A stretch of 64,000 nucleotides of DNA, from contig NC_057719.1 in assembly GCF_004010195.1 (NCBI RefSeq), forward strand, positions 6,842,740 to 6,906,739, written 5' to 3'. The position numbers and the translations under genes are program-made. Under the pieces are notes generated by a model that was given only the letters and a program-made list of their open reading frames with translations, did not search any database and was not told the origin of the DNA. Shown in pieces: positions 1 to 64,000 of this stretch (position 1 is the first letter of the stretch; each line of letters opens with the position of its first letter). The stretch comes from Chiloscyllium plagiosum (Eukaryota).

Positions 1-108
1 CTCTCTCTCTCTCTTCACCCCGTCTCTCTCTCTCTCTCTTCCCCCCCCTCTGTCTCCTCTGTCTCCCTCTCTCTTCCCTCCTCCTCTGTCTGTCTGTCTG
101 TCTCTCTG
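1..108. repeat. (CT)n/(CTGT)n-rich microsatellite
   Basis: Directly visible pyrimidine dinucleotide and tetranucleotide runs. Confidence 0.9.
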
Positions 109-111
109 TTC

Positions 112-327
112 CCACCATGTGCTTCCTTTGTCTGCTCTTTGCCCTTTTAAAACTGCTGTTGTTTTGACTTTTTTCCAAAGTTCCAAAACAATGCAACAGC
201 ATATAAAATAGTAATTGCTGCTTCTGGAATTCGAGGAAATTACTTCCAACACCTAAAATACCTCAAAAAAAGGAGCAGCTCTTACAGCCAGAAATTTTAA
301 CTTCCTCCATCTTGGATTACCCAGAAT
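112..327 (-). mobile_element. CR1 LINE 5' UTR / extreme 5' end
   Basis: Aligns by eye with 62240-62436 (aaaacaatgcaacag...ctggaattc...cctccatcttg.attaccag), which lies upstream of a CR1 ORF1 remnant on the minus strand. Confidence 0.65.
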
Positions 328-344
328 ATCCTTGAGCATAAGTT

Positions 345-878
345 ACTAAAAGCTAGCAAGGAGGTCCAGCACGCATGCAGTCGACCACTATCTACATGGG
401 AAAATCAGGAGTGTGACGGAATACTCCCCACATATTTGAATGGGTGCAGCTCTCACAACACAAAGAGTTTGACATCATCCACGGTAAAGGAACTTGCTTG
501 GCTTCGCATCCACTTCCTCCTCCACTGATGCTCAGCAGCAATGTGTATTATCTGCAAGATGCACTGCAGAAATTCACTGAACATCCTTAGCACCTTTCAA
601 ACCCAAGGCTACTTCCATGGAACACCGCTATCTGCAACTTTCCCTTTTTAAGCCACTTGCATTCCTGGCTTGGAAATACGTTGCCATTCCTTCAGTGTTG
701 CTAGGTCAAAATCCTGGAATTCCCCCTCCATGGGCATTGTGGGTCTACCTACAGCACATGCTTTGCAGCAGTTCGAGAAGGCAACTCACCATCACCTCCT
801 TGAGGGCAGCTAGAGTGGACAATAAATGCTGGCCAGCCTTTGATGTCTACATCTTACAAGTGAATTAATAAAAAAAAG
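345..878 (+). mobile_element. 3' end of a CR1/L2-group LINE (same family as 27160-31247)
   Basis: Ends ...gacaataaatgctggccagcc...gaattaataaaaaaaa; same tail as the minus-strand element at 27160-28400. Confidence 0.7.
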
Positions 879-951
879 TTCTGTAGGTAAAGTGTATGTT
901 AGCCTTTATCAGAAGATTTGAGTGCAGAAGCAAAGAAGTCTTCAATCGTAA

Positions 952-1050
952 AGAAGTTAAAAATCACAACACCAGGTTATAGTCCAACAGGTTTAATTGG
1001 AAGCACACTAGCTTTCGGAGCGATGCTCCTTCATCAGGTGATTGTGGAGG
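952..1050 (-). mobile_element. Penelope-like pLTR fragment, family B
   Basis: Reverse complement matches 13276-13402 and contains a hammerhead core. Confidence 0.7.
1006..1040 (-). ncRNA. Minimal type I hammerhead ribozyme motif (family B)
   Basis: Minus strand: cac-CTGATGA-a-GGAGC-atc-GCTCC-GAAA-gc-TA-gtg; stem I cac/gtg, 5-bp stem II, palindromic AGCT stem III, CUA cleavage triplet. Confidence 0.75.
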
Positions 1051-4000
1051 GCTGGATCATAACACAGAAGGATATACTTCTCTAAGAAAGGATATACTTG
1101 CCATAGAGGGAGTGCAGCAGAGGTTCATCAGATTGCTTGAATGGTGGGATTGTCCTATGAGGAGAGAGTGAGCCTATCTTCTCTGGTGTTTAGAAGAATG
1201 AGAGAAGATAGGAAACAAAGTTCAAAATTATGAAAGGTTAGTAGAAACAGGATGTTGCCCCTTGCTGTTTGGTCTCAACTTTTATTCTTAGACTGTGTTT
1301 ATTAGGATTCTGATAAGGTGGGAAGTTCTTTACTCAGTGTAAACTTTTGGGATTCTCTATCCCAGAGGGTGGTGGAAACTTAAACATTAAGTTCAAAATG
1401 GAGACCAGTAGATTTATAATTACTAATGAGATCAAAGGGTCTAGAAATTTCTTGATTTTAGTCCAGAGCAGATGTTCTCAACATGTCCTAGTTCTTTTGA
1501 TAACAAGTGTGTATAATTTTATAGATCTAATACTTTACTCACTACAGACTAGTGATATTTCCAAATGCGCTTTTTTAAAATATATTTTGGGGGACAGGGC
1601 AAATAAACAAGTAAAGTTAATGCATTGAATTTGAACTTTTTTTTTCTATAAGAGTTAGTGGCAAAGTTTTTATTGCAATGTTTCTTTGCCAGTGAAGATG
1701 ATTGTTTATTGATTTAAGGCCTGATTTAAGAAGTGATGCAATAGAAAATAAATGATTGCATTTTTAATATTTTCATTTGAAAGGGGGGTATATCACAGTT
1801 TGCTGTTAAAATTATTCCTAAAATGCATGATATGTAGGCGAATCAAGTCAGAGTTTAAGAAGCTTAGACTCTGCCCAGCAATCTATCTGCATAGAATTGT
1901 GGTTGAACATATTTATTTGAGTAAAAGAATGTTGGAGTAGTACTGTTCTATGCATGTGTAATAGGGTGAATATTGAGGAATGCCATTATTAACCACCCAC
2001 TGTGATGTCTTATGGACTTGTGGGTAGAACAGTTTGGGATTGCAAAGGAATAAGACCACAGATCTAGTGGTCTGAAAGCCTCTAGCAGTATCCATTATAT
2101 CTATGTATGTTGTAAGTTGTTGCTAACATGTAATAAAACATTTCTAATCAGAAGAGACCATTTGAGTTAGTCTGGAATTGATTTTCCTCTATTACACTAG
2201 ATCAAACAGGCTCTATAGTTTCCAATGCTTGAGGAGATTAGCAGCAGCCTTAAAGTGGCATATCAATTTGATACAGCAGAGACTTTTTTGACCCTTCATC
2301 TGTTGGGAAAAACATTCTCCTGATGTACTGTAAGCCTTTCAGGATGCTGAGCACCTTTACCAAATCTTGTGGCCTTTTCTGTTCTTGAAAATAACTCAAC
2401 CTCAACAGTCTATAACTGTAAACCTTAGTCTCAGAGGCTATTTGCATTGTTATCTTGTTTTCTCTCTCTCCAAAGTCATTTTGTCCTTGCTAAATTGTGG
2501 TGCCTTGACTTGGACAGAATGTTGCAGCTGGAAATGACCTAGTGTCTTGTATAAGCTTATTTATGTTTGGAGAATGTTCCAATATATTACTTACTTGGGA
2601 TGTAATTGTGACATGATGCTCAGCTGCTGCAGTTCTTCTCCCTCCTTCATGACACAGACTTTTATTGGAAATACTGAAATGCATTTAGTGCTTAATGTTT
2701 ATGCTGTTTGTAAAAATATGAATTGTATGTACATTCTTGGTGTTGACTTAATGGCTATTTCTCCTGAATTGAGATCCGGTTTGAATCCATAAAATGGAGT
2801 GTTAGACAAAAGACAGCTGCATCTTGAATTTCTATGAAAGGTTCTGATCTAAACTTCAATTTTTCTCAATTTCTGAAATTAAAATCACTCCCTCTTGTGG
2901 AAGAGATACTATTTCACGAAGCATATGTGGCTGTAAAAGACGTGCATTCAGACTTGCTTGTTCCTGCTGCCACAGGAAGTTCAGGGTGTCCAATAACCAA
3001 GCAGAGGCACAGTTGCCATGGAGATTAAGGTAAGACACCCCCACCACCTTAAAAAGGATAGCTGTATTTCTGTTCATGTGCATGAAGCATTAGCCTCTGC
3101 TCACTTCCCCATGTCATCTGTTGAAACTTGAGTATACGTCTGTCAAATCAAGGTCGTTTATTCAGTTGCTGACGTGGTACCACAACTTTAGTCAGCAAGG
3201 TTTTTCCCTTAGTAATTTTTTTCAAAATTGTGATATGTTGTGTGTTAACTGAAAATGTAGGCAATACTACATTGAAGAATTCAGTTCATTTTCTCCAATT
3301 GATATTAAACAGAATTGTTGCAGAAAGTAAACTGAACTAAATGTGAAGTTTATTGCAAGACTGTGAACAGAATTCCATTTTAGGCAGCTACCTAGGCTGT
3401 GTGTAACGGTCTGCCCTCCGCATATGAATATGCTGCAGCTAGATGTCCCAAAAGCAAAGGTTCTAATTGCTTGATTCTAACCAGTCTGAAACCTAAAGCT
3501 TAGTTTTCTTGGGAGGAAATGACTTATATTTTGACTTTGTTTACTTGTCAATTGGTTGAATGATGATTAGCTGCACATACACAGCATATATTCAAACTAA
3601 AATTTAACTGAACAGAACTTTTTAAAAGAGGAAAAACATGTTAGAACTATTTTGTTCAGTGTAGTGAAATAACTTAAATTGCCTACTCAGTATTCAAATT
3701 TGAAAAGCTTTTAATCATTAAAAGAATACATAAATAAAAATAAAGTCTTGCAGCAACATGTGTAAGTTCAAGGTTTCCTGTTGGTGGAAGTTTTTTTTTA
3801 ATCTGAGGGAAGGACCGTTGGCAGGAAATGTGTCAGTCGCTTGTTTTCTTGAACTGAAGGAAGTGAAAAGGATTCGCTGACTTGCTGACTATGTATGCAG
3901 TTCCCTTCTGTTTTCAAAGTGTTTTTAAAAGAGAGAGGGCTTTTCCACTGCTGTACAACACTAATCAATGGCTTTGGTCTTCACATCTGAACCTGGTGTT

Positions 4001-4486
4001 TGGGGAAATTACACTTAGAAAGTGATGTCGTGCTCTTGAGAGGTATTGAATTCTCAATGTTTCAGTATCTTCAAACTGAAAGTATGGTGAACTGTGGATT
4101 TGTCAAAGGTCTGTGTTTGTATTGGTATTTGACATTCTGAAGCTGTGGAAGTGTATGTAAATTGATGTGGGTTTTCATACTTGGCTGCTAGTAATTGGGA
4201 AAACGTTTACTTCACTGTCTCCAATTCAAAGCTGTTATTCTCAGTAGTCTGCATAGCAGCCATATGTTGAAGGGGCTGCCTGAGTAGTACAGTGCTTAAA
4301 GCAACCAAATTGTTTTTTCTTTCTACAGATCTTCACAGTTCAGGATTTTCTTATTTTAAAAAAATGGTGTATAAGACTGAGGATGAAGTAATTAATAATG
4401 TGGATTATTTTTCTGTTTCTCCAGATAAATCGCCCAGTTGCTTGATTTTTTTTCAAAATGTTTGGGGGGTAAAGACTATACAAGCT

Positions 4487-4640
4487 AAAACAAAGTCTAT
4501 GGATGCTGAAAACTGGAAATTAAATACTAGAAATATTTAGCAATTCTAGTTAGTGTCTATGGTGGGGAAAATAAGTTGATATTAAATTTACCTTTTATCA
4601 GAACGGAGTATAGCAAGAAATGCTTAAGTTTTGAGTGTGA
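4487..4640 (-). mobile_element. Highly decayed Penelope pLTR relic
   Basis: aaaacaaagtctatggatgctgaaaactggaaattaaatac...ccttttatcagaac resembles the family C pLTR (56243-56332) in reverse. Confidence 0.45.
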
Positions 4641-4707
4641 AAACTAAAAGGAAAGGCAGCTGAGAGTAGGGTGTAAAGTCAAATAGGAGTAATTTTTCTT
4701 TTTCATC

Positions 4708-4905
4708 TTTTTGAGATGTAGGTGTTTCTGACAAGGCCAGTATTTCATCCCTGATTACTCTTGAACTAAGATACTTCTGAGAGCACATTATTAGTGGGGT
4801 CATTTGTGATGAAAACCAGGGATTGGTGAATTATGTGGATTCACAATTTATGCTGGTTTCATGATCACTAATGTGACTAGTTTTCAATTCCAGGGTTATT
4901 GATTT
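4708..4905 (-). mobile_element. Decayed SINE sharing body and tail with the LINE at 27160-31247
   Basis: gagatgtaggtgtttctgacaaggccagtattt...ctcttgaact tail followed by body ending ttttcaattccag, as at 27165-27215 and 30950-31130. Confidence 0.5.
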
Positions 4906-4910
4906 TTAGT

Positions 4911-4957
4911 GATTTTTAACTTTGTACTCTCCAGTCCAACACCAGCATCTCCAAATC
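4911..4957 (+). mobile_element. Penelope pLTR family B terminal fragment
   Basis: gatttttaactttgtactctccagtccaacaccagcatctccaaatc closely matches 13354-13400. Confidence 0.7.
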
Positions 4958-5249
4958 AGGGTTAAAGCCAAAAGTCTAAAAATTGGAAGCAAGTCAGTGA
5001 ATTTTTTTCAATTGAGGATGAGACCAGGAAACTGCATTAGTGCACTCATCAGTATATAATAGGGGAGGAAAAAAAAGGTAAGGTTTGAAAAAAGAATGTT
5101 CACTTATTCCACTAAAAGGCAGACTCAACTCATCCTCATCAACACCAACACCATCACCATCCAGATGAGGATGTCTGTCACCCACACTGAGTCTGTGGGT
5201 GGCTGTGCAGACTGATGTGGCTTCACAGGCTCTGTTACACTTTGGGCAG

Positions 5250-5935
5250 AAGTTAAGTGTGGGAAGGGGTGTTGGTGTGGCAGTGGGTTCCTTACATTTG
5301 TTTTCACCTGACTTCTGCTTTTACCTGATGGTGTGTCTCTGAATGCTTGATACCTTTGCAGTGTCCCTCTTCCTCCTCCCCTGAAGGGTCTTGGGCCAGT
5401 GTTTCCCAGGTGTCCATTGGGAATGCTGCACTTTGCCATTGAGGTCTTGGGGGTATCTCTGGTCACCTGATGCTGACCTGCCAGTTTGAAGCTGGGAATA
5501 GAGCAATCCGCTTGAGTCGTCTTGGGTCTGCCATTGCAACTGATGTGCTCGGCCCATTGTAGCCAATCAAGGTGGCCACTGCTTTGATGCTAGGGATGTT
5601 GGCATGGTCGAGGACACAGGTATTGATGCATCTTTCTTCCCAGCAGGAGCTTGCACAAGTAGCATTGATGGTACTGCTCCAGCGGCTTGATATATCTGCT
5701 GGAGACAGCCCATGTAGAGTGTGAACCACCACATGATCATGATGTCAGATCTGATGTTGTCCTCAAATACCCTTTTCCTCAGGCGACCAAAGGCTGTGCT
5801 AGCATACTGGAGGGAGTATTGGATCTCTTCAATAACTGTTTGGCTGATAGGGCACCCCTGAGGTATGAGAAGATGTTCCACATATTTCACTGAAAGGCAG
5901 GCTTTATGAGGATTTATGTGGGTACCTATAGCAAC
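5250..5935 (-). mobile_element. RTE-clade (BovB-like) LINE 3' fragment
   Basis: Minus-strand translation EEIQYSLQYASTAFGRLRKRVFEDNIRSDI and downstream LLYSQLQTG.RS...Q..RY.D are RTE C-terminal motifs. Confidence 0.8.
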
Positions 5936-5944
5936 CTCTTGTTT

Positions 5945-6428
5945 GATTTTATTTATTTTCACGTGTACTGAAGTAGTGAAAAGCTTTGTTTACTGTGACC
6001 TGTAAGCAGATCACAGTAAGCAATGTGCAAAACATTTAGACAGGCATACAGGTTACATTGCACAGGGCGTACAAGAGAGATCAATGTTAGCATGATCAGC
6101 ATTATTCGAGGCAAGACTGTCTATTCGTAGTTTTATGATGGCTGGAAAGAAGCTGTCCTTGAACCTACTGGTGCGTGTGTTCAGGCTTCTGTATTTTCCT
6201 GATGGAAGAGGTTGAAGGAGCGTTTTTGATGTTGGCAGCCTTTCTGCGGCAGTGAGCCTTGTAAATGGAGTCCATAGATGAAAGGTTGGTTCTTGTGATG
6301 GCTTGGGCTGTGCACAACATCCTCTGTGTAGTTTCCTCTGATCCTGGGCAGAGCAGTTTCCATTTCAGGCCGTTATGCACCCAGACAGTATGCTTTCAGT
6401 TATGCATCTGTAGAAGTTGGTGAGAGGG
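5945..6428 (-). mobile_element. Rex1/Babar LINE 3' fragment
   Basis: QRMLCTAQAITRTNLSSMDSIYKAHCRRKAANI motif; 3' tail shared with 37560-37700. Confidence 0.75.
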
Positions 6429-6571
6429 GATTCGAGATGACGGAGACCCAGTAGGTTTTGCTGAGCTCTGCCCCAGACAAAGTGGGGCACTCACGCTCCC
6501 TTCACTGTTTAGACTTAGACCTATGCCCTCGCTCGTGCTCTCGCTCGCGCGCTCTCTCACTCTCTGGAGAC

Positions 6572-7492
6572 CAGTGAGCAAGGTTAGATCTTATGGCATA
6601 CTGGGAGAACTAGCATGTGGAAACAAAACTTGCTCAAAGGTAGATGATGACACCAAAATCAGATATGTAGTGGACAGCAAAGGAGGTTACCTCAGATTAC
6701 ACCAGGATCTTGATCAGATGGGCCAATGGGCTGAGGATTGGCAGATGAAGTTTAATTTAGATAAATGTGAGGAACTGCATTTTGGAAAAGCAAATCAGGG
6801 CAGGACTTGTACACTTGATGGGGTCCTAGGGAGTGTTGCTGGGCGGGAGATCTTGGAGTGTGGGTTTGTGGCTCCTTGGGGGGTGGGGTCTCAGGTGGAT
6901 GGGATGGTGAAGAAGGCATTTGGTATGCTTCCCTTTTATCGGTCAGAGTAGTGAGTACAGGAGTTGGAAGGTCATGTTGCGGCTGTACAAGGACATTGGT
7001 TAGGCCACTTTTGGAATATTGCATGCAATTTTGGTCTCCTTCCTATCAGAAGGATATTGTGAAACATGAAAGGGTTCAGAAAAGATTAAAAGGATGTTGG
7101 AGGGGGTTGAGTTACAGGGAGAGGCTGAATAGGCTGGGCGCTTTTCCTTGGAATGTTGGAGGCTGAGGGGTGACCTTTACAGAGGTTTATGAAGTAATGG
7201 GGGGCATGGAAAGGGTGAATAGGCAAGGTCTTTTCCCTGGGGTGAGTGAGTCTAGAACTAGAGGACATAGGTTTAAGGTGAGAAGGGAAAGATATAAAAG
7301 AGTCCTAAGGGGGGCAATGTTTTCACATACAGGGTCGTGCGTGTGTGGAATGAGCTGCCAGAGGAAGTGGTGGAGGCTGGTACAAAGACAGCATTTAAAA
7401 GGTATGTGGAGTACGTGAATAGGGGCAAATGGGACTAGATTAGGTTTGGATATCTGGTCGGCATGGGCGAGTTGGACCGAAGAGTCTGTTTC
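6572..7492 (+). mobile_element. CR1 (HER1-like) LINE RT 3' part with internal deletion
   Basis: DDDTKI...LHQDLDQMGQWAEDWQMKFNLDKCEELHFG, LVRPLLEYCMQFWSP, SRTRGHRFKV motifs. Confidence 0.92.
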
Positions 7493-7496
7493 TGGA

Positions 7497-10400
7497 TGTT
7501 GACACCTGCAGGGCAGAGCTTGATCTCTGAGTTTGTACAACTCCGAGAGAAGATTGATGCTTCAATGGACCGGGTCTCCTCCAGGTGGGAATTGATGTCA
7601 GACATGCTGTCGAGGCATGACCTGGAGATCCAGAGTCCTGGGTGGCATGTCGGAGGGGCAGAGCAATGCGCCGCGGCTTCCAAGACCACGGCCGAATCTT
7701 CTGAGAGTTGGGTTCAGGCCTTTGAACACCGGGTGCGGGCCTTGGAGGAACAGGTCGATGATTGGGATAACTGGTCGGCATGGGCGGGTTGAACGGAAGG
7801 GTCTGTTGCCATGCTGTACATCTGACTCTATGACCTTAAATAGAAGTTGTCGGAAGAATATCTGGTTGCTAGGGCTTCCCAAGCAGGAGGAAGAAGGCCA
7901 GCTCATCAACTTTCTGGAGCAATAGCTCCCCCAGTTTCTAAGGCTACAGGTCCAGGTAGGTTGGGTGCAGGTCGAGCGGGCCCACCAGGGTGCAGTGCGC
8001 AGGCCCGGATTGGACCAGTGCCAACCCGGTCCTAGTGTGACTCCATCATCATAGAGACAAACAAATGATGCTGGAAGCCTCTAGAGCACTGGGGAAGGAT
8101 CCTCAGGCTATGGTATATAAAGGATCACGAATTATGCTTTTTCAGGACTTCTCCCTGGTCGTGATCCACAAGAGGAAGGCCTTTGATGAGGTAAAAAAGC
8201 GGCTGAGGGACTTGAATATTCAGTACTTCTGAGATATCCAGCGATACTGCGTTTCAGCTGCAGAGGCTCCATGTTCAACTTTGATTTGCTGGAAAAGGCA
8301 AAGGACTTCTTGGATGCTCTAAAATAGGCTGATTGGCCTGAATTATATGGACAATTATTTTATTCTGCCCCTTCTCCCCCTCCCCCTTTTTCGTCTGTAA
8401 TTTGCCTGGTTTACCTGGTTGTTGGGGGGTGATCTTGATTTCCCTTTTTAATATGTGTCGGGATTACAACTTTATATTTTGTTTTGTTCAGCCAGGAGTG
8501 CCTAGGGTTACAGTATGGAAGGCACTGGTTGGGTACCCACTTTTTGCTTTCTTGTCATAAGATATGGCTCCAGCGAGGAGTCATGGTGGGATCAATGGGT
8601 GGTATGAGCACCCACTGTGGACAAGGGGAAAAATCTCCTTTGTTATGTTTTATGTTATACAAGTAGTTGGTAGTTTTTGATTTAATAGTTTTAGAAGTTG
8701 CGTTTTTAAACTTTGTGAACTGTTTAAGGTTCTCGCTTGGTGCGCTATGAGTGGGATTCTTCCTCCCGTGGGTTTGAACTTGCAACAGAGAGGATTCAGC
8801 TAGGAGTATTTCTCTTTTTTTTAAACTCTAAAAGTAGAGGAATGACTATCCTCATCTGGAGGAACCTTCCGTTTCAAATGTTAGGCCAAATAACTGATGA
8901 GTCTGGGTGATTCATAATACTTAAAGCTTTAAAACATGGAGAGGATATGGGATTCTGAATGAATTCCCCCCCCCACGGCACATCCCTTTAAATTTGTAAC
9001 TGATGCGCTGTCTAGATTGATGGCCCTCGGGGCACACCATTCGATTATAAGGAGAGACTTTAATGGCATTATTGACCCTGAGGTGGACAGGATGCGTGGG
9101 GGGTCTTGTGGATATGTCTCCACAATCTAGGCAGTTGGTGGACTTGAACAGAGAGTTGGGGTTGGTGGATGTATGGAGTTGCCTTTACCCTGAAGGTAGG
9201 GATTTTACATTCTATTCTAACCCACATAAGTAACATACCAGCATTGACATTTTTTGTCCCATCAGCCTTTTTGAACTCTGTACTATCCAGCAGAATAGGG
9301 AATATAGCCATTTCTGATCATGTGGCAGTGTTAAGACTGGAGGTGGTGAGGTGGATTCCTGGCACTGGCGTATGGGCCCTTTCCTCCTGAAAAATTAATA
9401 AGTTTATAATATTTTTTGCAAGAGTTTAAAAATTTTTGGGATATAAACTCCGGTACAGCCAGCAACCCATCGATGATGTGGGACACTACCAAGGCCTACA
9501 TGCGGGGTTTGATTATTTCTTACTCTGCAACACGAAAACGACAGAGGGGAGAACAGCAACGTCTGCTGGAGGCTTGCCTGAAGGCAGCTGAGTTAGTCTA
9601 CTTTGGTAGGCTGTCCATAACGAAGTTACAGCGGATTACAACTCATGGCTACTTTGAATGTTGCACTTACCCAAACAGCAAAGAGGGAAATCTCTTCTAT
9701 GAAACAGATTATTTGAGTACAGGTGATAAGCCAGGTAGATATTTAGCGTACTTGGCCAAAAAGAAGAATGCTCCCCAATCTATTAAATCCATTAGAGAGA
9801 GTGCTGATACTCTGACTTGCAATACCAAAAAGATTAATGCAGCATTTAGAAAGTTTTATTTTGAGCTGTATCAGTCAGAGGGCTGTGAGGATAGAATGAG
9901 GAAGATGGAGGCCTTTATTTTAAGACCCAGGACCTTCTTGGGTGTAACCTCAGAGCAGGTGTCCTTTTTGAGTGCCCCTTGTACAATTCGGGAAGTACAG
10001 GAGGCGGTGAGGCTGCTCCAGAGTGATAAAGCGCCCGGGCCAGATGAATTTCCAAATGAGTTTTATAAGGAGTTTATAGACAAGCTGGCCAGGCCACTCT
10101 TGAATAATTGTACATATCCATTCAGTCAGGGTAGCCACCCATCGTCTTTCAGAGAAGCAAATATCTCTCTTATCCTTAAGGGAAGGCCCCAGAAGAATGC
10201 ATTTCGTACAGGCCCATATCATTACTGAACATGGGTTTTAAAATGCTGGCATTAAGGCTGAAGAGGGTATTGCCTTTTATTGTAAAGGAGGACCAGGCTG
10301 GTTTTATTAAGGGTCATAGGTCTACCAACAATATTAGAGTATTAAATATGGGTCCAAATATGTCATCGAAGAGCGATACTGGGTTTGATAGTCTCCCTAG

Positions 10401-11430
10401 ACACAGAGAAAGCACTTGATCGGGTGGAGTGGCCGTACCTCTTTTATGTCATTGAACGGTTTGGTCTTAGGTTTTTACCAAATGGGTGGCAGTGCTGTAT
10501 AGTGACCCGAAAGCAACGGTGCTCCCTAATGGTTGAAGGTCAGATTGTTTTAGTGTTGGCAGAAGCTGCTGTCAAGGGTGTCGTCTTTCACCACTATTAT
10601 TTACATTGATGATCCAGCTGCTGGTGGAAGCCATTCAATTGGATCCCTATATAACTGCCCCGGAGGTAGGATCAGGCAGACATATAATTACTCTTTGTGC
10701 TGATATCCTTCCTTTTTTCAACTGATCCAATGACATCTATGTCCCACTTAATACAAATGATTACTCTATTTGGTTTGTTTTCAGGGTACAAAATTAACTT
10801 CATGAAATCAGAGGGCATGCCTGGGGGGTGCTGGGGGGTCTTACCAGTATGTCCAACCTTGGGGATGGAACCAGTTTCTCCTTTCTGTGGTTACAGGGAG
10901 GTTTTCTGTACTTAAGCATTTTTATTACCCCGGTTTTCGATCAGTTATATGAAGCCAATTATGTGCAGTTGCTAGAGAAAATTAGGTAGGACATTTGGCA
11001 CTGGGAAGATTTTCAGGTATCTTGGTTGGGCAGGATAGCCCTGGTTAAGATGAATGTTCTTCCTTGCTTATAATATCCCATGGAATGTTCCCCTTGATGC
11101 TGCCAAGGCAAACACTGCGCAGGCTTCACAACTGGCTCGGATCTTTTATTTGGCATCATCAATGGCCTCTTATTAAGCTGGATAAATTGCAGCTTTCGTG
11201 AAGAAAGATTTGGGTGGGAGTGAGTGGGGGAAGAAAAGAGTCTAGATTTTCCGGACTTTAGGAAGTACCAACTGAGTTCCTTATCCTGTGTGGCTGAATG
11301 GGCCTGTCAGCATCCGCGCTCAATTTGGTTAGACATTGAGACCTCCCAGACAAAATGCTCCCTCATTAACTTGTTTATGGACAAGATGAGATCTGGTTAT
11401 GGATCATTGTAAAAACTTGATTGTCCACCA
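7497..11430 (+). mobile_element. L1-clade LINE, decayed ORF1 plus ORF2 (EN and RT)
   Basis: ORF1 coiled coil then NRSCRKNIWLLGLP, VERAH, IMLFQDFS; ORF2 GDFN/TRID-like EN motifs, [57 protein letters not shown]; many stops and frameshifts. Confidence 0.9.
7761..7834 (+). mobile_element. 5'-truncated CR1 3' tail inserted in L1 ORF1
   Basis: ctggtcggcatgggcgggttgaacggaagggtctgttgccatgctgtacatctgactctatgac is the CR1 tail; L1 ORF1 reads EEQVDD before and L.NRSCR after. Confidence 0.8.
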
Positions 11431-11431
11431 A

Positions 11432-11760
11432 TTTCAAGAGATGGTCTTCCACAGCTTCTGACCAGCATTGTACGTATTTTTGTGAAGCTCTTCCCATTTC
11501 AGCTTCTCCTTGTAAGCTGAGACGCCTTGATCTGATTTTCTGAAGTGGAGTAGTAGGTGTCTTTTTGGTTGTGTAGCAGTGGTCCAGAAAGTTTGATCCT
11601 CTGGGGTAGAAGAGGTATTGGTGGTACTTTGGAAGCACCCTGTTGTGGTTGGCTTGGTTGAAGTCACCAGCCACAATGAGTAGAGCATCTGGGAATTTTT
11701 TTCTCTAAAAGTGCTTGTAGTGATGTAAATTACGTCCCAGGCATCCTTCACATCTGCATA
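11432..11760 (-). mobile_element. Rex1/Babar LINE endonuclease fragment
   Basis: AGDFNQANHNRVLPKYHQY...RGSNFLDHCYTT motif. Confidence 0.8.
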
Positions 11761-12411
11761 GGATGAAGCGAGTGGAGTTGAAGGTAAAGTTCTTCAATGT
11801 GAAAACCAATTGAGCTAGGTTAAAGTTCTGTGGACTTGTTGGGCTGAATAAATGTAATGCTGGAATCATCGACAGCTGTCATCCCCAAAGAAAAGGGGTA
11901 AAAATTTACTCTTTGAAAATGATGAGCATAATGTTTGGTTGGAGGACTGCAAATTTAAAGATTAGATTCCTGAACTTTGTTGGAAAAGTTTAGAAAGTTT
12001 GAGAGAGTGAGTGTGAACTAGTAAATTTAAACATGTGGTCAGCAGATCACGGTAATGAATTGAAGAGAGGTGTTCTGTCAAGTGGGACTTTTATTTCCCC
12101 ATGGAAAAGGCGACCACATTGGAGCAGTGAAAGCAGTATATTAAATTGAATGTATAAATCACGTGTTGTTTTATCTGGAAGATGTGTTTGTAGTGCCAGG
12201 AAGGGTAGCGGTAAAAGAAGTAGGTGCTGCAATTGATGATGTATACTTTTTGTGACAAAAGACCATACTTTTTAACCAGTTGACCTCCACATTCAACATT
12301 GAATCTATTTATGAAGTTGATTTAGAACGTAAGCTGATTGATGATTTTTCCTCAGGTGGTTGTTGGACATTGATGCAGAGCATTGTGGCATTCATTTTAA
12401 TTATACAGCTA

Positions 12412-13092
12412 TCATAGAGTCATAGAGGTGTACAGTATGGAAACAGACCCTTCGGTCCAACCTGTCCATGCCGACCAGATGCCCCAACCCAATCTAGTCC
12501 CATCTGCCAGTACCCGGCCCATATCCCTCCAAACCCTTCATATTCATAAACACACCCAAATGCCTTTTAAATGTTGCAATTGTACCAGCCTCCACCACTT
12601 CCTCTGGCAGCTCATTCGATACACGTACCACTCTCTGCGTGAAAAAGTTGCCCCTTAGGTCTCTTTTATATCTTTCCTCTGTCACCCTAAACCTATGCCC
12701 TCTAGTTCTGGACTCACACCAAAATTGGAGGTGCAGTGGACAGTGAAGAGGGTAGCCTCAGATTACAACAGGATCTTGACCAGATGGGCCAATGGGCTGA
12801 GAAGTGAGAAATGGAGTTAATTCAGATGAATGCGAGGTGCTCAGCAACACTCCCTAGGACCTTAACATTAAGTGTATAAGTCCTGCTAAGGTTTGCTTTT
12901 CCAAAATGCAGCACCTCACATTTATCTGAATTAAACTCCATCTGCCACTCCTCAACCCATTGGCCCATCTGGTCAAGATCCTGTTGTAATCTGAGGTAAC
13001 CCTCTTCGCTGTCCACTACACCTCCAATTTTGGTGTCATCTGCAAACTTACTAACTGTACCTCTTATGCTCGCATCCAAATCATTTATGTAA
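12412..13092 (-). mobile_element. CR1 LINE 3' fragment with internal inverted duplication
   Basis: tcatagagtcatagag tail; VSKFADDTKIGGVVDSEEGYLRLQQDLDQMG; 12716-12840 is the reverse complement of 12910-13037. Confidence 0.9.
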
Positions 13093-13275
13093 ACGATCAT
13101 TGAGGGAAAAGAAGAATAATTAAAAATAAAACGGCAGTTAGTCGAAGTGTGAAGGAACAACATTTTCAAAATGCATTTTTTCAAGGCTGCGATCCTTTAT
13201 TCCCTTTTGAATAATCTTTAGATTAGCAATAGAATATAGGTTTATGTGAATATATTTTTCATGTGTTGCATAAAC

Positions 13276-13402
13276 TCAACCACCTGATGAAGGAGCAGTG
13301 CTCTGAAAACTAGTGCTTCCAAAGAAACCTGTTGGATTATAATCTGGTGTTGAGATTTTTAACTTTGCACATTCCAGTCCAACACTGGCACCTCCAAATC
13401 AT
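13276..13402 (+). mobile_element. Penelope pLTR family B with hammerhead motif (13281-13315)
   Basis: cac-CTGATGA-a-ggagc-agt-gctct-GAAA-ac-TA-gtg followed by the family B tail. Confidence 0.75.
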
Positions 13403-13689
13403 TTTAATGTGATAGAGACTAATTGGAAGTTTAGAGTTCAGTCTGAAGTCCGATCGGTCATGATCTTCAGGCAAGCTTGAGAAGCCCAATGGCCTTGCCC
13501 CTAATTTATCCATAAGTCCAGTACAACTCTTTCACTAGCTGAACTTGGTTTCACATTGAACAATAACTCCTTCAACTCCACTCAATGCTTCCAATCAAAA
13601 AGGACTTCAGTGCTTACCCCCCTGTATCTTAGCAAAATCTGCCTTTTAGTGGAATATGTGAAATATTCTTTATTAAAATCTCGATCATG

Positions 13690-15105
13690 TTACTTTTTGT
13701 TAATGTCGCATGTACCAAGATAGTGAAGTATTGTTTTGCGTGCTATACAAGCAGATTGTACCATAAAAACTGCAACATGGTAGAAGAACAGCTGCGGAGA
13801 AGGTGCACAGAGATCAGAAATCTACATTTGTGTAAGTCCATTCAAAAGTCTGATAACATTGGGGAAGAAGCTGTTCTTGAATCTGTTTGTATGTGTATTC
13901 AAACTTCTGTATCTTCTGACGGAAGAGAGTATAACCAGGGTGGGAGGGGTCTTTGATTATTGGCTGCTTTCCTGAGGCAGCAGGAAGTATAGATGAGGTT
14001 AATAGATGGAAGGCTGGTTTATGTGATGGACTGGGCTATGTGCATGACTCTGTAGTGTTTTGCGGTCTTGGGGAGAGCAGTTGCCATACCATGCTGTGAT
14101 ATGTGCAGATTAGGTTCCTTTCTGTGGTGCATCTATGAAAATTGGTAAATGTCATTGTTGACATGCTGAATTTCCTTGGCCTCCTGAGGAATTAGAGGCA
14201 TTGTTGTGCTTTCTTGACTTGTCAATGTGGATGGACCAGGACGGGCTTGATGGTGATCACTCCCAGGAACTTTCCTCTCTCAAACATCTCCACCTCTGCA
14301 CGATTGACGCAGACGGGCATTCCCTCCACTCCACTTCCTGAACTCAATAACCAACTCCTTTTCCTGATGTTGATGGAAAGATTGTCTTTATGCCTTGCCG
14401 ATGAGCACTCAATCTCTTTCCTGTACTGTCTCATTGTTGGAGATCTGACCTTCAGTGGTGGTGGTGTCAGCAAACTTGTAAATGGGGTTGGGTGGAATTT
14501 GGCTACACCGGCATGAGTGCATAAGTAGCATAGTAGGGAGCTGAGTGCACAACCTTATGGGGCTCTGATGTTGAGGATTATCATGGAGGAAGTGTTGTCA
14601 CCTGTTCTATTGTGGTCTATGGGCAGGCAGTTGAGCCAGTTACAGAGGGGAGAGCCAAGACCAAGGTGTTGGAGTTTGGAAAGGGGTCTGTTTGGAGTTA
14701 CGGTGTTGAGATGGAGCTATGGTCAATAAGTGGGAGCTTGATGTAGGTATCCTTGTTAACCAGATGTTTCAGGGAGAAGTGTAGGGCCAGGGAGATGACA
14801 TCTGCTGTGGACCTGTTGCTATGATAGGCAACTTGCAAAGGATGAAGGCAGGCTGGTAGACCGGAGTTAATGTGAGCCATGCTTAACCCCTCGAAGCACT
14901 TCATAGTTATGGAGGTTAGAGCCACCAGCTAGTAATCATTGGGGCACACAGCATGATTTTTCTTTGGTGCTGAGATGATGGTGGTTTTCTTGAAGCAGGT
15001 GGGGACTTCAGATCATATTAAAGATGTCAGTGAATGCTCCTGCTAGCTGTTCCCCACAGGATCTGTGTGGGGGGCTGGGGAATCCATCTGGGCCAGTTTG
15101 TTTTT
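13690..15105 (-). mobile_element. Rex1/Babar LINE RT-to-3' fragment
   Basis: ALTSITMKCFE...PLQVAYHSNRSTADVISLALHFSLKHLVNKDTY is the Rex1/Babar RT signature. Confidence 0.85.
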
Positions 15106-15112
15106 GTCGGTT

Positions 15113-15356
15113 TGTTAGATTCTTTTCCTGAGGTTTCACACATGAGATGCAATTCGCTCAAATCATCTTCTGCAAACAAAGTTTATTAAAGCCTGGACAT
15201 GCTAGGTGATCCCCTTTGACCCTCCTCGCAGGTGTGCAACGTAGAGTCAAAAGATGCTCTGAACAAAAAAACACCCCCTTTTATGTAAGTCAGTTGGTAA
15301 AGTTCACAGATACTCTTATGCCCCACCTCCTCTGCCACGCCGCCCCCCTCCCCCCG
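15113..15356 (-). mobile_element. Possible LTR fragment
   Basis: Starts TGT, has a minus-strand AATAAA (tttatt near 15182) and lies between two LINE fragments; second terminus not seen. Confidence 0.3.
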
Positions 15357-15872
15357 TACCATTAAGTGTATAAGTCCTGCTAAGATTTGCTTTCCTAAAA
15401 TGCAGCACCTCATGTTTACCTAAATTAAAGTCCATCTGATACTTCTCAGCCCATTGGCCCATCTGATCAAGATCCCATTGTAATCTGAGGTAAACTTCTT
15501 CACTGTCCACTATACCTTCAATTTTGGTGTCATTAGCAAACTTAATAATTATACCTCTTATGCTCTCGACAAAATCATTATATAAATGATGAAAAGTAGA
15601 GGACCCAGCACTGATCCTTGTGGCACTCCACTGGTCACACTGAAAAACAACCCTCCAGTCTGAAAAACAACCCTCCACCACCACCCTCTGTCTTCTACCT
15701 TTGGATACAGAACTGGCTCAAAATGGTGAGCTCTCCATATATTCCATGAGATCTAACCTTGCTCACCAGTCTCCCATGGGGAACCTTGTCGAACGCCTTA
15801 CTGAAGCCCATATAGATCGCATCTACCGTTTTGCCCTTATCAATCCTCTTTGTTACTTTTTCAAAAAAACTT
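15357..15872 (-). mobile_element. CR1 LINE RT fragment
   Basis: VVEGCFSDW, KFANDTKIEGIVDSEEVYLRLQWDLDQMG; local tandem duplication of ctgaaaaacaaccctcca. Confidence 0.9.
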
Positions 15873-15963
15873 GATCTAAGAATCTTTCTTGACTGTAACT
15901 TGTATTTAAGACAAGATGTTGGCTTGCTATTTCAAACATGCATCTGTCTGACAGCAATTTGTC

Positions 15964-16295
15964 AGGCAGGCATGGTGGCTCAGTGGTTAGCACTACTGTC
16001 TCTCAGCACCAGGGACCCAGGTTTGATTCCATCCTGGTGACTGTGCAAACTCCACACAGACATTCTTCCTCTGGGTGCTCCGGTTTCCTCCCACAATCTA
16101 AAGGTGTGCAGGTTAGGTGGATTGGCCATACTAAATTGTCCATATTGTCTGGAGATGTGCAGGCTATGTGGCTGAGCCATGGGAAATGCAGGGTTCCAGG
16201 GAAAGGGTAGGAATTGGGTCTGGGTGGGATGGTTTGGAGGGTTGGCGTGGACCCAATGGGCTGAATTGCCTGCTTCCCCACTATAGGGATTCATG
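15964..16295 (+). mobile_element. HE1-type V-SINE (tRNA-derived)
   Basis: A box tggctcagtgg, B box ggtttgattcc, V-domain ggtgctccggtttcctcccaca, CR1-like tail. Confidence 0.88.
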
Positions 16296-18164
16296 ACCAT
16301 TAGAGAATGAGGGAGCCAGAGGTAGGTTCATGCAGTGGGAGGTGTTCCATAAGAGGTGCTGTTAATTGTCTCGACTGGGAGAGAAGTCCTGAAGTGTTTT
16401 TTTTCTGGTGTGCGTTTGTGGTGCAGAAGTAGACCATTGTTCTATTGTGTCTGCATTAGTGGATTTTTAATAGAGTACTTTTTGTGCTGTAATGCTCAAA
16501 TTCCCCCTTAAACCTGAATGGTACCAAATTGGCAATTTACTTTATACTGTATAATAATGTAAGTAGTTTGAATTTGTAAATTGATTAACAGCTGAAGTAT
16601 AGGGCTATGCAGAATAGGTTAGTATATGGGTGGTTTGTACGTTAAGCTGCAAATTGATACCAGCTCTATGGATAGAATGCATTTGTGTTGTAATAGATTT
16701 GTTATGGACTTTTTGTAAAGCTGGAACTTGGCATTCACTTCTGTGTTCTCATAAGCTATCAGTGTTAATGGTGCTTGTAATATTACTCCATGTCAGCATA
16801 GAGGAGTATAAATAAGGGAAGCATTAGCCAGTTTATATTTTTCTCAGCATTGAATGTTGTTTTATAAATTAGATACACAATGACTTCAGTACTTTGTCAT
16901 AACATCTCAGCTCAAAATAGTCTAAGATACATAATATAGGATAAATAGCATGTGTCTAATTATGCTCATTCCAGTTAAACATTGGCCTCTTTGTTAAACA
17001 TGACATCCAGATGTAGTATTCTGCAACTGTTACTGACCTATACTTTCCCACTGAAGACATTGGCATCTTTCAAGCTGGTGCCCTTTTTAAAGGTATCAGG
17101 TTATCTAGAATCTTTGCAAGCAATTTGCATTACCTCTCTGGCTTATCACTTTGTTGAGTTTCATTTCACTTCTTATCGATTCCTTCCTGCCTAATATTCC
17201 TATACACATTTTTGATTAAGAAACCTGTTATTCCATGGTAAGTGTAATTCCAAATGAGTAGCTTGTCAGTCAACTTAATGTTACGGCAATATAAGGTTAT
17301 GCTGTTTTATATCAATATTTAGGAATTGTCTAAACTGCCAGTTTGCTTGGTATCCTTGAGCTCTAACTGCATTAAAGTTCTCCTTGCAGAAAGAATAGTA
17401 GATCCTACACTTTAGGAAGATGTGATGGAGGCATTGTAAGCAAGATAGCTGGATTGTAATGAAATTGGTCCACATGCTGAACCTATTTGTTATTTTGGGG
17501 ATGGATTTGGAGACCTGCAGCCACTGTGTGAGTTGATACTGTACTTTCTGTGAAACATCTACCTGACAGCTGAGAAACTGTCTTGGATGGTGAGCTTATT
17601 TTTTTTTCAAAAAGCTTTCAGTTCAGTTTCTGAAGATTGCCCGTGTGTACGTTCACTAGCTTGACACTAATGTAAGTGGGGCTTATGTTTTGTAAAGTGA
17701 AATTTTTAAATTGGCAGCTGTTGCACTTAACAGGCCCTCTACCACAATCAAAAATTTTCAAAAGCTGATTGTAGCAAAACGTGACAGTGAAACCTATGTT
17801 AACGCTCATTTAAGTGTAGAGAATACTTATTTATTGTGACCTTGTAATATCCACTCAACAAAGTGTTGCTTTTAACATGAATGTGTTATAGTGTGACACC
17901 AAGTGACCGGTGGGAAAGAAAAGGCAATCATTTAATGTTGGATGCTTGAAATTTCAACTAGAATTCACACTTCAAATTCTCCAACTTGCCATACTATTTT
18001 CTTCTGACCTGAAGCTCTGTGTGTATGTTAGATCTTATGCTCTGTAAGAGAGAGCCCTACGCATCATTAGCAAATTCATGTCATTTGTATTTTGTGATGG
18101 TGTAATGCTGTTGTAATGCTGTTGTCTTTGAAGCAACACAGCCACCAACATGATGTAACGAATA

Positions 18165-20828
18165 TCACAATAGACAATAGGTGCAGGAGTAGGCCATTCA
18201 GCCCTTCGAGCCTGCACCGCCATTCAATATGATCATGGCTGATCATTCCTAATCAGTATCCTCTTCCTGCCTTATCTCCATAACCCTTGATTCCACTATC
18301 TTTGAGAGCTCTATCCAACTCCTTCTTAAATGAATCCAGAGAGTGGGCCTCCACTGCCCTCTGGGGCAGAGCATTCCACACAACCACCACTCTCTGGGTG
18401 AAGAAGTTTCTCCTGAGCTCTGTCCAAAATGGTCTACCCCGTATTTTTAAGCTGTGTCCTCTAGTTCGGCACTCACCCATCAGCAGAAACATGTTTCCTA
18501 CTGCCAGAGTGTCCAATCCTTTCATAATCTTACATGTCTCAATCAGATCCCCTCTCAGTCTTCTAAACTCAAGGGTACACAAGCCCAGTCGCTCCAGTCT
18601 TTCAGCATAAGGTAGTNNNNNNNNNNNNNNNNNNNNNNNNNNNNNNNNNNNNNNNNNNNNNNNNNNNNNNNNNNNNNNNNNNNNNNNNNNNNNNNNNNNN
18701 NNNNNNNNNNNNNNNNNNNNNNNNNNNNNNNNNNNNNNNNNNNNNNNNNNNNNNNNNNNNNNNNNNNNNNNNNNNNNNNNNNNNNNNNNNNNNNNNNNNN
18801 NNNNNNNNNNNNNNNNNNNNNNNNNNNNNNNNNNNNNNNNNNNNNNNNNNNNNNNNNNNNNNNNNNNNNNNNNNNNNNNNNNNNNNNNNNNNNNNNNNNN
18901 NNNNNNNNNNNNNNNNNNNNNNNNNNNNNNNNNNNNNNNNNNNNNNNNNNNNNNNNNNNNNNNNNNNNNNNNNNNNNNNNNNNNNNNNNNNNNNNNNNNN
19001 NNNNNNNNNNNNNNNNNNNNNNNNNNNNNNNNNNNNNNNNNNNNNNNNNNNNNNNNNNNNNNNNNNNNNNNNNNNNNNNNNNNNNNNNNNNNNNNNNNNN
19101 NNNNNNNNNNNNNNNNNNNNNNNNNNNNNNNNNNNNNNNNNNNNNNNNNNNNNNNNNNNNNNNNNNNNNNNNNNNNNNNNNNNNNNNNNNNNNNNNNNNN
19201 NNNNNNNNNNNNNNNNNNNNNNNNNNNNNNNNNNNNNNNNNNNNNNNNNNNNNNNNNNNNNNNNNNNNNNNNNNNNNNNNNNNNNNNNNNNNNNNNNNNN
19301 NNNNNNNNNNNNNNNNNNNNNNNNNNNNNNNNNNNNNNNNNNNNNNNNNNNNNNNNNNNNNNNNNNNNNNNNNNNNNNNNNNNNNNNNNNNNNNNNNNNN
19401 NNNNNNNNNNNNNNNNNNNNNNNNNNNNNNNNNNNNNNNNNNNNNNNNNNNNNNNNNNNNNNNNNNNNNNNNNNNNNNNNNNNNNNNNNNNNNNNNNNNN
19501 NNNNNNNNNNNNNNNNNNNNNNNNNNNNNNNNNNNAGTTCTGGTCCTTCAGCCACTGTTACCTCAGGGAGATTGCTTGTGTCTTCCCCAGTGGACACAGA
19601 TCTGAATTACCAATTCAATTCTTCTGCCATTTCTTTGTTCCCCGTAGTATATTCCCCTGTTTCTGTCTTCAAGGGCCCAATTTTAGTCCTAACCATTTTT
19701 TTGCCTTGCACATACTTAAAAAAAGCTTTTACTATCCCCCTTTATAGTTTTGGCCAGTTTACCTTCGTACCCCATTTTTCCTCTGCGCATTTCCTTCTTA
19801 GTAATCCTCTGTTGTTCTTTAAAAGCTTCCCAGTCCTCAGTTTTCCCACTTATCTTTGCTATGTTATACTTTTTCTCTTTTAACTTTATATGTTTCTTAA
19901 CTTCCCTCATCAGCCACGGCCGCCCATGCCTCCTCGTGGAATCTTTCTTCCTTTTAGGAATGAACTGATCCTGCAACTTCTGCATTATGCACAGAAATAT
20001 CCGCCATTGTTCCTCCACAGTCATCCCTGCTAAGGTATTGCACCATTGAACTTTGGCCAGCTCCTCCCTCATAGCTCCATAGTTCCCTTTATTCAACAGA
20101 AGTACTGTGACTTCCGACTGTACCCTCTCCCTCTCAAATTGCAGATTGAAGCTTAATGTATTATGGTCACTACTTCCCAATGTCTCCTTCACTTCGAGGT
20201 CTCTGACCAATTCTGGTTCATTACACAAACCAGATCCAGAATTGCCTTCTCCTTGGTCGGCTCCAGCACCAGCTGCTCTAAGAATCCATCTCTGAGGCAC
20301 TCCACAAAGTCTCTTTCTTGAGGTCCAATACCATCCTGATTCTCCCAGTCTACCTGAATGTTAAAATCCCCCTTAACAACTGTAGTGACATCTTTGTGAC
20401 CGGCCAATTTCAGCTCCTGATTTAACTTACACCCGACATCCAGACTACTGTTTGGGGGCCTGTAGATGACTCCCAAGAGGGTCTTTTTACCCTTTAGTAT
20501 TTCGCAGCTCTATCCACACTGACTCTACATCTCCTGACTCTAGGTCCCCCCGCGCAAGGGACTGAATATCCTCCCTTAACAACAAGGCCACCCCACCCCC
20601 TCTGCCCGTCAGTCTGTCCTTATGATAGCACGTGTATCCTTGAATATTCATTTCCCAGACCCTGTCCACTTGAAGCCACGTCTCAGTTATCCCCACAATA
20701 TCGTATCTGCATATTTCCAAAAGAGCCTCAAGCTCATCCATCTTATGTCTAATGCTTCGTGCATTCATGTATAGTATTTTTAATTTGTTACTGCTCTCAC
20801 CCTTCCCATCAACCCCTATTTCACTCAA
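18165..20828 (-). mobile_element. Relatively young CR1 LINE, near-complete ORF2 spanning the gap
   Basis: EN motifs YMNARSI, DIVGITETWL, GRGGGVALL, GVIYRPPN, GDFN, LGSSDHN; 3' RRLRGDLIETCKIMKG, RTRGHSLK. Confidence 0.93.
18617..19535. other. Assembly gap (919 N)
   Basis: Run of N inside a CR1 element. Confidence 0.99.
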
Positions 20829-21342
20829 CGGCAGATCTGGTTTTAATTTTTTTTAAATGAAGTGATCTGGATGTGCTTGCCACGAGCAGAGTATGTGAAG
20901 TAAGTATTCTATTTCCTTAAAATAATATAACTGGTGAACGCACACATGTTTGGGGAATTAAAGTCTGCAATGTTAAGTGAATTTTGCTGGTTAAAGTTCA
21001 TCAGCTGTTCACACCTTTGCACTTTTAGTGGGAGTCTGTTTGTTTTCAAGTACTTGAGAAGGAGGAAGCTGCTGTCACAAAAGTAGGCAACAAGTCTTGA
21101 ATAAAGCACCAGAAAAGAGTGGGAAACAGAGAAAGCTCAAGTTACTCCATGCACAAGAAAGACCTCGCAACAATCCAGGTATCTCCTCTCAAGAGGCACA
21201 CCATGAGAGATACTTTGGAGTTATTTGCATTTAGCACTGCCAATGACTGTGTGATGCTGTGAACAAGTGAACTATTTCCCCACAAAATTTTGCAGTGTAT
21301 TGGGTAAACAAATTTTCCAAAAGCCTTGGACATTAAAAATTT

Positions 21343-21640
21343 AGGCTGCCAAATTTCACTGCACTATTGAAGGTGTACTGCACTGTTTGAGGGGCCATTT
21401 TTTTTTAAGTCGTTAGGGTGACACCCTGCATTCTTGGGAGAACCTAAATGATCCTGTAGCAATATTCAAAGCGGAACTGTGAAATGTTACAACCATAATG
21501 TATCCTTCAAGCAGGATCAATAAAGCCATTGTCTGATCATCATCTCTTTGCTGTTAATGTAATCCTACAATGTACCAAATGGCTGATGTTTCCTTCATGT
21601 CATCTGAGACCACTGCAATGAAAGCTGTATAATACCTTCA
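21343..21640 (+). mobile_element. Ancient DeuSINE (SacSINE1/AmnSINE1-like) relic
   Basis: aggctgcc...gcactattgaaggtgtactgcactgtttgaggggcc...atcctgtagcaatattcaaag...tatccttcaa...ttgctgtt...aaatggctgatgtttcc follows the recalled Deu-domain consensus in order. Confidence 0.6.
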
Positions 21641-21641
21641 T

Positions 21642-22242
21642 TGTTAAGACCTTTGTTATTTTTATCATTTTTGGTTTGGAGCTGTGAACTGAGAGTTGAA
21701 GGTGACATTAAGTAAACAACTTTTCGTTTAGAAAGAAGAGAATAAACAAACTGAGATTTGAGGCAGGTCTGGAAGTTAATTACAGGAAGCTTATTTGCAT
21801 TAGTGTCTTCAGGAAGCTAACCTACAATCGCATGTACCTGAGAGATTATGGATCATGGAGTCTAAGTGAGCCGGCCAATTGCATTTTATTTATTTTTCTC
21901 CTTTGACTTATCCCTTAACTCTGTCTGTCTGTTTGTTTGTCAGTCTTTGTGTGGGGAGGGGGCTAGAATTCAAACAAGATTGGGTTTAAATCATAGACAT
22001 TAATTATCTTATTGCTTAACTTTGAGAGCCACTGAATTATTAATAATTTATTAAATCTTTTATTTAAGTTATAAACCTGATGTTTGGTTATTTACAATGT
22101 CTGGTACTGCTTATTGAAAAAGCCTGGTTCGGAACCATTGGGATCAGTTTTGGGGGTCATTGAATGTTTTAATTTTATGCTGATGCAAATACAAGGGGAG
22201 AGAGGCTGATTTGATGCAGCTGTCTGACTTTGTGTCGTAACA
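21642..22242 (+). mobile_element. Probable solo LTR (about 600 bp)
   Basis: Termini TGTTAAGAC...GTCGTAACA are inverted repeats with one mismatch and TG..CA ends; no TSD visible. Confidence 0.45.
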
Positions 22243-22424
22243 AAGTTATATTTTTGGAATTTTAATTTTGTTTTAGGAATAGAAGCAAATGGATTTCAGT
22301 CAGTTTTGTGAAGTTTAAGTCGGTCAGAAAGTCATTTGGACAGTGATCTCAGTGCATCAGTTCCAAGAAGACCTATGACTACAGTTAAGAGGCTGGGAGA
22401 TCCTCTGTGATGTTAATGAATAGA

Positions 22425-22908
22425 ATAAGATTATTAGACACAGGAGCAGAAATTAGGCTGTTCAGCCCATCAAGTCTGCTCCACCATTCAATCATGGCTG
22501 ATAAGTTTCTCAACCCCATTCTCCTGCTTTCTCCCTGTAACCCTTGATCCCCTTGACACTCAAGAACCTATCTATCTCTGTCTTAAATATACTAACTGAC
22601 CTGGCCTCCATAGCCCTGGCAATGAATTCCACAGACTGACCACTGTCTGTCTTGAAGTTTCTCCTTAACTCTGTTCTAAAAGATCTTTCCATGACTCTAC
22701 TCTAACCTTGTGCCCTGGGGTCCTAGTTTGTCCTACCACTGGAAACATCTGCTCAACATTCACTTGTTAGGGCTGTTCAGTATTTTGCAAGCTTCTCAAT
22801 TAGATCCCCCCCTCCCCCTCCTCCTCCTAAACTCCAAGTATAGACCCAGAAGTCCTCAAATGTTCCTCATGTTAGGCTTTTCATTCCTGGGACCATTCTC
22901 ATGAACCG
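22425..22908 (-). mobile_element. CR1 LINE 3' fragment
   Basis: IFKTEIDRFLSVKGIKGYREKAGEWG; same subfamily as 48436-48920. Confidence 0.85.
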
Positions 22909-24149
22909 TTTGACAAATCTGCCCAGGAAAATGAGAAGACTAAGCTGGTATTATCATAATATGATCAGCCACCTTGGGAAGTGGTTGAGATAATACATTT
23001 CAAGAAAGGAAAACAAATAAGGGAATTGCTGTGAAAAGTTAGATAACCAAATTAACAGGAAAACATATTTAAATGAACAAGGTAAGAGCTTAGGGCACAC
23101 AATCAGCAAATCTTTGCTACAGTGATTTTTAAAAAATAATTCTCTCTGGTTCTTAACAGCTATGTATAAATGTATAATTATTGTAAGCATACATTGGGCT
23201 CATCAGGTGCTTAAGTGTCTCAGGCATATGTCGTGAACTCCAGCATTTTAAACATTAAATCCTTATGATAGAAGAGCTTAATTATCCAATTTTTTAAAAA
23301 AACTGATCAGCACTGGAAGCCATAATTAAACTTGATAGTAGATTAATTTGGAGACATAACTTCTGTTCAAAAGTTTCATATTGTAAAGATTTCTATGATC
23401 CATTTTCTGCAGCTCTTGTTCAGCGAGAGTTACAGAATAATTAAGTGGGCTGTGTTACAAAGATTTGCAAATTCCCCCGTTTACAGAAATCTTGATCCAT
23501 ATAATCCAGACCCAATTTGCAAATTCATTGGTAATGGGAAATACAATTAGCAATTAAGTAGAACTGAGATAGGAATGTCTTTGTGCAAAGAATGGGATAT
23601 TATGGACCAAAGTGCCAAATAATTACGCCCACCTCAGTAAAATCAGGAGGATGTTTTTGGCAGATAACTCTTCTATCCCATTTTAATGTTCAGTCCTAAC
23701 AAACAAAATGGTTTTGATGCTTCAAAACAGATTAAACAGCGCATTGAAAAGCAAAAGTATAGGTCATTCATTTCCCTTCTGAGGTAGAAAAACAAAAGTC
23801 AATGATAACTTACTGTGCTGTGAAAACAAAGCACAATCCTGAAAATATTTTAGGAATGGAAAAAAAAATCAGCATTTTTCTTATTTATTCAAGTATCACA
23901 TAACTATATGCTGTGCTAGTGAGTTCTAGATAAGTTCAAGACCAAAGTGTATTTTATTTTAAAAAGCTGATATTTGGCAAAATTTCAAGGCTTATTAAGC
24001 AAGTTGGCAACTATAAGTTGCCTGCAGAGAAGCAAAATATCCACCAGCTAACTTTAATCATTCAGCATACTGCAAAGGTAGATCATAAATTGCTTTGATT
24101 TCATATTTTAATGCAAGTCTTGAAGAAATGTCACAGTCTTGAAATGTTA

Positions 24150-25133
24150 GCTGTGGGCAGCCGTGCTGACGAGGGAAGTCAGGGATAGCATAAAAGTAAA
24201 AGAGAAAACATATAATGTGGCAAAAGGCAATGGGAAACCAGAGGATTGGGAAGCTTACAAAGACCAACAGAGGGCAACAAAAAAGGAAGTAAGGAGGGAG
24301 GAGATTAAATATGAGAGTAAGCTAGCCAGGAATATGAAGGAAGACAGTATAGATATCTATAAAGGCCAAAAGTGGACATTGGACAGCTGGAAAATGAGGC
24401 TGGGAAGGTGATAGTGGGGAACAAGGAAATGGCTGAGGAATTGAATAATTACTTCACATCAGTCTTCATGGTATTTTAAAAAAAAGTAATATCCCAAAAA
24501 ATCAAGAGTTGGGGGCAGAGCTGAGTGTGGTGGCCAGCATCAAGGAAAAGATGTGAGAAAATCTGAATAGCCAGAAGGTGGATAAATCACCTGGACCAGA
24601 TGGACCACACCCCAGAGTTCTAAGGGAGATAGCTGTAGAGATAATGGAGGCATTACTGGTGATCTTTCAGGAATTGCTTAGAGTCAGGAGGGTCCTAGAG
24701 GACTAGAAAATTGCTAACATGGCACCCCTGTTTTAAAAAGAGTTTTTAAAAATTACTGACCAATTTAGCCTAACCTCGGTCATGGGAAAGATCCTACAGT
24801 CCATTGTGAAGGATGAGATGTCTGAATACTTGGAAGTGTATGGTGAAATGGTATTGAGCAGGTCAGACCAAGGAAAGCCAGTGGATGTTATTGACCTGAA
24901 CTTCAAGAAGGCCTTTGACAAGCTGCCACACAGGAAGCTACTGAGTAAGATAAGTGCCTGTGGTGTTAGAGGCAAGTTGCGAGCATGGATAGAAGTTTGG
25001 CTGTGGCAGAAAGCAGAGAGTTGCGATAAAAGGGTCTTTCTCAGGATGGCAGCCAGTGATAACTGGTGTTCCACAAGGGTCAGTGTTGGGACCACAACTT
25101 TTCACTTTATACATTAATGATTTGGATGAAGGA
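24150..25133 (+). mobile_element. CR1 LINE ORF2 internal fragment
   Basis: KPEDWEAYKDQQRATKKE, DKSPGPDG, VDVIDLNFKKAFDKLPHRKLL, GVPQGSVLGP. Confidence 0.9.
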
Positions 25134-26539
25134 GCTCCCTGTGCCCATGGTCATATTGTAATACCATTGACTCATCCTTAGGTGATCAGAGCGGCAAAAT
25201 AAAGCAGACAATAGTTGGACAAGACTGTTGTCATCCTTCAGCTTTGTATCAGTCTTGTTATGATAGTACAACATGGAGTTTGGAAGTGCTGTAGATAGTC
25301 GGGAGGTGAATCACATTGCAGGGACTTTCGTGGTTGCATAAAGTGCTGACAGTGCAACATTAAGCTGCTATGTGAGTGAAAATTGCCAGTTGCTTAAATT
25401 ACTTTGTACATCAGATGCACCCATTTTTAACAAAAGGCTCTATTGTGGAGGTTCTAGGATCAGTGTTGATAAGCAACTACTTGTGTTTAAATCCATTTAT
25501 CCTGATCAGGTATTGCAGAGTGTGCATCAGCCCTAAAAGGGTGTCCATACAACATTGTCATTTCTTCGTGTTTCGGAACTAGCAATATGAATTGGTACCA
25601 TGACCATGGTGAGAATACCTGTATGTCCTTTAAATGCTAGAAGCTTATTGGCACAAAGAAAACCGTAATCTTTCCCTGCAGAATGGTGCCAAATTCTGTG
25701 TTTAAGGACAAATTACATCTGATTCCTCTTAAGGTCATAGTTGCCTGTTAACAAAGGTCACCTCCTTTATGCCAAAGCATTGTAGTACCTGTACACTACT
25801 GGTAAAATAACTGGCAACCTGTGAATATTAGAAATAGTCAAAGCATAAATTAGTTACTGGCAAGTTTTCAAACTGTATCTTAGGATAACTTCGTTGCCCC
25901 AAGTCCACAGTGTTAGAGATGTGTAATCCATTATAATGTTCAAATGTCTTTCTAATTTATTTGTGTGGTGCTTATGATCACTTGATTAATCCAGATAAGA
26001 TCTATTTGAATTCAGTTTTTCACCTATCAGAAATTACAAGTTTGATTTGTGTTTCCAAAGGGTGCTGCAACATTCTTTCAATCTGTGTGATTTCAGGCCT
26101 TAGCAGTTGTAAAAACAGTATGTGGAAGTGCATTTTCAGTAATGCAATAGTGTACTTAAACCCAAATGTAAGAATAGTTTCTTCTCAGACAATATCTCAT
26201 TCTATGAAATTTAATCTTTATCGATCGTGCAGATCCCCCTCCATACAAATACTCATGTGGTGGTACAAAACTTCAGTAATACTGAACAATAGGCTTTTCA
26301 GACTCTATCTTCTTGCGTTATGACTGATTTCAATATTATTGCCCTAACTGTGAAATTTAAGAAATCACTTTGTCCTGTTCAGGCCTCCCTCCAATGAAAT
26401 TTTCTTCCTGAATAGGCACTTGTCATTGTTTTGACCAGTGTTCTAGTTTGGATATATTATTGAACAGTATTTTACCCTCCATAAATTTGTGATCACCTTA
26501 AGCTGTTCTGCCAGTGACTATACGTGCATGAATTACATT

Positions 26540-26865
26540 CTCTATTACCATGCTTACTGACATATTAGCTCCTGGTTAAGCAACACCATGATTTTTAAAC
26601 TCATTTGTTTTCAAATTCTCCCTTGAGCTCGCCCTTCCAATCTCTAATTTCCTCCCAGCCAATTGCACTAAAATGTCTGCACTCCTGTAATTCTGGCCTC
26701 TGCTAATGGACATTTGTTATTCCATTGTTTTATAATTTCTGACCATCTTTAGCTACTTTGGAACTAAGCTCTGGAATTCTTTTCGGAAAATTTCTAATTC
26801 TTCCCTCATTGTTAGATGCTCAATAGAAGCTGTCTTTTGGATGAGGCAATGGGCTATCTGCCATA
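26540..26865 (+). mobile_element. Ancient L2 LINE 3' relic
   Basis: ctcctggttaagcaacaccatgatttttaaactc...ttttcaaattctcc...ctcgcccttcc...ttctggcctc...aagctctggaattc follows the L2 LHWLP/WNSLP region. Confidence 0.6.
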
Positions 26866-26903
26866 AAATTTCCTGAGAAGCTCAGATTACCTCTAGTATA
26901 CAG

Positions 26904-27025
26904 GAGCTGAAAATGTGTTGCTGGAACAGCGCAGCAGGTCAGGCAGCATCCAGGGAACAGGAGAATCGACGTTTCGGGCATAAGCCCTTCTTCAGGAATG
27001 AGGAAATTTTCTCCTCACTTTCTCA
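26904..27025 (-). mobile_element. Penelope pLTR mini-insertion, family A, intact hammerhead core at 26968-26995
   Basis: Minus strand ttc-CTGAAGA-a-GGGC-ttat-GCCC-GAAA-cg-TC; direct repeat tatacaggagc at 26897-26907 and 27026-27036. Confidence 0.85.
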
Positions 27026-27215
27026 TATACAGGAGCATTTAAAGCAATGGATCATTTTGTCACTAAATAAATCAATACTTACTGACTTCCCTTACTATGA
27101 CTATTGACCTTTTGAGGACAAATTTTTATCTGTTCCTATCATGTCATAAATATATATTTTTTAACTTGAGATATGGACTTTGCTGACTGGCCAGCATTTA
27201 TTGCACATTACTACT

Positions 27216-28110
27216 TAGAGTCAGAGAGTCTGGAGATGTGCAGCACAGAAACAGACCCTTCGGTCCAACTCATCCATGCTGACCAAATATCCCTACCCAA
27301 TCTAGTCCCACCTGTCAGCATCCGGCCCATATCCGTCCAAGCCCTTCCTGTTCATATACCCATCCAGATGCCTTTTAGATGTTGCAATTGTACTAGCTTC
27401 AACCACTTCCTCTGGCAGCCCATTCCACACACGCACCACCTTCGTGAAAAAGTTGCCCCTTAGGTCTCTTTTATATCTTTCCCCCCCTCACCTTGGACCT
27501 ATGCCCTTTAGTTCTGTAATTCCCCCACCCCAGGGAAAAGATCTTGTCTATTTATCCTATCCCCATCCCTCACGATTTTATAAACCTCTGTAAGGTCACC
27601 CCTCAGCCTCCGACGCTCCACAGAAAACAGTCCTAGCCTATTTAACATCTCCCTATAGCTCAAAGCCTCCAACCCCAGCAACATCCTTGTAAACCTTTTC
27701 TGAACTCTTTCCAAGTCTGACAACATCCTTCCGATTGGAGGGAGACCAGAATTGCAAGCAATATTCCAAAAGTCGCCTAACCAATGTACAGCCACAACAT
27801 GACCTCCCAACTCCTGTACTCAATACTCTGACCAATAAAGGAAAGCATACCAAATGTTGCCTTCACTATCCTATCTACCTGCAACTCCACTTTCAAGGAG
27901 CTATGAACCTGCATTCCAAGGTCTCTTTGTTCAGCAACACACTCGGGCATTACCGTTAAATTAAACTCCGTCTGCCACTCCTCAGCCCATTGGCTCATCT
28001 GATCAAGATCCCATTGTAATCAGAGGTAACTTTCTGCACTCTCCACTTCACCCCCAATTTTGGTGTCATCTGCAAACTTACTATGCCTCTTAAGCTCACA
28101 TCCAAATCAC
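27216..28110 (-). mobile_element. CR1 LINE 3' fragment inserted in the tail of the preceding LINE
   Basis: LERVQKRFTRML, RRLRGDLTEVYKI, gagtcagagagtc tail. Confidence 0.9.
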
Positions 28111-29260
28111 TTGCCCGTCAGAAGATGATGACAAGCTGCCGCCTTGAACTGCTGTTGTCCATGTGCTGTAAGGTGACCCTCAAATACCCCCCTAATGGTA
28201 TTGTGGATTTTTGACTTGGCAACCATGAATGTATGGTGATATTTTGAGTCAGATGGTGAGTGATTTGGAGGGGATCTTTAAGGTGGTGGTGTTCCCATGT
28301 ATCTGCTGCCTTTGTCCTTCTAGATGGAAGTTGTGGATTTGGAAGATGCTGTCTAAGGATATGTGGTGATTTTCTGCAGTGCCTCTTGCAGATGGTACTC
28401 GTTGCAGCTACTGAGTATCAGTGGTAGAGGAAGTGGATATTTGTGGATGTGGTGGTGTCAGTCAAGAAGGCTACATTGTCCTGGATAATGTCCAGTTTCT
28501 TGCCTGAATGGGTGCAGCTCCAAAACTCCAATGAGGACTATTCCATCATGTTTCTGACTTGTCTTATAGATGGGGAGTCAGGACGTGCCCCATTACTCGC
28601 CCCAGTATTTCGAGCCTCTGACCTGCTCTTGTAACCACTGTGTATTTATGTGGTGAGTCCACATGAGTTTCTGATCAAAGTAGCCATCAGGATGTTGTTA
28701 ATGGGAGATTTGATTATGGTAAAACTATTGAATATCAAATTGTGGTGGTTAGATTGTTTGTCTATATCTCCTATTGAAGATGGCCATTACTCAATTTGTG
28801 GTGTAAATGTTACTTGCCATTCGTCAGCCCAAGTCCGGATATTATCCAGATCTTATTGCATTTGAACATGGACTGCTTCAGTATCTGAGTTGTAAATAAT
28901 GCTGAACATTGTGCAATCATTGGCAAGCATCCCCACTACATTCTTTATGATGGAGCCAAGTTTGTTGTTGAAGCAGCTGAAGATGGTTGGGCCTAGATTA
29001 CTACCTTAAGGAACTCTTGCAGAAATGTGGTGGGCATAAGATAATTGACCTCCAAGAAACACTACTATCTTCCAGTGTGCCAAGTATAAGTCCAACCAGC
29101 AGAGAGCTTGCCACCTGATTCCCATTGAATCCATTTTTGCTATGCATCGATGATGTCCCAATTGATTGTCTGCAGCCTTGATGTCAAGGGCTGTCACTCT
29201 CACCTCCCCTCTAGAATTCAGCTCTTTTGTCTATGTTTGAACCAAGGCAGTAGTGAAGTC

Positions 29261-29353
29261 AGAGCTGAAAATGTGTTGCTGGAAAAGCGCAGCAGGTCAG
29301 GCAGCATCCAAGGAACAGGAGAATCGACGTTTCGGGCATAAGCCCTTCTTCAG
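29261..29353 (-). mobile_element. Penelope pLTR mini-insertion, family A, intact hammerhead core at 29326-29353
   Basis: About 90 bp; direct repeat cagtagtgaagtc at 29248-29260 and 29351-29363. Confidence 0.88.
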
Positions 29354-31741
29354 TAGTGAAGTCCGGAACTGAGTGGCCCTGGCAGAACCCAAACTGGGAG
29401 TTGCTGAGCAGATGCTGCTTAAAAGCACTGTTGATGACACCTTCCATCACTCTTTTTAATTGAGTGTAGACTGATGAAGCTGTAATTGTTGGGTTTAATT
29501 TGTCCTAGGCAATTTTCCATGTTGACGGATGGCTGTCAGTGTTATAACTGTGCTGGAAGACCTTGGCTAGGGGAGCAGTAAGTTCTAGAGCACAAGTCTT
29601 CAGTACTATTTCTAGAATGTTGTCAGGGTCCAATGCCTTCAACTGTTTCTTGATATCACCTGGAGTGAATAATTGTCTGAAGACTGGTATCTATCGTGCT
29701 GGGATGGGTCATCCATTCGGCACTACTTCTTGAAGATTGCGAATTCTTAAGCCATATCTTTTGCACTGATGTATCGGGCTCTCCCATCCTTGAGAGTGGT
29801 GATATTTGTGGAGTCTGCTCCTCTAGTGAGTTGTTTGTCCACCACCATTCATGACTCGATGTGGCAGGACTCCAGGGCTTAGATCAGGTCCATTGCTTAT
29901 GCGATTGTTTAGCTCTATCATTTGCTACTTATGCTGTTGGGCAACAAGTAGTCCTGTTTGGTAGTTGCACCTAATATTTAGGTTTGTCTGGTGCTGCTCC
30001 TAGTATACCTTCCTGCGCTCGCCATTGAACTAGGGCTGATTCCCTGGCTTGATAGTAGTGATTGTGTGGATGAAATGCCAGGCTGAGGTTGCAGATTGTG
30101 CTGAAGTACAATTTTGCTGCTGTTAGCTCACAGCACCTCAGATTCCTGCTTGAGTTGCTAGATCCATTCAGTCTGTCCCATTTAGCACATTGATCATGCC
30201 ACACAGCATGATGGAGGGTATTCTCAATGTGAAGGCAGGACTTCATCCCCATAAGATGAAGTGGTCACTTTTACCGATTTGCTGTCATGGACAAATGCAT
30301 CTGCAACTGGCAGATTGGTAAGGATTTTTTTTCTCTTATTTCCCTTACCACCTGCCGCAAACCCAGTCTAGAAGCTGTCTCACAGCTAGTCCCTGACCAG
30401 TTTGATCACTAGTGCTGCTGCTGAGCCACTCTTGGTGATGGTCATTGAAATCCCTCTGCCAGAGTACATTTTATACCCTTTCCATTCTCCTACTTCCCTA
30501 AGTGTTCAATATTAAGTATGATTCATCAACGGAGGGAGGACAGTGTGTGGTAACCAGTAGGTGGTTTCCTTGCCCACATTTAACTTGAAGCCATGAGATT
30601 TCATAGGGTTAACGGCCATTTTGAAGACTCCAGGGACATCTCTGTCCCGACTGTATGCCACTTAGCCGCCACCTCAGCTGGGTCTGTCCTGCCGGTTCGA
30701 CTGAACATATCCAGGGATAGTGGTGTTGGCTGAGGCTTTTAGATATGATTCTGTGAGTATGACAATGTTAGGCTGTTGCTTGACTAGCTTGTGAGACAGC
30801 ACTCTTAATTTTGGCACTTGCCCCCAGATGTTAGTGAGGTGGAACTTTACAGGAACAACAGTTCTGTTCTGTTTTTCTTTTTCTGGTGCTGAGGTTGATG
30901 TCAGATGGGCCATCTGGTTTAATTTTCTTTGAGGCTTTGTTGTGATTAATGCAGTTGAGTCACTTGTTAGGCCATTTCAGAGGCCATTTGAGAGTAAACT
31001 ATATTGCTGTAGATAGAGAATAACGTGTAGGCCAGACCAGGGGAGCATGGCTAATTTCCTTCCTTGACAGACATTAGTGAGTCAGATGGGTTTATCTGAC
31101 GATCAATATATTTTCAATTACAGGTATAGATTTTGAAAAATTGAATTCAAATTCCACCATCTGTTGTGGCAGGGTTCGAACCTGGATTCCTAACTGAGTT
31201 TCTAGATTACGAATCTAGCGTTAATAGCACAAGGCCATTGCCTTCCCTAGATAATCAATGGGAATCGCTTACATCTGTTCAAACAGACAGATGAGCTTGA
31301 AATGAGATGTGCCAAACAATGTAGAGCTCCATCTACAAGAATACCAGCCTAGGTTATCTATCTAAATTCTGAATTGGGACTTAAACCTGAATCCTATAAT
31401 GGAGTCAAGCTTTATTGGGGGGGAAAAAAGACAGCAATGGCAATAAAATGTTGTGGGGAAAAGGTCAAGGCTTTTATTCTTGCTGTTGATTGATTGGCCA
31501 CAAACATGTTCAGATGGATCTGCTGCCAGAATTTACACCTGATTCAGGCTCCATGCACTCATTCCAGGCAAATCCAGCATGAAGTCGTACTGGGGTACAA
31601 CTGGATGGAATATGCACCATGCACATTCTGTCCACTTTTACCAACTGGTGAAGCTGAAAGAAAGCTGTGGGGATGTATGTATTTTGGCCTCTGAATAAAT
31701 AAGCCAAGCCACTTCCCATTGGCTTTTCTCGAAGTTTAGGC

Positions 31742-31902
31742 GAAAGTGAGGACTGCAGAGTCAAAATTAGAGTGGTGCTGGAAAAGCACAGCAGGTCAAG
31801 CAGCATCCAAGGAGTAGCAAAATCGGCATTTTGGGCAAAAGCCCTTCATCAGGACTCGGGATGCTGCCTGACCTGCTGTGCTTTTCCAGCACCACTCTAA
31901 TC
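31742..31902. mobile_element. Penelope pLTR with partial inverted arm
   Basis: ttagagtggtgctggaaaagcacagcaggtc...gcatcc recurs inverted as gatgctgcctgacctgctgtgcttttccagcaccactctaa; decayed hammerhead at about 31825-31852. Confidence 0.8.
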
Positions 31903-33039
31903 ATTTCTCAGAGCTTGGCAGACCTCTTCTTGGCATGTTAACTATAAACCAGCCAGTGCACTCTTATGGTTGCATGGTAAAGTAATGTAGATTTACCTAT
32001 CTTAAACACTTTATTTTGGTTTGGTATTGCCTAGGTTTGATTTCAGATTTGTTTTCTATGGCTGTCTTGAGAGAGGCAAAAGCAATAACAAACAATGGAA
32101 TGACTGAACCAAATCCAACTGCCCAGTTTAAAATATTCTCAAACTTAAACAATGTTCTCTCAAAAGTAGGGCACACTGGGTGGGTGCTGTTGTCATGCTT
32201 ATAACTTGCTGGATTGTATTCTCTGTTGCCATGGTGTTGACAATAACTACAGACTTCAACTGCTGACAGACGACTACTGATCTGCTTGTGGTCAGAAGAT
32301 AGCTTAGTGTACATCAGCTGTCCCCCAGCTACCGCACTTAGCTGTGAAGCAATTATGGTGCAACCCATTTTAACTGCAGATCATGTAACTGTTGAGATGT
32401 TTTAAATCATATTTTGTCTTCAGAAGTTGGAAAATAATTGCTTCAATAATTGATACTGGATGTTGAAAGTATTAAATGGTTATTAAGGTCAGGTAATATA
32501 CGTAGAAAGAGTAACAGAGTTGCAGTTTCTTGCCAATAACCATTACAGTGTTTGTTATATCTTTAATTATGGTTTGAGTACTCTGATACAATAACTGATG
32601 CAAGTGTTTTTCATGCACTTTGGCTGATTTTAAGCTGGTGTGGTAGTACACATGGGTTCAGAATTCTTTCCATTTTCTTCAAAATTAATTTACTATTTTC
32701 ATTGTCAAACCAACATAAAAGCCTTAACTCCGCACCCAGGAAGGAGACTAAACACGTCCAAGGCCTCTGTCAACACTAATCTGAAAATGTTCAACAGGGA
32801 GTGTACATTTTTCTCACCCATTGTCAGCAGCAAGGCTAGGTGTGGGAGTTTGGTTTATGAACCATTTCACAGTTACAAATGAGTAACTGGTTGATCTGTA
32901 ATGTGCTCTCCAAATAATAGTTTCTTGAGTAGATATCCTCTGACTTCAGTTTTATTGTTTAGATATAACATCTAAAGCACCATAGGGTTACTATTTGACC
33001 AGAAAAAATACTACAGCAGCAATATAAATACAGGTTACA

Positions 33040-33540
33040 AGAGCAAGTCAAAGGCTGTGAATTCTGTAATGAAAAGTTGCATCTTAACTGACATAGGCCA
33101 GTCTACTATTTGCCAGGCAGAAGTCAGAACAATGACCTATTGTAAACTTCTGAAATAAATGCAGTTGAAAAAAGACAACTCGGAAACATCTAGGACGAAA
33201 CAGCCTACATTATTGGCAAGCCATCACTGAAGTACAATGGCTGTGATGTTTACTATCTAAAAGGTACACTGTGGTGATTCACTCAGGTTCCTTTTCCATC
33301 ACTCTGCAAACACTCAACTTCTGTCAACCTAAAAGGGCATGAGCAGCAGGTTAATTTGGTCACCATCCACCTACAAGTTCCCCTCCAAATCCCGTACCAT
33401 CCTGATTTCACAGCACCTCAGAATTGTTATGGTGTTGAAGAACATTTGGCCTGTTTTATACACTGTTAGCATTTCAATTTGTGCCAATATTGGGAATGTA
33501 TCACTGTTTCTTCACTGTGTCAAAATCCTGGAACTCTCTA
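33040..33540 (+). mobile_element. Very old copy of the 345-878 LINE family
   Basis: ttaatttggtcaccatccacctacaagttcccctccaaat...ttcactgtgtcaaaatcctggaactc matches 615-725 in order. Confidence 0.5.
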
Positions 33541-33744
33541 TCTTTAAAAGAGTTGTGATTTCAGCCTTAGAATTAATGTTCACTACATGTTAGTATGTAT
33601 GATTTTATATCATAAATAACTTTCACTATAACTTTCAGTGTGCAATGTACTTTTAGCTTGGAAACTATTATTTTTCTTTCAACATCACCAAAGTATTATG
33701 TTCCCAGCAGAAGATATTGAAGACCTGAGGAACAACATTCAGCT

Positions 33745-33872
33745 TGTTGAGCATGCTCAACCATTCAATTAGATTATGGCTGACCATTTATGTGCATACC
33801 ATTTTCCTGCACTATTTCCATATTCTTTTTATCACTAGTCTCCAGAAATCTATTGATTTCTGTCTTGAAATT
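33745..33872 (-). mobile_element. Old CR1 3' tail fragment
   Basis: ccattcaattagattatggctga...aatctattgatttctgtcttgaa resembles 18220-18330 and 22484-22590. Confidence 0.55.
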
Positions 33873-33877
33873 GAGCA

Positions 33878-36800
33878 TTTTTTTTGTAAATGTATTTATT
33901 AGCAAAAAACTTTATAAAAATATGAAGCAATGGAATATATGACAAATACCAGTATAATAAACGCAAATTACAATACAACCACTGTCTAGTAACCTACCCT
34001 ATAAAACAAAGCAAAACATTATGCAAAACAACACCAGTAAATATGTTTTGTTTTAAAAAAAAACTAACACACAAGACCACAAAATAACAATGCTCGGCGT
34101 AGAGCTCCCAAACAAACGGGAGTGTTGTGTGTATATATAGCCGTATTGCCAAGGGCTCAGCAAACCTAACCATCCTGGTTAAACAAACGCACTAGTTAAG
34201 ATAGCAGACAAATGTATCCAAACAACTCAAAAAGAGCTGCCATGCCTTATATTAAAAAAAAAAGTCTGTTGAGTGGTGCACCATATTTGTGAAATAATCC
34301 AAGGGAATGTGCTCCATAATTAATTTTCACCATCCCAGCAAGCCCGACGGGTTCTCAGACACCCAATTCATCAGAATACTCTTCCGTGCACAGTAAATAA
34401 GGATATTGAATAGTTTCTTCCCGTGCCCATCTAAAGAAGATAAATTTGGTAGACCTAGAAGGGGAGATATCTGGTTTACTTTAACTTTGGTCCTCAATAT
34501 CCTACCTATCTCTCCCGCCACAGCGCTCCAATAAACAGAGCCTGTGGCATGTCTAGAAGCAAAGGGTAAGAATACCTACACTTATTTTCCACTTGGGGTA
34601 CATTGGAGACGCCTTTTTTTTTTAAAACTTCACCAGACGGTCTGGTGCCAAATGAACCCTGTGCAGAACTTTTAACTGCATGGCGTATGTCCTATTACAG
34701 ATTTGAGATCTTTTGTGCGTTCTCCTACATGTCCTCCCATGTTTCAGAAGAGCACTCCACTCCTAGCTTTTGCTCTCAGACTTCACGTAACTGGTTAATA
34801 TCCTGCCAGGCCATACCATCCAGTAGATGATAGAGGGCACTAAACAAAAGGGTGTTTGTGGCATGTAGCAACAACCTCTGTGTCGGGCTTAGTGAGAAGC
34901 GTAGTCGTCTTTTGGTTGAAATCCCTGACCTGAAAGATTGAGCTGTATTTGCGGCTCAATTGCTTAAAGGACACAGCCTCCCTGTCAAACAAGTCTCCCA
35001 AACTGGAAACTCCTCTCGCTGTCCACAACTTGAACCCTAAGTCCATTTTCCCTGGTCAGAACCCTGGCATACCGACTATGGGGGTGAAGTTTTGGATAAA
35101 TAACCCTCACTCTGACACATTGCCTTCCATGCCTTGACTGTACTAATCACAGTGGGATTCCGGCAGTGGTCTATAACTGTTCTCAACTTATCCATGAACA
35201 ACAGGTTAATAAGAGGGCACTTTGCCTGGGTGGCCTCGATATTCAACCAAATTGAGCCTGGATTGTTACCTACCCAATCGCGCACAAAGGACAACAGGAG
35301 AGTCGATTGATATCTCCTGATGTCTGGGAAATCAACTCCTCCCCATCCTTGAGGCAACTGCAATTTAGTATGTTAGAGGGGCTGCCCACGATGCCAAACG
35401 AAAGAACTAAACCAACCCATGTTTCCACAGCATTGAAGTGGGAAATGTTGCAGGGAGCATACGCATGGGATAAAGGACATTCATCTTAAGGGCTATTCAG
35501 CCCAACCACAAAGTTGGAAGAGTCTCCCATCTCTGGAGACACCGCCTATATTGAGCAGATGAACAAAGTTGGTCCGAAATAATCAATCAAGCATGGGGGT
35601 AATAAGAATACCTACGTATCAGAAACCTGCCCATGACCACTTAAAGGAGAACCTCTGGCACTTAAGGTCCCCCAAAGGCATAGCCTCTGACTTTGCAAAG
35701 TTGGTCTTGTATCCTGAAAAAGCCCCAAATGAATTAATACATTGTAACAGATATATAGGGTATGGAGGTCATGGGGTCCGATACAAACAGAAGGACGTCA
35801 TCTGCATATAGTGTAATCTTGTGTACACTCTATCCCACTTCTGCAGCGGTTAAGTGGACGTTCTGCCAAATGGCATCTCTCAGCGGCTCTATCGCTAATG
35901 TAAACAACAATGGTGAGAGACTGCAGCCTTGACGACTACCCCTGCCAATCCTAAAGTTTCCAGATTTCAACCTATTGGTGATGACTGCGGCCAGATGGTG
36001 GCAATGTAAAACCTTCACCCACCTAGCAAAGACCCCACCCAGCCCAAACTCTAAGACATGAGATACGGCCATTCCATCTGGTCAAATACTTTCTCTGCAT
36101 CTAAGGAAATCACCAACCCCCGGATCAATGGTTGCTGACTTGGACTATATTCGGCAGCCTTCTAATATTATTAGAGGACCGACAGCCCCTTAAAACCTGT
36201 CTGGTCCTCTTTGACAATATAGGGCAACACCTTCTCCAAACCCAGCGCCAAAATCTCAGACAGAACCTTAAAATCTGAATTTAATAGAGAGATGGGCCTG
36301 TATGAGGCACAATTCCCTTCTTAAGAATGAGGGAAATGTTATCTTCTCTCAAAGATGGTAGTAGGCATTCATGCATATAGGAGTGATTGTATATTTCCAG
36401 CATCAGCCCTGACAGAATCCCTAAAAACCCCTTCTAAAACTCACCGGGGAGACCATCAGGGCCAGGAACTTTCTCAATTTGAAGTTGCCTAACTGCCTGC
36501 TGTATTTCCTGAATTGTCAGGCGGGCATTGTTGAGAGAGGCCGGTTCCAAGGTTACCCCCGGGAGGTCCAGACTCTTAAAGGTTTCCATCTTTGCCCACT
36601 CATCCTCGCAACCTTCAGACCGATACAATTCAGAGTAAAAGAAAATCTGAAAAGCTTCATTTAATCCTTTTGGCATCGTACTAATGAACTGCATTAATGG
36701 ATCGGGGAGCACGCTTCTTCCTAGTCAGATACGCTAAATACTTTCTTCGGGTTTTGTGTAAGTACTGAATTCAGTGTGGCCAGAGGGTTGTGATCTGCTG

Positions 36801-37385
36801 TAGCTTGGTCACAGAAGGCCTCGCAAAATGTGCCACCTCAGCGGCTTTCAGCTTCGTCTCAAGTAGATGCATGCTCTTCCCCTTTGTCATTTTTGGCTAG
36901 CTGGAAAGGAAATAACTAATCCCCTAGCAATGGCCTTAGCAGTCTTCTATAGCATAGACTGACTACTAGCCATGCCTGAGTTGATAATCAAAAACTCCTG
37001 AAACTCCCTCAAAGTATTCCACCAATTTGGAATCCTTGAGGAAAGGATTCAGCCGCCATTGCCGTGAGCCTCACCCCTCAATCTTGGCTGTAGCCTCCAA
37101 ATATACCATTATGTGATCAGAAATAGCTATGTTCCCAATGTTACAACCCATAATTGAATCCGGAAGGGTCAAGGGAGCCAGAAAAAGATCAATCCTCAGG
37201 TGACGTTTTATGTGGGTTTGAAAAAAAGTGAAGTCTCTGCTGGTTGGGTGAAGACATCTCTCGATATCCACAAGCCCCAACTCTTTGCATAAGTCAGTCA
37301 CCTGCTTGGCCTGCAAAGAAATAGTTGGGGGCCCACTGGCATCCTGTCCACTGTCTGATCCAAAAGGCAATTGAATGCGCCCCCC
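33878..37385 (-). mobile_element. L1-clade LINE ORF2 and 3' UTR, decayed
   Basis: Poly-T and tttatt at 33878-33900; GLVDI...RDFTFF...RIDLFL...[38 protein letters not shown]; related to 7497-11430. Confidence 0.9.
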
Positions 37386-37386
37386 C

Positions 37387-37387
37387 A

Positions 37388-37439
<52 letters not shown>
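37387..37439. repeat. (CA)n microsatellite
   Basis: About 26 CA units, directly visible. Confidence 0.97.
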
Positions 37440-37442
<3 letters not shown>

Positions 37443-37559
37443 TGTGTTCCAAAGGCACTCAGCTTAGAGAAGACACTAATCAAAAGGTTGAGGGGATGCT
37501 CCAGGGGACAGACTTTAAGATGCCATTCCTCCCCATGTGTCAGGGCCTTAGGTATCACA

Positions 37560-38945
37560 AATTGAATTGATTTTACTGTCACGTGTAGCGAAGCACAGTG
37601 AAAAGCTTTGTCTTGTGAGCAATGCAGGCAAATCACCGTTAAGTAGCATAGATAAGTAAATAATAGGTAAACAGCGGCAAAAACAAATGCAAGTACATTC
37701 GAATGTTAAGAGTTTGAGAGTCCATTCAGTATTCTAACAGTAAGGTAGAAACGGTTGCGAAATCGGCTGGTGCGTGTTCGAGCTTCTGTACCTCCTCCCT
37801 GATGGTAGAGATTGTAGAAAAACATTGTTCGGGTGGGATCGATCTTTGAGAATGCTGGCGGCCTTTCCATGACAGTGGGCCTGGTAGATGGATTCCCTAG
37901 TCGGGAGTTGACCTTTGTGATTGTCCGGGCCGAGTTCACCACTCTGTAACCATCTACGTTTGTTCAAAAATGTGGTGCTGGAAAAACAGCAGGCCAGGCA
38001 GCATCCGAGGAGCAGGAGAATCAACGTTTTGGGCATAAGCCCTTCTTCAGGATTCCTGAAGAAGGGCTTATGCCCAAAATGTCGATCCTCCTGCTCGGAT
38101 GCTGCCTGGCCTGCTGTGTTTTTCCAGCACGACATTTTTCAACTCTGGTCTCCAGCATCTGCAGTCCTCACTTTCTCCTAGTTGATCTGTAACCATCTAC
38201 AATCTTGAAGGTACAATTGCCATACCAGGTGGTGATACATCCAGACAGAATGCTCTCGATGGCGCACCTATAAAAGTTGGCAAGGGTATTCTTTGTCATG
38301 CCAAATTTCCTCAGCTGCATGAGGAAGAAGAGATGTTGCACCTTTGTAACCAGTGCGCCCACATGAAGAGTCCAAGAAAGCTTATTGTGGATGACCACTC
38401 CCAGGAGCTTGACACTCTCCACTCGTTCCATCTGTGTGCTGTGAATGTATAATGGGGCATGAGTAACATCTACTGAAAGTCAATAATGAGTTGCTTTGTT
38501 TTGCTGGCATTGAGAGGTCTGTTTTTCTCAGTGCACCATTTTTCCAGGTCTTCCACCTCCTGTCAGTAGTCTGTATCATCGCCATCTGAGATTCGACCGA
38601 CAATGGTGGTGGTATCAGCGAACTTGTAAACGGCATTAGTCTGGTATTTGGTGACACAGTCATGGATATTCAGTGAGTACAGTAGGGGGCTGAGTACGCA
38701 CCCCTGGGGGATTCCAGTGTTGAGTGTTAGTGAGGATGAAATCTTGTCCCCAATCTTCACTGATTGCCTGTGGGTCAGGAAACTGTGAATCCAGTTGCAG
38801 AGAGTGGGGCTTAGTCTGACTTCACTAAGTTTAGTAATCTGTCTGGAGGGGATAATAGTGTTGAAGGCAGAACTGTAGTCAATGAGTAGGATTCTTATGT
38901 CGCTGTTCTTGGTGTCAAGATGTTCTAGGGAGGATTGAGGGGCAA
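37560..38945 (-). mobile_element. Rex1/Babar LINE RT-to-3' fragment
   Basis: LTLNTGIPQGCVLSPLLYSL..HDC...YKFADTTTIVG, NFYRCAIESILSGCITTWYG, LPSGRRYRS. Confidence 0.9.
37958..38185. mobile_element. Palindromic Penelope pLTR insertion with 15-bp TSD
   Basis: Arms about 37966-38052 and 38054-38140 around a 1-nt spacer; tctgtaaccatctac at 37943-37957 and 38186-38200. Confidence 0.88.
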
Positions 38946-39754
38946 GTGATAAAATTGCCCTTGCTATCTTTCACATACTCTGATAACGTGAATGGAGGAT
39001 ATTTCTGGGTAACTATTGCCACTCCTATTTTTAGTAGTAAAGGATGAAAAGAATACTTGGTCATTACCGCCCTGTTGTAACTGCAGGTTTTCCCCATTGT
39101 CAAGATGGGTTTTCCTGCAACAGGGCAATATCAACCCTTTCCCTCTTTAGGCTGGAAAGTACTTTTTCCTTTTTAACTGGCAGATGACTTCCCTTAATGT
39201 TCCAGGTGCACCATTTAACCATTTAACAAGCCACTTAGCTATAATCCCCTTTCTGAGATCCTTGAAAACCCGGAAGGGAGAACCCTGCTTGCAATGCGCC
39301 GAGCACAAATAAATGGAGACTCGGAGTCCTAAACTTATGTATACGAAAACTACTCTAACATAACTGCAAATGAACATTGCTATGAAAAAACTACAAACAA
39401 AACCAACTGTAAAACCTTGAACACGAGAGTCTTTTCCTTAGCTATGTTCCCGCTTAGCTATGTATCATCAAATTTTGAGAAATAAGTGAACCAGATATCC
39501 AGATGATTTTATATAGATTTATGAATTGTTGTGGCCCTAACACTGATGCTTGAGGTACGCCATTACCAACAGCCTGCTTTTCTGAGAATGATCTGTTCAT
39601 TTGTATTCTCTGCTTTCTGTCTATGAACCATTCTTAATTCATAATTGTTAATCCATACTGAGACAGTCTGTCTTTTCTCCCTTTCTTCCCCAACTTCCAG
39701 TTTAAAAAAATACAAATTTTATTTACTATCCTCCTGTGTAAAAGTTTCCATTGT

Positions 39755-39952
39755 CTCAGAGTACCATAGGGCTACTCTCTCTTGTTAGAGTGACACAACG
39801 GGTGGTGATTTAACCTGAGGGTCACTGTGCTTCATGTGAGGGGTATGATTGAGAAAGTGGTAACCTTCATGATAACCTCAGCTGATACAGGAATTGAACC
39901 CATGCTGTTGGTGCCACTCTGCATCACAAACCAGTCATAACCAACTGAGCTC
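39755..39952 (-). mobile_element. tRNA-derived SINE
   Basis: Minus strand A box agctcagttgg and B box gggttcaattcc. Confidence 0.65.
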
Positions 39953-40873
39953 GCTGTCCTTGTGTGGAATCTTATCAAAAGTCTTCTGAAACCCAAGTAT
40001 ACCACTTTCAGTGGTTCTCCTTTGTCTATGCTGCAAGTAACATAGAGACGTGGTGATCTACTGCACAAAAAAAAATCCCTTTGACCCACCATGTCCATGC
40101 TGGTCAAAAACAACCACCTATCTACTCTAATCTCTCTTTCCAGAATGTTTTGGTGTTGCAAGTGAACTTCTAAATAGTAATGTTGAGAGTGTTTTTGCCT
40201 TTGCCACCTTCCAGAGAGATTCCAATTCCCACTAATACCTAGGTGAAAAAGATTTTTCTCTCCTCCCCTTTAAACCTTGTGTCCCTTGCCTTAAATTTAT
40301 GTCTCTGGTCACTGATCCCTCCATCAAAGGAAAAATGTTATTCCTCTCTATCTCTGTCCCTCAAAAGTTTATACATAGCAATCATGACCCCCCCCCCGCC
40401 CCCCCAACCAATTCTCCGCTCTAAGGAAAACAACCTCCGTCTGTCCAATCTATCTCCATAACTGAAACTCTCAAGCCCAGGCAATATTGTAAATCCCCTT
40501 TGCATCTTCTCCAGTGCATTCTCATCTCCTCCTCTTCCCCCCCCCAATAATATGGATTCCTAGTACTATACACAATACTTGAGCTGTAGCCTAACCAACA
40601 ATTTGAATGGTTCCATCGTAACCTCCCTGGTCTTAAACACAATTCTTCGACAAATAAAGGCAAGTATTCCATATGTTGTCTTAACTGCTTTATTCACCTG
40701 TCCTGATGCCTTAAAGGACTACTGTACATGCACACCAAGGTACATTTGATTCTCTGTGCTTCCCAGGGTTCTACACCACATTGTCTTCCCTTGCCTTGTT
40801 TGACCTGTCCAAGTATACCCTTGCATTTATCCTGATTTAATTACATTTGCCATTTATCAGCTTATTAGACCAG

Positions 40874-41481
40874 GTGAAAGTGAGGACTGCAGATGCTGAA
40901 CATCAGAGTCAAGAGTGTGGTGCTGGAAAAGCACAGCAGGTCAGGCTGCATCAGAGAAGCAGGAAAATTGACATTTCAGGTAAAAGCCCTTCATCAGGAA
41001 TGAGGCTGGGAGCCTCGGGGGTGGAGAGACAAATGGGAGGGGGATAGAGCTGCGGGGAGGGTAGTTGAGTGCACAAGGTGGATGGAGGTGGTGGTAAAGA
41101 TGGTAGGTCGGAGGGGAGGGTGGAGTGGATAGGTGGGAAGGAAGATGGACAAAATGGGACAGGTCATGAGGATGGTGCTGAGCTGGAAGGTTGGAACTAG
41201 GGTACGGTTGGGGATGGGAAATGAGGAAACTGGTGAAATCCACATTGATGCCATGTGGTTTGAGGGTTCCGAGACAAGATGAGGCATTCTTCCTCCAGGC
41301 ATTGGGTGGTAAGGGAGTGACTATGGAGAAGGCCCAGGATCTGCATGTCCTCGGCAGAGGCGGGGGGGAGAAGAGTTGAAATGTTTGGCCACGGGGCGGT
41401 GGGGTTGATTGGTGCCGGTGTCCCCGAGATATTTCTGAAGTGCTCTGGGAGTAGGCATCCTGTCTCCCCAGTGTTGAGGAA
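40874..41481 (-). mobile_element. Penelope-like element 3' part (end of GIY-YIG region plus pLTR)
   Basis: pLTR gtgaaagtgaggactgcagatgctg...; decayed hammerhead at about 40970-40997; paralogous to 41504-42439. Confidence 0.82.
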
Positions 41482-41503
41482 ACCAGTTCAGTTATATTCT
41501 AAG

Positions 41504-42439
41504 TCTAGATTAGAGTGGTGCTGGAAAAGCACAGCAGGTCAGGCAGCATCAGAGGAGCAGGAAAATTGATGTTTCAGGCAGGAGCCCTTCGTCAGGAATG
41601 AGGCTGGGAGCCTCGAGGTGGAGCGATAAATGGGAGGGGGTTGGGGCCAGGGAGAAGGAAGCTAAGAGTGCAATAAGTGGATGGAGGTGGGGATAAAGGT
41701 GATAAGTCGGAGATGCTGCCTCACAGTGCCAGAGACCTGGGTTCAATTCCCGCCTCAGGCATCTCTGTGCGGAATTTGCACATTTTTCCTGTGTCTATGT
41801 GGGTTTCCTCTGGGTGCTCTGGTTTCCTCCCATAATCCAAGAATGTGCAGGTTAGGTGAATTGGCCATGCTAAATTGCCCGTAGTGTTAGGCGAAGGGGT
41901 AAATATAAGGGAATGGGTCTGGGTGGGTTGTGCTTCGGCGGGTCGGTGTGGACTTGTTGGGCCGAAGGGCCTGTTTACACACTAAGTAATCTAATTTAAA
42001 GGTGGGTGGAGTGGCTAGGTGGGAAGGAAAATTGGCAGGTAGGACAGGTCATCCGTATGGTGCTGAGCTGGAAGGTTGGAACTGGGGTAAATTGGGGGGA
42101 GGGGAAATGAACAAACTGGTGAAGTCTACATTGATGCCCTGGGGTTGAAGTGTTCTGAGGTGGAAAATGAGGTGTTCTTCCTCCAGGCATTGGGTGGTGA
42201 GGGAGTGGAGATGGAGGAGGCCCAGGACCTGCATGTCTTTGGCAGAGGCCTCCTCCATTTACACTCTTAGCTACCTTCTCCCCAGCCCCACTTTATCTTC
42301 CAGCCTCATTCCTGATGAAGGGCTCCTGCCCGAAACATCGATTTTCCTGCTCCTTGGATGCTGCCTAACCTGCTGTGCTTTTCCAGCACCACTCTAATCT
42401 CGACTCTGATCTCCAGCATCTGCGGTCCTCACTTTCATC
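41504..42439 (-). mobile_element. Penelope-like element with inverted pLTR arms
   Basis: QCLEEEHLIFHLRTLQPQGINVDF (PLE endonuclease C-terminus); hammerhead cores at about 41568-41595 (-) and 42312-42339 (+); near-TSD ta[t/c]attctaag at 41493-41503 and 42440-42450. Confidence 0.85.
41713..41996 (+). mobile_element. HE1-type V-SINE, 5'-truncated, inside Penelope
   Basis: B box gggttcaattcc, V-domain, tail ggcctgtttacacactaagtaatctaat. Confidence 0.88.
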
Positions 42440-43574
42440 TACATTCTAAGCTTCTTCTCACTATTTACCACTCCACCAATTTTTGCATCTTTTGCAAACT
42501 TACTGAATAACTCTCCTACATACCAATCTAAATCATTTATGTCAACCACTGACAGCAAGTGTGCCAGAATTGACCTGTGTGGGATCCCACTGGACTTCGC
42601 TCAGACTCTCCTTCTGCTTCCTGCCACTCAGTCAAATTTGCCAAATTTCATTCGATCCCAATTCTTTGCTGTGAGTCTTCCATGTGCAACCTTGCTATAC
42701 GCTGTCAAAAGCATTGCCCTCATCTACACACTTGAAAAATTCAGTCAAAATGATCAGACATAACCCCTATTTATGACTAACCTGTATCTCCAAATGCCGA
42801 TGAACTGAGCCTCAGAATTGTTCCAATAGTTCCCTAGTACTGAGGTTAGACAAATGGCCTGTAGTTTCCTGGTGCTCACTCTCTCCTCCAGCACCTCTGC
42901 TGTGGCCAGAGAAGCAGAGACATTGTATCCAAGGCCGCTGTATTTTCTCATCTCATTAAAACCTGCATTTCATCTGGCCTGGCAATTTATCTACTGTTAA
43001 GCCAGCCAGGCCACTCAATCTTCTGTCAATGCTAATTTCTTTGTATCCATAGATCTTTTTCCCTGATTTCTGTAGTCCTATAGTCCCTCTCATTAGTGAA
43101 CACCAATCCAAAGTACTTGTTTAGAAACCCTACCTGCCTCCTCTGGCTCCATATTCACATTACCACCATTGTCCTTAATGAGCCTGTTTCCCTCTTCATC
43201 CTTTTATCCTTTAATATCCCTTGAAAACAACTCGGGGTTTTCTTTTATTTTACCTCCCAGTATCCTTTCACACCCCTTTTGCCTCTCCTAGTTCCCCTTT
43301 ATGTTTTCTGTTATGCATTCTATTATCCTCTAAAGCTTCAGCATCTTCAGAAAAAAAACCCACCTCCAGATTTGTCAAACATTTACCTTTCACTTATTTA
43401 TATTAACCTTGAAAACAGTTGTCCAATTTTGAGAAGGTCTGTTATCACATCTTTAATAAGAAATTTCAATATTTTCCACGCTACCGACATCAAATGAACA
43501 GTTCTGTACTTGTCTGCCCTCCCTTCCCTCCCGCTCTCCCTTCCAACAGTGTATTTACATTTGCTTCTTTATAG

Positions 43575-43865
43575 TCTGCAAGGGTGTTCCTGGAATCTGC
43601 AGAACTATGAAAGATAACCACCAATGCATCCATTATTTATGTAGCCATCTCCTTAAACACTCTAGGGGTGGCTCATTGGTTCAGTAGACTAAGAACCTTT
43701 AATCCATTTAACTTTCCAGTACCTCTTTTACTAATGCTGATTTCTCTCAGCTCTTCAGTTTTACATGTGCCTTGGCTGCTTTGGTATTTCTGCGAGTTTT
43801 GTGTCTTCCTCTCTCAGGGCACAGGAATTGTTTAGATTTTCTGCCATTTCCCTGTTCTCCACACT
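43575..43865 (-). mobile_element. Old CR1 internal fragment
   Basis: gaatctgcagaactatgaaagataaccaccaatgcatcc...tctgccatttccctgttctcc parallels 49880-50135. Confidence 0.6.
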
Positions 43866-44004
43866 AAGCTGGTTTTCTTTAAGAAAGGAGGTATATTGTA
43901 CTCAGAGAGGGAATACCAGCTTTCTTCCAAATAGCCTGTTTGTGGCAAAACAGAAACTAATATATTGCAACTGCTGTTGGCGGTGACTGCATAGATACTC
44001 GTTG

Positions 44005-45270
44005 CTCTATGATATATTGATGAGGGTAGTGCAGTTGATGTGGTTTACATGGAGTTAAGTAAGGCCTTTGACATGGTGTCATGTGAAAGGTTGGTCCAAA
44101 AGATGAGCCCATGGGAAACAAGGCAAGTTGGCAAACTGGATCCAAAATTGGCTTACAAATAGGAGATAAAGGGTGATGGTGATGTTTTTATTTCAAAGCC
44201 TCTGACTAAGGTGTACCACAGATTATTGTTAATGCTTTCATTATACCTTCTATATTCAAGTTATTAATGTATAGGTTTGCAGATGACAGGAGAATTGATG
44301 GTGTTGAATAGTGAAGAGGATGGTTTCCAGCTACAGTCTGATGTTGTTCAGCTGGTAAATTGGACAGGAGCATGGACAGATGGAATTTAATTCTTATAAG
44401 GGTGAGGTGATGCGTTTTGGGAGGTCTAATAAAGAAAAGATTTACACAATGAATGGTAGGTCCATAGAGAGTATTGAGGAACAAAGACACCTTGATGTAC
44501 AAGTCATGAGGTGTCAGCACAGACAGGGTGGTGGAGAAGGCATGTGGGATGCTTGCCCTCATTAGCCAAGTATAGAATACAGAAGCAGAGAAGTCTTTTT
44601 GCAACTGTCTAAAATATGTTAGTCAAAAATGCATGCATCTATAGTCTGTTTTGATAATATAGCAATGTGATTACATTGGAGAGGGTGGAGAAGGAAGTCA
44701 CCAGGTGGTAGTCTGAGATGGAAAATCTGTTATAAGGAGAGACCGGATAGGCTGGGTTTCTTTTCCCTGGCTCAGGTGACTGAGGGAAATCCGATACGAA
44801 ATTATGGGAGGTGTTGATAGGATACATTTGAGAGAATGTTTTCCCACATGGTAGATTTATCCAAGACCAGAAGGCATAAGTTAAAAGTGAAGAGTAGCTT
44901 AGAGAGGATCTGAGAGAACTTCTCACCACAGCGCAGTAGAAATGTGCATTGTGCTGCATAAGAGGATGGTGGAGGAGGAAGGAATTCTCTGAACATCTTA
45001 GGAGTATCTGCACAAGCACTTAAAAGGCTAGGATAGTAGACTCTGGACCAAGTGCCACTCTTTAAGAAGGGTAGTAAAGACAAGCCAGGGAACTATAGAC
45101 CAGTGAGCCTGACGTCAGTGGTGGGCAAGTTGTTGGAGGGAATCCTGAGGGACAGGATGTCCATGCTGTACATCTCTGACTCTAAGTGCAAGCAAATGGG
45201 ATTAATATAGATTGGTGTTTGTTGATCATCTTAGATGTGAGGGGTGAGGAGCCATTTCTATGCTGTATGA
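44005..45270 (+). mobile_element. Old CR1 RT-to-3' fragment
   Basis: AVDVVYME.SKAFD, QMEFNSYKGEVMRFGRSN. Confidence 0.8.
45056..45183 (+). mobile_element. Young internally deleted CR1 mini-insertion
   Basis: Open PLFKKGSKDKPGNYRPVSLTSVVGKLLEGILRDRM fused to the tail ccatgctgtacatctctgactct; aagtgc at 45050-45055 and 45184-45189. Confidence 0.8.
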
Positions 45271-45659
45271 CTTAGTTTGTCAAGTCATCAAGACTCTAAA
45301 AGCAATTCTTTTATCTCCCCTAAAAGTTTTGGCTTGTGTTTTCCAATAAGCCATAGCTAGACCACCTTCTCTTTGACTTTTTAAAAAAAAACTTTCATTT
45401 CCAAGAAATCGCATGACAAAACCTCTTCAAACCAGGAACATCCAAACAGTTCCATAAATGTAAACATTCCAGGAGTTATTGTCGATACAATATATTTGTA
45501 TTTCCAACAGCTGATACCTTCAAAATTAATGTATAATTCTATCTTATTATGGTTGCTGTTTCCTAAAGGCTGCTGTGTAGCATGATAATTCATTTTCCCT
45601 TTCTCGTTACTTTGGATAAAGGATATCGCTTGATCCTAAGTTGGTTTTTCAACATGCTG

Positions 45660-45845
45660 CTTCAGCAATTCATCCTCCCAGCATTAGTGCAGACTTTGTC
45701 CATATGCAATATGTTACCCATGTTACATCAGTCTCCAATTTGTTGATTAAACTGTACCCAGCATTACTACTACTACTTGGCCTATAAACAGCGCTGACCA
45801 ATGTTTGCTGGCCCTTGCCATTCCTCCGCTCCACCTTAACTGATT
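45660..45845 (-). mobile_element. CR1 endonuclease fragment
   Basis: VERRNGKGQQTLVSAVYRP motif. Confidence 0.65.
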
Positions 45846-45854
45846 GATTGTATA

Positions 45855-47420
45855 TAGAGTCATAGAGATGTACAGCACGGAAATGGAACCTTTGGTCCAA
45901 CTCCTTCATGCCGACTGATATCCTAATCTAGTCCCATTTGCCAGCACTTGGCCCATATCCCTCTAAACTCTTCCTATTCATATACTCATCCAGATGCCTT
46001 TTAAATCTTGTAATTGTACCACTTCCTCTGGCAGCTCATTGCATACATGCAGCATCCTCTGTGTGAAAAAGTTGCTCCTTAGGCTCCTTGTAAATCTTTC
46101 CCCTCACCTTAAACCTAGTTTTGGACTCCCCCACCCCAGGGGAAGACCTTGTTTATTTACCCTATCCATGTCCCTGTGATTTCATAAACGTCTATAAGGT
46201 CACCCCTGAGCCTCCAATTCTCCAGGAAAAACCTCCCCAATATATTCAGCCTTTCCCAATATCGCAAACCTTCCAGCCCTGGCAATATACCTGTAAATCT
46301 TTGCTGAACCCTTTCAAGTTTCACAAAATCCTACCAATAGCATGAAAACCAGTGTTGCATACAATATGTCAAAAGTGGCCTAATCAACTTCCTGTACAGC
46401 TGCAACATTTCCTCCCAACTCCTATACTCAGTCCTCTGACCAATAAAGGAAAGGGTACCAATCCTATCTATCTGCAACTCTACTTTCAAGGAACGATGAA
46501 CCTGCACTCCAAGGTCTCTGTTCAGCAACACTCCCTAGGACCTTACCATTAAGTATATAAGTCCTGCCATTGTCTTTCCAAAATATAGCGCCTTGCATTT
46601 ATCTAAATTAAACTCCATCTGCCACTGTATGGCCCATTGGTTCATCTGATCAAGGTCCTGTTGTACTCTGAGGTAACTTCTTCATTGTCCACTACACCAC
46701 CTCCTATTTTTATGTCATCCATAAACTTACTAACTGTACCTCCTCCTATGTTTACATCCAAATCACTTATATAAATGACGAAAAGCAGTGGACCCAGCAC
46801 CGACCCTTGTGGCACAGGCTTCCAATCTGAAAGGCAACCTCCACCACCACCCTGTCTTCTGCCTTCGAGCCAGTTTTGTATCTAAATGGCTAGTTCTTCC
46901 TGTGTTCCATGTGATCTTACCTTTATAACCAGTCTACCATGAGGATTGTTCTCTAATGCTTTACTGAATTCCATATAGATCATGTCCACCACTCTGCCTT
47001 CTTCAATCCTCTTCGTTACAACTTTAGAAAATTCAATAATTAGTGAGACCATGATTTCCCATGCACAAAGTCGTGTTGACTATCCCTAATTAGTCCTTGC
47101 CCATCCAAATACATGTAAATCCTGTCCCTCAGGATTCCCTCCAACAACTGGTCCAACACAGATGTCAGCCTCACTCCTCTCTAGTTCCCTGGCTTTTCCT
47201 TACCACCTTTCTTAAACAGTTGCACCACATTGCCAACCTCCAGTCTTCAGGCACCTCATCTGTGATTATCGATGATCTAAATATCTCAGCAAGGGACCCA
47301 GCAATCACTTCCCTAGATTCCCACAGAGTTCTAGGGTCCTGGGGATTTATCCACCTTTCTGCTTTTTAAGACATCCAGCACCACCACTTCTGTAATGTGG
47401 ACATTTTTCAAAATGTCACC
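45855..47420 (-). mobile_element. CR1 LINE RT-to-3' end
   Basis: tagagtcatagagatg tail; RDLGVQVHRSLKVELQIDR, LYRKLIRPLLTYC. Confidence 0.9.
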
Positions 47421-47584
47421 ATCTATTTCCCTCACATTCTAACTGCTGCAGCTTGTTTTTCTTTCAGTTGTGGAAAAGTTGAAGATTTGAGTTGCATGAG
47501 CAATTATTGTGGGTTCAGCTCAATACATTGCTAAATAGTTACTTTCTGTGTCCTTTCAAACAGACTGAGGAAGACTTGACTATA

Positions 47585-47790
47585 GGGTAACACAGTGGCT
47601 TAGTGGTTAGCATTGTTGCTGCACAGCACCAGGAACCTGGGTTCACTTCCAGCCTTTGACTGTGCAAACTCAACACAGACATTCTCCCTATGACTGCATG
47701 GATTTCCTCCTAGTGCTCCGGTTTCCTCCCATGGTCCAAAGATGTGCAGGATTTGTCATGCCAATATGCCCTTAGTGTCTAGGGATCTGC
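47585..47790 (+). mobile_element. HE1-type V-SINE
   Basis: A box tggcttagtgg, B box gggttcacttcc, V-domain gtgctccggtttcctccc. Confidence 0.82.
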
Positions 47791-47986
47791 AGGCTAGGAG
47801 GCTGAAATAGATCACCTGTTTGGTACTTCTGATTAAACATTGTAGTGAATGCTTCAGCCTTAACATTTTCACTGATGTGCTGGACACCCCCATTATTTAA
47901 GATGGGTATGTGTTGTACAGCCTGTTCTGCATTAGTACCACATCTAATCTCCTCCTGGGCTGCTTGGCTGGTCAGCTTCATTTTTG

Positions 47987-48217
47987 AGGAGAAAGTGAGG
48001 TCTGCAGATGCTGGAGATCAGAGCTGAAAATGTGTTGCTGGAAAAGCGCAGCAGGTCAGGCAACATCCAGGGAACAGGAGAATTGACGTTTCGGGCATAA
48101 GCCCTTCAGGAATGAGGAAAGTTTCCTCATTCCTGAAGAAGGGCTTGTGCCCGAAACGTCGATTCTCCTGTTCCCTGGATGCTGCCTGACCTGCTGCGCT
48201 TTTCCAGCAACACATTT
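47987..48217. mobile_element. Palindromic Penelope pLTR insertion, family A, with 15-bp TSD
   Basis: Arms 48022-48120 and 48122-48223; tcagcttcatttttg at 47972-47986 and 48218-48232. Confidence 0.9.
48130..48165 (+). ncRNA. Minimal type I hammerhead ribozyme motif (family A)
   Basis: ttc-CTGAAGA-a-GGGC-ttgt-GCCC-GAAA-cg-TC-gattc; palindromic ACGT stem III, GUC triplet; stem I weak. Confidence 0.7.
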
Positions 48218-50254
48218 TCAGCTTCATTTTTGCCAATTGCACACAATCACTTGGAAAAGGTTTGTCAAAAAGTTAAAGACCAATGTCTGATGAAATGGTT
48301 GATCATGTTTGTGCCTGGAGTGAAATGTTCAATGCCTTTATGGTTGCCAGTGGCTTTAAAGCATGTGGTTTCCAAATTATTCAATCTCCTCTTAAGACCG
48401 CAAGACACCCCCCCCCCCCCCCCCCCCCCCCCCCCAAGAAGCAGAAATTAGGCCATTCAGCCCATCAAGTCTGCTCTGCCATTCAGTCATAGCTAATAAG
48501 TTTCTCAACTGCATTCTCCTGCTTTCTCTCTGTAACCCTTGATCCCCTTGATAATCAAGAACCCATCTATCTCTGTCTTAAATATACTAAATAACCTGGC
48601 CTCCACAGCCTTTTGTGGAAGTGAATTTCATAGATTGACCACGCTGTACCTTGAGGTTTCTTCTTATCTCCGTTCTCAAAGGTCTCCCCTTTACTCTACT
48701 CTAAGGATGTGCCCTTGGGTCCTCATCTCCGACCAATGGAAACATTATTTCAACATATACTCTGTCCGGGCCATTCAGTATTCTGTGTGTTTCACATTGG
48801 ATCTCTCCCCTCCCCCCACCCCATCCTTCTAAACTCTATCGAGGATAGACCCAGAGTCCTTAAATGTTCCTCCTATCTTCAGCTTTTTATTCCTGTGACA
48901 ATTCTCGTGAACCTTCTCTGAATGTGCTGCAGAGTCAGTACATCCTTGCTGAGATATGGGGCATAACATTCTGCACAATACTCCAAATCTGGTCTGACCA
49001 GAACCTTACAGAGCCTCAAAAGTACATACCTGCTTTTATATTCAAGCCCTCTTAAAATAAATGACATCTGACTCAACCTGCAGTTTACCTTGAGAATCCT
49101 GGACTATAACTCCCAAGTCTTTTTACACTTCAGACTTCTGAATTTTAGAAAATAGTCCGTGTCCCTCTTTTTTTTTTCCCCCAGCCAAAATGCATGACTT
49201 CACACCTTCCCAAGTTGTACTCTACCTGCCACCTCCTTGTCCACTCTTCTAACCTAGTCACATTCTTCTGCAGCCTCCCCGGTGCCTCAATGCTATCTGC
49301 TCTCTCTTTGTATCATCTGCAAACTTCGCCAGAATGCCCTCAGTTCCTTCATCCAAATCATTACTATACAAAGTGAAATGTTGTGGTCCCAACACTGACC
49401 CTTGCAGAACACCACTTCTCACTAGCTGCCATCCTGAGAAAGATCCTTTTTATCCCCACTCTGTGCTTTCTGCCAGACAGCCAAGCTTCTGTCTGTGCTC
49501 GCACCTTTCCTCTAACATCATGGGCCCTTATCTTACTCTGCAGTCTCCTTTGCGGCACCTTGTCAAAGGCCTTCCTGAAGTTCAGGTCAATAACATCCAT
49601 TGGCTCTCCTTGGTCTAACCTGCTCAATACTTCCTCAAAACATTCTAGCAGATTTGTCAGGTATGACCTCCCCTTAATGAAACCATGCTGACTTTGCCCT
49701 ATTTCACCATGCACGTCCAAGTATTCAGATATCTCCTCCTTCACAATGGACTCCAGGATCTTTCCCATGACTGAGGTTAAGCTAAGCAGTTGGTAATTTT
49801 CCATGTGTTGACTTAGTCCCTTTTTAAACATGGGGTCATGTTAGCAATTTTCCAGTCCTCTGGGACGTTCCCTGGCTCTCAGCAATTCCTGAAAGATCAC
49901 CACTAATGCCTCCATTATTTCTTCAGCTATCTCCCTTAGAACTCTGGGGTGTGGTCCATCTGGTCCAAGTGATTTATCCACCTTTAGGCCGTTTAGCTTT
50001 TCTTGTATCTTCATGATGATCATCATATTCAGCTCTACCACCTGACATTCTTGAACTTTTGGGATATTACTTACATTTTTCACTGAGGACTGACACAAAG
50101 TAATTATTCAGTTCCTCAGCCATTTCCTTGTTCCCCACTACCATCTCCCCAGCATCATTTTCCAGCTGCCCAATGTCCTCTCTTGCTGTTATATATCTAA
50201 AGAAATTATTACTTCTGTCTTTATATTACTGGCTAGCTTACCCTCATTTTTTTA

Positions 50255-50598
50255 AGGAGTCCCTGCAGTGTGTAAATAGGCCATTTGGCCCTACAAGTCC
50301 ACACTGACTCTCTTAAGAGTAACCCATCCAGACCCATTCCCCTACCCTATTACTTTACATTTGCCCCTGACTAATGCACCTAACCTACACAGCCCTGAAC
50401 ACTATCGTCAATTTAGCATGGCCAACTCACCTAACCTGCACATCTTTGGATTGTGGGAGGAATCCAGAGCACCCGGAGGAAACCCACACAGACATGGGGA
50501 GAATGTGACAGTTCCACACAGACAGTTGCCCAAGGGTGGAATCAAATCTGGGTCCCCAGCGCTGTGAGGCAGCAGTGCTAACCACTGAGCTACCGTGA
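50255..50598 (-). mobile_element. HE1-type V-SINE
   Basis: Minus strand tagctcagtggttagcactgctgcctcacagcgc..., V-domain and CR1-like tail. Confidence 0.88.
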
Positions 50599-50867
50599 CA
50601 CCTGAATGTAATTTTCTCCCCCTCTCATTTCTCTTTTTTTTTTCTGTTGCCTTTTGTTGACCTTGCTTCCCAATCCTCCGATTTCCCACTGCCATTCAGC
50701 ACATTATATGCTTTCTCTTTTGCTTTTATGCTATCTCTGACTTCCCTCGTCAGCCATGGTTGCCTCATGCTTCCTGTTCAGAGACAAAAAAAACTGCAGA
50801 TGCTGGAATCCAAGGTAGACCAGCAGGAGGCTGAGAACACAGCAATACAGGCAGCATCAAGAGGTAA

Positions 50868-51303
50868 AGAACAAAAAAGAACAAAGAAAATTTACAGTCC
50901 AGGAACAGGCCCTTCAGCCCTCCAAGCCTGAACCAATCCAAATGTACTGTTTAAACCTGTCGGTCAATTCCTAAGCATCTGTATCCCTCTACTCCCCACC
51001 TATTCATGCATTTATCTAGACGCATCTTAAATGAATCTACCGTGCCTGCCTCTACCACCTCTGCTGGCAATGCGATCCAAACGCCCGCCACCCTGTGTGA
51101 AGTACTTGCCGCGTGTATCCCCCTTAAACTTTCCACCTCTCACCTTGAAAGCATGACTTCTCATTATTGAATCCTTCACTCTAGGAAAAAGCTAGTCTCT
51201 ATCCACCCTGTCTATACCCTTCATGATTATATAAACCTCAATCAGGCCCCCCCTCAATCTCCTTTTTTTTCCTGATGAAAATAAACCTAATCTACCCAAC
51301 TTT
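50868..51303 (-). mobile_element. CR1 3' fragment inserted in the Penelope pLTR
   Basis: aagaacaaag tail repeats; RRLRGGLIEVYIIMKGIDRVD, WIALPAEVVEAGT. Confidence 0.85.
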
Positions 51304-51820
51304 TCTGACATTTTGGCTGTAACCCTTCGGGACTGAGTGGGAATAAGGGGAGCCGCAGATAGAGGTGGGGTGTGGCAGGGTGGTGAGGAGGGGATAGGTG
51401 GAGACAGGTACAGGGTACATCCTGATTGGTCGATACGGGGGATGAATCTAGTAAGTGGCTGAGAGGAATGGAAGGGAGGGGGTGCAGCTGGGAAGGGAGT
51501 TGGATGGGAAGGGAGGTTATTTGAAATTGGAGAACTCAATATTGAGTCCTCTGGGCTGTAGGCTGTCCAAGCGGAAGATGAGGTGTTCCTCCTCTAGTTT
51601 GTGGTTTGATTCGTTGTAGTAATGGAAGAGGCCAAGGACAGTCATGTTGGAAAGGGAATGGGAGGGGGAATTAAAATGGATGGTGACTGGGAGGTCTGGT
51701 TGGCCACTGCAGGCCTAGCTGAGATACTCGGTGAACTGTTCCCTTAATTTACATTTGGTCTCCCCAACGCAGAGAAGACCCCATCGGGAGCACAGAATAC
51801 AGTAAACTAGGTTGGAGAAG

Positions 51821-51914
51821 AGCTGAAAATGTGTTGCTGGAAAAGCGCAGCAGGTCAGACAGCATCCAAGGAACAGGAGAATTGACGTTTCGGTCATAAG
51901 CCCTTCTTCAGGAA
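51821..51914 (-). mobile_element. Penelope pLTR mini-insertion, family A, inside a Penelope ORF
   Basis: Near-identical to 29261-29353; ggagaagag at 51814-51822 and 51915-51923. Confidence 0.87.
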
Positions 51915-53034
51915 GGAGAAGAGGCAGGTGAACCTTTGTCCCATCTGGAAGGGCTGTTTGGGGCCCTGGGTGGAAGTGAGGGTGTTGGTGTGCCAGCAGG
52001 TTTTGCATCTTTTCTGGTTGTAGGAGAAGATACCTGTGGGTTCAGGGGTGAAGGTGGGGAGAATGGTGCAAACCAAGGATTGGTGAAAGGAATGGTCCTT
52101 GCGGAAGATAACGAGAGGTGGGAGGGGAAGATGTCCTTGGTGGTGGGGTCGAGTTGGAGTTGGGAATGTTTAAGGATGATTTGAATGCAGAGACTGGTGG
52201 GTTGGTGGGTGGGGACAAGGGCGACCCTGTCTGTATTGCGTTTGGAGAAGGGTTGTTATAGCAATGGAATGGGGAATGGAGGTGGTGTGCTGGAGGGCTA
52301 TCTGGAGGTAGGGGAAAGATGTTGCTCGAAATAAATGGACATCTGGGATACTTGGAAGTGGAATGTGTCCTCGTCTGCGCAGATGCAGTGGAGGCAGAGA
52401 AATTGGAAGACTGGGATGGAGTTCTTGCTGGATACTGGGTGGGAGGAGGTGCAGTCTAGGTAGCTGTAAGAGTTTGTGGTTTTATAGTAAATGTCTGTCT
52501 GGAGGCTCGCTGGAGATGGAAACGGAGAGGTCAAGAAAGGGTGTCCGAGATGGACCGAGGGTGGGGCGGAAGTTGTGGGCGAAGTCGATTTACTGCTCCA
52601 GTTCAGCCTGGGTACAGGATGCTGCACCAATGCAGTCATTGATGTAACGGCAGAAGAGTTGGGCACAGTGCCTGTATAGGTAGTAAGGAGGGACGATTCA
52701 ATGTGGCTGACAAAGAGGCAGGCAATTTCCTTGGTACCATGCTTCTTTTTCCTCAGGATGAATCTTTGCAGTGTCTGTGGAGTACACTCTCAAACTGCTG
52801 CCATTGCTGTTGCACTGTCTTTCCTGCTAGACTCCTCTCCCAGTTAGTTCTGCCCAGCTCCTCCCTTGTGCCGCTGTAGTTGTCTTTATTCAGTTGTAAT
52901 GCCATTATCTGATTCTGTCTTCGCCCTCTCAAAATTGCTGAGTAAATTCAATCATATTATGATCACTGTCTCCTAAGAGTTCCTTCACTTTTACCTCCCT
53001 TTATTACGTTTGCCTCATTGCACCACAGTAAACC

Positions 53035-53290
53035 CAGGCTTAATAGGCTGGCAAGTCTTTTTTCCACTGGAGCATAGGAGGTTGAGGGATGACCTTAGAG
53101 GTTTATAAAATCGAGGGGCAAAGAAAAGGTGAATAGGAAAGGTCTTTTCCCTTGAGTGGGGGAATTCAAAACTAGGGGGCATATTTTTGAAGGAGAGAGG
53201 ATGAAGAAATGAAGATGTGGTACAGGTCAATGATTATGATTGAACCTTGAAGCAGACTGAAGAGGCTGATTAGCCTATTCATGTTCCTAA
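53035..53290 (+). mobile_element. CR1 3' fragment
   Basis: aggaggttgagggatgaccttagaggtttataaaat...aaaactagggggcat. Confidence 0.75.
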
Positions 53291-53694
53291 CATAGTATTC
53301 TAGTTTGATGCGATGAGAGATAAACCTCTTATCATTTTAAGTTAAATTAGTACTGTGGGCCAAGTTCAATAGGTGATACAACATTAAAACTAAGTGGAAT
53401 TTTGAGAAGCACACATTTTGTTTCCCCCAGGAATCTTGAGAGAGTTGACACTGTGGTTCAGATATTAATCTCCTCAGTAAGTGTCTACTGGCCATGGATC
53501 AGTAATTATGGACTTGTTAAATCCACATAGAAATGGGCTACACACTTCTGGCAACAGATTCCATTTGATTGACTTAAGATGCAGTATTGCCAAAACAACT
53601 TGAATGTTGGCCAACAACCACCTTTAAATTCTTTTGTTTATCATCTTTTGATGTGTTGTGTTTTGTTTCCTAATTAAATTAAAATTTTGAGACT

Positions 53695-54390
53695 AGTGTT
53701 GTTGAACAGATACCTAGGGGTTCAGGTACATAATTGTTTGGAATTTGTCATAGGTAGACAGGATGGTTAAGAAAATGTTTAGCATGCTTGCCTTCATTGC
53801 TCAGACCTTCGAGTATACGAGTTAGGACATCATATTGAGGTTGGTACAGGACATTGGTGAGGACTCTTCTGGAGTGCTGTATGCAGCTTGGTGGACGTGT
53901 TTTCAGAAGGATATTATTAAACTGGAGAGAAGTGAGAAAAGATTTACCAGGATTTTGTTGTGACTGGAGAGTTTGAAATAAAAAACACTGAATAGGCTGG
54001 GAATTTTTTTTGTCACTGGAGTGTAGGAGGTTGAGGATGATCATATAGAAGGTTATAAAATTGAGGGGCAAAGAAAAGGGGGGTGGGGGGGTGGAAGAGT
54101 TTAATACCAGGAGGTATGTTTTTTTAAGATGAGAGGACAAAGATTTAAAAAGAAGGGACAATTTTCTTTGAAATATAAAGTAGTTTATGTGTGAAATGAA
54201 TTGCCAGAGAAAGTGGTAGATACAGGTACAGTTAGAATATTTAAAAGACATTTGGAAAAGTTCATGAATAAGAAATGTTTGGAGGATATAGGCCAAGTGC
54301 AGGCTGGTGGGACTAGTTTAGTTTTGGGAACATGGTCAGCATAGACTGGTTGACCTAAGGGTCTCTGTCCATACTGTGTGACTGAGTCTT
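53695..54390 (+). mobile_element. CR1 3' fragment
   Basis: ttggtacaggacattggtgagg...aatgaattgccagagaaagtggtaga and CR1 tail. Confidence 0.85.
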
Positions 54391-55267
54391 GATATTTATA
54401 TGCAAAAAGTACCACATCGAAGTCATTGGCACCTCTGCTCAGTCATTCTGTTTCTGAGACAATTGCACAAGTTTTTGTAGTTGGCAAACTATACAATGCT
54501 GACTTTGGTCTGCTTGTCTGGTTATTGTCTGTCATGTTGATTGTCAAAGTATTGTTCCAAGAGCTGCTCCCTGGGGAACTCTTAGCCACTTCCTCTTTAA
54601 GTACTGCCCATTGAAAAATGAATTGTTCTTGGCTTCTTATTATCTAGCTCATGTTTGATTCACTTTGTTCCACCTTTAGTCCTGTAATCCTTTGCCAGTG
54701 CTAATTTTTATTTTAAAAATTTTAAGATCGGTAATCTGTACTAACATGGTCACCAATATGTCAATAAATTGATGTTACTATGGTAATTGTATGGCTGGTT
54801 ATCCATGTTGGTTTTCTTGTCTTTTTATATATTCAGTTTAGTTGGAGGGAGGGAAAGAGATACATTAAACAATTATTACTTGCAGCAAAGTCTTCTGTAA
54901 AAATTACCATTGCATCATAGTAAGGAAATAAAAATTAGGCCTTTCGGCAGTGCATTGAATCACTTTTAGGTTACGTTTGCAGTCTCCAAGGCAAGACTTA
55001 ATGGTTAATACAAGTTACTGTCTCTGAATCCTTTTTTTTTTGCTGGAACTTGTCTGTTAGCTACTCTTAATGTTAAATTTAAGACATTTATCTTTTAGTG
55101 CTCCATTGTAGTGGTGAAGGTTAGTTTGGTGAATTGGTGGACAGGCTGCCTGACTCCACTAGATTCTACAGGGTCAGGCTATTCAAATGATTAGCATGTG
55201 TCTTTTGCCATAGATTGAACACTGCTAAGGAAATGCTCAGTGTTGCTGGAATACATGTGGCCTGTGT

Positions 55268-55570
55268 TCAACAAGTTGCATTCATGTGCTGCTTTAATGT
55301 AGTAAAGAGTCACCATGCTTTTCACAAAAATGTTATCAAACAAAGTTAACATTGAACTGCATGAGACATATTAGACATGTGACTAAGAGCATGGTTAAAG
55401 ACAGAAGATTAAAGAAGGATAGGAGGTCACAGCTGCTGCTGATGAAGCAATGAAAACAGAGGACCCACAAGGTAAGATTGGAGAAGTTTCATCCCAGAAT
55501 GTGTGTCTGATGAAGATGAGAGAGAGCATGGAGCAAATTTGTGGGGGGATTTGAAAACAAAGGTTTTGTG
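55268..55570 (-). mobile_element. Ancient L2 LINE 3' relic
   Basis: caacaagttgcattcatgtgctgctttaatgtagtaaa...tcaaacaaag...ggatttgaaaacaa resembles the reverse complement of the L2 3' end. Confidence 0.55.
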
Positions 55571-56242
55571 ACATCAACTGAATAGAATAGCTTTTATTCT
55601 CATATGTACGTGAATAAGTGCAGTGAAAAGTTTATAATGTCACCTTTCGACACCATCTTAGGTACAGAGTACCTGGGTATAGATACTTTTAAGCGTAATT
55701 AAGAGTAAAAAAAAATGTTGTTACAGACTTTTTTTAACAATTAGATTAGCGTGGAACATTTGGAAAAAGTCCTGAGTGATAAGTGAACATAGGTACTTCA
55801 GTTCTAGTCTGTGCCTGCCAGTCCCAGAGCACAAAGCCTCCATGTGTTGGCCTCCATCCAGGACTTTGCTCTGTCACCACTCTGGGAATCGACATGTTTG
55901 CTTCGCCACCGGACTTAGCCTTAGAAAAAGAAAAGCTATAAAGGGGAGGGGAAAAAAAGGAAAAGGAAAGGTACTGGCAAGCAGAGGAGCTCCGACTGGA
56001 GCATTGTACTCTGCCATCATGTGAGTGATAGCTGACTGCTCTTGATGCATTTTGGGATATGAGCAGTTGAGTTTTGGTTGATTTGAGGCTTGGAGTGCAA
56101 GCTGTAGTACAAAGAATGATGTAACTGTAAGCAGGATAAACTACCTCATAGGAAGTGATGGAGTAATGCATGATTTCTAGGAGATGGTTCTCTCTAGAAG
56201 CTTTTAATTAAGTCTTGTCCTGTATACTACACAATGTTTACA

Positions 56243-56332
56243 ATTCTGAGGAAAGGTCACTCGACCCGAAACGTTAACTCTCTATTTCTCTGCACCAACG
56301 CTGCCAGACTTGCTGAATTTTTCCAGTAATTT
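56243..56332 (+). mobile_element. Penelope pLTR family C with hammerhead motif (56246-56275)
   Basis: tt-CTGAGGA-aa-ggtc-actc-gacc-c-GAAA-cg-TT-aact then tttctctgcaccaacgctgccagacttgctgaatttttccag. Confidence 0.75.
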
Positions 56333-56619
56333 ATATTAATATTAATTTATATAATGCATTAATAATTTGGATTAGGGAACAATGTAACATCTCAACGTTT
56401 GCAGATGATAGAGTTGGGTGGGAGGGTGAGCAGGGTGCAGAGATTCTCCAACATGATCTGGACGGGTTGGATGAGTGGGCAGATGCTGTATAACTTGGAT
56501 AAGTGTGAGGTTATTCACTTTGGAAACAAAAACATGGCAGATTACTACCTGAATGGCTGTAAATTGAGAGAGGAGTGTACACTACAGGGCCTGGGTGTCC
56601 TTGTGCACCAGTTCTTTAG

Positions 56620-56920
56620 GCATAGAGTCATACAGCACAGAAACAGACCCCTTTGGTCCAAACAGTCCATGCCAAACATAATCCCAAACTAAACTAGTCC
56701 CACCTGCCTACTCCTGGCCTATTTCCCTCCAAACCTTTCCTATTCATGTATCTATCCAAAATGTATTTTAAACTTTACAATTGCGCCCATACCCACCACT
56801 TTCTCAGGAAGTTCCTTCCACACACAAACCACCCTCCATCTAAAAAGATTTGCTTATTTATTTTTCAAATCTCTCTCCTCTCACTGTTAAAATGTTCCCA
56901 CCTAGTCTTGAAATCCACTA
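56620..56920 (-). mobile_element. CR1 3' tail fragment
   Basis: catagagtcatacagcacagaaacagaccc tail. Confidence 0.85.
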
Positions 56921-57009
56921 GAGGTCAATTTTTAATGTCTTTATTCAGTTAAAAGTTTGCATCAAATGATTGCCAGAATAGAGCGTGAACGTGCAACCAA
57001 AAAGTTGAA

Positions 57010-57192
57010 CAGTCAGAGGTGTACAGCATGGAAACAGACCTTTTGGTCCAACCTGTCCATGCCAATCAGCCTAAATTAATCTAGTCCCATTTGCCAGTAC
57101 TTGGCCCATATCCCTCTAAACCATTTCTATTCATATAACTATTCCGATATCTTTTAACTGCTGTAATTGCACAAGCCTCTGCCACTTTCTCT
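57010..57192 (-). mobile_element. CR1 3' tail fragment
   Basis: agtcagaggtgtacagcatggaaacagacc tail. Confidence 0.85.
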
Positions 57193-57420
57193 GTCAACCC
57201 ATCACTCGAACATACAGGCTATTAGAGGAGACAGGCATATGGCTCATGAAACAGTGCGAAACATTAAGTGATATACACTGAGAAAAGTGTAAAGTGAATA
57301 CAAATTTATAGACATCTGGGGCATATATGCTCAAACCATTGATGACATAAGTGGTCAAGAATAGAGCTAATGAGTATACTGAATCTTGTGCTTTATAAAT
57401 AGAGGCAGAGTGTATAAAAA

Positions 57421-57511
57421 GGAGAAAGTGAGGACTGCTGATTCTGGCGATCAGAGTTGAGAGTGTGGTGCTGGAAAAGCACAGCAGGCCAAGCAGCACC
57501 CGAGGAGCAGG
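57421..57511 (-). mobile_element. Penelope pLTR fragment truncated before the hammerhead
   Basis: ggagaaagtgaggactgctg...gtggtgctggaaaagcacagcagg matches 47989-48075 and 40876-40960. Confidence 0.8.
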
Positions 57512-58621
57512 CAGAAGGTAAGCATGCAGGCGCAACAGGCGGTGAAGGCGGCAAACGGTATGTTGGCCTTCATTAGAGGAGTTTTGAATAAAGGAGCAGG
57601 GATGTGTTGCAGTTAGACAGGCCTTTGGTGAGGTCGCACTTAGAATATTGTGCGCAGTTTTGGTCTCCTCTGAGGAAGGATGCTCTTGCTGTCAAGGGGG
57701 TGCATAGTACGTTTACCAGGCTGATTCTGAGGATGGTGAGACTGACCTATGAGGAGAGATTGACGAGGATTGATTCTGCTGGAGTTCAGATGAGTGAAGG
57801 GGGATTTCATAAAAACTTAGACAATTCTAACAGTACTGGACAGAGTAGATGCAGGGAGGATAATTCTGATGGTGCATCCAGAACCAGGGGTCACAGTCTG
57901 AGGATTCAGAGTAGACCATTTAGGACTAAGATGAGGAGTCATGTCTCCACTCAGAGTGGTGAGCCCTGTGGAATTCATTACCACAGGAAGTAGTTGATGC
58001 CAAAACATTGAATGTATTCAAGAGGCAGCTGGAGAGAGAGAGCATGTGGGACAAATGGGATCAAAGGTAAAGGGGAGAAAGCAGGATTAGGCTATTGATG
58101 ATATTTAGCAGCCCTACAATAGAACCAGACAATCCCAAGTTGCAATCCGAGATATTAAAATATTAAACTTACTAGTAGCAACAAAAAACCTATATATCCA
58201 CCAAACCCCTTCTTTTATTTAAGACATACCTAACTCTTTTTGAATAATATTGCATAATTGACACTTCAGCCTACTTATGTTGTGCATTTCAATGAGGGCT
58301 TTCCTTGTAGCTTATCAACATGGATATTGTCTGGGCGGGAAAAAATCCATAGAGGTCCCCAGACTGACCACCCTCCCAGAGAATGCTTGTTCTGGGTCAA
58401 CTGTTAATTGCTTATGTATGCTTGAAAACTTCAGTTTTTATCAGTGCAAAACCAACAAGCCTATCATTTCAGCAGTATTCAAGGCCAGATAGCTAAAGGA
58501 AACTGAAGAGTTTTTCAACTGGAAGAATGTTTATTTTGAATAGACAGTGGGGCTGTTTTCACTTTTAGTTGCACATTTGCAAGTATGCTTCATATTGCTA
58601 AGGTTTTATAGGTTTTATATT

Positions 58622-59300
58622 AGTCATGAAGTCATAAAGATATATAGCATGGAAATAGACCCTTTGGTCCAATTCCTCCATGCCGACCAGATTGATCTTG
58701 TCGTATTTGCCAGCATTTGGCCCATATCCCTGTAAACCTTTCCTATTCACATACCCATCCAGATGCCTTTTAAATGTTGCAATTGTACCAGCCTCCACTA
58801 CTACTTCTGGCAGCTCATTCCATATACGCACCACCATCTGCATGAAAATGTTGGTCCTCCAGTCCTTTTTAAATCTTTCCCCTCTCACCTTAAACCCATG
58901 CGACCTAGTTCTGGGCTCCCCCACCCAGGGAAAAGACCTTGCCTATTTACCCAACCATGCCCCTCATGATTTTATAAAGCTCTATGAAGTCACTCTGCCT
59001 ATTCAACCTCTCCCTACAGCTCAAACCCTTCAACCCTGGCAACATCCTTGTAAATCTTTCTGAACCCTTTCAAATTTTACAATATCCTTCTGCTAGGAGG
59101 GAGACCAGAATTGCATGCAATATTCCAACAGTGGCCTAACCAATGTCCTGTACAGCCGCAACATGACCTTCGAACTCCTACACTCAATGCCCTGATCAAT
59201 ACCAAACGCCGCCTTCACTATCTACCTGCGACTCCACTTTCAAGGAGCTATGAACCTGCACTTCAAGATCTCTTTGTTCAGCAGCTCCCACCAGGATCTT
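58622..59300 (-). mobile_element. CR1 3' fragment
   Basis: EPRTRSHGFKVRGERFK...IWNELPEVVVEAGTIATFKRHLD. Confidence 0.9.
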
Positions 59301-59386
59301 GGTAATCCAAATATTACTACCCTCGAGGACTTCATTTTTTAAAATTCCTGTATTCTCCTTTTAGAATCTCATCCTTTTCCCTTCCT

Positions 59387-60528
59387 GTGGTGACCAAACA
59401 AGTGGATGAGGGTCAATCAGTTGATGTGGTGTATATGGATTTCAGTAAGGCGTTTGATAAAGTTACTCATGGTGGACTATTACACAAAATATGGAGGCAT
59501 GGGATTGAGGGTGATTTAGCGGTTTGGATCAGAAATTGGCCAGCTGAAAGAAGACAGAGGATGGTGGTTGATGGGAAATATTCATCCTAGAGATCAGTTA
59601 CTCGTGGGGTACCGCAAGGATCTGTTTTGGGTCCACTGTTGTTATTTTTATTAATCACCTGGATGAGGGCATGGAAGGATGGCTTAGTAAATTTGCAGAT
59701 GACACCAAGGTCGGTAGAGTTGTGGATAGTGATGAAGGATGTTGTAGGTTAGAGGGACATAGATAAGCTGCAGAGCTGGGCTAATAAGTAGCAAATGGAG
59801 TTTAATGCAGAAAAGTGTGAGGTGATTCACTCTGTAAGGAGTAATAGGAATGCAGAGTACTGGGCTAATGGTAAGGTTCTTGGTAGTGTAGATGAGCAGA
59901 GAGATCTTTGGTGTCCAGGTACATAGATCCCTCAAAGTTGCCACCTAGGTTGATAGGGCTGTTAAGAAGGCATACACTGTGTTAGCTTTTATTGGTGGAG
60001 GGATTGAATTTTGGAACGAGAGTATGCTGCACTGTACAAAAGTCTGGTGTGGCCACATTTGGAGTATTGCGTACTGTTCTGGTCACTGTATTGTAGGAAG
60101 GATGTGGAAGCTTGGAAAGGGTTCAGAGGGGATTTACTAGGATGTTGCCTGGTTTGGAGGGAAGGCCTTTCGCGGAAAGGCTGAGCGACTTGAGGCTATT
60201 TTTGTTGGAGTGAAGAAGGTTGAGAGGTGACTTAATTAAGACATGTAAGATAATCAGAGGGTTAGATAGGTTGGACAGTGAGAGCCTTTTTCTTTGGTGA
60301 TGGCTAGTACGAGGGGACATAGCTTTAAATTGAGGGGTGATAGTTTCTTTGCTGAGTAGCAAGGGCGTGGGACACGTTGCCTGCAATAGTTGTAGACTTG
60401 CCAACTTTAAGAGCGTTTAAATGGTCATTGGATAGGCATATGGATGAGAATGGAATAGTGTGGGTTAGCTGGGCTTTAAATTGGTTCCACAAGTTGGCAC
60501 AACATCAAGGGCTGAAGAGCCTGTACTG
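59387..60528 (+). mobile_element. CR1 RT-to-3' end
   Basis: VDEGQSVDVVYMDFSKAFDKVTHG, GVPQGSVLGPLL, KFADDTK. Confidence 0.92.
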
Positions 60529-60529
60529 C

Positions 60530-62436
60530 AGAAACACCTGTCAGTGCCACTGATTTGTGTCCCCTACCACAGTCAATCGCTTGGAACATGATGTTCCCCT
60601 CATTACATTAAAGCCAGTCTCGGTACCAGAATTTTTGCTGTTCTTACTACGTTCCCTGAGAGTCCATCACTCTCTCCAATTTCCAAAACAGGATACTAGT
60701 TTGAGATGGGAATACCCACAGGACACTCTTGGACGACCTGCCTCCCCCTCCTACCTTTCCTGCAGGTAACCCATCCTCTGATTGATTGATTATTTGCAGT
60801 TTTTCTCCCTTCCTCTAATTGCCATCCATCATGCCTCCTTGCTCCTTTAAGTTCCTCATTGCCTCTAACTGCCACTCCATCTGATCTGACAGGATTCGCA
60901 ATCAAACACACTGCAGACATAATCATCATGAAAACTCTCCCTAATCTCCCACATGTGACAGGAAGAGCACATTGCTCTGTTAAAGGCTATCTTTGCATCT
61001 TGACAATCTACAGACCAGAAAATAATAGTCTTGCGTCTCTTTTAAAAAAAACTGTTCCAGGCTAACTTAGTACCTATGTTTTATACTTTTAAAATTCAAT
61101 CAAGCAACAGATCTCAATAAAACATATGTTATGACACTGGGTAAACCTCTCTGCTAAGTTCGACACAGAGAAGCTCACCTTGCTCTGTAGTCTGTTAAAT
61201 TTTGAGAGGCAAAGATCCATCCTGTAGGTCACTATTTAAAGTAAAAATTAACAATTTTATTCTTTGGTAAGACCAACAGAGAATATTAAAGCAACAGCTA
61301 TTTACAGCTCCTTTCTCTTAAACCTATCTTTTGCCTCCCACTCTACAATACTGGTCCGATTTTTTAAAAAAAAGACCCAATTAAGATTTACAAAAAATTA
61401 ATCATGTTTCAAAACCAATTGGCTTTGTAGATTCTTCTTTGTAGATTCTTCTTTGTAGATTTTTTTCTCTGTAGACTTCTGTCCGTCTGTATTTTCCTCG
61501 GTCGCCTTTTCTTCGGTCTTCTGCATAGCATTTCTTATGAACAGCTTTTTCGATTCTCCTTTGTAGATTTTCCTCTGTATTTTGCTGGGTTGTCTCTTCG
61601 GTCTTCAGCACAACTTTTCTTTATGGGCTTTCAGAGAGCTATGCGGCCAGCAATCTGTACTTATTGGCACTCGTGGCTGTTCTCTCCCTAACTGTTCAAA
61701 ATGTCAGGTTATATACCCCAAAACATCAGATTATTTCATTGGTTTTATGTCATCCCAAACAGTAAAATTCAAATTTGATTGTATTCTGGTATCTGGGGCA
61801 CAATTTAAACTGGCTGAATTTGAATTTGGTTTTGTTCCATGGCAAAGCAACGCTGGTATTTGTTTCAACCAAATGTTACATTTTTAAATTGTTCAGGACA
61901 CCGTGCTTTCAGTCCGTCCTTCCTAGCTTCCTCTCTCTTAAAGGTACATTACACACCTATACCTTCATAATCCTATAATCAAATAAGAACCCATTCTACT
62001 TGTTAATTTAGATTTACAAAGAAAAAGAACAGTAAAGTTATACTTAAAAACTATACACTTAGCTGGTTCTATACTGTGAACTCTCCCACACATTCCTCCA
62101 AGGTCATCTTTGAATTTAACTGTTTGTTTTCTTAGATGCACTCCGATGTCGAGAGATACTTGACCTCAAACAGCAAAGGTTGTAGCTGTACAGATTCACC
62201 GCTGTAGGTTTCTTGTTTTATTCTCTGACCATGTTGTCATTGCCTTTGTCTCTTCCTCCTTTTTAAACTGCCAATGTTTTGACCTATTTCTTAGAAGTTC
62301 TAAAACAATGCAACAGATTATAAAACAGTTATTATTACTCCTGGAATTCAAGGAAACTAGCTCCAACCCCTTTTTAAAAAAAGAAGCTCATGCAGCCACA
62401 ATTCTTTCCCATCCTCCATCTTGCATTACCCAGGAT
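60530..62436 (-). mobile_element. CR1 5' UTR plus ORF1 remnant, interrupted by an LTR
   Basis: CSSCHMWE zinc-finger-like start near 60945-60970; WVTCRKGRRGRQVVQECPVGIPISN ORF1 motif; 5' end matches 112-327. Confidence 0.75.
61127..61972 (-). mobile_element. Probable solo LTR with internal tandem repeats
   Basis: TGTTATGA...TCATAA inverted termini, minus-strand AATAAA near 61257, tttgtagattcttc repeats at 61425-61460; CR1 sequence continues on both sides. Confidence 0.6.
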
Positions 62437-62820
62437 GCTTTTCTTTGGATTTTCACATATTTGATAGCACTGCGATAACATGTGTTTCTTCAACATGAAT
62501 TGGTTTTAATACACTTGAAGAATTTAGACCGTTATTTGTAGAAAGTGAACTTTCCTTATCTGTATTGGCTATAACGCGATACTAGCCCCATTAGTTTACA
62601 TAAAGTGGCAATTGTGAGATTTTCTTAGTGAGATGGCACTAGAACGGATCCTTTTTGATTAAAACATTTGGAATTCATTGCACTTTTGTTAATTTTCAAT
62701 TTGCTTTGTAGTCAAAGTTTGTCTCTTTCTGCTGGGATAGTTAAAATCTTTGCAATATTATTATTTGTCCTTTAAGCTAATCAGCCACAGGGGTCATCAC
62801 TTTAGTTCAGCCTAAAACCA

Positions 62821-63800
62821 GTCATAGAGTTATATAACACAGAAACAGACCCTTCGGTCCGACCGGTCCATGCAAACATAATACCAAACTAAACTGGCCC
62901 CACCTGCCTGCTCCTGGCCCATATCTCTCCAAAGATGTCCGATCCATGTACTTATCCAAATATCTTCTAAGTATTGTATCTGTGCTCACGTCCACTACAT
63001 ACTCCGGAAGTTTATTCCACAAACTAATCACCCTCTCTGGTAAAACATTTGTCCCAGATGTCTTTTTGCAATCTCTGTCTCCTCTCATCTTTAAAAATGT
63101 GCCTGCTAGTCTTGAAATCCTCCATCCGAGCAGGAAAAAAACATCTACCATTAACCCTATCCATTCTCTTAATGATTTTCTACAACTCTATCAGGTCACC
63201 TCTCAGCCTCCTATACTCCAGTGAGAAATGTCCCAGCCTATCCAGCCATTATCCAGCGTTTCTCTTCTGAACCCTCTCCTGTTTAATAATATCCTTCCTA
63301 TAACTGGGCAACCAGAACTGGGCACAGTTCTCCAATACTCCAGAAGAGCCCTCACCAGTATCCTATGCATCCTCAACATAATGTCCTACCTCCAGTGTTC
63401 TGAGCAATGAAGACAAGTGTGCTAAATGCCTATCTATATTTGACGCAAACTTCAAAGCATTATGTGCCTGCACCCCTCGGGTCCTGTCTTCTGCAACACT
63501 ACCTAGGTTCCTATTATTAATTGTATAAATCCTGCCCATTTGTACCAAAATGCAATACATAGTTCAATCTGGATAAACACAATTTGCCGTATTTCAGCCC
63601 ATTTGATCAAGATCCCTTTGTAATCTTATATAACCATTTTCATTGTCTACTATGCTATCAGTTTGGGTGTCATCTGCAAGCTTACTAGCCATGCCTTCTA
63701 TATTCTCATCCAAGTAATTTATATAAATAAGCAAGAAAAGAGGACCCAGAACTGATTCTTGTGAAACACAACTGATGACGAGCCTTCAGTCCGAATCTGA
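62821..63800 (-). mobile_element. CR1 RT-to-3' end
   Basis: gtcatagag tail; ERVISLWNKLPEYVVD, KLADDT motif near 63670. Confidence 0.88.
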
Positions 63801-63804
63801 AATC

Positions 63805-63985
63805 CTGGTTTGTACATATCGAGCGGGGGTATTGGATAGCAATTTGATGAGACTGGTTTTATACTCTGAAGTTTAGAATAGTTAAGGTGATCTAATTGTA
63901 ACGATGTTCTGAGCAGATGTAGTTGGGAAAGAAGTTGTTTCCCTTGGCTAGAGAATGAGAATGGAGGTGAGGGGTGGGGTATTTA
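63805..63985 (+). mobile_element. Old CR1 3' fragment
   Basis: tactctgaagtttagaatagttaaggtgatctaattg...ttgtttcccttggc. Confidence 0.5.
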
Positions 63986-64000
63986 GGAGGATTGTGAATC

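Follow-up and report, generated by a model that had tools for sequence, protein, structure and literature searches.

How did short inserts, each with a hammerhead-type core, come to lie scattered through a shark genome: as a ribozyme family moved by borrowed machinery, or as products of a larger retroelement? We addressed this in a window of 64,000 nucleotides (the whole stretch of DNA analysed here) from Chiloscyllium plagiosum, for which the initial annotation had listed five such inserts (c1 to c5) flanked by direct repeats. Exact target-site duplications (TSDs) of 9-15 bp are indeed found at all five. Among about 19,700 random boundary pairs from the window, a shared word of at least 9 bp arises by chance in 0.68% of cases, one of at least 11 bp in 0.11% and one of 15 bp in 0.015%. 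The inventory was right as far as it went, all five loci being real, but it had overlooked four more (31738, 40872, 41504-42442 and 57420; c6 to c9), two of them long. The nine loci make up ~3.6% of the window, one per 7 kb; two faint nhmmer hits (56244 and 50835) are not counted among them. The loci are as follows, with 5' ends given relative to the CUGA core of the hammerhead.

26897..26907, plus strand: left TSD of c1, 11 bp, its final 4 nt also matching the element template
26908..27006, minus strand: body of c1, a tail-less pLTR arm of the young subfamily; 5' end at position -11 relative to the C of CUGA; minimal hammerhead motif intact, core start 26995, predicted cut after 26968
27007..27025, plus strand: short inverted piece of c1, in which 27012-27024 are the final 13 nt of the tail
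27026..27036, plus strand: right TSD of c1, 11 bp
29248..29363, minus strand: c2 with its TSDs (29248-29260 and 29351-29363, 13 bp); one tail-less arm, 29261-29350; 5' end at +1 to +4; in an older LINE RT frame
31738..31902, unstranded: c6, older subfamily; tailed arm on the minus strand ending at -2 and a 47-nt inverted tail-less arm; possible decayed 13-bp TSD (10/13 matching)
37943..38200, unstranded: c3 with its TSDs (37943-37957 and 38186-38200, 15 bp); palindrome 37958-38185, centre near 38053; tail-less arm on minus, tailed on plus, ends at -2 and -3; core mutated in both arms; in an older LINE, within its C-terminal frame
40872..41480, minus strand: c7, 609 bp, tailed; no clear TSD at its ends
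41496..42450, unstranded: c8, long copy, 8-bp TSD; tail-less arm on minus (41504-41712 and 42001-42249, to about -366) with a nested repeat at ~41714-41998 in between; inverted tailed arm on plus (about 42250-42442), intact hammerhead motif at 42312
47972..48232, unstranded: c4 with its TSDs (47972-47986 and 48218-48232, 15 bp); palindrome 47987-48217, centre 48121; tailed arm on minus, tail-less on plus, ends at -11/-12; 3-nt deletion in the left-arm core, right arm intact
51814..51923, minus strand: c5 with its TSDs (51814-51822 and 51915-51923, 9 bp); one tail-less arm, 51823-51914; 5' end at -3; mismatch in stem II
51451..52738, minus strand: host of c5, an older, frameshifted Penelope-like ORF remnant running from the RT end to GIY-YIG
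57420..57516, minus strand: c9, tailed arm that breaks off immediately downstream of the hammerhead; ends without a clear TSD

Three of the inserts (c2, c3 and c5) had been said to interrupt older LINE or Penelope reading frames, and their flanks are in register. At c2 and c3 a LINE-type protein continues in frame across the TSD; the host of c3 has Pfam matches to RVT_1 (E 5.5e-14) and PF09004, and the two flank peptides of c2, for which the Pfam search gave no match, match LINE-RT-bearing proteins. The target of c5 is the GIY-YIG region of its host, with residues 215-278 and 283-379 of protein P0042 on opposite sides of the insert. At c1, a contig from public run X9 (organism B) stops at 26907, the final base of the left TSD, with 18 further letters unaligned, and contigs of runs X1 and X5 (organism A) carry on into the insert. 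At c2, c3 and c5 the in-frame flanks serve as a substitute for an empty orthologous site. The TSDs and the in-frame hosts bear out the proposal that the inserts landed independently, by way of Penelope machinery.

Identity of the inserts

The short inserts represent the pLTR, the terminal module of a Penelope-like element (PLE) with an RT as well as a GIY-YIG domain at its C terminus, and not a separate family. Two long copies join this module to the end of the ORF: c7 runs on for 483 nt upstream of its hammerhead and thereby reaches the Penelope ORF at its GIY-YIG end, and the ORF-bearing c8 has the same inverted, TSD-bounded layout as short copies. A profile search of proteins with a window peptide returned 113 matches, and the relatives P0070 and P0071 match RVT_1 and GIY-YIG (in most cases the latter scores slightly below the Pfam threshold). 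Two window peptides gave no match in word-indexed protein searches, and a Pfam search with the window peptides by themselves gave none to GIY-YIG. Neither an intact RT of the parent nor a long young-subfamily copy is present in the window. Pattern scans for further loci returned 0 in viral sequences, 0 and 0 in metagenomes and 0 in prokaryote genomes, and a search of sequencing runs gave no RNA run among those listed as carriers.

The description of the five inserts as made of one pLTR segment needs amendment, because two are two-arm palindromes and one (c1) is a body followed by a 13-nt inverted tail piece; the latter may be a palindrome that collapsed between two 6-nt repeats. The tail of ~36 nt is the gap between two alternative 3' ends, and at all five inverted loci it is found on one arm and is absent from the other. 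As a family-wide continuation it is seen in 276 RNA reads, with an agreement of 0.94. The RT and GIY-YIG parent, the one-arm tail and the minimal type I hammerhead place the family among the EN+ PLEs. In the parts of PMC8557442 and PMC3846280 that describe such elements, insertions are 5' truncated, adjoin an inverted copy and optionally carry a tail of 30-40 bp; inverted arms, the one-arm tail and palindromes at the 5' junction are common to both. TSDs are 8-15 bp here and 8-10 bp in PMC3846280, and the reading frame, which begins inside the pLTR, has ~26 codons there in the shark and 12-22 in the rotifer element (PMC8557442, PMC3846280). In contrast, the units in these descriptions are uncommon and for the most part bracket an ORF, whereas seven of our nine loci lack an ORF and six have a common 5' boundary.

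The minimal type I hammerhead motif that had been noted is present, but it lies at the 5' edge of the inserts and not at their centre. A hammerhead descriptor finds seven hits in the window versus 0.1 in shuffled sequences; with helix I included, it is passed by only two of the seven arms (26995 and 48133). The 5' end of c2 leaves its helix I without the 5' strand. Helix II is 94% paired, with two double-sided changes, and its covariation is not above that of shuffles; an Rfam search returned no hammerhead, its four matches (E up to 5) all being below the gathering score. Solo PLE hammerheads, as presented in PMC4209133, are likewise type I and minimal, having a single unpaired base ahead of helix II, a palindromic minimal helix III and a short helix I; they too are mostly single and dispersed, with some opposite-strand pairs 100-700 bp apart. 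Helix II is of 4 bp here, and the available text of that paper names no shark and maps neither ends nor TSDs. A fold in which the CUGA core pairs with the 3' end of tail-less arms was considered and set aside: it is predicted in young copies and absent from older ones, and the folds do not surpass those of shuffles.

Alternative 3' ends ~36 nt apart, inverted arms and solo minimal hammerheads thus form a pattern that is already published, so that novelty is low, and as a repeat family the inserts are a matter of ordinary annotation. Only one feature is less ordinary: rather than ending at random, most copies in the window break off directly ahead of the ribozyme motif. In the open literature searched we found no paper on pLTR-only insertions in sharks or on the hammerhead as a 5' boundary.

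The 5' boundary and a proposed run-off model

At six of the nine loci the 5' end falls within -12 to +1 of the CUGA core, with either 3' end; since such ends occur in tailed and tail-less arms alike, it is position and not length that is fixed. With exponential truncation as the null, this clustering has a P of 4e-3 to 5e-6 (mean lengths of 60-400). The ends form two classes, at -2 to -4 and at -11/-12. In public contigs over the 5' edge of c1, seven of the eight joints listed (out of more than 2,000) leave at -3 or -4; at four 'go-back' joints among these eight, a 4-nt direct repeat is a confounder. The word with an A at -4 is initiator-like, going by the sequence and the initiator consensus; this A also pairs in helix I, which could account for its conservation. 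RNA 5' ends in one single-cell polyA run (~2% read), with both strands covered, gave no site where many molecules start.

The best explanation, to which we give a probability of about 0.6, is that each stub is its own insertion, made by an EN+ Penelope-like enzyme from the RNA of that element as a run-off product. A stereotyped short Penelope insertion product had been one of two readings offered initially, and it is supported. According to the sections of PMC11167929 on the PLE protein, both target strands are cut and extended, and cDNA starts at two RNA-internal sites that define the tail; RNA is required 3' of the start sites and to +172, hammerhead cleavage is dispensable, and 5' truncation of the template gives a shorter product. 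In the shark, the mRNA would hold two copies of the start sites, one in the 5' pLTR and one at the far end, and 2-6 nt of pairing would link the target 3' end to the tail-less site of the RNA. Priming on one strand would give a single arm, and priming on both an inverted pair in which the cDNA ends are joined. A start at the 5' pLTR copy would leave 90-135 nt to the RNA 5' end, just ahead of the hammerhead, and a start at the far copy would give longer, variably truncated products, c7 and c8 among them. The stubs would then be by-products, mostly non-functional from insertion on, with ends that the ribozyme does not set.

All four young tail-less junctions show microhomology between target and template, of 2-6 nt (6 nt at c4), with a total of 16 nt versus 1.2 expected (P 3e-5, or 5e-4 with a lenient null) in a test that omits c3, c6 and c8, for which the subfamily template is uncertain. 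At c3, seven unexplained bases at the tail-less junction weigh against microhomology as a general feature. Poseidon of Anolis carolinensis (PAc; PMC11167929) is alike in that two internal starts define the tail, one of them 85-92 nt beyond the site of hammerhead cleavage (in the shark, 98 nt for the end of the tail and 58-69 nt for the tail-less ends), and in that insertion proceeds without cleavage. It differs in reportedly initiating without target homology, as against the 2-6 nt here; pLTR-only run-off copies are not discussed in the available text.

Tentatively, with odds a little short of even, we propose a strong-stop-like class, in which reverse transcription that begins internally, on the 5' pLTR of full-length mRNA, would run off at a transcription start located on the hammerhead's front edge. 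Stubs in very large number across the genome would record, in vivo, that start, both RT starts and the 2-6 nt of target-RNA pairing, and cDNAs from opposite strands would anneal end-wise to give the palindromes. The start site of D. virilis Penelope, ~120 nt upstream of the hammerhead and not at its edge, counts against the run-off model, as do the two classes of ends and the RNA run in which no common start is seen. We did not find such a consequence of internal initiation in vivo stated in the portions of the literature searched. What follows priming in Penelope insertion has yet to be validated (according to the text available of PMC11167929), so a fixed 5' boundary matters if it is the mRNA start: the many young, TSD-bounded stubs would then be an in vivo data set on start sites, priming microhomology and the origin of inverted arms and tails.

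Other explanations

The strongest competitor, though an unlikely one, explains the sharp 5' boundary as an RT stop at a folded hammerhead or a bound protein, on a longer RNA primed at the far 3' pLTR; the boundary would then be a truncation hot spot. Two unrelated hammerhead families in the window also start at most about 10 nt from their core (1037, 13284 and 56244), an observation that speaks for the run-off model too; in favour of an RT stop, the same structural landmark ends three unrelated families, some copies (c7, c8) read through, and heavy 5' truncation is usual in PLEs in the literature. However, the arms do not fold better than shuffles (z from -0.4 to +0.2 for six young-subfamily stretches; -1.5 for c8R), the ends lie 5' of helix II, past the one stable hairpin, which has already been copied, and the paired arm ends of c3 and c4 differ by at most 1 nt.

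A ribozyme-centred, non-autonomous family mobilised in trans, the other initial reading, is not supported. The short copies, at 77-96% pairwise identity, fall into at least two or three subfamilies and four layouts, have no sequence of their own, are laid out like the ORF-bearing copy and have ends off the cut site. In a narrower form, which we regard as improbable, some short copies would be transcribed from an internal promoter and moved in trans by the Penelope protein. Young copies vary at only 2-5 of 85 positions; a diagnostic base and the -11 end are common to c1 and c4, the other base and ends near -3/+1 to c2 and c5 (two versus two). The literature describes an internal promoter in Penelope, non-autonomous PLE derivatives, and rotifer pLTRs judged sufficient in cis for mobilisation in trans. 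Against this, RNA 3' of the start sites, required in vitro, is absent from the inserted stub. Some short copies may nevertheless serve as source elements.

Much less probable still is an origin as solo pLTRs: longer elements would have recombined between their two direct pLTRs, in the manner of solo LTRs. This would retain the TSD, fix the 5' end as the start of the parental 5' pLTR and suit the single-arm c2 and c5 as well as, in a formal sense, an inverted-plus-direct pair; but each stub would need one full-length insertion, at about one locus per 7 kb, and 5' ends vary by a few bases among near-identical copies. Recombination between 100-bp repeats is, moreover, inefficient.

We give least credence of all to retrozyme monomers, units excised by the hammerhead, circularised and reinserted: the units carry the minimal type I motif, dispersed monomers are known from vertebrates, including one chondrichthyan (literature), and one listed contig joint ends exactly at the predicted cut, 26968 (two runs), but none of the nine loci starts at the cut site (+29), so that the stubs are not such monomers, no head-to-tail array of units occurs in the window (nine TRF rows), and core or helix I is broken in five of seven arms. 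The joint at 26968 was rejected as proof of ribozyme cleavage in vivo, as a 4-nt direct repeat adjoins it and neighbouring joints lie at 26965-26966. Metazoan non-LTR retrozymes, in the passages describing them in PMC7229834 and bioRxiv 10.64898/2026.07.22.740005, are likewise non-coding, hammerhead-bearing, pLTR-related and dispersed as monomers; they differ in having head-to-tail units, each with a hammerhead, and self-cleaved or circular RNA, whereas the shark loci are single or head-to-head. In genomes of this kind, what is tallied as 'hammerhead elements' or retrozyme monomers may be, for the most part, dead insertion by-products.

Target sites and anatomy of the insertions

The five short insertions stand where the initial annotation had placed them, each flanked by exact direct repeats of 11, 13, 15, 15 and 9 bp; at random pairs of boundaries in the window (about 19,700 trials), at least 9 bases are shared in 0.68% of cases and at least 11 in 0.11%. 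Three of them split older LINE or Penelope frames, as had also been claimed: the flanks, translated separately, stay in frame across the duplicated bases at 29261 (a LINE RT-like frame), 37958 (a LINE C-terminus, in a host whose RT matches RVT_1) and 51823 (a Penelope GIY-YIG region). The five loci are independent insertions. The annotation knew only these short loci, but a profile search found 13 strong arms, each one copy of the pLTR module of a Penelope-like element (PLE), at nine loci in the window, two of them long. Signed positions refer to the sense strand, with the C of CUGA as +1 and cleavage predicted after +28.

Loci of the family (target-site duplications, TSDs, included for c1 to c5 and c8)
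26897-27036 (c1): young; body plus 13 nt of tail, inverted
29248-29363 (c2): young; single arm, tail-less
31738-31902 (c6): older subfamily; inverted
37943-38200 (c3): near-perfect palindrome, ends of paired arms differing by at most 1 nt
40872-41480 (c7): long, extending to -483
41496-42450 (c8): long, extending to about -366; inverted
47972-48232 (c4): young; near-perfect palindrome, ends of paired arms differing by at most 1 nt
51814-51923 (c5): young; single arm, tail-less
57420-57516 (c9): further locus

The 3' ends of the arms fall into two groups, tail-less (about +86 to +97) and tailed (about +126), and in 5/5 inverted loci (c1, c3, c4, c6 and c8) just one arm is tailed. Both long copies enter an ORF end whose relatives have RT and GIY-YIG domains; moreover, c8 has an 8-bp TSD and an inverted layout with a single tail, like the short inverted loci. 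Young copies differ from each other at 2-5 of 85 positions, while older copies show 77-89% identity to the young ones and to one another.

Three of the four tailed arms translated (47987-48074 (-) and homologous arms) contain an open frame, about 26 codons long, from +47 to the tail end; a 3-nt indel within it separates the young from the older subfamily, and it possibly encodes the parent ORF's N-terminus. In c3, the tail ends in a pyrimidine-rich stretch followed by AG, apparently resembling a splice acceptor. A SINE-like repeat of about 285 bp (41714-41998; also 47591-47805, 50267-50597 and 15971-16228) is nested within c8 and is thus younger than that Penelope copy.

The hammerhead and the 5' boundary

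Seven motifs in the window fit a hammerhead descriptor (0.1 per shuffled sequence), and helix II pairs at 94% across 12 arms, with covariation not above that of shuffles; no Rfam match to a hammerhead was found in the window. Among the seven arms at the five named loci, core and helix I are both kept only in c1 and in the right arm of c4; in the rest, helix I lacks its 5' strand or the core is altered. Of the nine loci, 0 begin at the cleavage site, and the window holds no head-to-tail array of the unit. The hammerhead is therefore a passenger at the 5' edge, and not the centre of the element as one option of the initial annotation had it.

That edge is sharp. In 6/9 loci the 5'-most end lies within -12 to +1, for arms of 95 nt and of 135 nt alike (P = 4e-3 to 5e-6 that any 14-nt window would hold six of the nine, under a model null of exponential truncation with mean 60-400 nt). 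Public contigs agree weakly: of the 8 joint rows at the c1 5' edge in a listing that omitted more than 2,000 joints, 7 depart at -3 or -4, four of them confounded by a 4-nt repeat. Three copies from two unrelated hammerhead families likewise begin no more than about 10 nt from the core. At the other end, the first 4, 2, 4 and 6 bases of the TSD match the template at 4/4 young tail-less junctions, a sum of 16 against 1.2 expected (P = 3e-5; allowing the start to shift by 4 gives 5e-4; c3, c6 and c8 were left out). In the open literature (Repbase, Dfam, subscription papers and one relevant supplementary figure lay outside the search) we found no paper on a fixed 5' boundary or on stubs, as we call these short insertions, in sharks; the cause of the boundary and the priming microhomology are the testable points that remain.

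A second, unrelated hammerhead-headed family occurs at:
954-1046 (-): copy with core at 1037
13275-13400 (+): copy with core at 13284
4911-4958: fragment

Helix II has 5 bp and helix I 3 bp; one copy is tail-less, the other has a tail of about 38 nt, and both begin about 8-9 nt ahead of the core. Divergent, older pLTR-like ends lie at 56244-56328 (+), with a hammerhead-like core and a longer helix II, and at 50835-50917 (-).

Origin of the stubs

The stubs are real, well-formed and abundant, and follow a pattern already known for PLEs. The standard description of PLE insertions, in the accessible parts of PMC8557442, PMC8969392 and PMC3846280, comprises extensive truncation at the 5' end, an inverted copy alongside and an optional tail of 30-40 bp; the window loci share the inverted arm and the optional tail (here about 36 nt). 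Dispersed single minimal hammerheads, some on opposite strands, are called 'probably related to truncated PLEs' in the available text of PMC4209133, and the comparison literature, likewise in part, also takes in PMC2377424 and PMC6765202. Between the two options of the initial annotation, we favour a Penelope insertion product, made by PLEs in cis and not a separate family (probability about 0.85).

How such products might arise is suggested by Anolis Poseidon, for which the accessible portion of PMC11167929 reports cutting and extension of both target strands, internal initiation of cDNA at two positions in the RNA that delimit the tail, shorter products from 5'-truncated templates, a requirement for RNA out to +172, past the starts at +111-118, and no need for hammerhead cleavage. 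By analogy, a parent mRNA starting in the 5' pLTR would carry the start sites twice, near its 5' end and again at the opposite end. Initiation at the near copy would give run-off cDNA of 90-135 nt, and initiation at the far copy long copies of the c7/c8 type; priming by both target strands would yield one tailed and one tail-less arm with a head-to-head junction. Stubs carry no RNA beyond the tail's 3' end and would seldom be expected to transpose further. We consider this whole chain, from internal start on the 5' pLTR through run-off to two-strand priming, somewhat more plausible than its negation. Against this chain, the RNA run shows no pile-up of molecule starts, the 5' ends form two classes, and transcription in D. 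virilis starts some 120 nt 5' of the hammerhead (PMC4209133 and PMC2377424, parts available).

A reverse transcriptase stop at the hammerhead could set the 5' boundary instead, which we regard as rather unlikely. Short source elements mobilised in trans, the other option of the annotation, are more doubtful still; in their favour, a single base and the 5' end both group c1 with c4 and c2 with c5. Solo pLTRs left by recombination are very improbable, and retrozyme monomers least credible of all, the published definition of a non-LTR retrozyme (accessible text of PMC7229834 and bioRxiv 10.64898/2026.07.22.740005) not describing loci with neither array nor cut-site ends.

Sequencing reads and other features of the window

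In an RNA run, molecules usually read on into the tail (276 reads, agreement 0.94) and both strands are represented; no position where many molecules start or stop was seen in this library, of a type blind to short uncapped or circular RNAs. Runs of organism A extend from the left flank of c1 into the insert. A contig of organism B tracks that flank to 26907, the TSD end, followed by 18 unaligned letters, as might be seen at an empty site. At 27049/27050, contigs of X1 (a run of organism A) and X9 (organism B) align to the right flank of c1 from 27050 on, preceded by 454 and 80 unaligned letters, which suggests that the window and both samples differ by an indel beside the right TSD.

Whale shark, skates and rays supply the closest named relatives of the window's ORF remnants, which suggests a cartilaginous fish as host. 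Three matched host-gene proteins (P0013, P0023 and P0106, including a skate 7TM receptor) contain a segment resembling the Penelope GIY-YIG C-terminus, and are probably gene models extending into Penelope-type repeats. An inverted LINE fragment forms a long hairpin at 12716-12970, and a miRNA-family match at 12782-12970, scoring far below the gathering threshold, is a spurious product of it. An assembly gap of 919 N occupies 18616-19534.
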